A stretch of DNA of 64,000 nucleotides. Origin: a virus. Positions 1 through 64,000 of this stretch are shown here, piece by piece. The DNA is taken from the IMG/VR virus record IMGVR_UViG_3300045971_000149, positions 64,001 through 128,000 of that record. One strand, 5' to 3'. The first letter of the stretch is position 1. Each line of letters begins with the position of its first letter. The position numbers and the translations under genes were made by a program. The notes below the pieces were generated by a model, which saw only the letters and a program-made list of their open reading frames with translations, was not told where the DNA came from and did no database searches.

Positions 1-165
1 GACGGATACATTGCCCAAATCGATTAGCTTTTGCAGCTTGAACGGATCGCTGTAGCTATCGCGCAAGATGCGTCCATTGTGCGACAAGTAACCATCCCAG
101 TGGCAATACACTTGCTCTACTGTGCCGTCTGCATACTCGAGTGCGATCGTGCTGTTTGTGCTCAT
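1..165 (-). CDS. early hypothetical phage protein (runs off window start)
   Basis: ATG at 163-165 behind AAAGGA RBS and promoter cassette; reads MSTNSTIALEYADGTVEQVYCHWDGY...; not in ORF track. Confidence 0.75.
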   Translation of the reverse strand, partial: MSTNSTIALEYADGTVEQVYCHWDGYLSHNGRILRDSYSDPFKLQKLIDLGNVSV

Positions 166-170
166 TACGT

Positions 171-219
171 TCCTTTGTTGCTATGTATGTATTATAGCGC
201 CTTTCGGCGCTGCTGTCAA
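171..219 (-). promoter_or_regulatory. early sigma70 promoter+RBS cassette copy 1
   Basis: minus strand TTGACA-17bp-TATAAT-ACATACAT...AAAGGA. Confidence 0.9.
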
Positions 220-455
220 ACGATGCTAGCAATAACCACTTTACTAGCAGGGTCAAACTTCAAGTACACTTTTGCCTTTACAAGCTTATCTACCTCCAGC
301 ATTGTTACAGCATAGCAGAACTCACTGCCGTTAGTTAAGCCCAAAAACTTTGCACTTTGGAACAGCATATTCTTGTTCCCTTGTGCTTCCAACGTAAGCG
401 CAAGACCTGCGTCGTCGTATGTAGTAAGCATCTTGAGCTGTGCGGCTGTGATCAT
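216..455 (-). CDS. early hypothetical protein
   Basis: start reassigned to ATG 453-455 (MITAAQLK) after AAGGAG; TGA stop lies inside the next -35 box. Confidence 0.75.
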   Translation of the reverse strand: MITAAQLKMLTTYDDAGLALTLEAQGNKNMLFQSAKFLGLTNGSEFCYAVTMLEVDKLVKAKVYLKFDPASKVVIASIV

Positions 456-460
456 GTATA

Positions 461-509
461 CTCCTTGTTGCGATGTATGTATTATAGCGCCTTTCGGCGC
501 TGCTGTCAA
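461..509 (-). promoter_or_regulatory. early promoter cassette copy 2
   Basis: TTGACA-17-TATAAT; 37 bp (473-509) identical to 183-219. Confidence 0.9.
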
Positions 510-880
510 GCCTTCCAGTTGTAACGCGGATCGTACTCTTTGTTGATCTTTTGTATAGCTTGAAACGCAAACTCCTGCGACTTGCGCACTGCAACCTTCA
601 CCTTACCTGCACGTTGCTTCTTAGCTTCGTACAGCGACTCGTACCATGTAGCGCCGTGGTCGGGGCTGTAGCGCATGGGCTTGTAATACTTTGTGCCCTT
701 CAGCTGGCGCGTAAGGTAGCCGTAAGTAGTGTCAGTCCACTTAAAGCCACGATCGTAGCTGCCGCTTTGGCTGTTGCGCTCATACAACACAACAGTCACT
801 ACATACTTGCCCAACAGGCATTCCTTGCCTTCGTTTGCTACATACTCTGCTACTACAGGTGTTGGGGAAAGTGTCTTCAT
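506..880 (-). CDS. early hypothetical protein
   Basis: 124 aa ORF with RBS and own promoter cassette. Confidence 0.8.
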   Translation of the reverse strand: MKTLSPTPVVAEYVANEGKECLLGKYVVTVVLYERNSQSGSYDRGFKWTDTTYGYLTRQLKGTKYYKPMRYSPDHGATWYESLYEAKKQRAGKVKVAVRKSQEFAFQAIQKINKEYDPRYNWKA

Positions 881-887
881 AGTGTGT

Positions 888-935
888 TCCTTGTTGCGAT
901 GTATGTATTATAGCGTCTTTCAATAACCCTGTCAA
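888..935 (-). promoter_or_regulatory. early promoter cassette copy 3
   Basis: TTGACA-17-TATAAT-ACATACATCGCAACAAGGA. Confidence 0.9.
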
Positions 936-943
936 CCGATGGG

Positions 944-1306
944 TTATTCCCAGTTCACACTTATGTTGACTTCAACATCCTTTAGGCCGCCAGCGAGATC
1001 GTACTTGATGCCAGTGACGATAGCGCCGTACAGTACGTCTTTCAGTTGTGCTTTGACCTCTGTAACAAGGTCAGCGAGCAGATCGTCGAGCATGTCTTCG
1101 ACGCTATGTCTAACACCGCTTAGAGTTGCTTGCAGTTCGTCGCGTGTAGTGCCCATCTCACCGTCACCGTCGCACATCATGTCAACATAAGCTTCAGTTT
1201 GGTCGGCGAGCGCTTTACGCACGATTGCCTGCGCCACTTGCTTTTGTTTCCACATGATGTCGTGAGCGCCGAAGTTCTCTACAGGTGTTTTAACGATAAC
1301 GGTCAT
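944..1306 (-). CDS. early hypothetical protein
   Basis: 120 aa acidic ORF, GAGGAG RBS. Confidence 0.8.
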   Translation of the reverse strand: MTVIVKTPVENFGAHDIMWKQKQVAQAIVRKALADQTEAYVDMMCDGDGEMGTTRDELQATLSGVRHSVEDMLDDLLADLVTEVKAQLKDVLYGAIVTGIKYDLAGGLKDVEVNISVNWE

Positions 1307-1309
1307 ACA

Positions 1310-1546
1310 TTACTCCTCTTCTGTTGTAAACTCAGCTTGCAGTGCTTCTTTCCACTCGGAATTGCGTTCCACCCAATCGTGCACAAAGCCCAGCATTGCT
1401 TCCAATGCGCCGCTGTTATCTGCAAGGAAGTCTGTCACATCCCTGTAGCCGAGCACTTTAACCACTTGCTCAAACTTGCGCACGCCGCTATGGCCTTCGA
1501 AGCTATACAAGTTTTCCTGATCTAAATACAAGTCTAGTGCGTTCAT
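1310..1546 (-). CDS. early hypothetical protein
   Basis: 78 aa ORF behind cassette copy 4. Confidence 0.8.
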   Translation of the reverse strand: MNALDLYLDQENLYSFEGHSGVRKFEQVVKVLGYRDVTDFLADNSGALEAMLGFVHDWVERNSEWKEALQAEFTTEEE

Positions 1547-1552
1547 TGTGTA

Positions 1553-1601
1553 CTCCTTGTTGCGATGTATGTATTATAACAAAGAAACGGACTACTGTCA
1601 A
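1553..1601 (-). promoter_or_regulatory. early promoter cassette copy 4
   Basis: TTGACA-17-TATAAT-ACATACATCGCAACAAGGAG. Confidence 0.9.
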
Positions 1602-1628
1602 CCAATAGCCCGCCGCCCTGTAGGGCCT

Positions 1629-1901
1629 TTAGAAGTACATCACCCGGGTGCGATCTGTGTTTTCAAAGCGTTCCGGGAAGTCCAGGATACCTTGCTCGTT
1701 ATAGCGAACGCCCGGGTTGCCTTCGCACTCACCGTTGATCAGTGATCGGAAGCCGCGATAGTTGCCTGTCTGATGCAGTACTGCTTCGAGCACGTTCATT
1801 GCACCTTGTCGCACATCAACACGATCGGGAGCACTGTTCTTGCAGATGCCGTTAACCATATCAGTGAGTTCCGAAACACTAAACGTTTTGCGCTTTGTCA
1901 T
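1629..1901 (-). CDS. early hypothetical protein
   Basis: 90 aa ORF, AAGGAG RBS. Confidence 0.8.
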   Translation of the reverse strand: MTKRKTFSVSELTDMVNGICKNSAPDRVDVRQGAMNVLEAVLHQTGNYRGFRSLINGECEGNPGVRYNEQGILDFPERFENTDRTRVMYF

Positions 1902-1907
1902 CTTTAA

Positions 1908-1957
1908 CTCCTTGTTGTTTAAGTATGTATTATAACGTCATTCTGCAATACAGTCAA
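1908..1957 (-). promoter_or_regulatory. early promoter cassette copy 5
   Basis: TTGACT-17-TATAAT-ACATAC...AACAAGGAG. Confidence 0.85.
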
Positions 1958-1978
1958 CCAAAGACCCTACAGTCTGCT

Positions 1979-2164
1979 CTAGTACTTTCCAGCATCCACA
2001 AACGTACGATCCTTAGCAAAGAAGGTCATTGGCTTGCTTAAGACTACGGGCTCGTTGGATCCTGCCTTTATGTATGCAAAGAGCCGTGTCTTGTCCGTAG
2101 AGAGCAAGTAGATGTGGTTGGGAGCTGTGACGCTCCACTTGGTTGTCTCCTGGAAGTATCGCAT
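1979..2164 (-). CDS. early hypothetical protein
   Basis: MRYFQETTKW..., ATG overlaps the upstream gene's stop. Confidence 0.7.
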   Translation of the reverse strand: MRYFQETTKWSVTAPNHIYLLSTDKTRLFAYIKAGSNEPVVLSKPMTFFAKDRTFVDAGKY

Positions 2165-2496
2165 CAATCCATCCTGTCGTCTGCGTAGAACTTAACGCCC
2201 AGCCGTGCAGTAAGCAGATCAGCAGCAGCCTGCGCACCTGCGCTCAGTGCATCCACGCTCTGCGAATTGCTCTTGCTGGGATTCCACAGTTGATAGCCGC
2301 CGCCATATGTCTTAGAGAAGCCGTACTTCTTCAGTTCGCGCACAAGCTTAGAAGTGCCTTTCTCATAGGTCTTAACCCAGGCAAAACCGCAAGCACCGCG
2401 ATCACCGTGTTTGGAAAGGAATGCAGCGGTTGCTTTGGAAGCTTCCTGCATAGCATCTGCAACAGCGACCTTAACGTGAGTGTTAACTTCTTGCAT
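2164..2496 (-). CDS. early hypothetical protein
   Basis: 110 aa, ACGFAWV motif, AGGAG RBS. Confidence 0.8.
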   Translation of the reverse strand: MQEVNTHVKVAVADAMQEASKATAAFLSKHGDRGACGFAWVKTYEKGTSKLVRELKKYGFSKTYGGGYQLWNPSKSNSQSVDALSAGAQAAADLLTARLGVKFYADDRMD

Positions 2497-2501
2497 ATCA
2501 A

Positions 2502-2556
2502 CTCCTAGTGTGTTTGTGTAAGTATGTATTATAACGCCGTTTTACAGAACTGTCAA
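2502..2556 (-). promoter_or_regulatory. early promoter cassette copy 6
   Basis: TTGACA-17-TATAAT-ACATAC...AGGAG. Confidence 0.85.
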
Positions 2557-2557
2557 C

Positions 2558-2869
2558 CTACATCGACCAATAAGATTCGTATGCGGGCGACATGAAGCAA
2601 GGAGTGTCCTCTGCTTCCATGTAGGGCAGGCCGGACATGAGGTTGATCCGCTCGACCATCTTCACGGGGCGCTTGCTGTACTCAGCGACTGCCATCACCT
2701 TCCATTGCACAACATCCTTGCCGTCTACAACGACCAACTCGTATCCAGTGTACTCTCTGTTCAAACGAGTACATTGTGCCTTAGCAGCACGTTCGGTCTT
2801 GTACTTGGACGGGAGCCAGTAGTGCTTACCGTAGGGCTTTTCCGTTCCAACATTGATTACATACCACAT
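2558..2869 (-). CDS. early hypothetical protein
   Basis: 103 aa ending NLMSG...DTPCFMSPAYESYWSM; AGGAG RBS. Confidence 0.8.
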   Translation of the reverse strand: MWYVINVGTEKPYGKHYWLPSKYKTERAAKAQCTRLNREYTGYELVVVDGKDVVQWKVMAVAEYSKRPVKMVERINLMSGLPYMEAEDTPCFMSPAYESYWSM

Positions 2870-2878
2870 ATCAAACTC

Positions 2879-3025
2879 CTATCGGTTGTTGCGACGCACG
2901 TTGATGTGCATATCGTAGCTGTCGTGATTGACTAAGCTATCCCATACAGTCCACTTGTCAGTAAGCTTACTGAAGAACACAGTGTCAATCAGCTTGCCAT
3001 TCAAGTACACGTTCCAAGCTTGCAT
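2879..3025 (-). CDS. small early protein (48 aa)
   Basis: MQAWNVYLNGKLIDTVFF...; AAGGAG RBS and cassette copy 7; below ORF-track cutoff. Confidence 0.75.
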   Translation of the reverse strand: MQAWNVYLNGKLIDTVFFSKLTDKWTVWDSLVNHDSYDMHINVRRNNR

Positions 3026-3030
3026 GTCTA

Positions 3031-3079
3031 CTCCTTGTTGCGATGTATGTATTATAACACCGTTTGGCTACGCTGTCAA
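3031..3079 (-). promoter_or_regulatory. early promoter cassette copy 7
   Basis: TTGACA-17-TATAAT-ACATACATCGCAACAAGGAG. Confidence 0.9.
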
Positions 3080-3259
3080 CCTATAGAACGAGTGTATGTC
3101 GTTCTCTGCATCATACCGGATCTCAACATTGCCCACGGTGCAGTTATCATCTTCGTCTACTGCACAGGCAAACTCATTGACATCACTCCACGGCAGGTAC
3201 GGGTTAGTACATTCACCATCTGCGTCAAACGAGTCAACGCAGTTGCCAAGGTATGTCAT
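3068..3259 (-). CDS. early hypothetical protein
   Basis: start reassigned to MTYLGNCV directly after the upstream stop. Confidence 0.65.
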   Translation of the reverse strand: MTYLGNCVDSFDADGECTNPYLPWSDVNEFACAVDEDDNCTVGNVEIRYDAENDIHSFYRLTA

Positions 3260-3260
3260 T

Positions 3261-3482
3261 TTAGCAATCCGGATCGTAGTCTGCCCACTCTTGGGCTTCA
3301 TCGGGCTGGCCGTCGTTCTCTTCTTCGTAGTCTTCATCAAAGCGCTCGCTCAACTCGTTAGCATCCAGCATGCCTGCAACGTCATCCTCGGACATGTACG
3401 ACATGCACATATCCACAACAGCTTCGTGGCTGATAGCGCCCTGGTCAAGCAGATCATACAAACGGTTAGTAGCTTTGCGCAT
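3261..3482 (-). CDS. early acidic hypothetical protein
   Basis: 73 aa ending DGQPDEAQEWADYDPDC; AAGGAG RBS. Confidence 0.8.
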   Translation of the reverse strand: MRKATNRLYDLLDQGAISHEAVVDMCMSYMSEDDVAGMLDANELSERFDEDYEEENDGQPDEAQEWADYDPDC

Positions 3483-3488
3483 AGTGTG

Positions 3489-3537
3489 CTCCTTGTTGCG
3501 ATATATGTATTATAGCGTCAAACAACGAAAGCGTCAA
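3489..3537 (-). promoter_or_regulatory. early promoter cassette copy 8
   Basis: TTGACG-17-TATAAT-ACATATATCGCAACAAGGAG. Confidence 0.85.
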
Positions 3538-3871
3538 GCTTTCTTTTCAAAGACCCTACATTGCGAAGGGCTTCTTCAACCGCTTCGTTGATCATGTCAT
3601 CAGCAGTTCCGTCCGTAAGTACTTCTTTGGCATCCTCGTAGCAGCAACCTCCAACACAGGCATCGCCCATAGTATAGCCGTCGAGCAACACACGAACCCG
3701 CAGGAAGAACCAATCGTAGATGCCGTTATCGATCTTCTCACAGATCTCTTTTACATCCGGCGTATCAAAGCAATCGCGGGGATGTATGCTATCTTCGTAG
3801 GACTTATCCACAATGACTTCAAATCCGTCTTCACGTGTATAACGTTTGAGTTCGTCGTAATAGCGTTGCAT
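3518..3871 (-). CDS. early hypothetical protein
   Basis: start at MQRYYDE after AAGGAG. Confidence 0.8.
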   Translation of the reverse strand: MQRYYDELKRYTREDGFEVIVDKSYEDSIHPRDCFDTPDVKEICEKIDNGIYDWFFLRVRVLLDGYTMGDACVGGCCYEDAKEVLTDGTADDMINEAVEEALRNVGSLKRKLDAFVV

Positions 3872-3881
3872 AGTGTGCTCC

Positions 3882-4085
3882 TTAGTATTCAATCAATGTC
3901 TTAACACCAAACATGTATCCCAGCTTGATCAACGAGCTGCGAGTAGGTTCGCAGGAGTTGTCGTCTAGCTTGAAGATCTCGTCACGCAGAGCATCGGGTG
4001 CAGCTTCAAACAATTCGTAGATGCCACGACCTTCTGCATCATTTAAATCCTTACAAGCTTCAGCGAAGTCTTTAAGAGTCTGCAT
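3882..4085 (-). CDS. early hypothetical protein
   Basis: 67 aa, AAAGGA RBS. Confidence 0.75.
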   Translation of the reverse strand: MQTLKDFAEACKDLNDAEGRGIYELFEAAPDALRDEIFKLDDNSCEPTRSSLIKLGYMFGVKTLIEY

Positions 4086-4090
4086 AGTAG

Positions 4091-4140
4091 TTCCTTTGTG
4101 TTTAAGTATGTATTATAGCGTAAATCGGCAAAGCTGTCAT
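4091..4140 (-). promoter_or_regulatory. early promoter cassette copy 9
   Basis: ATGACA-17-TATAAT-ACATAC...AAAGGA. Confidence 0.75.
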
Positions 4141-4178
4141 CAAAGACCTTATAGTGTAGTAGGACTCTGGGATACCGG

Positions 4179-4211
4179 TTGACGCTTTACCAAAACGGTG
4201 TTATAATACAT
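4179..4211 (+). promoter_or_regulatory. divergent sigma70 promoter
   Basis: TTGACG(4179)-17-TATAAT(4202)ACAT with extended -10 TG. Confidence 0.75.
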
Positions 4212-4315
4212 GCATAAGAAGAAAAGCTCATAGAGCAACAAGAATGTTTCGAAGCACAATAAAGCGGGATGGACGGCGAGGGTGCGCGTCCGGATTGGCA
4301 CTATACATAAAAGAA

Positions 4316-4344
4316 AACCCGTGTTACTCGAAATAACACAGGTT
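4316..4344. terminator. hairpin next to tRNA 3' end
   Basis: AACC.GTGTTA ... TAACAC.GGTT inverted repeat. Confidence 0.5.
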
Positions 4345-4349
4345 ATTAA

Positions 4350-4424
4350 TGGTGCACCAACTAAGAATTGAACTTAGACTCAACCGATTATGAGTCGGAC
4401 GCTTTACCATTAAGCTATTGGTGC
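4350..4424 (-). tRNA. tRNA with CAU anticodon, probably Ile2 (lysidine type)
   Basis: acceptor GCACCAA/TTGGTGC + ACCA, anticodon arm CCGA-CTCATAA-TCGG, T arm CTAAG-TTCAATT-CTTAG; C4-G69 and C5-G68 present. Confidence 0.9.
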
Positions 4425-4492
4425 ACTTAACCTCTAATACATAGTATAGCACAATATAGCGATATTAGCACTATGATTATCACATTACATCC

Positions 4493-5497
4493 TTAAAACT
4501 TTGCCGAAGGATTACTTAATGCAGGACCAGTAGCAGCAGCCGGTTTTGGTGCTAACGCACTCATGAATGATGTTGGAATAGTTCCTTTAGCTTGAAACGG
4601 CACATGAGATACTACATTACTATCGATATTCTTCGGCTTGTTATTATATACAGGCGCTGCAGGAATAGTAGGAGCAGTAGGCTTCGCAGCAGCCGTTTGC
4701 ATTTGTGCAATACGTTCCATTAATGCTTTAGCTTCTGCCCCGGGATCAACACGCTTAGGTTCTGCAATAGGCACCTGCGACGGGATCATAGTCCACTCAT
4801 TACCTAATACTGGAGTTAAATCCCACGGTGAACGACGCACCCAATATAGTTCAGGTCCTTGTATACACATAAGATCAATTAGGTTAGCATATACACTATC
4901 AATACATGCTACAATCTCTGCCCCTTCAATAACAGATAACCAGTCGAATACATTGTCTGATAATGCTGTGATCTCAATAACCTTTACAGCGGGGTCAATC
5001 CAAGATGTGTCAATTTCAATACGAGCACTGCTCCCAACTGAATGTGTTAACGCATAACGTGCAGGAAGGTTTAATGATTCTTTAAAAGCTTTCTCACGAT
5101 CTAAATCCCTAGTTATACAAGATCTTAGTGTCCACTTCTTTAGAAAGGGAACTCCCGCAACTTGATACTTGTATTGATCAAACTTTAAAATATTAAACAA
5201 CTCTGGATCAGTCATTTGCGGCTGACTATTTAGATAGTGATACAAATACAATGCAGTATTAGGATCAACTCCTCTTTCTTTAAACACTTGCAGCGGGGTC
5301 TCTACAAAAAACTTACCTTGTGTATCCGTTTCCATAGAAACCCAAGTAATCCAGGGAGCAGCAGCAACTAGACTTGCATAGAACTCTGCACATACCGGCC
5401 AGATTATCTCGTCACCGTCGTCGCTGTAATGTTTAGCAATGGGAAGTGCAATAAGTATATCGCCTATTCCTCTGCTCTGTATAATACCTCTTTTCAT
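4493..5497 (-). CDS. GT9 (heptosyltransferase)-like glycosyltransferase with Pro/Ala-rich tail
   Basis: N-terminal RGIGDILIALP and C-domain ACIDSVYANL motifs. Confidence 0.7.
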   Translation of the reverse strand: MKRGIIQSRGIGDILIALPIAKHYSDDGDEIIWPVCAEFYASLVAAAPWITWVSMETDTQGKFFVETPLQVFKERGVDPNTALYLYHYLNSQPQMTDPELFNILKFDQYKYQVAGVPFLKKWTLRSCITRDLDREKAFKESLNLPARYALTHSVGSSARIEIDTSWIDPAVKVIEITALSDNVFDWLSVIEGAEIVACIDSVYANLIDLMCIQGPELYWVRRSPWDLTPVLGNEWTMIPSQVPIAEPKRVDPGAEAKALMERIAQMQTAAAKPTAPTIPAAPVYNNKPKNIDSNVVSHVPFQAKGTIPTSFMSALAPKPAAATGPALSNPSAKF

Positions 5498-5512
5498 TTA
5501 TATCCTTTATGT

Positions 5513-5570
5513 TGTTCTTTGTTCTTTGTTCTACTGTATAGTGTAGTGTATAGTGTAGTGTATATAGTAA
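5513..5570 (+). repeat. short tandem repeats
   Basis: TGTTCTT x~3 then TATAGTGTAGTG x2. Confidence 0.7.
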
Positions 5571-6054
5571 TGTGATACTGTGTTACATATATACACGTTT
5601 ACTGTAATTACCTTTCCTATGCAGCGGGGTCTTTTAATGTGAGTTAAAGTGAATCAATATAACTCAACATGAATCAATAAAAGTATAGTGGATTTACCGT
5701 GGGAAGTCAATAAGAATATTGTAGAAAGAACGGTGGAAGGTACTTCAAATTGTGGTTCAAAATGACTCAAAATAGGTCCAAAATGGATCAGAATAGACAT
5801 CGTTTGGATAGTTTTCCGGCGTGTTTGGCACGTTTTTATACCGTAAATTATTTTGGAGGCCATTGGCAGTGAGAGGTATTACTTAGATACTTTCAAACAT
5901 ATAATCCACTATCTCCCAAATTCTTCAATCACCCCAGGGACCCCCATCATAATCCAATCCACCACAGTTTCTTTTCTTTATACAGTTCCTTTACTGCTAT
6001 CCACTGATCTTATATAGCAGCGGGGTCAAAGGAGAGTTTCTTAAATACGCTTAT

Positions 6055-6285
6055 ATGTTCACCCACACTAACTATAACTCCGCTCGTATTACTCGTATTG
6101 CTGCTTACGCTAAACTCATTGAGAACTACACTATATACAGAGCAGGGGATACTATTGTTGATAGGAAAGGTAATACCTATACAGTTGCTCATACACATAT
6201 ATCCGGACATGCGTTATCCATTGTTGCTTTAGATAGAAACGATAATGAGCATACACTTGAGCACAAGAATATACGCAAAGTTTGA
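6055..6285 (+). CDS. hypothetical protein
   Basis: 76 aa; TAAATA 7 nt upstream of ATG. Confidence 0.6.
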   Translation: MFTHTNYNSARITRIAAYAKLIENYTIYRAGDTIVDRKGNTYTVAHTHISGHALSIVALDRNDNEHTLEHKNIRKV

Positions 6286-6547
6286 AGAGTTTACTACAGC
6301 GGGGTCTTTGTAGTAGTAGCAGCTAATATTACCAAAGTGTTTGCTCTGTATTACAAGATCGCTATATACTATGATTACTACTCGCTAGTTCGTTGTATCC
6401 GGGATATGTGATATAATAGTGCAGTTTGTGATATGTGGTTATTGTTACTGAGCAGTCTGATTAAAACGACGCTTATACAGTAAATAATCATGTGCTGCTT
6501 ACTGCCGCGCATATATGCGTATTATATTACTACGGAGGTATATATTA

Positions 6548-6967
6548 ATGCCAACTGAACTACTTGTATTGTTATCGTCGGTTTTTGGACTGCTAGTCTA
6601 TCTATGGATATTCTGGGGGTTCTATGTGTTAGTGATGGGTATATACCGTGCCTATTTGGATAAGAGATTGAATAAGCTAACATTGTGCTTATCGCTGCCG
6701 TTTGTCGCGGTGGGAGTTGCGTTGGATGTATTGGCTAATTTCTTTGTGGCCACGTTTGTCTTTTTGGAACTACCGAATGAATGGTTAGTTACATCTAGAT
6801 TGGTACGTTTGCAAAAAGGGAATGCGATCGGAAATTGGCGCAGGACATATGCCGATTGGATATGCTATAATTTGTTGGATGTGTTCGACCCAACGGGCTT
6901 CCATTGTTTGAAAGAAGATCCCGCGGAGGCTGAGAAGTTAGGGCTAAAGCCTGTAGCTAATATCTAA
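6548..6967 (+). CDS. membrane protein
   Basis: start at MPTELL after GGAGG; two hydrophobic segments. Confidence 0.75.
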   Translation: MPTELLVLLSSVFGLLVYLWIFWGFYVLVMGIYRAYLDKRLNKLTLCLSLPFVAVGVALDVLANFFVATFVFLELPNEWLVTSRLVRLQKGNAIGNWRRTYADWICYNLLDVFDPTGFHCLKEDPAEAEKLGLKPVANI

Positions 6968-6976
6968 ATTAGGTTA

Positions 6977-7237
6977 TTAACCAATTAGCGGGCCGTTACT
7001 ATCTTTGGTAATAGCATCTCTCGCAGGGGCCTCTGGTACATGAGTTTCGAACTTTGAAATCTTATGTAGATAGGCCTCTTTATTATGGACTACACGCCTT
7101 AGAGCCCGCTCGATATCGGCAATACGTTTGGCATCGGGAAAGGGCATACCCTGAGCTTCAGTTAGGTACATCCCAAGTTTCTTCTCTTCGAACTCGAGCA
7201 TTTTAATGTGGGCTTTGATTTTATTAATGTTGAACAT
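6977..7237 (-). CDS. hypothetical protein
   Basis: 86 aa; TAAATA 5 nt upstream. Confidence 0.7.
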   Translation of the reverse strand: MFNINKIKAHIKMLEFEEKKLGMYLTEAQGMPFPDAKRIADIERALRRVVHNKEAYLHKISKFETHVPEAPARDAITKDSNGPLIG

Positions 7238-7265
7238 ATGACTATTTATGTTGGGCTATAATAGG

Positions 7266-7294
7266 TTGCAAAGATGTTGATAGTGTGTTACAAT
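7266..7294 (+). promoter_or_regulatory. sigma70 promoter
   Basis: TTGCAA-17-TACAAT. Confidence 0.6.
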
Positions 7295-7316
7295 AAGTGC
7301 ATAAGGAAACTAAACT

Positions 7317-7517
7317 ATGGAATTGAAACCCGGAAAAACATTCGTGCTCTCTAAGTCAACAAAGCGTCGCATGGCGTCTATTGTTAACCCCGTGGCACGT
7401 AATGAGTACAAGAATCAGATGATCCAAGCGGAGTTGGCCGCAGCGGTTATAGTTAAACGTGAGAAGCGTCCCGAAGGGCAAGCACGTGGTGCAGTGGCCC
7501 CTGACTCTGCTGACTGA
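7317..7517 (+). CDS. small basic hypothetical protein
   Basis: 66 aa, AAGGA RBS. Confidence 0.75.
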   Translation: MELKPGKTFVLSKSTKRRMASIVNPVARNEYKNQMIQAELAAAVIVKREKRPEGQARGAVAPDSAD

Positions 7518-7542
7518 TAAATAGTAGAGTAGCGCAGGAAAT

Positions 7543-7567
7543 AATGGGCCATAATAGGCCCATTTTC
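7543..7567 (+). terminator. intrinsic terminator-like hairpin
   Basis: AATGGGCC-ataata-GGCCCATT followed by T run. Confidence 0.6.
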
Positions 7568-7681
7568 GTCTAGGTTAGCATCTCCGGGTGCTAACTAAAA
7601 CTACAATACACATAATACACATACAGGAATTACAAAAACACACCTAAAACACACACAGTAAATTTTATAAGGAGGACAGAT

Positions 7682-8404
7682 ATGTCTATGAAACGCATTG
7701 CATTACATGCGATAATAGTAGTATCGGCCCTGGCTTTCACAAGTGTTAGTCAAGCCGAGACCCCGGAAGTAGTAGCAGAGGGTCAATCAAGTTGGGTATC
7801 GAATGCAAGTTCGAGCCTATCAGGGTTAGTGGGAGTTTTCACTTCCGCAACACCCCTAAAAAAAGTAGACGCTAAAGAATTGCAGTGTCTATCGAAAAAT
7901 ATATATTTCGAAGCAGGTATCGAACCCATAGAGGGTAAGGTAGCAGTGGGTCTAGTCACCTTGAACCGTGTAAACGATGGGCGTTTCGGAGGGTCAGTGT
8001 GTGACGTAGTGGACCAAAAGACTGTAAAAGAGGTAACTAGCAGTAGGGTCGTGGAGACCCCCAGCCCTGTAGTAACGGGGGTATGGATTTTTACCCGGAC
8101 AGTCACCATTGTAAATAGAGAGGTAGTTAACGTAGTTAGCAGGGTATCGGTATGTCAGTTCAGCTGGCGATGCAATCCTGTTAAGACCCCCAAGAAAACT
8201 GATGCCCGCTGGGTAGAGAGTCAACGGGTGGCCCACGAGTTACTTGCCAAGGAAGATGCTTACCCTGAAGTTAGGGAAAAGTATAACGATGCATTATATT
8301 TTCATTCGGGCGCTCGTCCGATATGGGCGAAGATGAAAAGCATTGTTGGACGCATCGGCGGACACTATTTCTATAGTGAACGAGAGGAATACGCAAGAAA
8401 CTAA
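7682..8404 (+). CDS. cell wall hydrolase (SleB/Hydrolase_2-like) with signal peptide
   Basis: CLSKNIYFEAG, VAVGLVTLNRV, CQFSW, ALYFH, IGGHYFY motifs; AAGGAGG RBS. Confidence 0.9.
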   Translation: MSMKRIALHAIIVVSALAFTSVSQAETPEVVAEGQSSWVSNASSSLSGLVGVFTSATPLKKVDAKELQCLSKNIYFEAGIEPIEGKVAVGLVTLNRVNDGRFGGSVCDVVDQKTVKEVTSSRVVETPSPVVTGVWIFTRTVTIVNREVVNVVSRVSVCQFSWRCNPVKTPKKTDARWVESQRVAHELLAKEDAYPEVREKYNDALYFHSGARPIWAKMKSIVGRIGGHYFYSEREEYARN

Positions 8405-8424
8405 CTGCCATACTAAATACTGAT

Positions 8425-8649
8425 ATGAGAGCCTACGAATTTATCCTATCAGAACAAAAAACAGATCCAGCCCTATGCCGTTCCGGACGTCGTTTGGGTA
8501 ACAGTGATCACGCTAGCTGTGTGAGCCAAGGGCTCCGAGCTCACACATCTAAAGGCAAAGGCCATACAGACGGCAAAGGCCATTACCTAAAGGGTAAGCG
8601 CGCCAAGTCCACAAAGTATGGCGGCGATGTTCCAGATTACGGCGAGTAA
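8425..8649 (+). CDS. small basic late protein, possibly head-internal
   Basis: MRAYEFILSE N-terminus; TAAATA 5 nt upstream. Confidence 0.7.
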   Translation: MRAYEFILSEQKTDPALCRSGRRLGNSDHASCVSQGLRAHTSKGKGHTDGKGHYLKGKRAKSTKYGGDVPDYGE

Positions 8650-8675
8650 TTAATTACGTTGTTTAAATATGCTGT

Positions 8676-10037
8676 ATGAGCATACGGCATCAACACATTA
8701 TCCCGATTATCAACCAAATTAGCCCGACGTTCTGTTTAGCTAAATGGCACCATACCACAATATATCTACAGACTGGGGAAACACATAGCTGTTATCACCC
8801 ACGTCCACATAGCATCCCCATTGCAGAGTTAACTAACAATCCCGGCGCATTACATAATACGTTACAAAAGAAAGCTGAAAGAGCTGAAATGGTCGCGGGT
8901 AATAAACCACAAGGGTGTAACTATTGCTGGAATATAGAAGCAATGGGCGACGAGTATATAAGTGATCGTAAAGAGCGAAATGCAAGCATTTATACTCCTG
9001 AGCGATTTGAAGCAATACAGCAATCACCGATGGCCGACGTCAACCCGCAATATATTGAAATAAGTTTCGGTAATGAGTGTAACTTCAAGTGTGGGTATTG
9101 CCATCCAAAACATTCTAGTTCGTATCAAAAAGAGATAAAAGACTTTGGTCCTTATACTATGGTAAAGAATCATCGTAATGATATCAATTGGTTTACTACA
9201 TACGAAGAAGAGACTAACCCATATGTAGCTGCATGGTGGGCATGGTGGCCCGAAGTATCAAAGACATTAACTATACTTCGCATTACAGGGGGTGAGCCTT
9301 TACTGCAAGCATCTACTTGGCGTTTATTCGAAGAGTTGTCTGCAAACCCAATGCCCGACTTAGAACTTAATCTTAATAGCAACTTAGGAGTAAAGCCTGT
9401 ATTGGTGCAGCGCCTTATTGAAAAGGTAAACGCACTGGTAGCTGGTGGCAGGATAAAGAGCTTCAAGCTGTTTACTAGTCTCGATACCTGGGGTAAGAGG
9501 GCAGAGTATATCCGTACTGGCCTTGACCTAGATGTATGGGAACAAAACTTTAATGCATATATGACTCAAACTAATCTACCCATTACGTTTATGGTAACGT
9601 TTAACGCACTCACTGTGACTAGCTTTACTTCGCTATTAGAGAAGTTCTTAGAGTGGAGAACTCGTTACAACGGAACTGATCAAACAAAATGGCAACGTAT
9701 TAGATTTGATACTCCTTACCTTAAAGAGCCGTTGCAGTATGATATGAACATCTTGCCAAAGGAAGAGTTTATGCCCTACATGTATGCTACATTAAAATAC
9801 ATTGCTGATAACGTAGATGCTACAGATAGAACTAAGTTTAGTCAAGAAGAACATGATAAGTTTCTGCGAGTAGTCAAGTATATGGAAACAACTCATTACT
9901 CTGCAGAAAAACTAACAGAAGGACGATCTGACTTTTATAATTGGTTTACTGAATATGATCGTAGGCGTGATACTAACTTTGCAGAAACTTTCCCTGAGAT
10001 GATAGATTTTTATACAGTGTCGGCAAGGGAAATGTAA
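8676..10037 (+). CDS. radical SAM protein with N-terminal twitch-like domain
   Basis: CNFKCGYC, ITGGEPLL, N-terminal FCLAKW...SCYH...CNYCW. Confidence 0.9.
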   Translation: MSIRHQHIIPIINQISPTFCLAKWHHTTIYLQTGETHSCYHPRPHSIPIAELTNNPGALHNTLQKKAERAEMVAGNKPQGCNYCWNIEAMGDEYISDRKERNASIYTPERFEAIQQSPMADVNPQYIEISFGNECNFKCGYCHPKHSSSYQKEIKDFGPYTMVKNHRNDINWFTTYEEETNPYVAAWWAWWPEVSKTLTILRITGGEPLLQASTWRLFEELSANPMPDLELNLNSNLGVKPVLVQRLIEKVNALVAGGRIKSFKLFTSLDTWGKRAEYIRTGLDLDVWEQNFNAYMTQTNLPITFMVTFNALTVTSFTSLLEKFLEWRTRYNGTDQTKWQRIRFDTPYLKEPLQYDMNILPKEEFMPYMYATLKYIADNVDATDRTKFSQEEHDKFLRVVKYMETTHYSAEKLTEGRSDFYNWFTEYDRRRDTNFAETFPEMIDFYTVSAREM

Positions 10038-11332
10038 TGCATTTTGTATTTGAAAAATTATCACCCGAAGCATCTGAAAATTTTATTAACTGTCCAGATG
10101 TAAACAACTCGGGCATTCGCCGATTTACTCCTAGCCCGGTAATAAATGCAGTGATTCACAATAGTACCCGTAACATATCATATTCGTCCCAAGTGCCCGA
10201 CGAAAAATATATAATTGCATCGGGAGTTGCACATAGCCCCGGAGGATGGTGTGGCCCCGATAGCGAAAATAACGGATTTGATAAAAGGGATCCTAATAAG
10301 CAATCAGTGTTTGCCCATCTAAGTGAACAATATCTTAAAGATTTGCAAACAGGTAAAGCATGGTTACTTCTTGATCAATCACACGAAGGACATCATGTGT
10401 TGTGGCTGTGGGATTGGTTTCATAATAACTGTAATACATATAACATTAATCCTAGCCAAATTATATATGTCACTGGAAACCTAAACAGCAGTTCTGATTA
10501 TGCTGATTGGTTAACTTCGAAAAATTTATCAACCGGGATGTTAGTTATACCAGCAACACATTTTGAATCATTTATGTGCTGGATGGCATCTATTGATAAA
10601 ATTGTTAATGATCTATCAGCTAAATCTCACATAGAGTACAAAACTAACAACTTAGAAAAGATTAAGGTTTATAATGCATTACAAAAAAGACCCCGGGTAC
10701 ATCGAATTTGGTTATTTAAATCTCTAGTTGAAAACAATTTATTAGATAGTGGTATCAATAGTATGAATTCGTTTTCTTACCTGCATAGTTATTTTGAAGG
10801 TCGACATATGAATGTCAATGAATATAATACTATAGCAAACTTACTACCTATGTTATCCCCTACTGATAATAACTTAGCAAAATTTTCTAATACCGTAAGT
10901 GGACACTATATTACAGATTTTAATGAACAACATATGTTAAATTCATGGGTAAGTGTAATTAGTGAAGCATCATTTGGTGATTCAGAAAGAACTTGCTTTA
11001 TTAGCGAAAAAACATTTAAGACTATCGCATGCTATCACCCTTTTATTATATTCGGAAACAAAGGATCGTTAGCGCATCTTCGTAAGTTAGGTTATAAAAC
11101 GTTTAGTCCGTTTATCGATGAAACTTATGATTCTTTACCTACATGGGAACGAATTTCGGCAATCATTGTAGAGATTAACAAAATAAAAAATATGACATCT
11201 TATGAAAAATTAGAGTGGTATAAAGGAATGACAGAAATAGTAACACACAATTATAATGTGTTAAAGAATAATTCAGCATCTTATGCTAACTTGCACTATA
11301 CACAACTAGCATCTCACTGTAATATTAGTTAA
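10037..11332 (+). CDS. putative glycosyltransferase (GT10-like C-terminus)
   Basis: SVISE...FISEKTFKTIA..HPFIIFG...LRKLGYKTF. Confidence 0.55.
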   Translation: MHFVFEKLSPEASENFINCPDVNNSGIRRFTPSPVINAVIHNSTRNISYSSQVPDEKYIIASGVAHSPGGWCGPDSENNGFDKRDPNKQSVFAHLSEQYLKDLQTGKAWLLLDQSHEGHHVLWLWDWFHNNCNTYNINPSQIIYVTGNLNSSSDYADWLTSKNLSTGMLVIPATHFESFMCWMASIDKIVNDLSAKSHIEYKTNNLEKIKVYNALQKRPRVHRIWLFKSLVENNLLDSGINSMNSFSYLHSYFEGRHMNVNEYNTIANLLPMLSPTDNNLAKFSNTVSGHYITDFNEQHMLNSWVSVISEASFGDSERTCFISEKTFKTIACYHPFIIFGNKGSLAHLRKLGYKTFSPFIDETYDSLPTWERISAIIVEINKIKNMTSYEKLEWYKGMTEIVTHNYNVLKNNSASYANLHYTQLASHCNIS

Positions 11333-11856
11333 TGAAAATACTATGTACCGGGAATCCTGTTGCAGGTATTGCTAAGGAGTTACAAAGTCTATATCCAGAT
11401 ACTTGCTTTATATCCAGGACAAACGGGTATGATTTATCAACGATTGAAGGCATAGATAAGTTTAAAGAGTTGTTACCTAATTACGATGTGTTTATTAATC
11501 ATTCTCAATTACTACCTGGTACTCAACAACTATTACTACAACATGCCTATGCAATATGGAATTCAGGGCATGTTATTAATATCGGTAGTGTCTTAGAGTT
11601 TAAACAGTGGGAATGGATAGAACCCGATGCTGCTGAAGACAAACGGCAATTGCGAGAGCGAAGTTTAGCCTTGGGAAATGAGTTATTCAAAACTACTCAT
11701 CTTATAATTGGTGGAATACGAGATAATGATATTTGTCGAATGCATCCAGTACATGTTGCTAAAGCAATAATGTGGATACTAGAAAATGAAGTTCATATCC
11801 CGATGCTTTACATTGATAAACTATCTAACGAAGTATTATCTAAAAGGAAATATTAG
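11332..11856 (+). CDS. short-chain dehydrogenase/reductase-like protein
   Basis: ILCTG..AGIAKEL, DVFINHS, VINIGS. Confidence 0.7.
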   Translation: MKILCTGNPVAGIAKELQSLYPDTCFISRTNGYDLSTIEGIDKFKELLPNYDVFINHSQLLPGTQQLLLQHAYAIWNSGHVINIGSVLEFKQWEWIEPDAAEDKRQLRERSLALGNELFKTTHLIIGGIRDNDICRMHPVHVAKAIMWILENEVHIPMLYIDKLSNEVLSKRKY

Positions 11857-12436
11857 TTGCAAGTATCTCAGGTACTTTACTTACTGGTACTTTAAATATT
11901 AAATGTGCTCGATCAGTACTTCCGAGATTATTTGTACTATGCATTAACGATGTGTTTACTAAGTATATTTTTCCAGGAGTTAATACAAACCGTTCGTTAT
12001 CGAATATAAAATAACTTTGATCGTTTCCGGTAATAGGGATATGTATTTTAAAGTACTCTTCATCACAGTATATTTCTTTATCGATGTGAGCATCTATAAT
12101 AGATCCAGGATTATGCACTGTAATACTTGCCTGCCTAGCACATGGAAATGCGTTAATGCATTTTTCTGCAAATCCGAATAATAATTTAGTAGGAGTATCA
12201 AACTGGTTATTATCTGTAGGACTCGGCGGCACCCATTCTGGGGGTAAATGCAGTGGAGCACACGGAATTGTAATATCTGCTAATTTAGTGTGGATCGCCC
12301 AAGCATGCCCGGTAAATTGTGATTCGAAGTTTGGCACCCATTTTAAATCTTGATGCTGCTCTTTGATTATTGCATAGTAATCGAGTAACTCTTGAAAAGA
12401 AAATGTAACATTATCGAGTTCTTTTATTGTGAACAT
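11840..12436 (-). CDS. AspH-like 2OG-Fe(II) oxygenase
   Basis: PGSIIDAHID...IHIPI...NTSLMHSTNN...RAHLIF. Confidence 0.85.
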   Translation of the reverse strand: MFTIKELDNVTFSFQELLDYYAIIKEQHQDLKWVPNFESQFTGHAWAIHTKLADITIPCAPLHLPPEWVPPSPTDNNQFDTPTKLLFGFAEKCINAFPCARQASITVHNPGSIIDAHIDKEIYCDEEYFKIHIPITGNDQSYFIFDNERFVLTPGKIYLVNTSLMHSTNNLGSTDRAHLIFKVPVSKVPEILATNISF

Positions 12437-12447
12437 ATTATCTGCGA

Positions 12448-13353
12448 CTATCTAACTGAAATAAAATCTGGTGATAAATGGGTATCGGATGTTTTTATCA
12501 TACTATGCTCGGCTACCCAATTATACGGTTTATGTTTATCTAATGCAGTGCCTATACAAATAAATGATTGTGGTATTAGGGTGTCAACTGTATATTCCCC
12601 ATACTTTAAATGTAATATATCTTCAATGGGTTTTATTTTTTCACTGAAATAATTAAAGCTGTTACAAAATGCTAATTGATATCCTCGATCCAATGCAGTG
12701 AGTCCTATTCTAGAATATACTCTCCCCATTTGAAAATAGTATAATACATCGAATTGTTTAGGAGGAATACTAATTATCAACGGAGCATTCATTTGCGGAA
12801 TATGTATGTTACCGGGCTTACCCTCTCCTTCCCAATAAATCGCTAACGAATACATTATTTCACGCACTTTAGGATCTGTAATTACAACCTTATGTCCGGA
12901 ATTATCTATTAGAAAAGTATCAATTAACTCATTAATAATTTTCAAAGTTGTAACGTCTACAGGGGTATCGGTGTTAAATGAACGTTGACTATGCTTTAGT
13001 GTTTCGTATTTGTCTAAGCTACCAGAAAACGTAAAATTATTGTTGCTAACTCTTACAAATATTTCCTTGTCAGATGTTGTAACTGAATACGGTATATTAT
13101 GTTCATTTAGAAAATATTCAATACTACCCACTGAAAGTCCTGCATGTTCCCATTCTTCGAATCTATTAACATGTTCTGGCATAGATGATTCATTTTCACG
13201 CCTTGGATCTATTTTAGTGTATTGATTAGTTGGTGTAAAGATTAATACAATATTGGTGTCATCAACTTCTTGTAGACTACATTGAAAAAATGTACGGCCA
13301 CATCGAACTGGAGAAATAAACACCAGATGTTTGAGAATATTTAAAAGTTCCAT
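12448..13353 (-). CDS. nitroreductase-like protein
   Basis: QRSFN and C-terminal MG...LTALDRGYQLAFC...ICIG. Confidence 0.55.
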   Translation of the reverse strand: MELLNILKHLVFISPVRCGRTFFQCSLQEVDDTNIVLIFTPTNQYTKIDPRRENESSMPEHVNRFEEWEHAGLSVGSIEYFLNEHNIPYSVTTSDKEIFVRVSNNNFTFSGSLDKYETLKHSQRSFNTDTPVDVTTLKIINELIDTFLIDNSGHKVVITDPKVREIMYSLAIYWEGEGKPGNIHIPQMNAPLIISIPPKQFDVLYYFQMGRVYSRIGLTALDRGYQLAFCNSFNYFSEKIKPIEDILHLKYGEYTVDTLIPQSFICIGTALDKHKPYNWVAEHSMIKTSDTHLSPDFISVR

Positions 13354-13367
13354 ATTAACTCCAAATT

Positions 13368-14225
13368 TTATTTAAATGCAATATCAGGCAATACAAATGT
13401 TGCCTCTTCTAACTGATGTCCTGGCTCTCTATATTCAGTTAATATTAAATGAGCTCTTGGCTTATCCCAAGGATTTATAACAGTATGCAACATTTTTGGT
13501 ATCAACATCCATGCTTCACCGACAGGCATGTGCATCTTGTAGTACTTGTCTGTATCACCTTCATCTCTACATAAAAATTGCACATCTGGACGAGTAGTAA
13601 TAGGAACATGGTACCTGAGATATAAGTTTGCATCATTGTGTAAGTTATATCGTCTGCAGGGATTAACCCATAATATTCTAATTCCGCCGACCCATTTCCG
13701 TTGAAAGTTAGTTTCGTGCCATTCAATTAACGAATCAATTATTGTTTTTATATACAATCCATCTAATTCTTCTAAAAATTCTGTAGCATCTCCGGGGAAG
13801 TAACCTTGTTCAGTTTGCCAAGAGATGTGCCCTCTATTTTTTAAATATCTATCTTTTCCAGTAAGCCCAGGCTTATAGCTTAAATTTAAATCAAAGAAGA
13901 TAGGAGTAGTTGGATTGCCTAACGATTTCCATTTTTCAGAAAACCACTGGTTAGCTTCTACTTCCATGTCTTGATAACTGGCATATCCTAATCTGTGTGC
14001 TAGCTCAGTAAAGCTATTTAATAATTGCTCTTCGTCAATATCTACCATTATGGGATGATTGTCGGGAATTGAGTTAACTTCTTCTGCGGCATTTAAAATG
14101 TTATCAACATTGTACCCGTCGGGTATGTGATGCGGCCTAGTTAAGCTAGGCGCAGCATCTTTAATTGTATTATAATTTTTTGAATTGTTGTTGTAGTCTA
14201 ACGGTAAAAACTTAAAATGTTTCAT
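13368..14225 (-). CDS. AspH-like 2OG-Fe(II) oxygenase
   Basis: YNLHND..LRYHVPI...HTVIN...RAHLI. Confidence 0.8.
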   Translation of the reverse strand: MKHFKFLPLDYNNNSKNYNTIKDAAPSLTRPHHIPDGYNVDNILNAAEEVNSIPDNHPIMVDIDEEQLLNSFTELAHRLGYASYQDMEVEANQWFSEKWKSLGNPTTPIFFDLNLSYKPGLTGKDRYLKNRGHISWQTEQGYFPGDATEFLEELDGLYIKTIIDSLIEWHETNFQRKWVGGIRILWVNPCRRYNLHNDANLYLRYHVPITTRPDVQFLCRDEGDTDKYYKMHMPVGEAWMLIPKMLHTVINPWDKPRAHLILTEYREPGHQLEEATFVLPDIAFK

Positions 14226-14277
14226 TATATATTCTCTTAAATTTATTTAGTGCGTACAATTACTGATAAGTAGCATT

Positions 14278-14934
14278 ATGAACACTACAAAAGATTACTA
14301 TGTTTCTGATGCTAAGTTTTTAGAATTGGATATAGATGTGCCGTATGTTGAAATGTTGAAAGAAGCACAACAGCTAACACATAGATTTACTTCACACAGA
14401 TACGGCGAAGACCAACATAACGGTTGGAAAAGTCTGGCACTATACGGCATTGAAGAAGATAAACATGAGAATTGGAATATATACGGGTATACATCGGCAT
14501 TAGATGCTGCTAAAGATTTTAAGTGGACTGCGGCAGCATATGAATGCCCTACTATTATGAATTTCTTAATAAACAAGTTTCCATCTAAGAGATATGGCAG
14601 AGTTAGACTTATGCTATTAGAAGCCGGCGGGCATATTGCACCCCATAGTGATACCAGTCACCGCTTGTTGGAAAATATTAATATACCTCTTAGTAATCCT
14701 AAAGAATGTGTGTGGCACTGGGGTGATGGTACACACTTAGATATGAAACCCGGTACTCCTTATGCGATGAATATTAGTTATGTGCACAGTATAGAAAATA
14801 ACAGCACAGAAGACCGATTACATTTAATTGTGGCAAGGCACGACTCTACCCTAGCGTGGAAACAATTAATTGAACGTGCCGCTGCCAAAGCCGGTGTAAC
14901 CGGTCATTACATCACACACGAAATTGCAGTTTAA
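14278..14934 (+). CDS. AspH-like 2OG-Fe(II) oxygenase
   Basis: RVRLMLLEAGGHIAPHSD...HSIEN...RLHLIV. Confidence 0.9.
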   Translation: MNTTKDYYVSDAKFLELDIDVPYVEMLKEAQQLTHRFTSHRYGEDQHNGWKSLALYGIEEDKHENWNIYGYTSALDAAKDFKWTAAAYECPTIMNFLINKFPSKRYGRVRLMLLEAGGHIAPHSDTSHRLLENINIPLSNPKECVWHWGDGTHLDMKPGTPYAMNISYVHSIENNSTEDRLHLIVARHDSTLAWKQLIERAAAKAGVTGHYITHEIAV

Positions 14935-16355
14935 CCTAGTGGCCTAATACTAACCCAATCTTTAGAATGCCATGGCGCTTTTTTTAATTCGTTTATATCA
15001 GTAAGCTCGAAGTCTTTTGCAAATCCAGTAAGCGTTTGCCTTCGAGTTAGATATCCATCAGACGCTCGCGAAGTCATAATTATTGTAATATTAGGATCGA
15101 CGTTTTGTATCTTAGTAATTAGTTTATTCTCACAAGATATTCTATACTTCAAGCTCTGCGTAGCTACATACGGGCTGTGAGTAAACACATCGCTTAAATT
15201 TATCAGAGTTTTCTTACCAGGAACTATCCAGTCTAGATTATAACTTGCCATATAATCTATTAAAATATACTCAAATTTAAGCTGTTTAATCTTCGCCCAG
15301 GTTTCTTTCCAATTGGGATGCATAACAATAAATTTATCCCACTCGTCCCTTGTCCAATTAACATAAGCATTAATATCTTTGCTAAAATTATTTGGAGTAA
15401 TAGGACGATGCTTATCGTAAAAGTCTGAATAGTTTTCTCCGTCCCACTCTTCGACCATTGCCTTCATGAATTGCAATGTACTATGATTTATATCAGTGAA
15501 TATAACTTTAGTATCGGGGGTGGTAGTTATTCTATCTAAGTAGGTAATCCAAAATACACCAATTCCAACAGTAATATATTGTTCAACTGGCCCTTCAAAT
15601 GGAATACTTTCCTTAAACTGGTCGGAGTTCCACGAAGGAATAAAGTTATTACAAAAGAATTGATTATAGTATATATCGGATACTTGTCTTAAGAATACAT
15701 GATCGTATTCGTAGTATAGATATTTCTTACTTTCTCTAATGTCCGGGCCTAAGTCAACTACTACTTTGTTATTCTTTAACGCGGTGGAAATTAAATTCCA
15801 TCCATGCATTTTCATATTATAAGTCTTTTCAATTGTGCCTGGTTTAATCCAAGCTGCAACTTCGTGATCTCCGTATAAACATTCTTCGCTTCGGATAGGT
15901 TCAATTTGAGTATGTACAATCTCTTCCGGTTGACCTAAAGAAGGGCATCCTAGTTCCACATAATCTGCAAGACGAACTATGTAAAACTGATGATGTAATT
16001 CGTAATATGCATTTTGATAATACGACTTTTCATTTCTTTGCAGTACATGCCCCGCAACAAAGAATTCTTGTTGGCAAAGCTTTTCTATAGCAGGAAATAG
16101 TTTATCGTTTAAACCTAAAGACATCCCCATAGCAATAATTACTGCATGAGAATATCCTTCAGTGCTAACTTCCTTTAACAGTGCATCTTCATCTTTGCCG
16201 ATGAATATATCATATCCTTGCATGTTGAATCGGTGTATTAGAAAATCTGATATATTGATCGATACTTCTGTTGCCCAACTACTTTGATATAAGTCTCTGT
16301 TATCTACAATGCAGCAAACAATAGGATTCTTGTTTTGTTTAATAAAATTTACCAT
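14931..16355 (-). CDS. large hypothetical protein (possible transferase domains)
   Basis: 474 aa ORF; VIFTDIN segment resembles a SAM-binding strand. Confidence 0.6.
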   Translation of the reverse strand: MVNFIKQNKNPIVCCIVDNRDLYQSSWATEVSINISDFLIHRFNMQGYDIFIGKDEDALLKEVSTEGYSHAVIIAMGMSLGLNDKLFPAIEKLCQQEFFVAGHVLQRNEKSYYQNAYYELHHQFYIVRLADYVELGCPSLGQPEEIVHTQIEPIRSEECLYGDHEVAAWIKPGTIEKTYNMKMHGWNLISTALKNNKVVVDLGPDIRESKKYLYYEYDHVFLRQVSDIYYNQFFCNNFIPSWNSDQFKESIPFEGPVEQYITVGIGVFWITYLDRITTTPDTKVIFTDINHSTLQFMKAMVEEWDGENYSDFYDKHRPITPNNFSKDINAYVNWTRDEWDKFIVMHPNWKETWAKIKQLKFEYILIDYMASYNLDWIVPGKKTLINLSDVFTHSPYVATQSLKYRISCENKLITKIQNVDPNITIIMTSRASDGYLTRRQTLTGFAKDFELTDINELKKAPWHSKDWVSIRPLG

Positions 16356-16915
16356 TTAGGGTATTGCTCCAAGTCTTTTAAAAATATTTCAGGAAAAAAT
16401 TGCCATACAGTTTGCATCGTACCTCTATACTGTACTTCTGCTGCAATTTTCATTATGCCTTTCTTTGCAAGTGCAGGACCAAACGTTCTATGCACTTTGC
16501 GTTGTGTTCCTACGGCATTTTCATTTGATGTAATATATAACGATGCGCCTTTAGGTGCCCATTCTATACATGCAGGTATTAAGAATTGCGCAGTAGGATT
16601 CTGATGGTGTGTTATAACACTAATAGTTCGTAATGCACTTCCGTACACTCCTTCTAACTTATCAGTGAATATGCATGTTCTTGCTGCAATACGATAACTG
16701 TTAGTCCCCATAACATCGTCAAAAGAATGTGCTGCCACACTACCTACAACAGTATCGTTAAAGTATAGCAACCACGTTTGCTTTTCTCGTTCGTTATTAA
16801 AACAGTCAACAAGCATATGTTTGCTAGAGTTATTATCAAAACCCCGTGCAGCAGCAGATGAATAAAACTCTGTAAGATCTAATTCGTTACTAAACGGTAC
16901 TACTTTAAATGACAT
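16349..16915 (-). CDS. GNAT-like acyltransferase
   Basis: WLLYFNDTVVGSVAAH...YRIAARTC pattern. Confidence 0.5.
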   Translation of the reverse strand: MSFKVVPFSNELDLTEFYSSAAARGFDNNSSKHMLVDCFNNEREKQTWLLYFNDTVVGSVAAHSFDDVMGTNSYRIAARTCIFTDKLEGVYGSALRTISVITHHQNPTAQFLIPACIEWAPKGASLYITSNENAVGTQRKVHRTFGPALAKKGIMKIAAEVQYRGTMQTVWQFFPEIFLKDLEQYPKW

Positions 16916-17603
16916 TCATTACCTTTTTAATAAAGTCTGCAGGATAATTTTTAGAGAAACTTTGCCAACATAGTTGTTCTAATGTTTCAAACTTCTGTGG
17001 TTCATCCCATACTATTCCTAACGATTCAATATGCTTACGCATAATATCTTGTCGTGTGCTATATATGTGACTCTCAACATCTTTAATACTAATCAATGTA
17101 TCTTTGTTATTGTACGTAAAGAAATAGTTTATGCTCTTTAGCTTACCGTTAACAATAAAGTAACTACTCGGATGCATACTGTATTTGAACAGACCGATGC
17201 TTTTATGTGCCTTTATAATGGTAAGCATTTGCTCTTGCCAATCCGGCAATACTTTATCGAAGTTTTCCGACAGGCACCCTGCCTGTTCCCAAAAGTCAGG
17301 ACCGTCTATACTTAGGTATAATTTTCGTTCATTATAGTCTACATCTAATATCGTCGGAACTAGGTTTGGAAACTGTGCAGCCATTTGGTATAGATACTTA
17401 ATTTCTCTATTCCATTTCTCGTGCATTAGTATAGGATCAACCACTTGGTTTTGTCCTTTGTGGTACTCTCCGTCGTTAAAGTACCATTGACAAAACACCT
17501 TTTGATCTGTTGATATAAGTGATGTGTATATCAAATTATTACGACAAGGCCCTGTCCCCGGGATATTGTTGTAATAGTAGTCGAATGAAGAAATATGTTG
17601 CAT
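16905..17603 (-). CDS. protein-kinase-like fold protein (paralog of 22104-22784)
   Basis: REIKYL, VPTILDVD, KYSMHPSSYFI, LKSINYF. Confidence 0.5.
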   Translation of the reverse strand: MQHISSFDYYYNNIPGTGPCRNNLIYTSLISTDQKVFCQWYFNDGEYHKGQNQVVDPILMHEKWNREIKYLYQMAAQFPNLVPTILDVDYNERKLYLSIDGPDFWEQAGCLSENFDKVLPDWQEQMLTIIKAHKSIGLFKYSMHPSSYFIVNGKLKSINYFFTYNNKDTLISIKDVESHIYSTRQDIMRKHIESLGIVWDEPQKFETLEQLCWQSFSKNYPADFIKKVMNVI

Positions 17604-17641
17604 ACTCTAATTTAGCAATAAATACCTACATAATAAACATT

Positions 17642-18694
17642 ATGAACAACATAAAAGAAACAGTATCGTTATGTGAGCATTGTTATCGACACATTCCTGC
17701 AATGCGTATTGAAAAAGATAATCAAATTTGGCTAGGTAAAACCTGTCCAGTTCATGGATATGTAGAACATCTAGTAGAACCAGATGCGGCATTTTATAAC
17801 AATTATACATACCCTAACAGTCCATTGCAAGCTTATTTTATAGAAGTAACAAATAAGTGTAATTTGAATTGTCCGCACTGCTATCAGATGCCAGATAACT
17901 TATCAACTGATAACCCTATAGAGATTCTATTAGATCAAATTAAGTCGTATCCGGATGACGGTTACGCTATTTCGTTAGTCGGTGCCGAACCTACAATGCG
18001 AAAAGACTTACTAGAATTAATTATTGCGATTCAAGCATTGCCTGGATTACCTCGGAGGATTTTGATTTTAACTAACGCAGTTAATATGGCAAAGGACGAG
18101 TATGCGTCACAGTTTCAAGGCCTCAATAACGTGTTCTGGACAATTGGATTAAACCATCCCGACTATCAAGGTAAGACTGTACGTGCAAAGCAATTAAAAG
18201 GTATCCTCAACTGTGTTAAGTTCGGGTACAAAATTAAAAACATTAGCTACACACTTGAAAACTTAGATCAATTAGAATATTGTTTACAAGAAATACAACA
18301 GTTTGATCCCGAGACATGCAAACAATTTAGAATTCGATGTGGTGCAGATATTGGAAGGAATCCTAAAGACCCTACAATATACTTGTCACAGTTAGTGAAT
18401 GAAGTTAAGAAGGTTGCAGATCGTAATAGCTGGAGTTGTGTACCACATACATCTGATGGAATTCGTTCACACTATCCGTTAGTTATAAATGGAATATTTG
18501 TTAAGATTATCCAGTGGCCCGATGTAAAGACACTCGACTTAGAAGAAAAACAAACAGAATCGTGGGCCGATATAGTTCCAGGAAAACCTGTATCGCCATT
18601 AGTACATCAAGTTATACTTCGAGATGCACTAGTTAATAACGGTATGATGTTGTTTGATACTGTGCCGAAAAAATATAGGAGAATACATGATTAA
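17642..18694 (+). CDS. radical SAM protein with N-terminal CxxC...CxxH domain
   Basis: SLCEHC...KTCPVHG, CNLNCPHC, VGAEPT; start reassigned to MNNIKET. Confidence 0.88.
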   Translation: MNNIKETVSLCEHCYRHIPAMRIEKDNQIWLGKTCPVHGYVEHLVEPDAAFYNNYTYPNSPLQAYFIEVTNKCNLNCPHCYQMPDNLSTDNPIEILLDQIKSYPDDGYAISLVGAEPTMRKDLLELIIAIQALPGLPRRILILTNAVNMAKDEYASQFQGLNNVFWTIGLNHPDYQGKTVRAKQLKGILNCVKFGYKIKNISYTLENLDQLEYCLQEIQQFDPETCKQFRIRCGADIGRNPKDPTIYLSQLVNEVKKVADRNSWSCVPHTSDGIRSHYPLVINGIFVKIIQWPDVKTLDLEEKQTESWADIVPGKPVSPLVHQVILRDALVNNGMMLFDTVPKKYRRIHD

Positions 18695-19499
18695 AGGTAT
18701 TAACAATGTTCCGTATTACGATATGGAACCATACTTAGATATGGTAGAATTTGAAAAGCTAATACCCGAGGTCATTCGCGGATTCGCAGACGGTCGACAC
18801 TGTGCTAAAGAAGGAACTTGGATGGCACCCGGGTTTGCTACTGATAAGATGAGTTACGGTATAGGTTGGAAGCCATTATATAAAGCAATTGCAGAATTCT
18901 TAGCGTTACCCGATGACGACCCTATTAAAATGGGCGGCATTGACCTATACAGAGACTTTAACGACTTTAGTGTGCGTAATAGATTTACTCGATATGTAAA
19001 AATGGCAATGGGGGCATATGATCCATACATTTACTATTTTTTATCTGATCAAGGAGATTGGAATGATCGAACCTCAGCTAGGCCCCCAACTCCTGAAGCC
19101 GCATACTTTCCTAATCTAGTTAAGTGGGTCGAAGATACTAAAAAGAAGGGCATCTTCGAATATATCGGTCGTGTTATTTTATTCCACGTAGAAGCAGATG
19201 GAGTGCCGTTTGAGCATCGCGACTTAGATGCTAAAAATGGTGTCCTAGAAAATGATTTTTATACTCCGCACCGTAGTGAATTTATTCACATTAGACCTAA
19301 CACACGTAAATCATTTTATATGTGGGATCCTGATTCCCAAAATAAAATTCACCTTAATACTAGAGCAGCGTGGTTTAATGATCAAGATTGGCACGGCGGC
19401 GACAAAATTATGCAACAAAGTTGGAGTCTGCGGATTGACGGTAAGTTTACTGAAGAGTTCCGTAAGACATTAAAGATTGATCACTTGGAGACATATTAA
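18687..19499 (+). CDS. 2OG-Fe(II) oxygenase-like protein
   Basis: FEHRD...DWHGG...SLRIDG; AGGAG RBS. Confidence 0.7.
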   Translation: MIKGINNVPYYDMEPYLDMVEFEKLIPEVIRGFADGRHCAKEGTWMAPGFATDKMSYGIGWKPLYKAIAEFLALPDDDPIKMGGIDLYRDFNDFSVRNRFTRYVKMAMGAYDPYIYYFLSDQGDWNDRTSARPPTPEAAYFPNLVKWVEDTKKKGIFEYIGRVILFHVEADGVPFEHRDLDAKNGVLENDFYTPHRSEFIHIRPNTRKSFYMWDPDSQNKIHLNTRAAWFNDQDWHGGDKIMQQSWSLRIDGKFTEEFRKTLKIDHLETY

Positions 19500-19990
19500 T
19501 GATTTACTTAGGTAACTATGCACATTGGATTAAACAAGAGTGGGTGGATTATGTATTTTCTAACACAGGATTTCCACGCCCCGGCGACAAAGTTCCAGAG
19601 AATAGTTTTGAAGAAACACAAAATGCGTCGATTACTAATAAAGGTTACACTAACTCCGTATATTGGTATAAATTCACACCTGATAACTTTCCATTCGATT
19701 TAAAACCTCCATTTGGAGAGGCAAAGCTTTGGTGGTTTGTTAAACTATTGCCCGGCAACGTAATTCCATTACATACAGATCAAGACGAAGTAACTGGTAA
19801 CTCAACAACTTTATACTGGATGTCTATGACTGATTATGAGCCCGGACATTTGTTTGTCTGTAAAGATGAATTATTAACAGGATATAAAAAGGGTGATTTA
19901 TTTAAACTTGATCATGCTAACGATTTACATGGCTCGTGCAATATAGGATTTACTCCTAGAATCATTTTTAATTTTACAACGGAGAGCTAA
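19499..19990 (+). CDS. 2OG-Fe(II) oxygenase-like protein
   Basis: KLLPGNVIPLHTD...HGSCNIG..PR. Confidence 0.8.
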   Translation: MIYLGNYAHWIKQEWVDYVFSNTGFPRPGDKVPENSFEETQNASITNKGYTNSVYWYKFTPDNFPFDLKPPFGEAKLWWFVKLLPGNVIPLHTDQDEVTGNSTTLYWMSMTDYEPGHLFVCKDELLTGYKKGDLFKLDHANDLHGSCNIGFTPRIIFNFTTES

Positions 19991-19991
19991 T

Positions 19992-20486
19992 ATGGAATTA
20001 ATTGGAAACTATAAAGACATAATTCAAGAAGAATGGATTGAATTTTTAAAAACGCACGATGGGCAATTACTTCCGGATTCTAGGGAATGCCTGTTGCCAT
20101 ACTTTGATAAACAAAATGAAGACATTGCTAAAAACTGGCGCCCCGAATATGCAGCATCTTGGTGTAAATTTGAAATACAAGATGTTCCTTTTGTGATACC
20201 GTGGCCCGTAAATCTTACAAATAATATAGATTGGTGGATTATCAAACAATATCCTGGGCAACGAATACCCATGCATATCGATAAAAATCCACCAGATACA
20301 ACTGATCGATATGTTCTAATGTTTACTGATTATGAACCTGGCCATGTTTTAATATGGGACAACAAGCTTATAGATAATTATAAGAAAGGCGATCTGTTTA
20401 AGATTAAAGATGTTAATTCATCGCACGGGGCAGCTAACATTAGCAACACCCTTAGATTACTAGCGTATCTTACTGTATGGAATTAA
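19992..20486 (+). CDS. 2OG-Fe(II) oxygenase-like protein
   Basis: PGQRIPMHID...HGAANIS..LR. Confidence 0.8.
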   Translation: MELIGNYKDIIQEEWIEFLKTHDGQLLPDSRECLLPYFDKQNEDIAKNWRPEYAASWCKFEIQDVPFVIPWPVNLTNNIDWWIIKQYPGQRIPMHIDKNPPDTTDRYVLMFTDYEPGHVLIWDNKLIDNYKKGDLFKIKDVNSSHGAANISNTLRLLAYLTVWN

Positions 20487-21001
20487 TTAAAAATCACGCC
20501 GGATGGATTACCCCGGAACTAATGAATTGGCTATCTACATGTACGGGCGATACTGTACCAGTTTGGCAACCTAATAGATGGAAAGGGCATCCAATGTTAG
20601 AATCTGCACTCGAACGTGCTAGATTTGGATATAGTGATAACAAACACTTTTTCCAACAGTTTAATTTTCATAGTAAAGACTCGCAGAATATTAAATTTGA
20701 AAGTCCGCTTATCGAAGAAAAAGGAGATAGAAAAGAATCTTGGTGGTTTGTTAAATTACTCCCTGGGCAACTACAGCCTATGCACTTTGATCCTATTCTT
20801 ATTGAACTTAAAAATCCTGTCAGATACACAATGTTTTTACAAGATTGGCAACCGGGTCATATTTACACTTGGAATGATCAAATGATCGCCAACTATAAAG
20901 CAGGCGATATGTATCGTTGGAAAGATCCTATGTGCTATCACGGATGTGTAAACATCGGATACGAAACTCGATATACTTTACAAATAACATTGCACGATTA
21001 A
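20477..21001 (+). CDS. 2OG-Fe(II) oxygenase-like protein
   Basis: PGQLQPMHFD...HGCVNIG..TR. Confidence 0.8.
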   Translation: MELIKNHAGWITPELMNWLSTCTGDTVPVWQPNRWKGHPMLESALERARFGYSDNKHFFQQFNFHSKDSQNIKFESPLIEEKGDRKESWWFVKLLPGQLQPMHFDPILIELKNPVRYTMFLQDWQPGHIYTWNDQMIANYKAGDMYRWKDPMCYHGCVNIGYETRYTLQITLHD

Positions 21002-21002
21002 C

Positions 21003-21596
21003 ATGTCAGTTTATATCACAGGTGAAAAGAACATTACGTTCTTACATATTCCTAAAACAGCGGGTACTAGCTTACTCGACTGGTTAATTAATAACAAAGC
21101 TAACAGCAATCATATTAAGTGGGATATTCATCCTAAGCTATCAACTATAATAGATACTCGGATATCTAATTTTACATTTACTGTAATTAGAAATCCTTGG
21201 GATAGGATGATTAGTATGTATTATTATTTTAAAAATATTGCTATTAGTGAAGGTAGCAGATTTCTTGCTTTAAACAATATCACCGCTGATAATTTCCCAA
21301 CATTTGATAGATGGTTAATGGAAATGGACTCTTATATATTTCCAGAAGAATTTTGGTTTAAGATTACAACCCCACAAGTAGAATGGATTGACAAAGATAT
21401 TGACTTAGTTGTACGATACGAAAATTTAGAAACAGACTTTTCTAAATTGCAAGAGGCATTTACTTGTTATTTGCCATTACCTAAACTCTACGTGTCGGGA
21501 CACTTACCTTATCGTGATTATTATAATGGTACTACAAAAAAGATTGTAGAAAAGATTAGCGAACTTGATATTGATCGTTGGCAATATCAGTTTTAA
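21003..21596 (+). CDS. sulfotransferase (Sulfotransfer_2-like)
   Basis: FLHIPKTAGTS (5'-PSB) and RNPWDRMIS (3'-PB). Confidence 0.9.
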   Translation: MSVYITGEKNITFLHIPKTAGTSLLDWLINNKANSNHIKWDIHPKLSTIIDTRISNFTFTVIRNPWDRMISMYYYFKNIAISEGSRFLALNNITADNFPTFDRWLMEMDSYIFPEEFWFKITTPQVEWIDKDIDLVVRYENLETDFSKLQEAFTCYLPLPKLYVSGHLPYRDYYNGTTKKIVEKISELDIDRWQYQF

Positions 21597-22111
21597 TATC
21601 CTAGTAAGTGGAACATATATTTCGGAGTCATACCTGCGTTAATACCACTATGCCATTCTCTGTAGTTGTCCCACTTATATAATGTGCCTTGTGGCTGATT
21701 ATAAAAACAAATATCGCCTATTGAAAAAATATGGCCAAACGTAGGTTTTTCAATAAAACAACTATATCGTACAATGGGACCTTTCTTTAGATATTCTGTT
21801 TCGTTATCATCTACATCCCAATGTAACGGAGCAAAGTATCCAGGATCTATTCTGCTTATCCAAGATCTGTGGATATTCAAATCTAAATAGGCTGCTATTG
21901 TTTCAGTTATCTCATTATCAAAATGTGTGCCCGGGTAGTAGTTAATCCATTTAATAGCAGCAGGATTAAACTTTGCTTGTTTCCACATTAGATGAATTTC
22001 GTTGTATCCGGGAACATCTGCTCTACACTTTTCTAAATCAGTATTAACTACAACTCCGGATTGAGTAGAGATATGGTTAATAACAGAATCCCAATCAATA
22101 AGGTTATTCAT
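21593..22111 (-). CDS. 2OG-Fe(II) oxygenase-like protein
   Basis: PGYFAPLHWD...WHSGINAG..PK; start MNNLIDW. Confidence 0.8.
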   Translation of the reverse strand: MNNLIDWDSVINHISTQSGVVVNTDLEKCRADVPGYNEIHLMWKQAKFNPAAIKWINYYPGTHFDNEITETIAAYLDLNIHRSWISRIDPGYFAPLHWDVDDNETEYLKKGPIVRYSCFIEKPTFGHIFSIGDICFYNQPQGTLYKWDNYREWHSGINAGMTPKYMFHLLGY

Positions 22112-22784
22112 ACTTTTTACTATAGTATTCTTCAAATGCATTCTCGGGCCATTTCACATGTGTTTGTAAAATACGTTTAAAAAATATTTCAAAATTAATA
22201 CTATCGCCCTCTTCTGCTTCTTTAAATCGAGGAGTTGATATTGTGCCTACCATCCCGTTAAGCCGTTCTTTTTTAAGAAACGGATATGCAGTATCAACAC
22301 ATCCATAAAAATCAAAAGTTTTTAATATTCCGTCTTTAATAAAAAAACAGTGCGGATATAAGCTTGCTTTATATACTCCACCGGAGAGTAGGTCATCTAA
22401 TATGTTAAACATTTGTAATTTCCAATCTGGGGTATATCGAGTTAAATCCCATCCCCCGTATATAATATCATTACAAGTAGTACCCGGTGATTCAAAGAAT
22501 ATCTTCTTGCCGGGTATATCGATATCAATATATTTAGGTGCCCATGCATGATGTTTAAACATGTCTATATACTTTAATTCTCTTTGAAAGAAGTAATCTA
22601 CTAATTCAGCAGTATAGAACGGACGAGTTTGGTCGGGGTCGTATTGGTAAGGGTCAGTGACATCCCATGACATACACCATACTGTCATTTCTGGATTAAT
22701 CTTAGGAGTGTATAATAAGTTAGATCTAACTCGATTAGTCGGACCTTCTAGTTTACGATAGTTTGCCCAATTATCAATATTCAT
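22104..22784 (-). CDS. protein-kinase-like fold protein
   Basis: RELKYI, APKYIDID, KASLYPHCFFI, LKTFDFYG. Confidence 0.55.
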   Translation of the reverse strand: MNIDNWANYRKLEGPTNRVRSNLLYTPKINPEMTVWCMSWDVTDPYQYDPDQTRPFYTAELVDYFFQRELKYIDMFKHHAWAPKYIDIDIPGKKIFFESPGTTCNDIIYGGWDLTRYTPDWKLQMFNILDDLLSGGVYKASLYPHCFFIKDGILKTFDFYGCVDTAYPFLKKERLNGMVGTISTPRFKEAEEGDSINFEIFFKRILQTHVKWPENAFEEYYSKKYE

Positions 22785-23452
22785 ATAATTTCCAATCTAA
22801 ATTCTGTTGGTAGTATTTTGGTGAATGCATCTAATTCGGATTTGTTTATTTTAAATGACGCCCAGGTTGATGAAAACTTAAAATCAGCTAACTTGTTTTC
22901 TTTATTAATTTTGTTGAGCCACGGACTTATTATATCATCGAATAAAAATCGTAGAGTATCTTTGTCTAAAGTAGGTGCTGAAATTTTAACATTTATAGGG
23001 TCTATTAGATTAGCATTTACTAACAGTTTACGAATTACTAATTGCACTCTATCAGTAACACCGAAGTTAACTGCACTATGCCTCGGTCCGGTGTCTAATA
23101 CATACCAACATCCGTCAGGGTGTAATCTATGCATTACTCCTTCATCTAGATTTGCAAGGTAGGCATAGTGACTTGCTATGTTTAAATGATATCGATCATC
23201 AATATCAGCATGTGATTGATAGCAGGTAGCTGGCTTCAACGAAATAATCCGTGCCTCACCTATCTCTAACGGTAACGTTTGTAAAATACGGTCCCATGCT
23301 GTTCCTTGATATTCTGGTTTTATCTTCCAGGGATCGTAGAAAAATCTGCCAGTTGGTTGATTAATTGTCTCTCTAAATTGATCAATTGGTAAAAGGTCTT
23401 TTGCGGCTTGTAATAGCTCGTCAGGTACTGTATAATTTAATTTAACTAGCAT
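22781..23452 (-). CDS. AspH-like 2OG-Fe(II) oxygenase
   Basis: YQSHADIDDRYHLNI...HSAVNFG..DRVQLV. Confidence 0.85.
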   Translation of the reverse strand: MLVKLNYTVPDELLQAAKDLLPIDQFRETINQPTGRFFYDPWKIKPEYQGTAWDRILQTLPLEIGEARIISLKPATCYQSHADIDDRYHLNIASHYAYLANLDEGVMHRLHPDGCWYVLDTGPRHSAVNFGVTDRVQLVIRKLLVNANLIDPINVKISAPTLDKDTLRFLFDDIISPWLNKINKENKLADFKFSSTWASFKINKSELDAFTKILPTEFRLEII

Positions 23453-23495
23453 TATGATTATATTTATATGCTATGTTAACTCCTATAAATAAAAA

Positions 23496-24206
23496 ATGCA
23501 AACAACTGAAGTTCCGTTCGATCCGACCTGGAAAAACATAGCAATTAGCCTAAGTGGTGGTGCAGACAGTGCGTTACTAACTTACCTACTATGCTCAAAG
23601 ATTACACACCATACTAATATTCATATCATTAGTCATACTCGTATGTGGAAGACTCGCCCCTGGCAAGGTACTGATAGCTTACGTGTTTATAATTGGTTTG
23701 TTAACCAGTTTCCAAACATTCAATTTCATAGACATACAAATTTCATTTCTCCTGATTTAGAATATGGAAACGGTGCATTTGTTACTGACGAATATAAAAA
23801 AAGAGTAAGTGGCGACAATATTGAGATTCGAGCGTTTGCTGAATATGTATGCCACACTGAAGATTGTGCAGCATATTACAATGCAGTAACTCGCAACCCA
23901 AAAGGTATTGAGTTAGGTGGAATGAAAGAGCGAGATATTGATCCAACTGAGTCTAATAAGCATTTACAAGAGATGCAACATATGGGTAGATGGGCATTTC
24001 ATCCTTTTCGATTCGTAGATAAATCCTGGGTCCTTTCGCAATATGCGCAATTAGGTATTATGGAATTGTTTAATTTAACTCGTAGCTGCGAGGGTGAATT
24101 TGCAGATATAAACTATACTAATTACAAAGCAGGGCAATACGTTCCTTTATGTAACACCTGCTTCTGGTGTAAAGAACGGGCATGGGCAATTGAACAATCA
24201 ATCTAA
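23496..24206 (+). CDS. PP-loop ATPase, QueC-like
   Basis: ISLSGGADSA; C-terminal TRSC...CNTCFWCKER. Confidence 0.75.
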   Translation: MQTTEVPFDPTWKNIAISLSGGADSALLTYLLCSKITHHTNIHIISHTRMWKTRPWQGTDSLRVYNWFVNQFPNIQFHRHTNFISPDLEYGNGAFVTDEYKKRVSGDNIEIRAFAEYVCHTEDCAAYYNAVTRNPKGIELGGMKERDIDPTESNKHLQEMQHMGRWAFHPFRFVDKSWVLSQYAQLGIMELFNLTRSCEGEFADINYTNYKAGQYVPLCNTCFWCKERAWAIEQSI

Positions 24207-25452
24207 CACATTTTGTATGCATCCCTTTACAGGGTTAGCAACACGAGAAGACGGAGCAGTTAAAGCATGTTGCCGCAGTCATCCTGTTGGCAATATTAAA
24301 TGCCATTCATTAGAAGAGATATGGAACAATCAAACAATGAAGCGTATTCGCAGGCAGGTGCTTAATAGCGAGCGCCCGCCAGAATGTGCACCATGTTTTA
24401 ATTTAGAAGATCAAGGAGTAGAGAGCTTACGGCAACGCCATATTAATGGTATCATTCCCGAAGCTCGTATTCACTTATACCCAACTGCATTATCTACTAT
24501 GCGAACTGATTATACAATGCCATTTGAAATTCCTACAATGGAAATTAAAATGAATAACCTGTGTAATCTAAAATGTCGTATGTGTAATCCAATGGATAGC
24601 ACTAGTTGGAATGACTGGAATGCAGTAGTTGATCATTATAAGAAAGAAGATAATTATCTTGTGCAACGAGTTATCGAGTTGAACTTAGTTAACAAGCCCT
24701 TTCTTGATAGTTTCGTTGATACAGACAACTGGTGGAATAGTTTTGAAAAGTTATTGCCGTTCTTTCGACGTGTTGAGTTTGCAGGAGGTGAACCATTAAT
24801 GGACCCTACTCATTATAAGATATTAGATAAGCTTGCGACATACGGGCATCAAATAGAAATCAAGTATGCAACTAATTTAACTATGCTAGGAAAAGGTAAA
24901 CGAACTATTTGGGAATACTGGCCTAAGTTTAAAAGTGTTGCAGTTAATGTAAGCATTGACGGAATAGGTCCTAGCTATGAATACATAAGAGGTAATGCTG
25001 ATTGGGACGAAGTAATTGCAAATATAAAAGACATACAATCTATTCCAAATATTAGCCGCATTGTAGGAGCAGTTGCAGTGCAGGTTAGTAATGTGTTAAT
25101 ATTAGATAAGATGATTGAATACTTCTTAGACGAGTTAGGAATTGTATTTTATACTAATATGGTCAACTACCCGCAAGCATTATCTATACAGGTATTACCG
25201 TTAGAATTAAAAGAGCTTGCTATTAAGCGATTGCAAGAAGCAAAGATAAAAGTGCCTACTTATAAGCATGTAATAAAAAATCCTATACTATTAGGTATCA
25301 CTAATACCCACATAGACGGTGTTATCAATTACTTAAATGCAAATGATAATTCTGTGATGTGGGCCGATTGTATAGATTTTAACAACAAACTAGATTCGAC
25401 ACGAAATCAAAGCTTTATCGATACTACTCCCGAGTTCAAACTGTATGTATAA
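24190..25452 (+). CDS. radical SAM protein with N-terminal twitch-like domain
   Basis: FCMHPF...ACC...CAPCF; CNLKCRMC; FAGGEPL. Confidence 0.9.
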   Translation: MNNQSNTFCMHPFTGLATREDGAVKACCRSHPVGNIKCHSLEEIWNNQTMKRIRRQVLNSERPPECAPCFNLEDQGVESLRQRHINGIIPEARIHLYPTALSTMRTDYTMPFEIPTMEIKMNNLCNLKCRMCNPMDSTSWNDWNAVVDHYKKEDNYLVQRVIELNLVNKPFLDSFVDTDNWWNSFEKLLPFFRRVEFAGGEPLMDPTHYKILDKLATYGHQIEIKYATNLTMLGKGKRTIWEYWPKFKSVAVNVSIDGIGPSYEYIRGNADWDEVIANIKDIQSIPNISRIVGAVAVQVSNVLILDKMIEYFLDELGIVFYTNMVNYPQALSIQVLPLELKELAIKRLQEAKIKVPTYKHVIKNPILLGITNTHIDGVINYLNANDNSVMWADCIDFNNKLDSTRNQSFIDTTPEFKLYV

Positions 25453-26341
25453 AGTAGTAGGTAAATGGAAGCATCAAGACGCTATAAAAGTAGAATGGAA
25501 TCTTGGTAAACGATGTAATTATGATTGCAGTTATTGTCCGTCTAGTATTCACGATAATACAAGCCCGCATACTGATATAGGCATACTTAAATCTACTATC
25601 GATAAGCTTGCAGCAATAGGCAAACCTGTGCGATTAAGTTTTACAGGAGGCGAGCCTTGCGTTCACCCTAAGTTTGATAAGCTATTGCACTATGCAAGAG
25701 ATCACGGCATCGAGTGGGTTAGTGTAACAACTAATGGCACTCGCCCATATGAGTTCTATTCTACATTGCCGGTTGACCAGTATGTGTTCAGTATGCATCT
25801 AGAATACAACTGGCAGCGAGTGTTCGAAACAGGCAATAGAATAATAAGCATGACTGGGATTAATGTTATTATGCAAATAATGGCACATCACGATTACGTT
25901 ACACAGGCTCGCATGCTAAAGGAACGATGTGATGCTGAAGGGATTCCTAACACAGTGAGACGCATACGTTGGACAGAAGGCGATCATGATTTGTTTGACG
26001 ATATGCGCTATCATCCAGCTGATTTAAAATGGGTAAAAGAATCCGGTGCTAGTGTAAAACCAAATGTTATCATAGACGATAAACAAGAGATACACGCCAA
26101 TGATGTTATTAAACTTCACCTCAACGGATATAAAGGGTGGAGTTGCAATGCAGGTATCGAAAGCCTAATGATTAACTGGGACGGTGAGGTGCATAGAGCA
26201 ACATGTAGAGTAGGCGGCAGTCTTGGAAACATTTATAACGATACATTTACAATTCCTACCGCACCTGTTATATGTGATAGGAACTGGTGTACTTGTGCAG
26301 CCGATATACCATTAACAAAACATACAATTATCAAGCATTAA
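25445..26341 (+). CDS. radical SAM protein with C-terminal SPASM/twitch domain
   Basis: CNYDCSYC; TGGEPC; CNAG...C...CxxxxCxC. Confidence 0.9.
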   Translation: MYKVVGKWKHQDAIKVEWNLGKRCNYDCSYCPSSIHDNTSPHTDIGILKSTIDKLAAIGKPVRLSFTGGEPCVHPKFDKLLHYARDHGIEWVSVTTNGTRPYEFYSTLPVDQYVFSMHLEYNWQRVFETGNRIISMTGINVIMQIMAHHDYVTQARMLKERCDAEGIPNTVRRIRWTEGDHDLFDDMRYHPADLKWVKESGASVKPNVIIDDKQEIHANDVIKLHLNGYKGWSCNAGIESLMINWDGEVHRATCRVGGSLGNIYNDTFTIPTAPVICDRNWCTCAADIPLTKHTIIKH

Positions 26342-27320
26342 AAATTTTAATAGACTTTGAAATGCGAGTTTCAGGAGCACATATACATGTCTTATGCTCG
26401 CATACTGCGGACTTTAACTCTGGATTAAATTTACTTATAAAATCAGCATCGTAAATGTTATATTTGGCATCTAATCCGTAAAGCCGATTGCTGCACGATC
26501 CCTCCATTATTCCTTTGGGATTTATATAAAGGCTTTCTTTTCCAATATTACAATTCCACCCAAAAAAGTGATTCCAATCGTTTAATGCTACTTGGTTATG
26601 ACGAACCGTTTGAGTTGTTCCGTCATTAAACTTTATCTTACTTCTGTTAATATGAAAATGATTTCGCATCTTAAATGCATACCATAGATTTGGATATCGT
26701 TTAATTGAATTAGATAAAAATAATATCTGCTCTGGAGAATATAGATTTGCTCCGTCTGCTTCTTCGATTTTCTGCGTTCCTATGTACCACTTATACTTAC
26801 TATTCTTAAAATACTCAATCATGTCGATACATTTATTCCATTCATACGGATCCATGCATACAGAAACATCAACATATACTCCGTTCCTATAAAGAAGATC
26901 TGCAACCTCGGTAAAATGTTGTAAGTTGATTTCTTTATAATGTGCAGATAAGTTTACTTTATCGAAAATGTAATTTTTTTCCTGCCACCACCGTAATGTA
27001 CGTGATCCATTAGATTGGATAGACGATCTAAACTCGTGTTGCTCTTTTAATCTGCTTAGAAACTGATCAACTTCGGGCCATAGTGTAGGTTCTCCACCTA
27101 ATAATTGTAATTCAATTTGTGTTTTGCCGTTGCGTTTATAATAATCAAATAAGTGACTAAAATTATCAACTACTTGACTAACATTAGCTGGCCATTTATA
27201 CTTTCCGGAATTTGATCCCGGAAAACAATATCTACATTTAAAATTGCATATGTCTGTTACACTATAACTAATCTTAATAAAATTACTAGGTTGATTTGAT
27301 GTAATAGCAATAGGTATCAT
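26331..27320 (-). CDS. radical SAM protein with C-terminal SPASM/twitch domain
   Basis: CNFKCRYC; LGGEPT; CNIG...C...CEHKTCIC. Confidence 0.9.
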   Translation of the reverse strand: MIPIAITSNQPSNFIKISYSVTDICNFKCRYCFPGSNSGKYKWPANVSQVVDNFSHLFDYYKRNGKTQIELQLLGGEPTLWPEVDQFLSRLKEQHEFRSSIQSNGSRTLRWWQEKNYIFDKVNLSAHYKEINLQHFTEVADLLYRNGVYVDVSVCMDPYEWNKCIDMIEYFKNSKYKWYIGTQKIEEADGANLYSPEQILFLSNSIKRYPNLWYAFKMRNHFHINRSKIKFNDGTTQTVRHNQVALNDWNHFFGWNCNIGKESLYINPKGIMEGSCSNRLYGLDAKYNIYDADFISKFNPELKSAVCEHKTCICAPETRISKSIKIFNA

Positions 27321-28615
27321 AAAATAGCTAATTCCGGAAAAACTTCTCTAAAGTTCGAATTGCGTTGTTGATCAGTAACTGTTAAGTACTCGAGCATAAT
27401 AGGTAACTTACTACTCCAATCTTCTTGATTCATATATTGGATTAACCCTTGCCATCGTGATTTTCCATACGGATTATTTTGAAACTCGATGTCATGTGAA
27501 TAGGTGTCACATAATTTAGTTACCTGCTGCTTAACTGCTTCTTTTAATTCTTTAGGTAATACTCTAACATTTAGATAGTCCGGCAAGTACACTAAATGTG
27601 TTCCTATAAGGCCCGCACCATACGGCGGCAGATTGATCTTTTTAAAATTTTGCTGTTGCTTCCATTTAACTAAATCTGCCACATATAGTACATTTAACAC
27701 CTGCACTGCACACGCAATATTTACAATAATGTTATTTGGGGTATCGTCTAGTCTATGTAAATTGGCAGTAACATCTTTCCACTTGCTAGGATATCTAATA
27801 TAATCATTTTTCTCCCCGACAGCATCAATGCTAAAGTTAAATTTAACTTGCTTAAAGTGTTTCCACAGTTCAAATAACTTCTCCGGGAGTTCTAATCCGT
27901 TCGAGTTATACCGTATTACACAATTCTTAGCAGCACCGATCTCTACCATAAACTCGAGTATTGTATAATGTTCAGGGATTAACAACGGCTCTCCTCCAGC
28001 AAAGTACAACTCTTGAATAAAGTGTGCCTGCTTACGCATACTTTCCAAGAAACTACCTTTCTTATACCAGTTGTAATTAACTTTACTATCCCAGCGTTGA
28101 TCATGCGATAGTTCAAATGTTTTGTATTTTGGATATTGTACCTTCCATTCTTTAATCCACGCGCTGCTATCATGTGGACTACACATAATACATTTAAGCT
28201 GGCATATATTTCCTAACCTTAAGTCAAAATATGGAATGCTAACAGGAAGCTCGCCGTTGGCTTGAGTTTGTGCCACAATACTATTGATATCTACACGATC
28301 CTTCCATACTACAGATTCCCATTGTCGTTTACTAACAATCCCATTTGATTCTTCATTAAAGCATTTTGCACAACTAGCCGGAATCTCGTTATTGAGCATT
28401 TGTAATCTAGTGTTTTTCATAAAAGAGGAATTCCACACCTCCTCTAATGATTGATGCTGTAGATTCATAACAAAATTGTCACTTTTAACTAAACCAATTT
28501 GCTTTTCGTTATCAAGCCCTGCACCGCTTGCGTTCGACGTGCAACACAGTCGTACATCACCGTTAGGGCGAGTTGCTAAATGTATCCAAGGTAACGGGCA
28601 AAAAGTACTAGACAT
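27317..28615 (-). CDS. radical SAM protein with N-terminal twitch-like domain
   Basis: FCPLPW...LCC...CAKCF; CQLKCIMC; AGGEPLL. Confidence 0.9.
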   Translation of the reverse strand: MSSTFCPLPWIHLATRPNGDVRLCCTSNASGAGLDNEKQIGLVKSDNFVMNLQHQSLEEVWNSSFMKNTRLQMLNNEIPASCAKCFNEESNGIVSKRQWESVVWKDRVDINSIVAQTQANGELPVSIPYFDLRLGNICQLKCIMCSPHDSSAWIKEWKVQYPKYKTFELSHDQRWDSKVNYNWYKKGSFLESMRKQAHFIQELYFAGGEPLLIPEHYTILEFMVEIGAAKNCVIRYNSNGLELPEKLFELWKHFKQVKFNFSIDAVGEKNDYIRYPSKWKDVTANLHRLDDTPNNIIVNIACAVQVLNVLYVADLVKWKQQQNFKKINLPPYGAGLIGTHLVYLPDYLNVRVLPKELKEAVKQQVTKLCDTYSHDIEFQNNPYGKSRWQGLIQYMNQEDWSSKLPIMLEYLTVTDQQRNSNFREVFPELAIL

Positions 28616-29663
28616 TAGCTACTTGATCTCCCGGCTTTGCGAAATTCCCGTCGCCGCAACTTCTTGCACAGACAATCAACTTGTTAGTTGTCCAATACTC
28701 AGTCCATATTGTTTGGTAAGCATCTGAATCTATAACATCTTTAATAGATCGATTTATTACATTTGTATCACCTAACTTTGCCATCAACTCAGCATGTTGT
28801 TCTAGCATATCGATTCGAACTTTAAATGCTCCGTCTAAATCAACATGAGTATACGGAACACTAGCTATCCAGCAACATGGATACAAATTTTTGTAAGCAT
28901 CGATATACACTTCTTTATACTGTTGCACCTTGCATGATATAACAGAGTTTTTTACTATTTCTTTATAAGAATCTATTACTTTTTTATCTATGAATTTCAA
29001 CGGGGTATCTGTTGCAGGTTCGATGTAGTGCATCACTTTATTATTTCGATCTACAATTTTTACTGTTGGGTCTAAGATAAATCTAGAACTATTTTTAACT
29101 GTAAACTTTTTGAATCCTGACTTAATTGAAATACTTCGTGCCTCTTCAACCTGGTGTTCGTTATGTTTGAATCTAAGGAACACCCACTCAGCAGTCCCGC
29201 CCGAATTAATAAATGTACGCGCATTTTCTAATACTGTTTCAAATTTAGTTCCTACCCTATATAGGTGGTGGGTATCGGCTAACCCGTCAAGTGCAAACAC
29301 TACATTATGGTTATCCGGTAACGATTTAGCAAGTTGGCGCCACCAAACAGAATTTCGCGCACCGCCATTGGTATGAATAGTAATAGCTACATTAGGAGAA
29401 ATGCTACGTGAGTATTCGCACATCTCGATAAGACTATTGTTCATCATTGGATCACCAAAATTGCTACAAAAATAGTAATTTGTGATTTGCGACAGCACTT
29501 CGGAAGTCATTACAGATTTAAAATCGTCAAGTGACCAATTAGTTATTTTAATAAGCGGATTATCTAGGCCGCCGTCGATGTTCCTGTTACACATAGGACA
29601 GTTGGCTTGGCAGTTGTTTGTTATCTCTAGATGTATTTGTCTTAGTTCTGAAAAATGAAACAT
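28608..29663 (-). CDS. radical SAM/SPASM protein
   Basis: CQANCPMC; FGDPMM; YPCCW...CARSC. Confidence 0.9.
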   Translation of the reverse strand: MFHFSELRQIHLEITNNCQANCPMCNRNIDGGLDNPLIKITNWSLDDFKSVMTSEVLSQITNYYFCSNFGDPMMNNSLIEMCEYSRSISPNVAITIHTNGGARNSVWWRQLAKSLPDNHNVVFALDGLADTHHLYRVGTKFETVLENARTFINSGGTAEWVFLRFKHNEHQVEEARSISIKSGFKKFTVKNSSRFILDPTVKIVDRNNKVMHYIEPATDTPLKFIDKKVIDSYKEIVKNSVISCKVQQYKEVYIDAYKNLYPCCWIASVPYTHVDLDGAFKVRIDMLEQHAELMAKLGDTNVINRSIKDVIDSDAYQTIWTEYWTTNKLIVCARSCGDGNFAKPGDQVANV

Positions 29664-29664
29664 A

Positions 29665-29760
29665 CTATTTGTAAATGAACGGGTCTCGTTTGCGTAGTTC
29701 TTTTAGTCTTTTCTTAAACAAGAAATAATTTTTAATTCTTAGTATTAATCTTTTTATCAT
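29665..29760 (-). CDS. 31-aa cationic peptide
   Basis: MIKRLILRIKNYFLFKKRLKELRKRDPFIYK*; ATGA overlap with upstream gene; stop ends 1 nt before the next ATG. Confidence 0.7.
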   Translation of the reverse strand: MIKRLILRIKNYFLFKKRLKELRKRDPFIYK

Positions 29761-30353
29761 TTTCTTCTTCCTATGATCATGTAACGGGTATACATTGGTA
29801 GATCGAGTTCGCCTGCCCATAAAACTGTGTCAATGTTACACTGTTCTTTAAAGTTATCTAAACTGGTTGCTGTGCGAATATGCTCTGGTATGTTATAGTT
29901 ATTGCTTTGTAGCACTACTACACTAGTATACGGCAATGCCGAACACCACCGATTATAGTCTGCCTGTGTAATATGTTCGCAACTTGTGTTAATTATAATG
30001 TCAGCGTTACTTTTAATGTCACACATATTTGCTGTTACTGCGGTGAATCTACCTTGCATTTCTTCGCCCTTATTCATCATGGTAGCAATAGGTGCACAAG
30101 ACGGATCTATATCGATGCTGCGAATATTTCCTACCGGAGTATGACTTTGAAATAACATGCTAGCAAGTATGCCAACCCACCCTCCGTGGATATCAACAGA
30201 GGCCTGTTGTAATACAAAAGGCCGTAGGTTACTAATTAACCATTCCTTACTGGAAATTTGTCCTTTCCAAAATGCATCTAGTGTACGAATAGGATTATCG
30301 CTTTGCCTAATAGCCTGCATCCAGTAATGGATATGGTCCGAATCAAGTTGCAT
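29757..30353 (-). CDS. class I SAM-dependent methyltransferase
   Basis: DIHGGWVG, SIDID, IINTSCEH. Confidence 0.8.
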   Translation of the reverse strand: MQLDSDHIHYWMQAIRQSDNPIRTLDAFWKGQISSKEWLISNLRPFVLQQASVDIHGGWVGILASMLFQSHTPVGNIRSIDIDPSCAPIATMMNKGEEMQGRFTAVTANMCDIKSNADIIINTSCEHITQADYNRWCSALPYTSVVVLQSNNYNIPEHIRTATSLDNFKEQCNIDTVLWAGELDLPMYTRYMIIGRRK

Positions 30354-31332
30354 TTATTGGTATCACTTTTCTTTTTGGTATTTTACTATCAGCTGAACTA
30401 ACGCATGTGGGAGTGATACATTTTGCAGGAGCATTAAAAATAGTAAACCCGTTATCTAACGTTCCTAACATAGTATCGTGACAACTGTAACCACGTTTCA
30501 CTTCGTTAGACTTAATTATAACACTTTGATGACCACTATTGCAAGTCCAATCTGTAAACTTATTAAACCCGAATGAATTGAATCGTTCAGCTTGGTCAAG
30601 CAAGTATTCTGTATTATGGTTATCATATAACGCTATCTGATATATAGCTGCTCCGTTACTCCGCTGTGGGAATCCGGTTTGCATGAGTTTAATCATATCA
30701 TCAGTGTATCCGCTTACTATGTTAGAAGCAGTTAAGTCGCTTTGCGGTTTAAGTGTAACATTAATACCTTGCCTATTAAAATTAACTAATCGATCATACA
30801 GCTCGTAAAACTTTCCGGGTACCATAACTTGATTTACAGTAACATGTACATTATCGTCTATTAACTGTAACAGTTTGTCACTGAACTGATCTTCTTTTGA
30901 AAACTCGTCGTGATAGCTGGCAGTTATGCTTCTACGTTGTAACATACTTGTAGAATCTGCCCAATTTCTCCACCAATTCTTACTAGGTGATAAGTTAGTA
31001 GTCATATGAATACTTTGATACGGTGTTTGAATACCATCATCAAGGTGCTTCGTTAACTCTAGAAGATGTTTATAAGCAGTAGGTTCACCACCACTAAAAC
31101 TCCAATGAAATTGGTTAAAACCATTAGATCTAGCTTGCGACTTAATTTCGTCTATTGTGTGTTTATATAGTTCTAACGGCTGGTAATCTAGAGTATCTGA
31201 TCTAGCATACGGCCAACAATAACTGCATTTATAATTACAAAATCGACCTAAAATCCAACTCACAGAAAACAATTGAGAATCGAGCATAGTCCGTTGACCA
31301 AAAACTTTTATAGTTTTCCATGGGATGTTCAT
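30343..31332 (-). CDS. radical SAM protein with C-terminal SPASM/twitch domain
   Basis: CNYKCSYC; SGGEPT; CNSG...C...CITPTC. Confidence 0.9.
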   Translation of the reverse strand: MNIPWKTIKVFGQRTMLDSQLFSVSWILGRFCNYKCSYCWPYARSDTLDYQPLELYKHTIDEIKSQARSNGFNQFHWSFSGGEPTAYKHLLELTKHLDDGIQTPYQSIHMTTNLSPSKNWWRNWADSTSMLQRRSITASYHDEFSKEDQFSDKLLQLIDDNVHVTVNQVMVPGKFYELYDRLVNFNRQGINVTLKPQSDLTASNIVSGYTDDMIKLMQTGFPQRSNGAAIYQIALYDNHNTEYLLDQAERFNSFGFNKFTDWTCNSGHQSVIIKSNEVKRGYSCHDTMLGTLDNGFTIFNAPAKCITPTCVSSADSKIPKRKVIPINAT

Positions 31333-31396
31333 AATGTTATTTAATTGTGTACTTTATGCTAATGCAGAATACTGACTACTGACTAAATACTGTACT

Positions 31397-32140
31397 ATGA
31401 TGCCATTTCTACATACCAAATTCCTTACGTACACAGAAGCAAACGTAATTCAGTTTAGCAATACTGTAGCGGTAAAACGCTTACCTACTACTGCTAGATT
31501 AGATGTTACTGCTACTGATGTAACTATGTGGACAAATGAAGTTGATCCTGTAGGGTTTTCTCAAGTTAGTTGCTATAATGCATATCTATTTGAAAATACA
31601 GGAACATATCATTTAATAAGTGTTGATAATACATTTAACATTTACTCGGATTTATATAAAGAAAGCATTAACAGTAATGCATATAAAATGGCAACTCCTG
31701 TATCTTCTGATCAAACAGTAATCGGAGATACAGGAAACAACCCGCTATTTCCAAATACTACTCCGTTATATTACAGTAAGTATTCTATGCCTGATGGGTA
31801 CGGCCCTCCGTTTATGCTAGATTATATGACCGGGGCACTTACAGATGTTGCAGCATTACTGAAACAATTTATTAATGAATGGACAGTGATGTTTCAAGTT
31901 CTAAAACAATACGGCCACCCATTTCCTGTAACAATCGAAGTAGTTGATAGATTGCGAACAGGTAGTAATGAATATACTCATTATAAATTTACTCACCCTT
32001 TTAAGTTAGGAGTAAATGATGGAATTGATGCTGCGATTACAAAGGTAGACAGATTATTGCATGGAATAAATTCCGACCCTACAATAATATTAGATATATC
32101 AACTTATGCGAGACAACAATGGTTACCACTGAAAATTTAA
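31397..32140 (+). CDS. hypothetical protein
   Basis: 247 aa ORF; TAAATA 7 nt upstream. Confidence 0.7.
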   Translation: MMPFLHTKFLTYTEANVIQFSNTVAVKRLPTTARLDVTATDVTMWTNEVDPVGFSQVSCYNAYLFENTGTYHLISVDNTFNIYSDLYKESINSNAYKMATPVSSDQTVIGDTGNNPLFPNTTPLYYSKYSMPDGYGPPFMLDYMTGALTDVAALLKQFINEWTVMFQVLKQYGHPFPVTIEVVDRLRTGSNEYTHYKFTHPFKLGVNDGIDAAITKVDRLLHGINSDPTIILDISTYARQQWLPLKI

Positions 32141-32340
32141 ATTGCATGGTAGTACTCTATTTAAATGATGCAAAAGTTGCTAGGGTCCCTTGTAATTTTT
32201 TGCAACATTTAATGCTTAATGATGTTTTAACTTATTTCGGACATCTTAATATCGAAACACTTAAATTCTACACAGATCTTAGTGTAGAAATGAACGGTGT
32301 GACAATTTTTAAGAAACCGTTAACTCAACTTATCGGTTAA
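32119..32340 (+). CDS. hypothetical protein
   Basis: fills the gap between genes; start uncertain. Confidence 0.5.
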   Translation: MVTTENLNCMVVLYLNDAKVARVPCNFLQHLMLNDVLTYFGHLNIETLKFYTDLSVEMNGVTIFKKPLTQLIG

Positions 32341-32998
32341 AGTAATTTTTCAACCAATCAAAATCGTTGATCAATTTAATTGCTTCAGTATTACCCGAGT
32401 TAAGTGTACCGTATTTTCTCCCTAATACTGCGCCATCTATAGAATATTCGCTGTAGTCGCCGTTAGCAATAGTACACCATGTATCGAGGCGCTGTTCGGT
32501 TTCGGTATTAACTTGCCTGTCTATACTTTTACTGCTAAGTTTAACGCATTCTCTAAATGCTGACTTCCAAGTATTAAATGGGTCAGTATTAAATCGAGTT
32601 ATACTTGCAACCTGATCAATTGCCATGAAGTGCTTACTGATCGAAGTTGTCATATCGATGCTATTAACATCCAATGCTGCTGTAGCAATACGGGGCAACA
32701 GTTTAACTCCACCGTTACCGTATGCTAATCCGTTAAGAGGATTAACTGCTCTATATACACAAACGATATCTTCTAGATCTAATTCAGGAGTTTGAAAATT
32801 AAAGTCCTCTGCTATTTCAGAGTCACCATCTACTACCCAAAATCTAGTTGTAAAGCAGTTGTTAGCCGCATTGATATGAGCATTATGTATTCCTTTGACT
32901 CCGTGTATTCTACGAGCAAACGGAAACCGATTCTTTAATCTTTCCCAATTAGCATCGGCATTAGATTCGTTATACGATATAAATGCAATATCAAACAT
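32330..32998 (-). CDS. GT-A fold glycosyltransferase-like protein
   Basis: FISYNE..A..NW, WVVDGD (DxD), YGNGGVKL. Confidence 0.7.
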   Translation of the reverse strand: MFDIAFISYNESNADANWERLKNRFPFARRIHGVKGIHNAHINAANNCFTTRFWVVDGDSEIAEDFNFQTPELDLEDIVCVYRAVNPLNGLAYGNGGVKLLPRIATAALDVNSIDMTTSISKHFMAIDQVASITRFNTDPFNTWKSAFRECVKLSSKSIDRQVNTETEQRLDTWCTIANGDYSEYSIDGAVLGRKYGTLNSGNTEAIKLINDFDWLKNYFNR

Positions 32999-33890
32999 GT
33001 TTACTCATTACCCACAAAATTTGTTCTTTGGTTTGATTATATTGATCTGCAAAGGTGTCGACAATAAACTCGCTAGTTACTGGATCAAGCAACACTGTTT
33101 TTATACCTAACTCTTGCTCGATTAGATTACCGTATTCTGTTATAGCAGACGTAACATCGAGAGAAGAAACTTCTTTCCAAACATCTTTCAGTTTGTCAAA
33201 GTCTCGTACATCAAGGTGATTCCACTCAGTGCAGTTTGTTTTATAACAGCCGTGCCTTGCTCCGAGGATTGCCCATAGTCCATTGTCAACATGAGATCCA
33301 ATATTCATCCAGGCCTTTAGTCTATGCAGGTTATGCCAGTGTAGTTTTTTAATGTCCTTTTCTTTAGGAAGCAGGCCGTTAACTAAACTCATCTTAACAC
33401 CTTCTCTAAATCCCGCACGCCATGCTTGATAAGGACTTGCATTAGGATAGGTAACTGAGAAGCTATCCATCATCGGAATGTATCCTGCTTCCCAACAAAA
33501 GTCTACAGCATTTTTATCTACTGCTGCTGCTTCGTGAGTTCGCATGTTTAATACAAAGTCCTTGCGCCATAACTTTAAACTGCCGTTACCGTACCGTAAG
33601 CCGTTAAGCACATTAAGTCCTGGCCAGCTACATGCATCGGTAGAATCTGGAAGTTCTACCACTTGGTCGAAGAATCTTGTATCTACAATGTTATCTGCAT
33701 CGACTGTAATAAACCAATCAGTTTCGCTAAGATTAGCGGCTGCTTTATGGCATTCGTCACTGCCTTTAACGCCATGCACTCGTTTAGCCCACATACATTT
33801 ATCAACAAGGTCTGCCCAATTCTGTTCTGCGTTGGGCTCGTCATAGCTCATAAAAATGCAATCAAGTTCTGTGATGTTTAATTTTATCAT
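32991..33890 (-). CDS. GT-A fold glycosyltransferase-like protein (paralog of previous)
   Basis: FMSYDEPNA, ITVDAD, YGNGSLKL, WRAGFREGVK. Confidence 0.7.
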   Translation of the reverse strand: MIKLNITELDCIFMSYDEPNAEQNWADLVDKCMWAKRVHGVKGSDECHKAAANLSETDWFITVDADNIVDTRFFDQVVELPDSTDACSWPGLNVLNGLRYGNGSLKLWRKDFVLNMRTHEAAAVDKNAVDFCWEAGYIPMMDSFSVTYPNASPYQAWRAGFREGVKMSLVNGLLPKEKDIKKLHWHNLHRLKAWMNIGSHVDNGLWAILGARHGCYKTNCTEWNHLDVRDFDKLKDVWKEVSSLDVTSAITEYGNLIEQELGIKTVLLDPVTSEFIVDTFADQYNQTKEQILWVMSKHV

Positions 33891-34435
33891 AATTTTGATC
33901 CCCACACACTAATCTTCTCAAGTGTGTCTAATTCTAATTCTAGTGTTTTATCTATGCTCAATTGGTAGATATCGATTTTGTATTTTTTCAATAGCGCAGT
34001 TGGGTCGTTGTACTTAGTAACATAAATTATACTATCGCCGTACCCTGCAGATATAGTTGTCTTGAAGTAATATTTAGACTGGGTAGACAATCTAGATGAA
34101 TCAAATAATAATGTTAACTTATCGGAATGTTCAAACTCGATGTTAAGTTGATCAATGAATACTGTTCTATAATTTAAATCTCTAACTACATTGTTTGCTC
34201 TAGCGGATTTATTAATAGTTGTAGATAATTTAGGGATAGGCTCAGCGTATCCAGTATTTGTTATACTAACAAAATACTCATGTAGCCGAAGAGGCCCTGA
34301 AATAAATTCAAGTGCAGTAGATTCCTGAATACGTGCTTCGCATTTTTTGTGTGGAATATCGTTATGAGGTGATCCGCCTATACTGTATATTTCAAAAGTA
34401 TCAACATCATATAGTAGATAGAAATCAGTGTCCAT
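33887..34435 (-). CDS. hypothetical protein
   Basis: 182 aa, translationally coupled. Confidence 0.7.
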   Translation of the reverse strand: MDTDFYLLYDVDTFEIYSIGGSPHNDIPHKKCEARIQESTALEFISGPLRLHEYFVSITNTGYAEPIPKLSTTINKSARANNVVRDLNYRTVFIDQLNIEFEHSDKLTLLFDSSRLSTQSKYYFKTTISAGYGDSIIYVTKYNDPTALLKKYKIDIYQLSIDKTLELELDTLEKISVWGSKL

Positions 34436-35246
34436 ATAAAGCCTCTAATGTTTTTATAGTAGACTCGTGTATAATATCTTTGTTTACATAATGAAGCAGC
34501 TCGTGTTGTTTCCATACTCCGAGGCTAACTTGTCCTGTGATGTCCATAGAAAATCTAAGTCTATCGGTCCAATCAATAACGTGGTCACTCCACCCTTGTA
34601 CCATGCCCTTCATATGTGTGATGCTAGGTGTGTCATGCGATACTGCTAAGTCAACGATATCTAACATACTTACTGCTAATGCAAATGCTTCATCGGTAGG
34701 AATCGAGGTCATATGCTCTGCCGAAATTAAATCTTTCAAAAAATATTGCGGATTGTTAGTGACTAATTTTACAGTATCAAAGAACTCTTTAGAAATTGCA
34801 GCATCTTTTTTAAAGTAAGTCCATGCATTATAAACATCAGGTAACTTATTATCTTCGAATACTTTGCGATAATAACCAAACTTGATCTTCTTGCCTTCAA
34901 ATGTTTTGGCCGATGATGCGACTGCTATATCTCGGTCTTTTACCATATCCCAATAATGCGACATATCTTTTAAAAATAGCATATCCGAATCGAGTAATAC
35001 AGTTTCATCGTACACTGCATAATCAAGAGCACGTGATCTAGCATCCATACCTAAGGGCCCGTTGTACGTGATTACGTTATCAAATATCGGGTATAACTCT
35101 ATTACTTTAGCAGGGTTGTTTGTAACTATTGCTACTTTATTATACTCATCCGGTTGTGTTATTTTTATAGATAACGCACACGCATATGCTAATCTAGTGT
35201 AGTCAATAGAATCAGTGTCTAATGCAAATAACAAATATCCTCTCAT
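34425..35246 (-). CDS. GT8-like glycosyltransferase
   Basis: YTRLAYACALSIK, YDETVLLDSDML, THMK. Confidence 0.7.
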   Translation of the reverse strand: MRGYLLFALDTDSIDYTRLAYACALSIKITQPDEYNKVAIVTNNPAKVIELYPIFDNVITYNGPLGMDARSRALDYAVYDETVLLDSDMLFLKDMSHYWDMVKDRDIAVASSAKTFEGKKIKFGYYRKVFEDNKLPDVYNAWTYFKKDAAISKEFFDTVKLVTNNPQYFLKDLISAEHMTSIPTDEAFALAVSMLDIVDLAVSHDTPSITHMKGMVQGWSDHVIDWTDRLRFSMDITGQVSLGVWKQHELLHYVNKDIIHESTIKTLEALYGH

Positions 35247-36079
35247 TTGCTTAGTTCCAATAGTTTATCTAAATTTGCCAATAAACTTCGTTTATTCATA
35301 ATATGAACATCCTGACCTTGACATTTTGTTAAAGCATAATCATCACCGCTTAATCTCTTTAATAAGAACACAAGTGATCCGTCGTTGTCTACTTTTAGTA
35401 TTTCGTCAGTATCTCTATAAAACAAAGGCACTGGTAGTTCGCCGTGCCACATATCTTCGGGAAAACCGTTCATTGTAAAACATGCAATGCTGAATGCAAA
35501 GTCGTTTCTAAACTGGCGACTATCAAATTCGTACAATTGAGAAAAGTAAGAATATTCTTCTTTGATGTAATTAACTAAGTTAAACAGTATCTCAACTTCG
35601 GGAGTTTTGCTAAACATAATGTTAGTGGCCCATAGTTGGCGAATTGAATTGGGACTTATTCTATAATCAGTGTAGCTGTGTGTTTCCTGTTGTAATTCCA
35701 TCATCCCCGGAGTGATTAGAAAATCATGAGGGTCGTCCCAAAACTTACCAAGGGTATCACTAAACACAAGAAAGTCGCTGTCGATTACTAATGTCCTATC
35801 ATATGGGGTAATTGAATATGCTAGCGATCGAGAACCATTAAAGAACGGCAACTTCTCCCCGGCTAATACTCTTTGATTAGTGCTATCATTAGTAATCTCT
35901 ATAAGTTGATCAAACGGCAATACTTTAAACTTTGATTTAACATTATTAATAGTAGTGATGTCGGCAACTAACGATACAGGTACATTTAAATGTTTAACAA
36001 CAAGAGAAGCAGCTAATACAGCTTGTGATCCGTAGTCCATTATCCCGTCGTGGGCAAAAATTAAACATCCACAATTCAT
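35243..36079 (-). CDS. GT8-like glycosyltransferase
   Basis: TPYDRTLVIDSDFL, FRNDFAFSIA, HIMNK. Confidence 0.7.
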   Translation of the reverse strand: MNCGCLIFAHDGIMDYGSQAVLAASLVVKHLNVPVSLVADITTINNVKSKFKVLPFDQLIEITNDSTNQRVLAGEKLPFFNGSRSLAYSITPYDRTLVIDSDFLVFSDTLGKFWDDPHDFLITPGMMELQQETHSYTDYRISPNSIRQLWATNIMFSKTPEVEILFNLVNYIKEEYSYFSQLYEFDSRQFRNDFAFSIACFTMNGFPEDMWHGELPVPLFYRDTDEILKVDNDGSLVFLLKRLSGDDYALTKCQGQDVHIMNKRSLLANLDKLLELSK

Positions 36080-36426
36080 AAATTAACAATTGCTTTGATT
36101 GTTCGTTTCTTTTTTAAGGCATCAATATCCAATGTGTATTGGTTGATTACAGTAAAATATGTATTTGTAATCTGTTCTCTAAATTTAACAAGATCATCAA
36201 CTCGAATTGGATTTTGAGTATCATCAAGCAAGATTACTGAGTTGGTACCTTCGACTGGTGTTATTAAATTTAAGAAAACAATTAAATTTCTATCGATGTA
36301 AAATCTCCCACCATTGTATCCAATAGTGAGATCTGATTTAAGTTTTTCTTGTAACCGTAATTTTTCTAAATATAGAGTTCGTCTAAACTTAGAGATTTCG
36401 AGAGCTTTTTCTAAACGAGTATCCAC
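36076..36426 (-). CDS. hypothetical protein
   Basis: 116 aa, AGGA RBS. Confidence 0.75.
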   Translation of the reverse strand: MDTRLEKALEISKFRRTLYLEKLRLQEKLKSDLTIGYNGGRFYIDRNLIVFLNLITPVEGTNSVILLDDTQNPIRVDDLVKFREQITNTYFTVINQYTLDIDALKKKRTIKAIVNL

Positions 36427-36473
36427 AATATTTTTCCTATTGTGTTAATTATACACGAACTTAATATGAAAGA

Positions 36474-37334
36474 TCAAGTAAATGCGGTATTTACAATGTT
36501 AGAAGTTGGAAGTAATCCAGTAAATGCGCCTGTTGCAGCCAATCGGTACACATTCATTTGAACACCGGGACTAACATTATCTGGGCCACCGCTGATGCCG
36601 ACGTGCCCATCTTGTAACACTAGCATAAATCTGCATCCTTGATCACTAGTAATCTGTAATGAAAGAGTCAAATTATTTGAAGTATATGCACCACCACCTG
36701 TATTTGAATACAGTGTTAACAAATTGGATGGGGATTTGTTGCCTCTAGCATTCCAAGCATTAGTAAAATCAGCATAGGTAACTGTATAATTTACCGCGGC
36801 TAACTCAGTATGCCATGCAACGTCTTGAGCAGTATTTTGATTAGGCCCTGCTCCAACTATCTTAAATGTGCCACCTTGGTTAAAGTAAGTGTATAAGTTA
36901 CTAGTGGTACCAAAATCATTAGTAGTTTGACCAATATTGGTTCCTGCCCAATTTCCGGTACCAGTAATCTGTTCAACCAATGTTTGAGTTCGCTGATTAG
37001 CTGCTATGTTAAGGCGATTAGTTAGTAGAGAATTAGCAATTCCATCTAATAACACTAAATTAGTATACGAAATAGTGCCGCTAACTGTGAATAATGAAGG
37101 CCAATTAACTCCGTTTTGATGAAGGTAACATGTGTTAACATCATTTACCAGGTGTTGCCATTGTAACGCAGTAATAACATTAGTTGGGTTAACTAGTGAT
37201 GATGTTAAAATTTGTTCATAGCCGTAGCCTGCTGCGTATCCGCCGTATCCGCTACCGAACCCCAGTACTCCGTCGACCTTAACTTGAACAGCATTATAGT
37301 CTGCTCCGTAAATAATTTGTCCAATGCCTGCCAT
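36474..37334 (-). CDS. probable virion structural protein
   Basis: Gly/Thr/Asn-rich, GYGYEQ...ITALQW, YFNQGG; GGAG RBS; TAAATA upstream. Confidence 0.6.
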   Translation of the reverse strand: MAGIGQIIYGADYNAVQVKVDGVLGFGSGYGGYAAGYGYEQILTSSLVNPTNVITALQWQHLVNDVNTCYLHQNGVNWPSLFTVSGTISYTNLVLLDGIANSLLTNRLNIAANQRTQTLVEQITGTGNWAGTNIGQTTNDFGTTSNLYTYFNQGGTFKIVGAGPNQNTAQDVAWHTELAAVNYTVTYADFTNAWNARGNKSPSNLLTLYSNTGGGAYTSNNLTLSLQITSDQGCRFMLVLQDGHVGISGGPDNVSPGVQMNVYRLAATGAFTGLLPTSNIVNTAFT

Positions 37335-37411
37335 GTTTCAAACTCCATTGATTAATTTTGATACTGTATTTATATGACTATAAATACCTGTATAAAAATA
37401 AAGGATTCGAG

Positions 37412-37831
37412 ATGAGTGACTATATCTTACAAGACATTACTAAAATTGAAAAAGAAGAAATTTACGTCAAAGCACTGCGTACTCCTATCACTCGAGATAT
37501 CCAAGTAATACTCTCAGTATGTAAAGGTGTTACGGTATGGAAAGACGACGAAGTGCATGGCGGAGTGATGATGATAGGAAACCAATTGGTTGGGGCATCT
37601 ATGGGGCACGGAAAATGGGTTCCAGGTTGGCCACTTTTGATAAACTGGGCACATACTCAAGCAGATACGTTTGACGCTGTTATCCAAGATGAAAAAACTG
37701 CTGACCTAACAATAAAACTAGGTGCTGTATCTAAAGTATTACTTCCAAATGGGTTTTTCCGAGTAACATTTGAAAAATCACACACTGAGGAAGTATTGGC
37801 AACTATTGACCTATTTAATATTACCCCGTAA
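37412..37831 (+). CDS. hypothetical protein
   Basis: start MSDYILQ after AAGGA. Confidence 0.7.
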   Translation: MSDYILQDITKIEKEEIYVKALRTPITRDIQVILSVCKGVTVWKDDEVHGGVMMIGNQLVGASMGHGKWVPGWPLLINWAHTQADTFDAVIQDEKTADLTIKLGAVSKVLLPNGFFRVTFEKSHTEEVLATIDLFNITP

Positions 37832-37837
37832 AAACTT

Positions 37838-38284
37838 ATGGCATGCCGGATATTAATTATGGGCCTTCCGGGCTCGGGTAAAACCACACTTGCAAACTTG
37901 CTATCCAAAAGGTTGCAGGCAGATTGGTTTAATGCTGACGAAGTACGAAAGCAAAATGAAGATTGGGATTTTAGCATTACTGGTAGAATTAGACAAAGTG
38001 AACGTATGCGAGCATTATGTGATGCAAGCACAAAAGAGTTCGCTATTGCTGATTTTGTGTGTCCGTTGCCTGAAATGCGAGAAAACTTTTCAGCACATTG
38101 GACAATATGGCTTGACACAATACAAGAAAGCCGTTATACTGATACTAACAAAGCTTTTAACCCACCTAGTAGCTATGACTTTCGGCTTTCAACCCGAGAT
38201 GCAGAAATGTGGGCGTTATTCATTTCAGAATACATATTAGCTATAACAGCAGAAAGATGCGTGATTCGAACATCCGAAGTTTAG
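37838..38284 (+). CDS. cysC: adenylylsulfate kinase-like protein
   Basis: GLPGSGKTTLA, NADEVR, FSITGRIRQ, DFVCP. Confidence 0.75.
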   Translation: MACRILIMGLPGSGKTTLANLLSKRLQADWFNADEVRKQNEDWDFSITGRIRQSERMRALCDASTKEFAIADFVCPLPEMRENFSAHWTIWLDTIQESRYTDTNKAFNPPSSYDFRLSTRDAEMWALFISEYILAITAERCVIRTSEV

Positions 38285-38493
38285 CTAAAGCAGTTAGTTG
38301 GCGAGTAACTGGTACCGTTGATACTTTTATTATCAGTTGGTTCATTACAGGGCAACCGTTATTAGCTACTGGAATTGCACTAACAGAAATTATAACAAAA
38401 GTATTTTTGTTTTGGGTTCACGAACGAGCATGGAATAAAATAAATTGGGGAAGAGCAGATGTTGTACCAACCGTTAAAAACGCAAACGATTAA
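38257..38493 (+). CDS. DUF2061-like small membrane protein
   Basis: RSLAKAVSWR..GT...HERAWNKI.WG. Confidence 0.85.
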   Translation: MRDSNIRSLAKAVSWRVTGTVDTFIISWFITGQPLLATGIALTEIITKVFLFWVHERAWNKINWGRADVVPTVKNAND

Positions 38494-38704
38494 GCTTGCA
38501 CCAACCGAAACACTAGAATACAATGCCTTAACAGGTGTTGTATTTGTTCCACAGCTTGACTCCAAAATTTATCTACATTGGATGGCCGGCGACAAGATCC
38601 GTGCCACATTCACGATGACCTACTCTACTAGAGTAGAGGGCGAATTTAAAATTATAAATGGTTCTGGAAAAGAAACAAGCATTATGGTAATACCTCTCGA
38701 TTGA
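38459..38704 (+). CDS. hypothetical protein
   Basis: 81 aa ORF. Confidence 0.55.
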   Translation: MLYQPLKTQTIKLAPTETLEYNALTGVVFVPQLDSKIYLHWMAGDKIRATFTMTYSTRVEGEFKIINGSGKETSIMVIPLD

Positions 38705-38729
38705 CATCTGCTGTAAAACCTGTTATAAT
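38701..38729 (+). promoter_or_regulatory. sigma70 promoter
   Basis: TTGACA-17-TATAAT with extended -10 TG; ATG 6 nt downstream. Confidence 0.85.
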
Positions 38730-38735
38730 TAAAGC

Positions 38736-38915
38736 ATGAACAAAGAAATTAACGAATTGCAATTGCCCGTTGTTACAGATGCGCAGATAGAGCAATGGAA
38801 GTCTACTTGGGACGGAGTAAGTAATCCACCCGACTGGGTACATGCACATATGTTGAAACAAATTCAACAGTCAAATACTGACTGGAATGAAATTCAAAGA
38901 AAGTTTCATAAATGA
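38736..38915 (+). CDS. small hypothetical protein (59 aa)
   Basis: MNKEINELQLP...; ATGA overlap with next gene; not in ORF track. Confidence 0.65.
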   Translation: MNKEINELQLPVVTDAQIEQWKSTWDGVSNPPDWVHAHMLKQIQQSNTDWNEIQRKFHK

Positions 38916-39199
38916 AATTTACCGAATTAGTTGAGTCAGTATCTAGTCAGCAATCATTTATTGAGTTATCTAAAGAACTTAATGCGTTAACTATAGAATT
39001 AGTTAAATTTAATGATATAGTTAACGCAATTGGATACGATGCTGCTCGTAAGTTAATTCAACAACAAATCAATAATTCAATTAGTCGAGATTGGTATTAT
39101 AAGCTATTAGCAACTAGTAATCCTAAAACAAACCAACTGTTTAATAAATTAGTTTCGGCAAGAACTCAATTACAGGCTAAAATTAACTCAGGAGTATAA
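38912..39199 (+). CDS. hypothetical protein
   Basis: 95 aa, MKFTELVES start. Confidence 0.7.
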   Translation: MKFTELVESVSSQQSFIELSKELNALTIELVKFNDIVNAIGYDAARKLIQQQINNSISRDWYYKLLATSNPKTNQLFNKLVSARTQLQAKINSGV

Positions 39200-39200
39200 C

Positions 39201-40514
39201 TTGAACCAATGCTACAACATTATTCGTGAACTCGAAGCGGACAATAGCCGCCTTGCAAAAGAAGCTATTGTAGAACGCGAAGCCAAAGCAAACAATGTAG
39301 AGTTGTTCGAAGGCATTCGACTTGCATGTGACAACCTTATCACTTTCGGTGTTAAGAAGATCCCTACACACAGTGGCCCTGATGGTCAAGGCCTACCTTG
39401 GGTTGCATTTAAAGAATTGCTACAATATCTACGAGTACGTGAATTGACAGGCGACGCTGCTCGCGAGGCTATTGAACTAGCACTTACTGTAAGCACACAA
39501 GCACAATGGAATGATTGGTACCGCCGTATCCTTATTAAGGACCTGCGTTGCGGTATGAGCGAGTCTACAGTAAATCGTGTGTGCGAAAAGAACTACCCAC
39601 AGTTCGCTATCCCTGTATTTGAATGCCAACTTGCACACGATGGCGCAAAGCACGAAAAGAAAGTTAAGGGTAAGAAGATCCTTGACGGCAAGCTTGACGG
39701 TGTACGTTGCTTAACTGTTATTAATATGGAAAGCCGCACTGTACAACAGTTTACTCGAAATGGTCAACCGTTGGATAACTTCGGACACATCACGGCAGGA
39801 CTAGAAGCAAACATTGCAGCCTTTGATCGTAGCTGGGTGCTGGACGGCGAGATGACAGGTGCGTCCTTCCAGAAGTTAATGACTCAAGTTAAACGTAAGA
39901 GCGATGTGCAAACAACTGACTCTGTTCTTAACTTGTTTGATATGATTCCACTTAGCGAATTTCAGAACGGCAAAAGTGTTATGGGACAGAAGCGCCGTAG
40001 TGCGTTGCTGAAGTCCATGCAGCCTGTATTTGATAAAGCCGGTAGCATTGTAGTTGTTGATCAAATCGAAGTTGATTTGGACACTGAAGAAGGGCAGATA
40101 GTGTTCAAGCAATTCAACAAAGATGCACTAAAGGCAGGACTTGAAGGAATTATGATCAAGGATCCTAATGCACCTTACGAATGTAAGCGCAGTGTAGCAT
40201 GGTTGAAGCAAAAGCCGTTTATCGAAGTTTCATTGGAGATTATTGATGTTGAAGAAGGTACTGGAAAAAATGTCGGACGCTTGGGCGCGTTTGTATGCTC
40301 CGGCGAAGATGATGGAGTCCTCATTACCGTCAACGTTGGCAGCGGATTTACTGATGAACAGCGGATTGAATTCTGGAATAGTCGCAACACCCTACCCGGA
40401 CAAATTGTTGAAGTCCGAGCTGACGCAATTACCCAAAACCAAGACGGAACCTACAGTTTGAGATTCCCTCGCTTTCTTCGCTTCCGCGGATTTGTTGCCG
40501 GACAGAAAATATGA
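39201..40514 (+). CDS. lig: ATP-dependent DNA ligase
   Basis: KLDGVR, LDGE, EGIMIKD, WLKQKP, VGSGF, LRFPRF; TTG start after AGGAG. Confidence 0.95.
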   Translation: MNQCYNIIRELEADNSRLAKEAIVEREAKANNVELFEGIRLACDNLITFGVKKIPTHSGPDGQGLPWVAFKELLQYLRVRELTGDAAREAIELALTVSTQAQWNDWYRRILIKDLRCGMSESTVNRVCEKNYPQFAIPVFECQLAHDGAKHEKKVKGKKILDGKLDGVRCLTVINMESRTVQQFTRNGQPLDNFGHITAGLEANIAAFDRSWVLDGEMTGASFQKLMTQVKRKSDVQTTDSVLNLFDMIPLSEFQNGKSVMGQKRRSALLKSMQPVFDKAGSIVVVDQIEVDLDTEEGQIVFKQFNKDALKAGLEGIMIKDPNAPYECKRSVAWLKQKPFIEVSLEIIDVEEGTGKNVGRLGAFVCSGEDDGVLITVNVGSGFTDEQRIEFWNSRNTLPGQIVEVRADAITQNQDGTYSLRFPRFLRFRGFVAGQKI

Positions 40515-40747
40515 TTGAAACAAGTTGGTTGTATGTACCAATGATGGCTTACGGCAAAGAACGCCGTAAGTTCATTAAAGATTGGTTTACTGCAAATCCT
40601 GAGGGAAGGTACTGTGTTAACACAAAGTATCGTCCTCAGGTTAAAGAAGATTCTGATTTGAAGAAACTAATCCGTGTTGGATTCCTAAAGCAAAAGCGTA
40701 TGCACACAAACAGATCACACGCACGTTCTTATTTGGTGAAAGCATGA
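40511..40747 (+). CDS. hypothetical protein
   Basis: 78 aa, ATGA coupling. Confidence 0.7.
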   Translation: MIETSWLYVPMMAYGKERRKFIKDWFTANPEGRYCVNTKYRPQVKEDSDLKKLIRVGFLKQKRMHTNRSHARSYLVKA

Positions 40748-40942
40748 CTCTGATAGCGACTGCCCGTACTATAATGGCCGATCCTATTAAGTTTACAAAC
40801 TTAGAGATTCAGGATTTACTGCGCGATTTGATTGCAGAAAACGAAAATCTTCGCAGGGCAAATCTTGATTGTTGATCACTATGAAGATGCTGTTGCCGAA
40901 CTACAACGACTACAAGCAACAGGTGCGGGAGATACTCCGTGA
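40744..40942 (+). pseudogene. frameshifted small gene (or sequence error)
   Basis: MTLIATART...RRANLDC* then DHYEDAVAELQRLQ...TP* in another frame; both ends coupled to neighbouring genes. Confidence 0.5.
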
Positions 40943-41166
40943 CTGATGACCTATCTCCAGAAGGCATTAACCGTAAGCACGGTAAGCCTACATGGCGATG
41001 CTGGGGATGCAAGGCCGAAACGGGATTGCACTGGCACTACGGATTATCAGTCGCTATGTGCAACAATCCCGAGTGTGGAAAAGCGTATAATGAAATGTGC
41101 AGGCAACAAGAAGAAGCGCAAGCTTCGTACGAAGCGTATTGCAGAGAGGTGTTCGGTGAATATTGA
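40939..41166 (+). CDS. Zn-ribbon hypothetical protein
   Basis: CWGC...CNNPEC. Confidence 0.7.
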   Translation: MTDDLSPEGINRKHGKPTWRCWGCKAETGLHWHYGLSVAMCNNPECGKAYNEMCRQQEEAQASYEAYCREVFGEY

Positions 41167-41311
41167 ATTTATTAGAGCAGCGTTAGGTTATCACGACCTA
41201 ATGTCCTGGTTTGGACAACCTATGTTATATGATGGTGGGCTGTGTGTTAATCGAACACTTGAAGATCATGTTGAACACAACAAACACCCTAACTCAAGGT
41301 TAATGGTATGA
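41156..41311 (+). CDS. small hypothetical protein
   Basis: GTG start after GAGG, MNIEFIRAALG. Confidence 0.55.
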   Translation: MNIEFIRAALGYHDLMSWFGQPMLYDGGLCVNRTLEDHVEHNKHPNSRLMV

Positions 41312-41329
41312 CACTCGAAGACCTACAAA

Positions 41330-41545
41330 ATGAACGTTCGAACTAGAAAACTTGCAGCCAGTGCCGGCATTGATATTAGGCATATTGAAAAACATGCAGA
41401 TGAAGAGTTTGCTGACAACTTGGAAAAATTTGCCAAGTTGCTCATTGAAGAATGCATGGGCAAGATGTCCGTGGAGTTTATCGAGCACAGTATGATAGAT
41501 GTTGCTATTACTAATACTACCGAATACTTTGGAATTGAAGAATGA
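41330..41545 (+). CDS. hypothetical protein
   Basis: LEKFAKLLIEEC...YFGIEE; similar to 42695-42910. Confidence 0.75.
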   Translation: MNVRTRKLAASAGIDIRHIEKHADEEFADNLEKFAKLLIEECMGKMSVEFIEHSMIDVAITNTTEYFGIEE

Positions 41546-42000
41546 AAATCGCAGATCCTTACAAAGAATTGAATATCTTAGCATTTCAAGATCCACAGCC
41601 CGGAGACTTCTGGTTGGAACGGTGTTATTGCCCTTACTTTATTATAGTATCTGCGGATCAAAAGAATGATAGCTACACTGTGTTAAGTTGCATGGGTGGC
41701 CCAAACTCTTTTAACCGAAAAGAAGAACTGTACGCCAAGAAAGAAAACAACGACGGCACTTGGGAGTTTGACTACTCTAAGCACATGGTTGTGAATTTTG
41801 CCTGGATTAAGAAAGCTGTGAAGTATGATTCTATCGACGGCTTTGTAGCAGATGTTACCCGAAGTGAACGCAATAACACTATTGTAAAAGAGTGGACTGA
41901 ATACCAGACTGATAAGCTTCTAAGAGAGCTTAAGGCGTTAGGTCCTGTTGCAACTATGCATATGTATAGGACTCTAGGCTATCAAAAGGAAGAAGCATGA
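41542..42000 (+). CDS. hypothetical protein
   Basis: 152 aa, ATGA coupling. Confidence 0.75.
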   Translation: MKIADPYKELNILAFQDPQPGDFWLERCYCPYFIIVSADQKNDSYTVLSCMGGPNSFNRKEELYAKKENNDGTWEFDYSKHMVVNFAWIKKAVKYDSIDGFVADVTRSERNNTIVKEWTEYQTDKLLRELKALGPVATMHMYRTLGYQKEEA

Positions 42001-42206
42001 CACCTACTGAAAAAGAAGCTGCAATGATATTGCTCGATAAAGGATGGTCCACTACTGCTGTAGCAATGCAATTTGGCGGCCCTGTTGGCACACTAGAGTA
42101 CTATCAATGTATAGATGACCTGGGCTGCGAGCTGCATACTGGCTGTCCTCGCTGCGGCGCAAAGTATTGTTTCGGCACAGGCGATTGTAACTGCGGAGAA
42201 GACTAA
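41997..42206 (+). CDS. Cys-rich hypothetical protein
   Basis: CPRCGAKYC...CNC. Confidence 0.65.
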   Translation: MTPTEKEAAMILLDKGWSTTAVAMQFGGPVGTLEYYQCIDDLGCELHTGCPRCGAKYCFGTGDCNCGED

Positions 42207-42487
42207 TGGGTGCATTTGACGGATACTGGGGCTGGGGCGGCAATAGCAATAGCTTTACCGGTGTTAGCAAGCGAGCAATTTATCCATACTTTAGCAATCA
42301 ATCATCGTTCGAATTCTTTAAAGGATTTGAGATGCCCGAGCTAAAGGCACTGTTAGCAGAAGCAGAGCGAGATGGTGATGACACTATATGGGTCCCGCAA
42401 GAACAACCAGGCCAAGGCCGCAAGGGATTAAAGACTTGGTATGTTAGAGCGTTAATTAAGGAATACGATGACACCGGCACAAATTAA
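42206..42487 (+). CDS. hypothetical protein
   Basis: 93 aa, GGAG RBS. Confidence 0.7.
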   Translation: MGAFDGYWGWGGNSNSFTGVSKRAIYPYFSNQSSFEFFKGFEMPELKALLAEAERDGDDTIWVPQEQPGQGRKGLKTWYVRALIKEYDDTGTN

Positions 42488-42698
42488 CAAGCGGCGCGAA
42501 CAAATCGAAAAACATCTGAAACGTTGGCAAGCAGGGCTAGGCGGGTTGCAAGATATGTGTCCTCACTTCAACGCAACACACAAGAACGGCGCAAACACTG
42601 GGAATTGGGATAGAAGTGATGACTGCTATTGGACAGACCACGTCTGTCCTGACTGTGGTAAGCATTGGACAACTGATCAAGATTGGGATAGAAAATGA
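42468..42698 (+). CDS. Zn-ribbon hypothetical protein
   Basis: CPH...CPDCGK. Confidence 0.7.
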   Translation: MTPAQINKRREQIEKHLKRWQAGLGGLQDMCPHFNATHKNGANTGNWDRSDDCYWTDHVCPDCGKHWTTDQDWDRK

Positions 42699-42910
42699 CC
42701 GACGAACTTAAAGGCAAAGCATTTGTTGAACAAGCAAAACAATACGCAAGAGATCGAATGAATCACAGCCTGGTGCCGGAGTTATTTTCTGCCGCCGTTT
42801 TCGAACAACGTCTTGTAGAATTAATTGTGCGCGATTGTCTAAAGCAACTGGAAACTGGGGATCTAGATTTTGCAATCTGGAAAATAAAGAAAGACTACGG
42901 AGTAGAATAA
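42695..42910 (+). CDS. hypothetical protein
   Basis: ELIVRDC...YGVE. Confidence 0.7.
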   Translation: MTDELKGKAFVEQAKQYARDRMNHSLVPELFSAAVFEQRLVELIVRDCLKQLETGDLDFAIWKIKKDYGVE

Positions 42911-43122
42911 TGATCGAAGAATTTCCAATGGAAGACGATGAGCATGGTGAAAAAATATTTGAACTACAGCAAGAGAACAATAAATTGCGTGGGCAAATTA
43001 CATACCTACAAGAAGAACTATCTTGTGTAGAAGATGAGTTAGACAAAGTACGCGATAGTTATGAACGACAAATCGAATCGCTTGAACAACAGCTAGGCGA
43101 TGCCTTATACGGAAGAGAATAA
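42910..43122 (+). CDS. coiled-coil hypothetical protein
   Basis: start MIEEFPM after GGAG. Confidence 0.65.
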   Translation: MIEEFPMEDDEHGEKIFELQQENNKLRGQITYLQEELSCVEDELDKVRDSYERQIESLEQQLGDALYGRE

Positions 43123-43436
43123 TGACACTAGACGAAATGGCAGAAGAAGTACATACTGAAATGCACAAAGGAATGTCAGTTGAAGCTCTCAACGAGTTCT
43201 TTATGTCAGGATGGGGCAGCGGCACACTTACTCACTATCATACAGGTTTGGGCCGATATATCCGTAATAAGTATAAGCTGTGGGCTACACATTGGGTGGC
43301 AGAGGTAGCAGAGACTGCAAACGGTGCTGATTGTTCACCTAATCACCCAGATCAGGTAAGTATGACTATAATAAAAGAAATATGGAAGAAAGGCTTCCAA
43401 CAACATAAACTAGGAGATAGTAAGCAACGTGGCTAA
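43122..43436 (+). CDS. hypothetical protein
   Basis: [16 protein letters not shown]...HPDQVS. Confidence 0.75.
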
Positions 43437-43650
43437 TAAAAGCGATGTCCTTGAATTGGACGGTGTAGTAGAAGAATGCCTCCCGAACGCAATGTTTAGG
43501 GTAAGGATAACTGAAAGTCATTTAGTGACAGCAGTTGTAAGTGGTAGAATGCGCCAGAACCGCATTCAAATCTTGTTAGGCGACAAGGTTAAACTAGAAG
43601 TTAGCACGTATGACTTAACAAAGGGCCGAGTAACTTATCGGTCAAAATAA
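43429..43650 (+). CDS. infA: translation initiation factor IF-1
   Basis: [18 protein letters not shown]...[31 protein letters not shown]. Confidence 0.95.
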
Positions 43651-43673
43651 AAGGAGCATTTCTGCTCCTTTTT
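43649..43673. terminator. bidirectional intrinsic terminator
   Basis: AAAAGGAGCA-tttc-TGCTCCTTTTT between convergent genes. Confidence 0.8.
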
Positions 43674-44184
43674 ATCCCAAATACTGTTCCCAGCTAGGGT
43701 ATTGAAGATCAAACTTCATCACCTTTCGCTTTTCTACGAGTTCCCAGTAGGAAGCCTTGTATGGCTTAGCCTTTGGAATAATCTTCTTGTTGTTACCTTT
43801 GTTGCTGTTGCAAGGGCCGCAAGAAGTAGTAGAGTTTTCCCATGTGCTCTTACCGTCGTGACTAACAGGCACAACGTGGTCTAACGTTGCAGTCTTGCGA
43901 GTCACTGGTGTGTGGCAGTATTGGCAAACATATCCGTCACGAAGGAATACGTTTTGCTTACTGTAGCGAACGTATGACTTCTTCTTGTAGTATTTCTTCA
44001 GCATGATAACAGAAGGAACACGAGTTTGCCAGTTTGCACTGTGGACGATCCAGTCTTCGTGCCATTCCAACACGACAACTTTATCCGATACTAGATACTG
44101 GATCGCGTCCTGCCATGAGATGGCACTAAGTGGCAGTAATGACACTGGGCTTGCGTCTGAATTTAGTAGTAAACAGGCTGACAT
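43672..44184 (-). CDS. HNH endonuclease (McrA-like)
   Basis: VFLRDGYVCQYC, TLDHVVP, WEN...CGPCNSNKG. Confidence 0.9.
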   Translation of the reverse strand: MSACLLLNSDASPVSLLPLSAISWQDAIQYLVSDKVVVLEWHEDWIVHSANWQTRVPSVIMLKKYYKKKSYVRYSKQNVFLRDGYVCQYCHTPVTRKTATLDHVVPVSHDGKSTWENSTTSCGPCNSNKGNNKKIIPKAKPYKASYWELVEKRKVMKFDLQYPSWEQYLG

Positions 44185-44242
44185 GATTTCTCTCTTTTTC
44201 TATATTTATAGTTGCATAGATACAATTATTATACTATAATTA

Positions 44243-45055
44243 ATGTATATGAGCAAGCTTTTAATTACGGGGAACCGGGGGTGGATTGGTAAAAACTTTA
44301 CCAAACTGTTAGATATTTACAACATTCCGTGGGCAGGAGTTGATAGACTGGACGGACATTGGCTTGGGCCAAGTATGAAGGATATTTTGGAGGTAATCGA
44401 TGAATGTGACATTGTAGTGCATCTTGCAGCGACTCCTAGAATACCCGCAAGTTGGACTGATTCTAATAGATACCGTGACAATAATGTAGGCGTTACGGAT
44501 CAACTTGCTCGCATCTGTGCAGAGCATCAAAAGCATTTAGTGTTTGCAAGCTCAAGCAGTGTATACGGAGACGGAGAAGGACCACTTAACCCGTACTCTT
44601 GGACTAAATTAGCATGCGAGGAAAGCATCAAAATGCATTCTCGAGGTATGGGCATGCAATACACTATCTTACGTATCTTTACAAACTACGGTGAGGACGA
44701 TCCTAGCGGGCTTGTTATCAATCGCTGGATCAATGCATACAAGGGCGGCACTCCTTTACTTCTACGAGGTGATGGTAGCCAAAGTAGAGATTTTATACAT
44801 GTTAGTGATACTGCTCGTGCATTAATGGAAGTATGCATACAACGTCCAATAAATGTTACATTAGATATTGGAACAGGAAAGTCACACTCTTTAAAGAATC
44901 TAATTAGCATGTTTCCGTGTGATTACACTACTGAACCCGAGTTGCCAGGATATGCACATTCAACAAAAGCTAATTTAGAATACACCCAATCTCATATGGT
45001 ATGGTCCCCTATCACCCATATAGATCATTGGTTATCCTCTCAAATAGTAACATAG
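44243..45055 (+). CDS. NAD-dependent epimerase/dehydratase
   Basis: ITGNRGWIG, HLAA, ASSSSVYG, YSWTK, RDFIHV; TTGCAT-17-TATAAT upstream (true start may be 44249). Confidence 0.9.
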   Translation: MYMSKLLITGNRGWIGKNFTKLLDIYNIPWAGVDRLDGHWLGPSMKDILEVIDECDIVVHLAATPRIPASWTDSNRYRDNNVGVTDQLARICAEHQKHLVFASSSSVYGDGEGPLNPYSWTKLACEESIKMHSRGMGMQYTILRIFTNYGEDDPSGLVINRWINAYKGGTPLLLRGDGSQSRDFIHVSDTARALMEVCIQRPINVTLDIGTGKSHSLKNLISMFPCDYTTEPELPGYAHSTKANLEYTQSHMVWSPITHIDHWLSSQIVT

Positions 45056-45086
45056 ATTCAACTGTGCTATTTCTATAAATAGCACT

Positions 45087-45317
45087 ATGCTCCCAGAAAA
45101 ACCCTTATTAAAAGAAGTCGCACTAGACGCAAAAGCGATAAAAACCTCACGATCTGAAGAAATACAGATCGAGCGTCCCGATACTAGTATGACATTCATA
45201 CGTAACTTTATCTTAGGTATTCCGTTCCAAGAAGTTCGAGAAACGGCAGAGCCTGAACAGGTGTTACCAGAGCAACACGATCTAGATCATATTAAAAAAC
45301 TAGCAGGAATTAGATAA
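45087..45317 (+). CDS. small late protein
   Basis: ends LDHIKKLAGIR; TATAAATA 5 nt upstream. Confidence 0.65.
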   Translation: MLPEKPLLKEVALDAKAIKTSRSEEIQIERPDTSMTFIRNFILGIPFQEVRETAEPEQVLPEQHDLDHIKKLAGIR

Positions 45318-46435
45318 TGTCCATTAACTATGTAAACACCGGAACAAGCCCGAACAAAGGGAATGGCGACACATTAAGAACTGCATTTAATAAAATAAAT
45401 GCAAACTTTAGTTTCCTAAATACCGTAACTTCTGCGGATATTTCGTCGATAAAAGGAGATATCCTTCCAAATCTAGATGTAACTTATAGCCTGGGATCTC
45501 TTACTAAACACTGGAAGAGTCTGTATGTTAACACTGCTACCTTTAATACAGTATATGCTAATAGTGCTTCTATTAACTCTATTGTAATCAGTGGCTTTCC
45601 TTTAACTATAGATACCGCAAGTAATACAATAGTAATCGGCTCGATAACTTCGTCGACAACAAGTACTAGCCTTGCTACTCAAAGTTATGTTATAGAACAA
45701 ATTTTAGCGAATCCAGGAACAATAGGTCCTGTGGGGCCGCAAGGTCCTGCAGTCAGTACAGGACTACTTGTATTTGATGCCAGCGTAGGAATTGTTGGGG
45801 GGAATAACTTAGATCCTGCGTATCCGTATAATCTTATTCAATTAATTCCGAATAATGGTGTGTACGATATTAATAATCCGGTATTCGGTGGCAGCTTCCA
45901 GCAATCGGGTCAATTCTTAAATATCTATCCAGATACTGCAAATGCATTAGATCCTCGTATTCATATAGCAGCAGGTATAGGGGGCGATTTAGCAATAGGT
46001 ACCACACAAACAAATGTCCTAGTTAATCATCTAGGCAATATAAGTATCACTTCAATTAATCCTACAACAGGTACACACCATACTTGGAATTTTGGTGTGG
46101 ACGGTAGTTTAATTTTACCTATAGGCGGCACAATTACTGATAGCAGCGGAACAAATATACTGGCTAGCTATGTATTCGGTACTCCGTGGGCTCAGGCAGG
46201 GTACTTAACATCGAGCACGGTAAATCAATATGTAGTACATGCTACTACATCGACATTAGTTAACGGCACCTATACCATCGCACTTAACACAATCGGTGAA
46301 TTGGTATTCCCAGATGGTACGATACAAACTACAGCAAGCACAGGAACACAAACTGTAAATCTTGCAGTATTAAAGGCAGTAGTAGCAGCAAGCGTGTCGT
46401 TTGCGGATTTCCAAACATTGATAGCCAATCTATAA
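45317..46435 (+). CDS. virion structural/tail protein
   Basis: N-terminal NTGTSPNKGNGDTLRTAFNKINANF; short collagen-like GPVGPQGP. Confidence 0.75.
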   Translation: MSINYVNTGTSPNKGNGDTLRTAFNKINANFSFLNTVTSADISSIKGDILPNLDVTYSLGSLTKHWKSLYVNTATFNTVYANSASINSIVISGFPLTIDTASNTIVIGSITSSTTSTSLATQSYVIEQILANPGTIGPVGPQGPAVSTGLLVFDASVGIVGGNNLDPAYPYNLIQLIPNNGVYDINNPVFGGSFQQSGQFLNIYPDTANALDPRIHIAAGIGGDLAIGTTQTNVLVNHLGNISITSINPTTGTHHTWNFGVDGSLILPIGGTITDSSGTNILASYVFGTPWAQAGYLTSSTVNQYVVHATTSTLVNGTYTIALNTIGELVFPDGTIQTTASTGTQTVNLAVLKAVVAASVSFADFQTLIANL

Positions 46436-46480
46436 ATAACAAAGTATAAGAACAATACAGGTCTTATCTAAAAGGAAAAT

Positions 46481-46798
46481 ATGTTAACAAAAACAATCGG
46501 AACTTCAACAGTTCTAACAATGAGCGGAACTGCTCAAACAGTAAATCCAGTTACTAACGAAATTGGTACCTACAACGGGTTATTATACCAAAGATTACCA
46601 GCAGTCAAGGTTAGAATTGCTACAAACACTCAACCGGCGTTTGTTACTTTTGGAGTTGTTGCCACCGCAGGAACCGGAGTATTGATACCTGCAAATACAT
46701 CAGAGCATTTTAAGCTAGATGCAGGCACACTTACTAACTATGTAAGCGTTCTTCAGGCAGGCACTGGTGGAATAATTTCTATTACACCAGTAGCATAA
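46481..46798 (+). CDS. probable virion protein
   Basis: 105 aa Thr/Gly-rich; TATAAATA + AAGGA. Confidence 0.65.
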   Translation: MLTKTIGTSTVLTMSGTAQTVNPVTNEIGTYNGLLYQRLPAVKVRIATNTQPAFVTFGVVATAGTGVLIPANTSEHFKLDAGTLTNYVSVLQAGTGGIISITPVA

Positions 46799-46806
46799 GG
46801 ATCACT

Positions 46807-47211
46807 ATGCGATCTCGTGAATTTACAATTAATATTCCGATCAACATTAGGATTAATGGTGACGGCGAACCTGTAATTGATATGGGGCAAGGACAAAAAT
46901 CAGACGATACTCCTGCTCTAAATCAAAATCCAGTCATGGTGCCGCCTCTACAACAAGATATTGAATTAAAGAAGGCTGAACTAGGCAAAGAAAGTCCAGT
47001 GATCGATAAATTAATCCAAAATAGTCCCGAAGTAGGTAACGAGCCTGCGCCGGGATATCCTAACACACGCCCACCAGAACAGCAACAAACTATCCCTATT
47101 AGTAATGTAGCTAATAAAGTATTGCAAAATATTCCAAGACTTCGCCAAAGACCAGATGATGGATTGAATAGTGAATTAGCCCGTATTAAACAACTAATAC
47201 AGAGAAAATAA
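46807..47211 (+). CDS. hypothetical late protein (paralog of 52397-52702)
   Basis: MRSREF; VPPLQQDIELKK; ELARIKQL. Confidence 0.7.
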   Translation: MRSREFTINIPINIRINGDGEPVIDMGQGQKSDDTPALNQNPVMVPPLQQDIELKKAELGKESPVIDKLIQNSPEVGNEPAPGYPNTRPPEQQQTIPISNVANKVLQNIPRLRQRPDDGLNSELARIKQLIQRK

Positions 47212-47212
47212 T

Positions 47213-47545
47213 ATGACTGTTCGTAAGATACAGTCCGGTCGCGTTGTAACGCTGACTGCCGAGCAATTTATCGGCGAGAAAGGCACGATTTTTTACAACG
47301 AAGATACCGGCAATCTACGAATGAGTGACGGATTAACAGTCGGCGGAGTCCCGATTGTTGGGCTAGCAGGTAGCCCAGGACCAAAGGGAGATACCGGAAC
47401 CCAGATAAATAGACTTATAGATATTCCGGATGTAAACAGTGCAGATTTGCAAGCAGGCTCGATACTAGTGTACGATGGAGCGAGTCAATGGGTGACAACC
47501 TTAACTATACCAGCACAAAGTAATATTGATGCAGGCGAATTTTAA
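47213..47545 (+). CDS. short tail-fibre-associated protein
   Basis: FIGEKGTIFYNEDTGNLRMSDGLTVGG; C-terminal IDAGEF. Confidence 0.7.
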   Translation: MTVRKIQSGRVVTLTAEQFIGEKGTIFYNEDTGNLRMSDGLTVGGVPIVGLAGSPGPKGDTGTQINRLIDIPDVNSADLQAGSILVYDGASQWVTTLTIPAQSNIDAGEF

Positions 47546-47560
47546 TAGATATATAATAAC

Positions 47561-49888
47561 ATGACAACAATTAGAATTAAACGATCGGCCGTTACAGGCA
47601 ATCCAGGTACGCTTGCTAATGGTGAATTAGCATATTCGGGCTTAACGAATAATGGCGCAAACGGTGGTGATAGATTATACATTGGTTTTGGAACTGAAAC
47701 TACTGGTAATGCTGCAAACCACTATATAATCGGTGGTAAGTATTACACAGACTTAATGGCTGGGACTGCCGGTACGCTAGTTACAAATGCGACAAGCGTT
47801 CCTATTCTAAGTGCAACTGGTACAATCGATAAGTGGTTAGTTGGTAACTTACAACTAACTGGCAATACAATTAGCTCAACAGCTACTAATGGTAACATAG
47901 TATTGAGCCCGAATGGCACAGGCTTAATAAGTATCAACAACTTATACACATTGCCTGCTGTAGTAGGTACCGCCGGATATGTTTTAACAACAAACGGTGC
48001 AGGTGCAACTTCGTGGGCACCGGGTGCGGCAAGTTTATTATTCCAGGGTAATAATACACTTAACACCGGAACAATTAATCTATTAACACAAACATTAAGT
48101 ATTGTCGGTGGAACAAACGTTGTTACTACTTCAAGTGGACAAACACTTACCGTTTCGGTAGCGACTGCAACTAACACAGTATTAGGTGTTGCATCTTTTG
48201 CGTCTGCAAACTTTACAGTGAGTAACGGTGCAGTTAGTATCACAAATGGTACTATTTCTAATGCACAGCTTGCAAACTCGAGCGTTACAATTAACGGCGT
48301 TAACGTTGCATTGGGTGCAAGTGTTAATGTTGCAACTACTCAAACATTAACAATTGGTACTGGCTTAACAGGTAGCACCTTTAATGGATCTACTGCAACT
48401 ACTATTAGCATCGATGGTACTGTTGCTACAACTAGCACTGCACAGACATTTACCAACAAGACGATATCCGGTGCTTCTAACACATTCAGTAACATTCCTA
48501 ACAGTGCGTTAACTAGCAGCACAATTAGCGGAGTTGCACTAGGTGGAACACTAAATGCGTTAACAATCGGAACTGGTTTAAGTGGCGCAAGCTACACCGG
48601 CGCTGCTGGAGTAACAATTGCAATTGATAATACCGTTGCAACTACAAGTACTGCACAAGTTATTACCAACAAGACAATCGCTGCCGGTTCAAATACTATC
48701 AGTGGGTTAACAAATGCAAACTTGAGCGGTACTGCTGGTATCACAAATGCTAACTTAGCTAACAGCACCGTTACTATTGGTACTACACAACTTGCATTAG
48801 GTGCAAGTTCTACAACACTTGCTGGATTAACTCAAGTCGATATTGGTAACTTGCGAGTAACTGGTAACACTATTAGTTCAACAAATACTAATGGTAACAT
48901 TATCCTTGCACCTAACGGTACTGGCACAGTTGATTTCAACGCCGCAAGACTTACAAGCGTTGCAACACCGACTACTTCAACAGATGCTGCTAATAAGTCG
49001 TATGTTGATTCAGTAGCAACTGGTTTGACAGTAAAGTCAGCGGTTGTAGCTGCTACTACAGCGGCATTAAGTGCTACTTACGCAAACGGTACAGCCGGCG
49101 TTGGCGCAACACTTACTGCATCGTCCCCAGTAACTTTACCAACAATAGATGGATACACTGCATCAATTGGTGATAGAATCTTAGTTAAAAATCAAGCTTC
49201 TTCTATCCAAAACGGTATATATGCAGTTACGTCAGTTGGTAGTCCATGGGTGCTAACTCGTACTACAGACTATGATAATAGTCCAGTAGGAGAAGCAACT
49301 GCTGGTACATTCTTATTCGTGGAAGCAGGTACAACTCAGGCTTCCACAGGTTGGGTAGAATCTGCTTTAGGAACAGGTGTAGGATTATCACTTGTATTTG
49401 GTACAGATGCTGTTACATTTACACAGTTCTCCGGTGCTGGGTCGTACCTAGCAGGCAACGGGTTAACCCTAACCGGTAATACATTTGCTGCAACCGGAAC
49501 AAACGGTATTACCGTTGGAACATCTATCCAGTTGGCATCTACTGTTGCAGGTGCTGGTTTAAATTATGCAGCCGGCGTATTAAGCGTTGGTGGTACTGCT
49601 GGTAGAATTACAGTTGCTGGAACAACAGTAGATATTGCCGCAACTTATGTCGGTCAAACAAGTATCACTACAGTAGGAACAGTTGCAGTAGGTACTTGGA
49701 CAGCAACTACAATTGCTGCACAATACGGTGGAACTGGTGTAACTAGCTATGCTGCTTACGATTTACTTTACGGTACAGTAAGTGGTCCATTAGGTAAATT
49801 AGCAATGGGAACTGCTGGTCAGATTCTTCAAGTTAACACTACCAGTAACGCGCTCGTTTATGGCGACATTGATGGCGGAACGTACTAA
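47561..49888 (+). CDS. long tail fibre protein
   Basis: IRIKRS...GELAYS N-terminus, DAANKSYVD, GDRILVKNQ...NGIY, internal repeats, IDGGTY end. Confidence 0.85.
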   Translation: MTTIRIKRSAVTGNPGTLANGELAYSGLTNNGANGGDRLYIGFGTETTGNAANHYIIGGKYYTDLMAGTAGTLVTNATSVPILSATGTIDKWLVGNLQLTGNTISSTATNGNIVLSPNGTGLISINNLYTLPAVVGTAGYVLTTNGAGATSWAPGAASLLFQGNNTLNTGTINLLTQTLSIVGGTNVVTTSSGQTLTVSVATATNTVLGVASFASANFTVSNGAVSITNGTISNAQLANSSVTINGVNVALGASVNVATTQTLTIGTGLTGSTFNGSTATTISIDGTVATTSTAQTFTNKTISGASNTFSNIPNSALTSSTISGVALGGTLNALTIGTGLSGASYTGAAGVTIAIDNTVATTSTAQVITNKTIAAGSNTISGLTNANLSGTAGITNANLANSTVTIGTTQLALGASSTTLAGLTQVDIGNLRVTGNTISSTNTNGNIILAPNGTGTVDFNAARLTSVATPTTSTDAANKSYVDSVATGLTVKSAVVAATTAALSATYANGTAGVGATLTASSPVTLPTIDGYTASIGDRILVKNQASSIQNGIYAVTSVGSPWVLTRTTDYDNSPVGEATAGTFLFVEAGTTQASTGWVESALGTGVGLSLVFGTDAVTFTQFSGAGSYLAGNGLTLTGNTFAATGTNGITVGTSIQLASTVAGAGLNYAAGVLSVGGTAGRITVAGTTVDIAATYVGQTSITTVGTVAVGTWTATTIAAQYGGTGVTSYAAYDLLYGTVSGPLGKLAMGTAGQILQVNTTSNALVYGDIDGGTY

Positions 49889-49909
49889 GTAATAGTAATA
49901 TAGAAGTAC

Positions 49910-49940
49910 ACGGGGATTTTTATCCCCGTTATTCCTTTTT
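49910..49940 (+). terminator. terminator-like hairpin
   Basis: ACGGGGAT-tttt-ATCCCCGT then T-rich tract. Confidence 0.6.
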
Positions 49941-49950
49941 AGGAAATTAA

Positions 49951-51000
49951 ATGTCAGTTATTAAATTCAAGCGGTCTTCCGTTTCTGGAAAGATCCCCTT
50001 ATCGACCGACTTAGCATATGGCGAAATGGCCCTAAACTATGCTGATGGCGCGATTTATTATAAAAATACAGCAAGTCAAGTTGTAAGTTTAGGTGGAATA
50101 GCCGGCCCTGCTCATGTATGGACCACCGCCACTTTATACGCATTAAGCTCATTAACAAACGACGTAGGATACCTCACTTCAGCGGTATTAGCATCATACG
50201 GTGTAAGCACAATAACCGCAGGAACAGATACTGCAATTTCAACAGCATCAGGTAATGTAACTGTTTGGAACACTTCAAATTTACAATCTATTACAAATAG
50301 AGGATCAGTAACTACAAACACAATTACTGCTCCGACTTTTATTGGAAATTTAACAGGTACATCAACATATGCATCGTATGCATATAGTTTTAACACCGGG
50401 ACATTAGTTGCAAATGCAGACGTTGCTAACAAAATTGGACTAAATTCCTCTACAGATATCACTGTTCGTTCGAGCCTAATTCCAGATACCAACATTAGTT
50501 ACGACCTAGGCTCTGCCACTAACAGATTTAGAACGTTGTACATATCAAGCGGCACAATTGATATTGGTGGTGTTTTAATATCAGTTCTTCCTAATTCTAA
50601 ATTATCAGTTGGTGGATTTGAATTAGTGAGTACTGCAACTATAGTGTCAACTGCGACATCTTCTGCTATTGCATACTCACTTGCTAATACATCAACTACA
50701 CAAGTTGGTTACGCAACAACAACATCGTATGCATTATCTTTTAACACAAGCACACTAGTAACTAATGCAGTTAATGCAACTACTTCAACTTATGCAGCAA
50801 TTGCGTATTCGATTGCTAATACGTCAACGCTACAGGTAGGATATGCAGTTGATGCAACCACCTCAACTTATGCAGCAATTGCGTATTCGATTGCTAATAC
50901 ATCAACACTACTAGTTGGGTATGCAGTTACCGCTACTAGTATTGTAGGAGGAGCACTGAATCCGACTACTGCTTACTTACAGAATTTATTTTATTTTTAA
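49951..51000 (+). CDS. tail fibre-like protein with 26-aa repeats
   Basis: IKFKRSS...GEMALNYADG; YDLGSATNRF. Confidence 0.8.
   Translation: MSVIKFKRSSVSGKIPLSTDLAYGEMALNYADGAIYYKNTASQVVSLGGIAGPAHVWTTATLYALSSLTNDVGYLTSAVLASYGVSTITAGTDTAISTASGNVTVWNTSNLQSITNRGSVTTNTITAPTFIGNLTGTSTYASYAYSFNTGTLVANADVANKIGLNSSTDITVRSSLIPDTNISYDLGSATNRFRTLYISSGTIDIGGVLISVLPNSKLSVGGFELVSTATIVSTATSSAIAYSLANTSTTQVGYATTTSYALSFNTSTLVTNAVNATTSTYAAIAYSIANTSTLQVGYAVDATTSTYAAIAYSIANTSTLLVGYAVTATSIVGGALNPTTAYLQNLFYF
50765..50928 (+). repeat. 78-bp tandem repeat (about 2 copies)
   Basis: encodes AV(N/D)ATTSTYAAIAYSIANTSTL(Q/L)VGY. Confidence 0.85.
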
Positions 51001-51009
51001 GAGAATCAC

Positions 51010-52371
51010 ATGCTATTATTAACTACAACATTGGATAAGATCCAACTGATTACCGGCACAGCAGGTAATGTTGACATATACTCTACATGGGTAGACAATT
51101 CAACTACTTCAGTAATTGCCGGCCGCACGGTAACACCAGTTGTCACAGGTGCAGTAACTACTGATATCATTCCCGCACCAGCAGCAAGCACTCAACGAAA
51201 TGTTAAGTCTATTATTGTGTATAATGGAGGAGCAACAAATGCAATGCAGATTCAACACACTGACGGCACAAATGTTTCTACATTATGGTCCGGAACATTG
51301 CTCCAGTTTGAAAGTATTGTATATGAAGGAGATAATTTTACACGGTTGAATAGTGCAGGAACTCCTGTTACTCAAGGCTATTCAACTCCTAGAGATATTC
51401 AAATATACTCTACAGCCGGTGCATCTACATGGAACAAACCTACAACATTTACTCCATCTGTTGTGCATGTTAAGGTATGGGGTGCCGGCGGTGGCGGCGG
51501 CGGTGGCTCTTCTTTAGGCACTGCAATTGCAAGCCATGGCGGTGGCGGTGGCGGAGGTGGAGCATTTGCAAGAGAAACATTTAACGCAGCCGATTTACCT
51601 GCATCAGTTACGGTAACTGTGGGGCAAGGTGGTGCTGCGGGCACAGCAGGTGCTACAGGTACCGCAGGCGGTGCAGGCGGCATTGGCGGTAGTAGCTCAT
51701 TTGGTGCATATACAATTTCTTATGGTGGCGGTGGAGGCGGACCTGGGGCAATTACTGCGGCAGCTTGTGGTGGAGGTGGCGGTGGAGGCACAGCAACAGC
51801 AGGAACAAGTGGGTCAACTACCGCTGGAGTAGGCGGATTTCCGGGAACTGCGGTGGCTACGGGAGCTGCTGGTGGTACAGGAGCAACAAGTGTTGTTACC
51901 GCAACTGCGAATGCTGTTAACGCTACAACATGTTCTGAATTTGGAGGAGCAGGTGGTGCAGGACAACCGGCAACTTCGGCAGGTGGTGCATTTGCCGGAT
52001 CATCATTATATGGTGGCGGTGGAGGCGGCTCAGGCGGATGTCACTCGGCAGTTCCGGCAGCCCTAGCGGCAGGCGACGGAGGCGGGTCGGGTAAGTATTC
52101 AACCGGGGGCGGTGGCGTTGCCGGCACTAACGGATTAGCCGCAGCAAACGGCGGCGCAGGCGGTGCAGGAGCAAACGGTAACTCAACTACAGGCGGCTCA
52201 GGCGGCGGCGGCGGCGGCGCAACTACACTATCGGGCGGAACTGGTGGCGCTGGAGGAGCAGGCGGATTTGGAGGCGGTGCCGGTGGTGGCGGGGGTGCAG
52301 CCTTTAACCCAGGAACTGGCGGAGTTGGTGGGTTAGGCGGTGCCGGTTTAGTTATTGTAATGACTTGGTAA
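51010..52371 (+). CDS. glycine-rich virion/adhesin-like protein
   Basis: VKVWGAGGGGGGG...GGGGAF and many GGxGG runs. Confidence 0.8.
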   Translation: MLLLTTTLDKIQLITGTAGNVDIYSTWVDNSTTSVIAGRTVTPVVTGAVTTDIIPAPAASTQRNVKSIIVYNGGATNAMQIQHTDGTNVSTLWSGTLLQFESIVYEGDNFTRLNSAGTPVTQGYSTPRDIQIYSTAGASTWNKPTTFTPSVVHVKVWGAGGGGGGGSSLGTAIASHGGGGGGGGAFARETFNAADLPASVTVTVGQGGAAGTAGATGTAGGAGGIGGSSSFGAYTISYGGGGGGPGAITAAACGGGGGGGTATAGTSGSTTAGVGGFPGTAVATGAAGGTGATSVVTATANAVNATTCSEFGGAGGAGQPATSAGGAFAGSSLYGGGGGGSGGCHSAVPAALAAGDGGGSGKYSTGGGGVAGTNGLAAANGGAGGAGANGNSTTGGSGGGGGGATTLSGGTGGAGGAGGFGGGAGGGGGAAFNPGTGGVGGLGGAGLVIVMTW

Positions 52372-52396
52372 ATATACATAACAGATCAGGAATTAT

Positions 52397-52702
52397 ATGA
52401 AATTATCGGAAATTTTAAGAGCACTTGCAGATATAGTTGATTCAGCCGACGGTGATCTATTAGATTTAACACAACAAAACGCAGCATCACTGAACACAAT
52501 TAATACGCCAAATATAGATAAGAGTCGTTCCGAAAAATTTGTTCCTCCTCTTCAGACTAAAATTGAATTACTAAAGAAAGCAGTTGATGTAGATAGTATA
52601 TACGATTCCGGAGCCGGCGAGATGGCACGTATGAAAAAGATGGCAGGCCTTAATCCTGTAGTCGCAGACGAAGCAGCTAGCGACGAACCACTAGATTCTT
52701 AA
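52397..52702 (+). CDS. hypothetical late protein
   Basis: MKLSEIL; FVPPLQTKIELLKK; EMARMKKMAGL. Confidence 0.75.
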   Translation: MKLSEILRALADIVDSADGDLLDLTQQNAASLNTINTPNIDKSRSEKFVPPLQTKIELLKKAVDVDSIYDSGAGEMARMKKMAGLNPVVADEAASDEPLDS

Positions 52703-53496
52703 TGGCAACTACTCAGAAGTTTTTTACTAGTAGAGTACAAACTGACCCTACTGCTTTTATTGGCGAAGTGGGGCGTATGTTCTATAACGAAGAAACTGGA
52801 GCAATACGTATCAGCGACGGAATTACACCGGGCGGAGTTGCAGCTACAATTGAAATCCATTCAGTTACTGATTTTTCAAACACTGCAACCTATGCTAAAT
52901 TTGCGGGAACTGCTACTCACGCAGCATTTGCAGATGTCAGCGGGTTTGCTAACTCCTTTAATACTAATACGCTAGTCGCAAATGCAACAAATGCACAAAC
53001 TGCAGGAACGGTTACTACTCCGGAGCAACCTGCTATAACTAGCGTAGGTACATTAACTAATTTAATGGTTGCTTCAATAGTAACTGCTACTAATTATAGC
53101 GGAGGTACTACACTTAATTGGACTCCAACTTTAACATTTGGAACAGTCCAAGGCACTCAAACCTACACTACTCGTGTGGGGTATTACACACAAGTTGGAA
53201 AATTAGTAATCGCAACATTTGACATAGCTATTAGCAGCCTTGGCACAGCAGCTGGCGCCTTTAGCCTAACAATGACCGGATTACCAAAATCGCTAGCAGG
53301 TGCTCTAAAAATTACCACTAGAACACTTTCGTCACAAAATGCTGTGGATATTATGGGTAGTGTTACTACTGCAACATCAATTCCTATATTCGGAAACATT
53401 GTGGTTGCTGGTACTATTTCTTATCGTCAAATACAAGCATCGGATCTGGGCGGAACAGCAATTATTTCCGGCACCATACAATATATTGCTAGCTAA
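52702..53496 (+). CDS. tail fibre-like protein
   Basis: FIGEVGRMFYNEETGAIRISDGITPGG; QPAITSVGTL; WTPTL. Confidence 0.75.
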   Translation: MATTQKFFTSRVQTDPTAFIGEVGRMFYNEETGAIRISDGITPGGVAATIEIHSVTDFSNTATYAKFAGTATHAAFADVSGFANSFNTNTLVANATNAQTAGTVTTPEQPAITSVGTLTNLMVASIVTATNYSGGTTLNWTPTLTFGTVQGTQTYTTRVGYYTQVGKLVIATFDIAISSLGTAAGAFSLTMTGLPKSLAGALKITTRTLSSQNAVDIMGSVTTATSIPIFGNIVVAGTISYRQIQASDLGGTAIISGTIQYIAS

Positions 53497-53504
53497 ATAT
53501 TACT

Positions 53505-54263
53505 ATGAAAAAACTATTACTAATCTCATTATTAGCACCTATGTTAGCTTGGGCTAATCCCATTGATGACAAGTGCCCACAGTTTACCTATCAAGGTGCT
53601 CCAGTTAGTACACTTGCAGATAGCAAGGGACAATACCTTTGCAAGATGAACTATGCTATTCGATACAACTATACAACAAAGACTCCTGAATATGTTGTAG
53701 AGCATCCTACTAAGGCAGTGTTCACCGGACCGGCAAAGCGTAAGGATAATTTCCATGCAGATGCTAGTATTCCATCTCAATACAGCGCACATTTATCGGA
53801 CTATGATCTAACATATGATCGTGGTCATATGGTGCCTGCGGATGATAATACACAATCTGATGCTATCATGAGCGAAAGCTTCACACTTGCAAATATGGTA
53901 CCACAAGTGCCTAATAATAACCGTGGTATCTGGAAGCAACTAGAAACCCAAGTACGTAAATGGGTTATTGGCGGAAAAGACATTTATGTATCGAGTGGTC
54001 CTATATATGACAAGGGATACAAGACAATAGGAGCAGGTGTTGGTGTTCCTACTAGATTATTTAAAGTAGTTTTTAACAAAACTGATAATATTGCAATTGC
54101 ATTCTTAATGCCAAATACAGAACTAGTAGTAAAAGACTTACCAAAGTATGCAACTACAGTCGATGCAGTGGAAAAAGCTACCGGACTAAAGTTTATGCCT
54201 AAAGCAACGAGCACTACTATTAAAACCACTATACCTAATTTAGCTAAGTGGCCCGGACTATAA
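53505..54263 (+). CDS. DNA/RNA non-specific endonuclease (NucA/EndoG-like) with signal peptide
   Basis: YDRGHMVP, NMVPQ...NRGIWKQLE, SGP, VPTRLFKV; MKKLLL...AWA signal. Confidence 0.92.
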   Translation: MKKLLLISLLAPMLAWANPIDDKCPQFTYQGAPVSTLADSKGQYLCKMNYAIRYNYTTKTPEYVVEHPTKAVFTGPAKRKDNFHADASIPSQYSAHLSDYDLTYDRGHMVPADDNTQSDAIMSESFTLANMVPQVPNNNRGIWKQLETQVRKWVIGGKDIYVSSGPIYDKGYKTIGAGVGVPTRLFKVVFNKTDNIAIAFLMPNTELVVKDLPKYATTVDAVEKATGLKFMPKATSTTIKTTIPNLAKWPGL

Positions 54264-54273
54264 ATGAGTAACA

Positions 54274-54501
54274 ATGAATATCCTGTCTATCCTGAAGATG
54301 ACGGTTACGACCGTTTCAGAAATCCTTACAGTCCTGTTTAACGGGTTTGTAGAAGGGTTGTCGCGTGCTGGCTGCGGAGTAGCAGGCATATGGTGGGAAC
54401 CGGAACAAGTTACTCCAGAAAAAGAAGATAAGACTATTCCGATCGAACAACAAGAACTTGTCTCAACTTCTTCAAAAGAAGGAAGAAGGAGACTTACCTA
54501 A
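54274..54501 (+). CDS. small hypothetical protein
   Basis: 75 aa ORF; overlapped by a 25-aa ORF at 54264-54341. Confidence 0.5.
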   Translation: MNILSILKMTVTTVSEILTVLFNGFVEGLSRAGCGVAGIWWEPEQVTPEKEDKTIPIEQQELVSTSSKEGRRRLT

Positions 54502-54620
54502 CCACCTTAGGTCCGTTTGTCGTCAACGGTAGGGAGAGAGCGAAAGCTGGTCTTCCACAGGCGTCCGCGCAATTGCACTAACCCGCGTAGTGGTTCCAGT
54601 ATTAAGTAAGCTGGACACTC
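54502..54620 (+). ncRNA. candidate structured ncRNA
   Basis: GC-rich intergenic run with four hairpins including a GAAA tetraloop; strand inferred from the tetraloop and G-U pairing. Confidence 0.5.
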
Positions 54621-54625
54621 ATAAG

Positions 54626-54646
54626 AAAAGCGCCCTAGGGCGCTTT
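54626..54646. terminator. bidirectional terminator
   Basis: AAAGCGCCC-ta-GGGCGCTTT. Confidence 0.8.
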
Positions 54647-54663
54647 GTCACGATTAGCGTTGT

Positions 54664-54930
54664 TTAACGAGTAGACTTTGCGTTTTCAACAAACTTATAC
54701 ATTTTTTCCGCAGTTTCTAGAATCTTATCTAGACCCGGAAACTCTGGCATAGCAATAGTACTAATAAGTTGTCCTGTCTTTTCATTGCGTGTTGCAGTTA
54801 ATTCCCATCCTTGCAACTTTGCATGAAAGTCTTCAGTAACAAGCCCCTTAGCCATTGCTAAGATGTCAGTACGAATTTCGTATCCGTTTTTGTTAAATTT
54901 TACTTCCGGTAGTTTAAGTGTGTTTGTCAT
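54664..54930 (-). CDS. hypothetical protein
   Basis: KNGYEIRTDILAMAK; AGGAG RBS. Confidence 0.8.
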   Translation of the reverse strand: MTNTLKLPEVKFNKNGYEIRTDILAMAKGLVTEDFHAKLQGWELTATRNEKTGQLISTIAMPEFPGLDKILETAEKMYKFVENAKSTR

Positions 54931-54994
54931 TTTTATTCTCCTGTGTGTATGACTGTGTACAGCAGTATTGCTGCGTCTATATTTATTATACTGT

Positions 54995-55186
54995 CTATAG
55001 TGTAACAGTTAACGCGATTTCTTTAAAGTTTTTCGCCAGCTTCCTTAATCTCGGTGCCAACTTCTTTGCGATTGATTGCTCATCAAGGCGCTGTCCTAAG
55101 TGATACTGTCCGTAAGCTTCTAATGCTTTAACGATTAATTCTTTTTGCCGAGTATCGATTGTGAGTGTGTATGTGTGATTATTCAT
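54995..55186 (-). CDS. hypothetical protein
   Basis: 63 aa ORF. Confidence 0.6.
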   Translation of the reverse strand: MNNHTYTLTIDTRQKELIVKALEAYGQYHLGQRLDEQSIAKKLAPRLRKLAKNFKEIALTVTL

Positions 55187-55188
55187 AT

Positions 55189-55308
55189 TTAAAACCAGCG
55201 GGGGTAATTGTTCTTCTTTGCTTGCAGCAATCGGTATCTGGTCAAATACGCTAAAAAACCAAATACATCCTTAATTGTAAACAAAAATTTAGATAGCATA
55301 GTTTTCAT
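55189..55308 (-). CDS. small hypothetical protein (39 aa)
   Basis: MKTMLSKFLFTIKD...; exactly fills the operon gap. Confidence 0.5.
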   Translation of the reverse strand: MKTMLSKFLFTIKDVFGFLAYLTRYRLLQAKKNNYPRWF

Positions 55309-55310
55309 AT

Positions 55311-55493
55311 TTAAACCCTATAGTCAAAGTTAGACGAGCGAGCACGGTGTTGTCTACGGTCGTATTCATTAAGCCAATATTCAACATCGCATACGTTAGT
55401 AGGTTGTTTTTCGGCAATATAAGCGTCAATGCGTTCTTGTTCAGATACGGGTTTAAAGGCGCTCTTTACTCTTTCTAATAGATTAGATAGCAT
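55311..55493 (-). CDS. hypothetical protein
   Basis: 60 aa, AGGAG RBS. Confidence 0.7.
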   Translation of the reverse strand: MLSNLLERVKSAFKPVSEQERIDAYIAEKQPTNVCDVEYWLNEYDRRQHRARSSNFDYRV

Positions 55494-55653
55494 TTAATAA
55501 CTCCTGAGGTGATGGTAAACGTTTGTTTTGGGCTAAAAAGTACTCTACATAGTCAAGCGGAACTGAACGGTATTCAGCACGAACCATACGTAGATAAGTT
55601 TCTGGGATCTTTTGTTCTCTTTTTAAGAGATATTTGGCAAATTTCAATAACAT
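55483..55653 (-). CDS. hypothetical protein
   Basis: start MLLKFAKY after AAAGGA. Confidence 0.65.
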   Translation of the reverse strand: MLLKFAKYLLKREQKIPETYLRMVRAEYRSVPLDYVEYFLAQNKRLPSPQELLNAI

Positions 55654-55823
55654 TATGTGTTTTCCTTTGGTTAGTATAGACTCATGGTTTCTACTGATAT
55701 GTTTATTTATACTTATTATACCTTGCACTGCAACATAAGTCAAGTCCATTTTTAGTGTTTGCTCACTATCCAAATGATATGCTATACTGTTACATACAAT
55801 AAATACAAAAAAGGAAAGACCCC

Positions 55824-56123
55824 GTGAAAAGACATACTCGTAGCCTGCTCGAAGAGCTGAACGACATAGCAGTTAAGAAAGATACCGAAACTGTAGTTGA
55901 AAGCCGTGCGGTCCACGTCATCAACAGTGCTATCAATTTATTAACATTGATCCGCGAAAACTTTGAGCCAGAGTTGGCATATGAGTTAGAGAGACGATTT
56001 ATAAATTCGATTAAGGGTGCGGATCCTGCTAAGTTTACACGAGGTATCCGCAAGCTACGTGATTCAAAGGACCTTAAAAGCAATCTACGTATTATAGAAG
56101 GTGACGCCAAAAAAGACGACTAA
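55824..56123 (+). CDS. hypothetical protein
   Basis: GTG start after AAGGA; TAAATA upstream. Confidence 0.8.
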   Translation: MKRHTRSLLEELNDIAVKKDTETVVESRAVHVINSAINLLTLIRENFEPELAYELERRFINSIKGADPAKFTRGIRKLRDSKDLKSNLRIIEGDAKKDD

Positions 56124-56207
56124 TTGATGTTTTTTTGAGATCGTGATAAATACTTTTACAAATTGCTTCAGAGAGAAGCAAGTCATACGAGATCAAGGAG
56201 AAATATT

Positions 56208-56582
56208 ATGACAGCAGGAATTACACGTATTCATGGCACTTCATTAGCAGGTGACTTCCGCGGTGGTTATCAACCACGTATTTTTAAAGTTGTCCCTACA
56301 CAAGGCGACTTTTCAATTGGCTATTCAGCTACAGCTACAAACAGCGTATTCGAAGGTGCAGTTCGCGCTATCGAAAACGTTGCATCGCTTGTTCAAGTTG
56401 GTGTTCCAACAGCAGCAGGTTTCGTTGTTGTAGTTGACGGTGGTAACTACTACGGTCGTGGTGATAACACTGGCTATGCAGCTGATACATCAGCAGCTAC
56501 TTTGAAGTCAAACATCGAAGCATTCACAGCAGTTACAGCTACAGTTACTGAAGTTGTATTCAGCGGTATCACATTAGTTTAA
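56208..56582 (+). CDS. probable virion structural protein
   Basis: start MTAGITRIHG after AAGGAG; own TAAATA promoter and terminator. Confidence 0.7.
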   Translation: MTAGITRIHGTSLAGDFRGGYQPRIFKVVPTQGDFSIGYSATATNSVFEGAVRAIENVASLVQVGVPTAAGFVVVVDGGNYYGRGDNTGYAADTSAATLKSNIEAFTAVTATVTEVVFSGITLV

Positions 56583-56595
56583 TTAATTTTTAACT

Positions 56596-56628
56596 AAGAA
56601 AAGGGAGTTTTTAACTCCCTTTTCTTTT
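56596..56628 (+). terminator. intrinsic terminator
   Basis: AAGAAAAGGGAGTT-ttt-AACTCCCTTTTCTTTT. Confidence 0.85.
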
Positions 56629-56655
56629 GACATAAATATCATATATAGGTACATA

Positions 56656-57075
56656 ATGGACGTTATTGAAATTAAAACCCTTATTGATATTACTAACACA
56701 GAAGTTAGGCGAATCAATCAAGGCACCCAAATAGAATTAGATCAGTTTCGCAACTGGACCACATTGTTACAATGTATAGGTATGCGAGCAATCATGACAT
56801 ACGATAAAAACCCAATAAGTAATACTGAGAATATTGATAATTTAGGGTTTGGCACAGAATATAAAGGTGTGCATACAGTATGGACTTTTAGATTTCGCCC
56901 CGATAGGGAAGGAACATTTGCAGACATTAGTTTATTAAAGGCCGACTTAGATCAAGTTCCTATTATACTAGACCTTTGTGATAGCATAAATCTTACAGAG
57001 ATAATAAATACTCCAAGGGCAGTGTTTAATGTATCTGATAAGAAATACATGAACACAGTGGTTAAGGCAATATAG
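56656..57075 (+). CDS. hypothetical protein
   Basis: TLIDITNT...NWTTLLQCIGMR. Confidence 0.8.
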   Translation: MDVIEIKTLIDITNTEVRRINQGTQIELDQFRNWTTLLQCIGMRAIMTYDKNPISNTENIDNLGFGTEYKGVHTVWTFRFRPDREGTFADISLLKADLDQVPIILDLCDSINLTEIINTPRAVFNVSDKKYMNTVVKAI

Positions 57076-57118
57076 ACCGCGACAGTATAAGATAAACAAA
57101 TTTCCTGGAGATGATTTT

Positions 57119-57349
57119 ATGGCCGGACCAACAGACATTGAAAAAGAAAACCTTGAAGCACACGTAGAGTTATGTGCCTATCGTTTTCAGCATTTAGATG
57201 ACCGCCTTACAAAGATCGAAACTAAAGTAAGCACATTGCAAGATACAATTGAGAAGAGTCATCTTAGTATGATTAAGGTACTAATTGGCACCGCTGGCAC
57301 AGTAGTTGCAGGTGTGTTATCAACTCTTGTTGTTATATTAACCAAATAA
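57119..57349 (+). CDS. small coiled-coil protein with C-terminal membrane anchor
   Basis: LEAHVELCAYR; hydrophobic C-terminus; GGAG RBS. Confidence 0.8.
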   Translation: MAGPTDIEKENLEAHVELCAYRFQHLDDRLTKIETKVSTLQDTIEKSHLSMIKVLIGTAGTVVAGVLSTLVVILTK

Positions 57350-57351
57350 AA

Positions 57352-57942
57352 ATGAGATTTACTGAGTTTGTAAAAGAAGCAAATGTTCCGCAACCTGTAG
57401 GTGGTACAGGTGCAGCTTCGGGAGTATCCGGCATGTCCGGTGCAACTACTCAACCGAAAACTGTTACTGCACCAAAACCAGTAACTGCTACCAAACCAAT
57501 ACAACAAGTGACACCTGCAGGACAGGCTGCACAACCAAGTCAATCGTCGTCTACTGTAGGTACTACAGGCAGCAGTACAGCACCTATTCCCAAGCCCGAA
57601 GATCAAATGGGGCAGGAGCCGGCTCCTGCAGGCCAACCAGTGCAACCTAATACTCAACAGGCACAACCTAACCCACAACAAGATCAGTTACGTAACGATG
57701 CCGCGGTAATGGCAAAACGGTTAGGAATGAATCCTCAACAGACACAGGCATTTACCAATAAAGTTATAGGAACTGGGCAGACTAACGACCCACAAGCTAT
57801 ACAAAAAGCATTGCCAAAGCCGGGCGAAAAACTTGGGCAAGCAACAGTAATGCAATCACCTGCTGGGTCCAAAGGGATTAAGCTAGATACTAGAAATCAG
57901 TTAGGTTATCCTGTAACCGTTGACCCCCAAGATCTAACGTAA
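57352..57942 (+). CDS. Gln/Pro-rich low-complexity protein, possibly head-internal
   Basis: MRFTEFVKEA start. Confidence 0.7.
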   Translation: MRFTEFVKEANVPQPVGGTGAASGVSGMSGATTQPKTVTAPKPVTATKPIQQVTPAGQAAQPSQSSSTVGTTGSSTAPIPKPEDQMGQEPAPAGQPVQPNTQQAQPNPQQDQLRNDAAVMAKRLGMNPQQTQAFTNKVIGTGQTNDPQAIQKALPKPGEKLGQATVMQSPAGSKGIKLDTRNQLGYPVTVDPQDLT

Positions 57943-58163
57943 TGAAAATACATCAACTTTTAGGTGGACCTTCCATCATCATCACTAATGAAGAACAAAC
58001 CTTCATTGACCAGCATCATAACGAGATCTCAATAGACAACTTACACGATCGTGAAGAAGTAGTGGCTCGTAATCTAGTACGCAAGGGCGTATATGAAATA
58101 AGTAATGATAGTAACAGAATCATTCTTAAAAAAGATGCAAAAAATAAATCCACAATTATTTGA
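57942..58163 (+). CDS. hypothetical protein
   Basis: 73 aa, TAATG coupling. Confidence 0.7.
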   Translation: MKIHQLLGGPSIIITNEEQTFIDQHHNEISIDNLHDREEVVARNLVRKGVYEISNDSNRIILKKDAKNKSTII

Positions 58164-58602
58164 AAAAATAGAACGCCTAGCTAATACAGTTAAACAAGAG
58201 TTTAAACAAAAAGGATTAGCGATCCCACATAAAAACAGAGATGGATCTGTGCAAATGGGAGACTTTATAATTACAAAGCACGATTCGTCATTTTGGATTA
58301 GACACGTATTAGGGTACGATGTTGCGGGCCCTATCAACTTAGCCCAAACAGCGGCTGTGATTGCTAACGATTTAGCATTAGGTCGAGCAGTTGATCTAAA
58401 GTTATTAACTAGTGATAAATGGTACGGATACAAGGCATTCGATGTACAAGCATGCCAAATTCATGTAGCTAGTGCTCTAAAAAAGAAAGATTACGATAAA
58501 GCCGACTATAATATTAGCAGGATTGATCTTGCCCAAGAACAGATGCTATACTATAAACGACCTATAGATTCTAGGTTTGCTAAACTAAGAAGTTTAACAT
58601 AA
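58135..58602 (+). CDS. hypothetical protein
   Basis: start MQKINPQ. Confidence 0.7.
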   Translation: MQKINPQLFEKIERLANTVKQEFKQKGLAIPHKNRDGSVQMGDFIITKHDSSFWIRHVLGYDVAGPINLAQTAAVIANDLALGRAVDLKLLTSDKWYGYKAFDVQACQIHVASALKKKDYDKADYNISRIDLAQEQMLYYKRPIDSRFAKLRSLT

Positions 58603-58630
58603 ATACATTAAACGTTTTTTGGAAACCAAT

Positions 58631-60019
58631 ATGAAATCTACCGAAATGAATCGTCCGGTTACTGCCGCTCAATTAAATGAGAATATGTACAAACAGTTTA
58701 ATGTAAAAATTAACTTTGAGAAGTACACACGTGAGCAGTTGGAAAATGCGCGTAATTTATTGCGTACAAAGACCGGTACTGTTGAATCAAGTGCCAACTT
58801 CAACGATTTACTTTCTAATGAAAGTTATCAGCGTGACAAGTTTATGCTTGGTGTACTAAACACTAAGATTAAAGAGATGCTAGGCGAAAGTAAATTAGCT
58901 GAACTATCTGTTAAAAAGTTAGATAAATTTCGTAAAGATGCTAGGGCAGCATCACGCGATGATTCAACTCCAGATGATAAAAAAATAAAACATATCACCG
59001 GCGCACAAAAAGCAGATAAAAAAATAATGGCTAAAACAGGTAAGTACGCCGAAGACATTAACCAATCAGGAAACAAAATGAAAAATAAAAAAACAACCGA
59101 AGCAGCACCTGCAACTATAAAGACATCTTCCGGCGGCCACGCTACCCGTACTGCTACTGGCGTTGTACATAAAGCAGGTTCAAAAGGTTACGGCAACAAG
59201 TGGGATGGCGAGACACAAGATCAAGCTCCTGCAAAGTCCAAGGCTGCAAAGTCAGCTGCTGAAAAGAAAGCAAGCAAAGCAAACGATATCAAACTTCCAG
59301 CATGGAAGGGTAATGTTACAAAGCATAGTAGCAACCACGGTGCTGAGAAAGATGACGGCACAGGTGATGTATCCGAAGCCTTAAAAGGTAAGCAGAAGAA
59401 GTTAGATGCTGACAAAGACGGCAAGCTAGAAAAGAGCGACTTTAAGAAGCTTCGTGCAAAGAAGTCTGTTAAAGAAAGTGAAATGATGCACCTTGCATAT
59501 GCAAACTTCATTAACGAAGGTCTACGCCGTTTTGTTGCAGAAGATGAAGAAGGTAAAGCTAAGTCCATTACAGCAGCAGCTGATATGGTTAACGACTTTA
59601 CAAGTTGGATGCAACGTGTTGGTAACTATCAAACAAAGAGTATGATTGAATTAGCAGATAATATTCGTGCTAACTTTGGTATGCAAGAAGCTGAAACATT
59701 TAAGCAAGCTGTCGGTCAAGCACTTGAAGGTGCATTAAACTCATTAACAACTGCTCGCGAAGAAATTAACAATGCTGTTGCTGTTCTAGCAGGTGAAGCT
59801 CCTGCTGAAGAACAAATGGGGCAGGACATGAGCCAAGATGTCGGTGATGTTGGAATGGCAGATCCAGAAATGGATGCAAGCATGGATGCAATGAATCCAT
59901 CAGCAGAAGACGAGTTCGCAGCAAGCGATGCAGCATCAGGCGGCCCTGACACAACTGGTCGTGCAATGCGCGAGCACATCGAAAAGGGCAATCGATTAAT
60001 GAGAATGCTAGGTTCATAA
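58631..60019 (+). CDS. probable prohead core/internal head protein
   Basis: Lys-rich disordered middle, LDADKDGKLEKSDF loop, acidic Met-rich C-terminus; TAAATA upstream. Confidence 0.6.
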   Translation: MKSTEMNRPVTAAQLNENMYKQFNVKINFEKYTREQLENARNLLRTKTGTVESSANFNDLLSNESYQRDKFMLGVLNTKIKEMLGESKLAELSVKKLDKFRKDARAASRDDSTPDDKKIKHITGAQKADKKIMAKTGKYAEDINQSGNKMKNKKTTEAAPATIKTSSGGHATRTATGVVHKAGSKGYGNKWDGETQDQAPAKSKAAKSAAEKKASKANDIKLPAWKGNVTKHSSNHGAEKDDGTGDVSEALKGKQKKLDADKDGKLEKSDFKKLRAKKSVKESEMMHLAYANFINEGLRRFVAEDEEGKAKSITAAADMVNDFTSWMQRVGNYQTKSMIELADNIRANFGMQEAETFKQAVGQALEGALNSLTTAREEINNAVAVLAGEAPAEEQMGQDMSQDVGDVGMADPEMDASMDAMNPSAEDEFAASDAASGGPDTTGRAMREHIEKGNRLMRMLGS

Positions 60020-60363
60020 TGCGTTTATTTGAAGTTGCTGGCAATCAATTTCAGGATGACCTTGCAAATGTCTTAAAAGTTATGCAAGGTCAAGCTGATA
60101 ACAAAAGAACTACAAGTAAAGTATTGTGGTCCGATATTAACAATAGACTACAAGGGTACGGCGAAGTTAATCAAGCCATGATGGATAAAGTTAAAGATAA
60201 TATTGATCCAGACGGTAACCTTATCCAAGATATTGTACCAGACGGTATTATCCTTAAAACTCAAGTAGCAAGTCCGGAACAGCCGATGGGTATACAACCC
60301 GCAAATGCTGGAAAATCCGTAGATTCAATGGCGCACTCTGCGGCGCAAGATACTCTAAAATAA
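60019..60363 (+). CDS. hypothetical protein
   Basis: MRLFEVAG start. Confidence 0.75.
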   Translation: MRLFEVAGNQFQDDLANVLKVMQGQADNKRTTSKVLWSDINNRLQGYGEVNQAMMDKVKDNIDPDGNLIQDIVPDGIILKTQVASPEQPMGIQPANAGKSVDSMAHSAAQDTLK

Positions 60364-60366
60364 TTG

Positions 60367-60395
60367 TTGTATTTGCTCATTGTTTGTTGTATAAT
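60367..60395 (+). promoter_or_regulatory. sigma70 promoter
   Basis: TTGTAT-17-TATAAT; ATG 5 nt downstream. Confidence 0.65.
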
Positions 60396-60400
60396 GAACA

Positions 60401-61102
60401 ATGAGCTCTACAATAACAATTAACCCTCCTCCTTTTGTCGAAAAACATCAGTACCAAAGCTGTAAACAAATAAACGATCCTGTCACTCGTAAGCGTGTTT
60501 ACCTAACACCAGACGGACTCAAAACTCCAAGTGTAACAACTATCCTTAGTGCCACTAAAGACATGACACACTTGAATGAATGGAAAAAGCGTATCGGCGC
60601 CGAAAAGGCGCAACAGATCGTAACCGAAGCATCCGGAGTTGGCACTGCAATGCACGGTAATCTAGAACGATTCATCGCGGGTATTGCACGACAACCCGGT
60701 AACAATCCTGTGCATGTGCAAGCTAATAAAATGGCCGATGTTATTATTGCAAACGGTTTGAGCAAGGTAAACGAAGTTTGGGCAATGGAGCAAAGTTTGT
60801 ACTTTCCGGGGCTGTACAGCGGAACAACTGACTTAGTTGGAGTGTACGACGAGCAGCCGGCAGTAATGGATTACAAGCAAACAAATAAGCCAAAAAAAGC
60901 AGAATGGGTTGAAGATTATTATTTACAACTTATGGCTTATATATTAGCACATAATGAGGTTTATAAGTCTGACATTAGGACAGGTGTTATCTTCATGTGC
61001 AGTAGAGATCTACAATACCAGCAATTTACTCTAGAACCTAAAGACTTCAACAAGTATCAAGATTTATGGCTAGCTAAGGTAGAAGAATACTACAATTTGT
61101 AA
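60401..61102 (+). CDS. PD-(D/E)XK exonuclease
   Basis: PSVTTIL, GTAMHG.LE, YSGTTDL...MDYKQ, YYLQL.AY. Confidence 0.88.
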   Translation: MSSTITINPPPFVEKHQYQSCKQINDPVTRKRVYLTPDGLKTPSVTTILSATKDMTHLNEWKKRIGAEKAQQIVTEASGVGTAMHGNLERFIAGIARQPGNNPVHVQANKMADVIIANGLSKVNEVWAMEQSLYFPGLYSGTTDLVGVYDEQPAVMDYKQTNKPKKAEWVEDYYLQLMAYILAHNEVYKSDIRTGVIFMCSRDLQYQQFTLEPKDFNKYQDLWLAKVEEYYNL

Positions 61103-61141
61103 TCGCTGTTTCAGATAAATATCTCATACAGGAGATATCCA

Positions 61142-62722
61142 ATGGCAGTTATTCAGATTAGTAAGATTCAAATACGACGCGGGCAAACGAAGCAGACAAA
61201 CTTCCCGCAACTAGCCAGTGGAGAATTTGGGTGGAGCATTGATAATCAAGAGCTGTTTATCGGTAATGGTGCAGTGTCCGAAGGTGCTCCTGCTGTCGGC
61301 AATACTCGTGTATTAACTGATCACGACATTAAAAATCTATTTACATTTTTTGATAACGAAAGAGGTATTCAGTATACCTACAGAAATGATAATAAAGCTA
61401 CTACTCGCTGGTTACAAGATAGATTAGACGAACAAGTTACTTTAGATGCGTTTATAACTACATCAACTGATTGTACCGCTGCTCTTCAAACCGCAGTTAA
61501 TTATTTGTTTAATGGAACAATTACAAATTACGGTCCACTACTTCTTCCGGGAAAGAATTATGTCGTAACCGGTACAGTGTATATTCCTCCACATGCTGAA
61601 ATACGTGGAGCAGGCACACAAAAAACATTCATTACAAACACATCTAATAAATCAATATTTCAAACAGTGGCAGCAAACGGCGGAACACTGCTAGCCACAC
61701 AAAATGTTAACATCAGCGGTATTACCTTTAGTTCACAGTTAGATAACGCCAATCCTATTATGCAGTTAGATTGTTTAACAGACAGCGCAATAACAAATTG
61801 TGAATTTATCGGTAATGCATCTTCAAGTACTTCCGCAATTGCAGTACAACTACGAGATAACGCCATTACTGGTGCAAATTCTACTGATAATGTATTGATT
61901 GCTAATTGTGTATTCTCAAAGGTATCAAGTGGAGTTAGTAGTGATACTGATATTACAAACATAAAGATTTTCAGTAACAAGTTTAAGAGTGTAGATAGAG
62001 GAGTTGTATTAGGCGAAACAATTGCAATTAGTTCGGCTTCTATGTACGGCCCAACAAATATTCTTATTTCAAATAATACATTTAGCGATGTTAACAAACA
62101 AGCAATCTATTCCGGCACCACAATATACCCGGGTGGGCCTAATGTACAAAGTATAAACAACACTTATAAGAATGTTGGAAACTCAAGTAACGGAAATACA
62201 CAGATAACTGAAGTTATACGATTCGAGAGTCCCGGTAGTAGATCCGACGGTGATACGTTTTCTAGATTAACAGATATTAATGCTCTTACATTCTCAATTA
62301 CATCTGCAACAGTGCAGCCGTTAGTAAGTGGATCAGTTAGCTTAGTTAGTAAAACGACTGTTATTCCAGTTAACATTACAACTCGTCTAGCTGGCCAGAC
62401 ATATTTGATATACCCGATGGCATCGACTTCAACCGGGTTGACTATGATTATTGATTACGGGTTTGTCCAACCCGATACAGGTGTTCGTAGATTGGGTAAG
62501 CTTACAGTTGCAATGGATAGTTCTAATACGCCTACTGTACGTGACGAATATTCGTTTACCGGACCAAACGACGGATTCTTGTATTTTGTTGCAGAGCCAA
62601 CTAGCCAATATCCGGGCTATAACACATTAGCCACAGTACAAAACGGCGCAATTGTGTTACAATTAAGATGTGATATTAACTTCACAGGTTATTTAACCTA
62701 CTCATATACAGTAAGGCAGTAA
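61142..62722 (+). CDS. virion protein with beta-helix (pectate-lyase-like) domain
   Basis: IQIRRG...PQLASGEFGW N-terminus; DCTAALQTA, LPG..Y, parallel beta-helix repeats. Confidence 0.75.
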   Translation: MAVIQISKIQIRRGQTKQTNFPQLASGEFGWSIDNQELFIGNGAVSEGAPAVGNTRVLTDHDIKNLFTFFDNERGIQYTYRNDNKATTRWLQDRLDEQVTLDAFITTSTDCTAALQTAVNYLFNGTITNYGPLLLPGKNYVVTGTVYIPPHAEIRGAGTQKTFITNTSNKSIFQTVAANGGTLLATQNVNISGITFSSQLDNANPIMQLDCLTDSAITNCEFIGNASSSTSAIAVQLRDNAITGANSTDNVLIANCVFSKVSSGVSSDTDITNIKIFSNKFKSVDRGVVLGETIAISSASMYGPTNILISNNTFSDVNKQAIYSGTTIYPGGPNVQSINNTYKNVGNSSNGNTQITEVIRFESPGSRSDGDTFSRLTDINALTFSITSATVQPLVSGSVSLVSKTTVIPVNITTRLAGQTYLIYPMASTSTGLTMIIDYGFVQPDTGVRRLGKLTVAMDSSNTPTVRDEYSFTGPNDGFLYFVAEPTSQYPGYNTLATVQNGAIVLQLRCDINFTGYLTYSYTVRQ

Positions 62723-63156
62723 TGTTTAAATTAGATGTAGAGGCTAGGCTAGCCGCCTGGTCTGCCCTGCGCAAGCAGATAAGCGTCAGTGAGTCCCCTT
62801 TCCAGGAACTTATTAACTTTTGGGCACATACCCCATTCACTCCACACAATCACCATATCGACCCATACCATCAAGCATCTTGGGCAACTCCTTGGGAAAT
62901 AATTGTGGAGAATAAGTATGATGATTTTACCAAAGCAGTAATGATAGGGTATTCATTGCAGCTTACTGATCGGTATAAAAATTCCAACATTCAAATACGT
63001 ACTCTTATAGACACAGAACACAACAGATTGTATAATGTAGTATATGTAGACGATGCATGGGCCCTAAACTTTGACGATAATCAAGTGGTGGCTGTTGAAA
63101 ATATACCGAGTTCATTCAGATTAGAAAATCTAATCGAGTTAAAACGCCCAAGGTAA
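62722..63156 (+). CDS. hypothetical protein
   Basis: 144 aa, W.TPWEII. Confidence 0.75.
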   Translation: MFKLDVEARLAAWSALRKQISVSESPFQELINFWAHTPFTPHNHHIDPYHQASWATPWEIIVENKYDDFTKAVMIGYSLQLTDRYKNSNIQIRTLIDTEHNRLYNVVYVDDAWALNFDDNQVVAVENIPSSFRLENLIELKRPR

Positions 63157-63200
63157 ATATCAATCTCAGCGTTAGAAATACAATAATTACAAGGTATACA

Positions 63201-64000
63201 ATGATTACAGTTGTCAAGCGTAATGGTAAAAGAGTTCCATTAGACATTAGCAAGATACAGAGACAGGTAGCACATGATTGCAAAGGCATTGACGGAGTTA
63301 GTCCGTCAATGATTGAAATTAAAGCACAAATAGAATTACATGATGGGATGTCAACTAAGACAATCGACGAACTTTTGCTAAAAGCAATGGTCGACTTAAT
63401 CGATGAAACAGAAAACCCAGAAATCAATAATGTAAATTATCAATATGTAGCAGGTAGACAAAAAGTCAGTATGCTACGCAAAGAAGTATACGGAGAATAC
63501 GATCCTCCTCGATTATACGACATCGTAACAAAGAATGTAGAACTAGGTATGTATTCTAGTGAATTACTAGATTGGTACACTAAAGAAGAATGGGATATTA
63601 TTGATCTGTTTCTAGATCATGATAAAGACGAGAACTATACCTACGCCGCAGTTGCACAGCTTGCTGAAAAATATCTTGTGCAAAACAGAGCAACAGGTCA
63701 AATCTACGAAACTCCACAAGTACGTTATGCTATTGCAGCAGCAACAGCATTCCACAACGAAGCCAGAGATAAGCGATTAAAGTATGTTAAAGATTATTAC
63801 GAGTGTGCTAGTGACGGCCATTTTACCCTTGCCACTCCTGTGCTTGCTGGGCTTGGGACTCCTACTAAACAGTTTAGTAGTTGTGTTCTCATTAGCTCCG
63901 ACGATACACTGGACTCTATTTTCGCCTCGGGCGAGATGATGGCAAAGTATGCTAGCAAACGCGCTGGCATCGGATTAGAGATTGGACGTATACGGCCTGT
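63201..64000 (+). CDS. nrdA: ribonucleotide reductase class Ia alpha subunit (5' part)
   Basis: ATP cone MITVVKRNG; KYLVQNR..YETPQ; ATPVLAGLGTPTKQFSSCVL; not in ORF track because it runs off the window. Confidence 0.95.
   Translation, partial: MITVVKRNGKRVPLDISKIQRQVAHDCKGIDGVSPSMIEIKAQIELHDGMSTKTIDELLLKAMVDLIDETENPEINNVNYQYVAGRQKVSMLRKEVYGEYDPPRLYDIVTKNVELGMYSSELLDWYTKEEWDIIDLFLDHDKDENYTYAAVAQLAEKYLVQNRATGQIYETPQVRYAIAAATAFHNEARDKRLKYVKDYYECASDGHFTLATPVLAGLGTPTKQFSSCVLISSDDTLDSIFASGEMMAKYASKRAGIGLEIGRIRP

Follow-up and report, generated by a model that had tools for sequence, protein, structure and literature searches.

A low-GC island of tailoring-enzyme genes with late-type promoter motifs in an uncultured jumbo myovirus

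Pelagimyophages carry radical SAM (rSAM) cassettes in a hypervariable host-recognition island (PMC7029224), a T4-like genome has been found to carry 12 rSAM genes (PMC5332604), and tail-collar or collagen-like proteins are the predicted targets of hydroxylase-sulfotransferase-PAPS operons (PMC2938197). A similar island is present in a contig of 157,925 bp (158 kb) from an uncultured jumbo myovirus, whose tail sheath is nearest to those of Atu_ph07 and PA5oct; in view of the published examples, the word 'undescribed' used in a first-pass annotation of this locus was too strong. All positions, including those by which genes are named, are coordinates of the window, i.e. the 64,000-nt stretch of the contig that was analysed.

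Organization and promoter motifs

The island spans about 30 kb, with a GC content of about 0.35 compared to 0.40-0.48 in the flanks. It is a dense array of tailoring-enzyme genes with late-type promoter motifs, organized in 11 transcription units on alternating strands (Table 1). TAAATA is found 10-40 nt upstream at nine of the 11 operon heads (e.g. 12 nt ahead of 8676), and in operon 11840..14225 it precedes both 13368 and 12448. The motif TATAAATA occurs exactly at 23461-23468 (minus strand, ahead of operon 21593..23452), at 23484-23491 (ahead of 23496) and at 37367-37374 (minus strand, ahead of 36474, the head of the glycosyltransferase (GT) operon). TAAATA or TATAAATA motifs also precede the genes for tail sheath, fibre and virion proteins, and sigma70-like boxes were found outside the island only. 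The late-type motifs noted in the first-pass annotation are indeed present, and it is from them that we infer the late expression it had claimed.

Table 1. Features of the island and of one associated gene, in window coordinates
Position	Strand	Feature	Basis
8676..10037	+	N-terminal twitch rSAM, first gene of left arm	NF033640
10037..11856	+	Two genes without assigned family: 431 aa; 174 aa with Rossmann-like N-terminus	
11840..14225	-	Operon: 13368 (AspH-like), 12448 (301 aa, no family), 11840 (AspH-like)	PF05118
14278..14934	+	AspH-type Fe/2OG oxygenase	PF05118 E 1.5e-16, 61 bits
14931..17603	-	Operon: 16905 (protein-kinase-like), 16349 (weak FeeM/GNAT-like), 14931 (474 aa)	
17642..18694	+	Zn-ribbon rSAM	PF23545, PF04055
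18654..19499	+	Highly conserved protein, about 266-281 aa	Homology only
19499..21001	+	Three tandem small AspH-like cupin paralogs (163-174 aa)	Paralogy, HxD...H
21003..21596	+	Sulfotransferase	PF03567 E 2e-7, 31.8 bits (cut-off 22)
21593..23452	-	Operon: 22781 (AspH-like), 22104 (protein-kinase-like), 21593 (small cupin)	
23496..24206	+	PP-loop ATPase, QueC-like	SGGxDS, C-terminal Cys cluster
24190..26341	+	N-twitch rSAM (24190), family-B rSAM (25445)	NF033640, PF04055
26331..31332	-	Core operon: 30343 (rSAM), 29757 (SAM-transferase-like), 28608 (rSAM), 27317 (N-twitch rSAM), 26331 (rSAM)	
31397..32140	+	Single gene, 247 aa, TAAATA upstream	No family match
32330..33905	-	Paralogous pair of GT-A-fold glycosyltransferases (32991, 32330)	Fold, paralogy, DxD
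33887..34435	-	Conserved 182-aa protein within GT operon	No family match
34425..36079	-	Homologous pair of GT8/GT24-like retaining-type GT-A glycosyltransferases (35243, 34425)	Fold, homology
36076..37334	-	GT-operon head: virion-like Gly/Thr/Asn-rich 36474, 116-aa 36076	
37838..38493	+	Short APS-kinase-like P-loop kinase (37838-38284), DUF2061 membrane protein (about 38272-38493)	
44243..45055	+	NAD-dependent NDP-sugar epimerase/dehydratase, outside the island	PF01370 E 1.1e-39; phrog_540

Enzyme families of the island

Eight genes encode rSAM proteins with a CxxxCxxC motif (8676, 17519/17642, 24190 and 25445 on the plus strand; 26331, 27317, 28608 and 30343 on the minus strand), the number given originally, and no other PF04055 match exists on the entire contig; all eight lie inside 8676-31332. 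Three belong to NCBIfam family NF033640, characterized by an N-terminal twitch domain: 8676 (E 1.5e-94; 317 bits, where the cut-off is 170; CxxxCxxC at residue 135), 24190 (E 2.1e-101) and 27317 (E 3.6e-123). The Zn-ribbon protein matches PF23545 (E 1.1e-14) and PF04055 (E 8.3e-13), and its gene probably starts at ATG 17642 rather than at GTG 17519; ATAAATA lies at 17619-17625, 16 nt ahead of this ATG, and the homologs have 347 residues. The 24190/25445 pair is 59-76% identical to counterparts in related viral contigs. The nearest Atlas families of 29757 in the core operon are Methyltransf_31, PCMT and NAS, and the gene is kept as a lead only, for a SAM-dependent transferase.

Eight of the nine 2OG-Fe(II)/AspH-like oxygenases originally called are supported. 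Four match PF05118, with 11840, 13368 (both minus strand; 22.9 and 32.4 bits for the two AspH-like genes of this operon, cut-off 22.6) and 14278 (plus strand) above the cut-off and 22781 (minus strand) below it; in 14278, H123-x-D125...H170 is invariant (alignment A9). The other four are small cupin paralogs (19499, 19992 and 20477 on the plus strand, 21593 on the minus strand) with an invariant HxD...H motif, whose profile aligns with the AspH set (hhalign E 2.5e-5) and with the PDB beta-hydroxylase 7v4f (E 0.008); paralogy within the tandem has E-values of 1e-19 to 1e-27.

The sulfotransferase, which passes the PF03567 cut-off as expected from the first-pass annotation, is conserved, with 66% identity in both L015 and L016. 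The accompanying CysC call held in part: 37838 exceeds the Pfam APS_kinase cut-off (25.2 versus 21.1 bits), but has only 148 residues and scores higher with generic P-loop models. The adjacent membrane protein matches DUF2061 with E 1.4e-20. The QueC-like gene (23496) was recovered by its SGGxDS motif and a PHROG QueC-like match (E 9e-6), and both kinase-like genes (16905 and 22104) by a family profile (A7) matching the TTK protein-kinase domain (E 3.5e-5). The proposed GNAT, 16349, matches FeeM at E 0.015, a lead only. No Pfam or PHROG match was found for 10037, 11332 and 12448, previously read as a fifth GT, an SDR and a nitroreductase-like protein, nor any NCBIfam match for the genes of 10037..11856; the GT reading of 10037 and the SDR reading of 11332 were based on motifs only. 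Homologs of the 474-residue 14931, which has no PDB match, occur in L003 and L017, 18654 is 66-69% identical in L001, L003 and L015-L017 and has no Pfam, PHROG or PDB match, and 31397 is poorly conserved among relatives. The island itself was recognized correctly, albeit with two gene counts now reduced by one and several gene calls weak or lacking a family match.

Four of the five GT-like genes called before are supported as GT-A glycosyltransferases by folds and paralogy (32991, 32330, 34425 and 35243). The AF2 model of 32991 (pLDDT 83.5) has a GT-A fold, for which Foldseek ranks PBCV-1 A64R first (E 1e-4), then RmlT and SunS, and which matches B4GALNT1 with a VIA Z of 10.6; nucleotidyltransferases (IspD, MobA) tie within Z 1, which counts against the explanation preferred below. 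The DxD motif is invariant in the 32991/32330 family, which has homologs in L018 and L020-L022. The model of 34425 (pLDDT 84.4) matches UGGT, LARGE1, glycogenin, GlyE and LgtC (Foldseek E 1.6e-8 to 1e-6), and its homology to 35243 is clear (hhalign of A2 against A3, 99%, E 4.6e-18), with an invariant DSD motif. The best structural matches of the GT-A proteins act on proteins or protein-bound glycans, i.e. PBCV-1 A64R (capsid), UGGT, LARGE1, glycogenin, GlyE and XXYLT1. The 33887 protein shows 25-40% identity in L039-L045 and had no match in family searches.

The virion-like character of 36474, already noted at first pass, is suggested by its N-terminus, which resembles that of PA5oct gp360 (tblastn E 8e-4, a weak similarity that counts against the preferred explanation), a virion protein by ESI-MS/MS with baseplate and fibre genes as neighbours. 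Charged residues make up only 7% of 36474, which is like the fibres of this phage, and in L040-L044 it diverges faster (30-37% identity) than the enzymes (50-68%). The fibre-like proteins at 45-53 kb, described earlier as Ser/Thr-rich, contain 21-30% Ser+Thr.

Relatives in viruses and bacteria

Syntenic copies of the rSAM core, and likewise of the GT operon, are present in many uncultured viral contigs. Synteny of the core operon was found in L001-L017, L039, L044 and L049, and the order 32330, N-twitch rSAM, 30343, 29757, 28608 is repeated in the last three; a related 339-kb contig shares this order with IscU/IscA genes ahead of it, which fits working Fe-S enzymes. The kinase-DUF2061 pair directly adjoins the rSAM core in L001 and L015-L017. 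Homologs of 32330-36474 are absent from the examined DNA of L001-L017; as many relatives thus show the rSAM core with no GT operon, the modules may serve different ends, a point against the explanation preferred below, and the single assembly line envisaged initially is not established. That interpretation stands in part, including the dense tailoring island with late-type motifs and a virion-like gene.

Cellular homologs of the core occur in L018-L022, and a five-gene core (27317, 30343, 28608, 29757 and 32330) recurs in MAG contigs assigned to Bdellovibrionota and Gammaproteobacteria. Its neighbours in L021 are three GT2 genes plus a QueC/Asn-synthase-like gene; those in L022 are an NDP-sugar epimerase/dehydratase, a nucleotide-diphospho-sugar transferase plus a GFO/IDH/MocA-rSAM fusion. 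In L018 a fatty-acid desaturase, a methyltransferase and a 660-aa AspH-like protein are found near the core and no sugar genes, which counts against a sugar pathway. Of three bacterial contexts examined, two thus contain GT2 or NDP-sugar enzymes, a pattern suggesting that the radical chemistry acts on a sugar and not, as first assumed, on the virion protein itself.

Possible function

We tentatively favour, at somewhat less than an even chance, a cytoplasmic pathway of sugar tailoring and transfer that acts late on virion proteins, because the best fold matches of the four GT-A enzymes add sugars to proteins or to glycans bound to proteins, the low-charge, fast-diverging 36474 with its virion-protein-like N-terminus stands at the head of the GT operon, and the promoter motifs are shared with tail sheath, fibre and virion genes. 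Also in favour are the prediction made for hydroxylase-sulfotransferase-PAPS operons (PMC2938197), the epimerase 44243, linked by synteny since its homolog is found directly next to the 36474-GT operon in L042 and close by in L043, and hydropathy analysis, by which no island product besides the DUF2061 protein is a clear membrane protein, in agreement with the first-pass annotation, which saw no transporter. Single marginal hydrophobic stretches occur in a few island enzymes. Against it counts that a search of 44% of the genome revealed no sugar nucleotidyltransferase.

Relatives of AspH also include lipid and lipid A hydroxylases (LpxO), which counts against this pathway and for remodelling of the host envelope, i.e. 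changes made during infection to host LPS, O-antigen, capsule or lipid that would prevent superinfection or alter recognition. The desaturase and large AspH-like protein of L018 and the resemblance of the bacterial clusters to polysaccharide loci (GT2 genes, NDP-sugar enzymes) agree with such a role, which is also the published reading for GT-rich islands of pelagimyophages and cyanophages (PMC7029224, PMC7824862). We nevertheless consider it unlikely, as the island lacks a flippase, polymerase, ligase, initiating transferase or other polytopic membrane protein, its promoters are late-type rather than early, its GT operon is headed by a virion-like gene, and excluding superinfecting phages late in a lytic cycle would bring little benefit. 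Distinctly unlikely, in our view, is a hypervariable region in which independent accessory sets (rSAM core, hydroxylase/sulfation set, GT operon and left arm) have nothing in common but late promoters and proximity to the fibres. The 11 alternating units, the poorly conserved left arm (8676-17603), the absence of the GT operon between core and kinase-DUF2061 pair in L001, L015 and L016, and the Trp halogenase, aminotransferase and AdoMet decarboxylase that replace other content in L017 would all suit it, but the same families come together again in many contigs and bacterial loci, gene order is kept in L039, L044 and L049, and the families appear chemically complementary.

A free secondary metabolite or RiPP, tailored by rSAM, hydroxylase, sulfo- and glycosyltransferases as in proteusin- or glycopeptide-type pathways, could account for the weak NCBIfam matches of the island rSAMs to many SPASM/twitch families, commonly peptide maturases, for SunS (a RiPP S-glycosyltransferase) among the fold matches of 32991, and for the halogenase and aminotransferase of L017, AspH-type beta-hydroxylases and halogenases being typical of peptide natural products (PMC2938197). 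It is quite improbable, however, since a search for a conserved short ORF beside the rSAM genes found none, the contig has no PqqD/RRE match, family searches and hydropathy revealed no NRPS/PKS (as originally stated), protease or exporter in the island, and two of the three bacterial contexts are sugar-oriented. Hypermodification of phage DNA or nucleotides, e.g. a deazapurine-like or glycosylated base evading restriction, appears very improbable: the QueC-like PP-loop ATPase, rSAMs with weak QueE, MoaA and viperin similarity, P-loop kinase and GTs belong to families of known DNA modifications, but there is no Pfam QueC match at E <=0.01, QueE and viperin similarity is confined to the SAM-cluster region and far under cut-offs, no TGT/DpdA match exists on the contig, the GT-A folds match enzymes acting on proteins and glycans, and late-type promoters suit a mark needed during replication poorly.

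In the favoured sugar-tailoring pathway, for which we infer both substrate and order of steps, host nucleotide sugars would be the starting point, supplemented by the phage epimerase 44243. The three N-terminal-twitch and five other rSAMs, with the SAM-binding Rossmann protein 29757 and the PP-loop ATPase 23496, may rebuild the sugar radically through oxidation, epimerisation, deoxygenation or C-C/C-methyl steps, after which AspH-type hydroxylases would put hydroxyls on the sugar or on Asp/Asn-type residues of the acceptor protein, and kinase-like proteins, the APS-kinase-like enzyme and the sulfotransferase could add phosphate or sulfate. Finally, the four soluble GT-A glycosyltransferases would join the products to phage structural proteins in the cytoplasm, with the 36474 product and the Ser/Thr-rich fibres as first acceptor candidates. 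The locus is best explained as a low-GC accessory island, assembled from separable modules behind T4-type late promoters, that may in this way modify the virion.

Genomic setting and conservation of the island

The phage is classed here as an uncultured jumbo myovirus, because its tail sheath (1118 aa, encoded elsewhere on the contig) shares 42% identity with its counterparts in the jumbo phages Atu_ph07 and PA5oct, and because contigs of 339-346 kb encode a relative of 36474, the first gene of the glycosyltransferase (GT) operon (genes are named by their start coordinate in the window). The IMG/VR contig measures 157,925 bp, with a CheckV completeness of 44%, and the window covers its bases 64001-128000. 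The GC content of the island is about 0.35, compared with 0.40-0.48 in its flanks, and among cultured phages megablast found nothing that matches the island. Features located by coordinates are listed in the table below.

The radical SAM (rSAM) core was found in many uncultured viral contigs with 60-76% identity and with its gene order kept. What recurs is the operon 30343, 29757, 28608, 27317 and 26331, together with 23496, 24190 and 25445 and the block containing hydroxylase, sulfotransferase and Zn-ribbon rSAM genes. The island's rSAM with an N-terminal twitch domain (N-twitch rSAM) is represented by more than 4,600 protein clusters in public metagenomes at E <=1e-10, yet cultured phages have yielded no close relative, and it therefore appears to belong to an abundant and conserved phage biochemistry without a known product. 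The operon 36474, 36076, 35243, 34425, 33887, 32991 and 32330 is kept in nine viral contigs (L039-L046 and L049), and is followed by the rSAM core wherever these contigs reach far enough. In three others (L001, L015 and L016) a kinase-DUF2061 gene pair directly adjoins the rSAM core, so that in the window the GT operon looks as if it has been inserted between them. No IscU or IscA gene was found on the 157,925-bp contig (44% complete), whereas a 339-kb relative carries such genes next to the same block (see table).

Five genes of the island (27317, 30343, 28608, 29757 and 32330) also have homologs, with 26-48% identity, on contigs of MAGs classified as Pseudobdellovibrionaceae, Bacteriovoracaceae and one gammaproteobacterium. 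Two of the three bacterial contexts point to sugar chemistry, as judged from the predicted functions of the neighbouring genes. Some of the core-bearing contigs may be phage DNA that was binned wrongly with these MAGs; for L018 a cellular origin is favoured, since a solute-binding protein is encoded there.

Features of the window and of related contigs (viral contigs L015, L017 and L049; MAG contigs L018, L021 and L022)
Feature	Location	Details
tRNA gene	4353-4424 (-)	Rfam 72 bits; on the margin of the early promoter-cassette region
NF033640 (N_Twi_rSAM) group	8676, 24190, 27317	317, 340 and 412 bits; model positions 1-398
rSAM paralog group	25445, 26331, 30343	about 300-330 aa
Single-member rSAM group	28608	stands alone
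APS-kinase-like P-loop kinase	37838-38284	148 aa
Fibre-like protein	47561-49888	nearest proteins from Limnohabitans, Methylophilales and Pelagibacter phages
Fibre-like protein	51010-52371	29% glycine
Cas4/PD-(D/E)xK-type exonuclease	60401-61102	downstream of the fibre module; phrog_298, E 4.7e-49
APS-kinase-like homolog	L015:7472-8263	263 aa
Genes between kinase-DUF2061 pair and rSAM core	L017:3682-8849	AdoMet decarboxylase, class III aminotransferase, Trp-halogenase-family gene
Collagen-repeat protein	L049:1-761	PF01391; near the 36474-GT-rSAM block
Fe-S assembly genes	L049:8530-9973	NifU_N (IscU) protein and two IscA-like proteins (Fe-S_biosyn), immediately upstream of the 36474-GT-rSAM block; 339-kb relative
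Neighbours of five-gene core	L018	solute-binding protein, methyltransferase, fatty-acid desaturase, long AspH-like protein
Neighbours of five-gene core	L021	three GT2 genes, amine oxidase, QueC/Asn-synthase-like gene
Neighbours of five-gene core	L022	NDP-sugar epimerase/dehydratase, nucleotide-diphospho-sugar transferase, 2OG oxygenase, GFO/IDH/MocA-rSAM fusion
GFO/IDH/MocA-rSAM fusion	L022:2266-4623	gammaproteobacterial MAG; 785 aa; GFO/IDH/MocA sugar oxidoreductase domain and radical SAM domain

The island comprises 11 transcription units on alternating strands. The late-type promoters described in the first-pass annotation hold as motifs: a TAAATA box lies 10-40 nt before the start codon at nine of the 11 unit heads, and the same box is found, contig-wide, upstream of tail sheath, fibre and virion-protein genes. 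At four of these nine heads, in two divergent intergenic regions, the box has the exact form TATAAATA. Over the whole window this sequence is not enriched (8 occurrences observed, 9.7 expected); the information lies solely in where it sits, at the heads of operons. Boxes of the type TTGAC-N17-TAnnnT are confined to two other regions of the contig, with none in the island. T4-type late transcription of the island is thus far suggested by motif evidence only.

Radical SAM and oxygenase genes

All eight proposed rSAM genes were recovered, each with exactly one CxxxCxxC (CX3CX2C) motif; they are the only genes on the whole contig that match PF04055, and all lie inside 22 kb. Six exceed the PF04055 gathering cut-off of 29.5 bits, in hmmscan and the genome scan alike, and 8676 (27.1 bits) and 28608 (27.0 bits) fall just under it; the former was accepted as an rSAM gene because it matches NF033640. 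The genes sort into four groups, three of which are listed in the table and the fourth of which is the Zn-ribbon rSAM. The start of this last gene is most likely ATG 17642 and not GTG 17519, the start of the longest ORF, which has an 85-nt overlap with the divergent gene; ATAAATA precedes ATG 17642, and the length of the 347-aa homologs fits this start better.

The three NF033640 members (curated cut-off 170 bits) have in common an N-terminal Cys cluster, the CxxxCxxC motif and a GGEPL motif. In their alignment (A1) the invariant residues C6, C24, C82 and C85 precede C138, C142 and C145, and a Pfam SPASM match covers residues 6-85. NF033640 (twitch domain-containing radical SAM protein) is an already catalogued family, membership of which points to no substrate, and we know of no characterised member. 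Twitch-domain rSAM enzymes such as BtrN and MoaA act on sugars or nucleotides; BtrN oxidises an aminocyclitol. The likeness to these enzymes lies in an auxiliary [4Fe-4S] cluster in the twitch domain in addition to the SAM cluster. The twitch domain is, however, N-terminal in the island rSAMs and C-terminal in BtrN and MoaA, and the similarity of the island rSAMs to MoaA is far under the cut-offs.

Eight oxygenase-like genes were counted instead of the nine proposed, i.e. four with matches to the AspH family and four small paralogs (19499, 19992, 20477 and 21593). Three of the AspH-type genes score above the PF05118 cut-off of 22.6 bits (61, 32.4 and 22.9 bits) and 22781 scores below it (18 bits). 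The HxD...H facial triad is invariant in two alignments (H123, D125 and H170 in A9; H92, D94 and H144 in A8). The small paralogs reach the AspH set by profile only (hhalign 75% probability, E 2.5e-5), with a PDB beta-hydroxylase match at E 0.008.

Glycosyltransferases and accessory enzymes

Four of the five GTs proposed in the first-pass annotation are supported, 32991 and 34425 by their predicted folds and 32330 and 35243 by homology to these two. The AlphaFold models were built on alignments of phage homologs. That of 32991 has a GT-A fold, with the PBCV-1 capsid glycosyltransferase A64R as best Foldseek match (probability 1.0), albeit with low TM-scores (0.3-0.44) and about 12% identity; by VIA it reached Z 10.6 (rmsd 3.2, 139 aligned residues), with nucleotidyltransferases of the same fold within Z 1. 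The model of 34425 is GT8/GT24-like, with Foldseek matches to UGGT, LARGE1 and glycogenin (best E 1.6e-8). This GT8-likeness is limited to the fold, since no gene of the contig reaches PF01501 (CAZy GT8) with E <=10 and a profile search of the GT operon against PDB sequences gave only sub-threshold matches to glycogenin (E 0.4-1). An hhalign comparison of the GT8-like set with the 32991 set was not significant. A DxD motif is kept in all four GTs, with invariant residues D69-x-D71 (A4), D86-x-D88 (A2) and D100-x-D102 (A3) in the alignments.

The first product of the GT operon, 36474, is rich in Gly, Thr and Asn and has only 7% charged residues, as in fibres, and it has diverged faster than the neighbouring enzymes. 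Its N-terminal 187 residues resemble gp360 of phage PA5oct (E 8e-4), a virion protein confirmed by mass spectrometry, whose gene lies beside baseplate and fibre genes. A sugar epimerase gene (44243) sits between the island and the fibre genes, and its homologs adjoin the 36474 operon in viral contig L042 and lie near it in L043.

Among the remaining genes, the sulfotransferase 21003 is confirmed (PF03567, 31.8 bits against a cut-off of 22, model positions 4-139 of 252). The proposed CysC is a P-loop kinase that passes the cut-off for APS kinase (PF01583, 25.2 against 21.1 bits, model positions 2-92 of 152), although the generic models AAA_18 and AAA_33 give it a better score. Its APS-kinase-like homologs in relatives are longer (see table). 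The C-terminal domain of the L015 homolog contains a GRWQPWHDGH motif, presumably typical of HIGH-type nucleotidyltransferases; this domain is missing from the window kinase and does not occur elsewhere in the window. ATP sulfurylase was likewise not found. The QueC-like gene 23496 does carry the PP-loop motif SGGxDS and is predicted to encode a PP-loop ATPase other than QueC proper, as there is no Pfam QueC match at E <=0.01, the PHROG QueC-like match (E 9e-6) covers residues 169-233 only, and TGT has no match on the contig. For the two kinase-like genes, 16905 and 22104, the protein-kinase-like profile was retrieved (E 3.5e-5 to the TTK kinase domain over about 100 residues), but their alignment shows no conserved Asp in the catalytic loop. 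The FeeM/GNAT match of 16349, the proposed GNAT, is weak.

Gene 29757 probably encodes a SAM-binding Rossmann protein, which we regard as a lead only; profile searches of PDB sequences returned no informative match for 29757, 18654 or 14931. Genes 10037, 11332, 12448, 14931, 18654, 31397, 33887, 36076 and 37358 gave nothing in Pfam, PHROG or NCBIfam (up to E 10 where rescanned), and 10037 had no match in the viral-contig scan. Three of these are the genes earlier read as a fifth GT (10037), an SDR (11332) and a nitroreductase-like gene (12448), calls that accordingly stay putative. By hydropathy, no clear membrane protein other than DUF2061 is encoded among the 41 island products, a few enzymes having a single marginal hydrophobic stretch, and no polytopic flippase, polymerase or initiating transferase is present. 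The island thereby lacks the membrane proteins that are the hallmark of Wzx/Wzy- or ABC-type polysaccharide loci. Neither was any NRPS or PKS found in it, as noted before.

A putative sugar-tailoring pathway and its alternatives

We favour a late cytoplasmic pathway that would tailor a sugar and attach it to phage structural proteins, of which we infer the substrate and every chemical step. This reading is favoured by the soluble nature of the enzymes, by the lack of a flippase, polymerase, NRPS, PKS, RRE or precursor, by the epimerase near the fibres and by the virion-like 36474. A sugar would be tailored by rSAM chemistry, with amidation or SAM-dependent transfer, hydroxylation, and phosphorylation or sulfation as further candidate steps, and the finished sugar would be attached to the structural proteins in the cytoplasm, late in infection. 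Soluble virus-encoded GT-A enzymes that decorate structural proteins in the cytoplasm are a point of likeness to A064R of the chlorovirus PBCV-1, and capsid and tail glycosylation in mycobacteriophages is another case of virus-encoded glycosylation of virion proteins; both systems, however, are without rSAM, AspH and sulfation modules.

Such islands have already been described, without function (PMC7029224, PMC5332604). The standard published interpretation is remodelling of the host envelope: in the host recognition cluster of pelagimyophages and cyanomyophages, GTs were read as modifiers of the host O-chain and rSAM genes were given no function (Zaragoza-Solas et al. 2020, PMC7029224). That cluster is likewise a large non-syntenic island adjoining tail-fibre genes (PMC7029224), but the present phage, with a sheath nearest to Atu_ph07 and PA5oct, is a jumbo myovirus and not a T4-like pelagimyophage, and its enzymes are soluble and lie behind late-type motifs, after a virion-like gene. 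Envelope remodelling fits poorly with late promoters and with an island that has no membrane machinery, and we consider it unlikely. The island's modules are separable, judging from their arrangement in relatives; that they are independent of each other is rather improbable. Production of a free metabolite or a RiPP is decidedly improbable; the RiPP is marked down because no conserved short ORF that could be a precursor lies beside the core and no RRE was found, and PqqD (PF05402) is unmatched on the contig at E <=1. DNA modification is very unlikely; its queuosine/deazaguanine form is marked down given that the contig has neither TGT nor a match at the level of QueC.

A precedent for tailoring of phage structural proteins is itself a prediction, namely that operons of beta-hydroxylase, sulfotransferase and PAPS synthetase hydroxylate and then sulfate a co-encoded tail-collar or collagen-like structural protein (Iyer et al. 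2010, PMC2938197). These operons and the dioxygenase/halogenase arrays of Syn9 resemble the island in combining several non-identical AspH-type/2OG dioxygenases with a sulfotransferase, an acyltransferase-like gene and a kinase of the PAPS pathway (in the island a candidate one) near fibre-like proteins, but the operons lack the block of eight rSAM genes and the GT-A operon (PMC2938197). In place of a PAPS synthetase, the island has a short APS-kinase-like protein, with no ATP sulfurylase found. The glycine-rich fibre-like protein of the window and the PF01391 protein of a relative bring to mind the collagen-like proteins that Iyer et al. 2010 put forward as substrates. A T4-like environmental viral genome with 12 rSAM genes and Fe-S assembly genes was discussed in terms of Fe-S supply and not of rSAM function (Nishimura et al. 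2017, PMC5332604). It resembles the present case in its large number of rSAM genes. In that uncultured marine myovirus they are linked to phage IscU/ATC genes (PMC5332604), and in the relative L049 genes for IscU and IscA lie next to the 36474-GT-rSAM operon.

We propose, tentatively and as a rather doubtful extension of the sugar-tailoring pathway, that radical-SAM chemistry centred on the N-terminal-twitch family makes a new, heavily tailored (hydroxylated, sulfated or phosphorylated, and amidated) sugar, which the phage puts on its own fibre or virion proteins. If so, a virus would be making a protein glycan unlike any known from phages or cells, and Fe-S radical enzymes would be at work routinely inside infected aerobic bacterioplankton. 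A product that decorates fibres or virion proteins would matter for how aquatic jumbo phages recognise hosts, for the stability of their particles and for evasion of grazing or immunity, and would provide the first substrate class for NF033640 of NCBIfam. Should the island instead rewrite the host surface or make a metabolite, it would represent a type of auxiliary metabolism that is new. In both cases enzymology has a tractable starting point in the five-gene core, which MAG contigs of Bdellovibrionota share.
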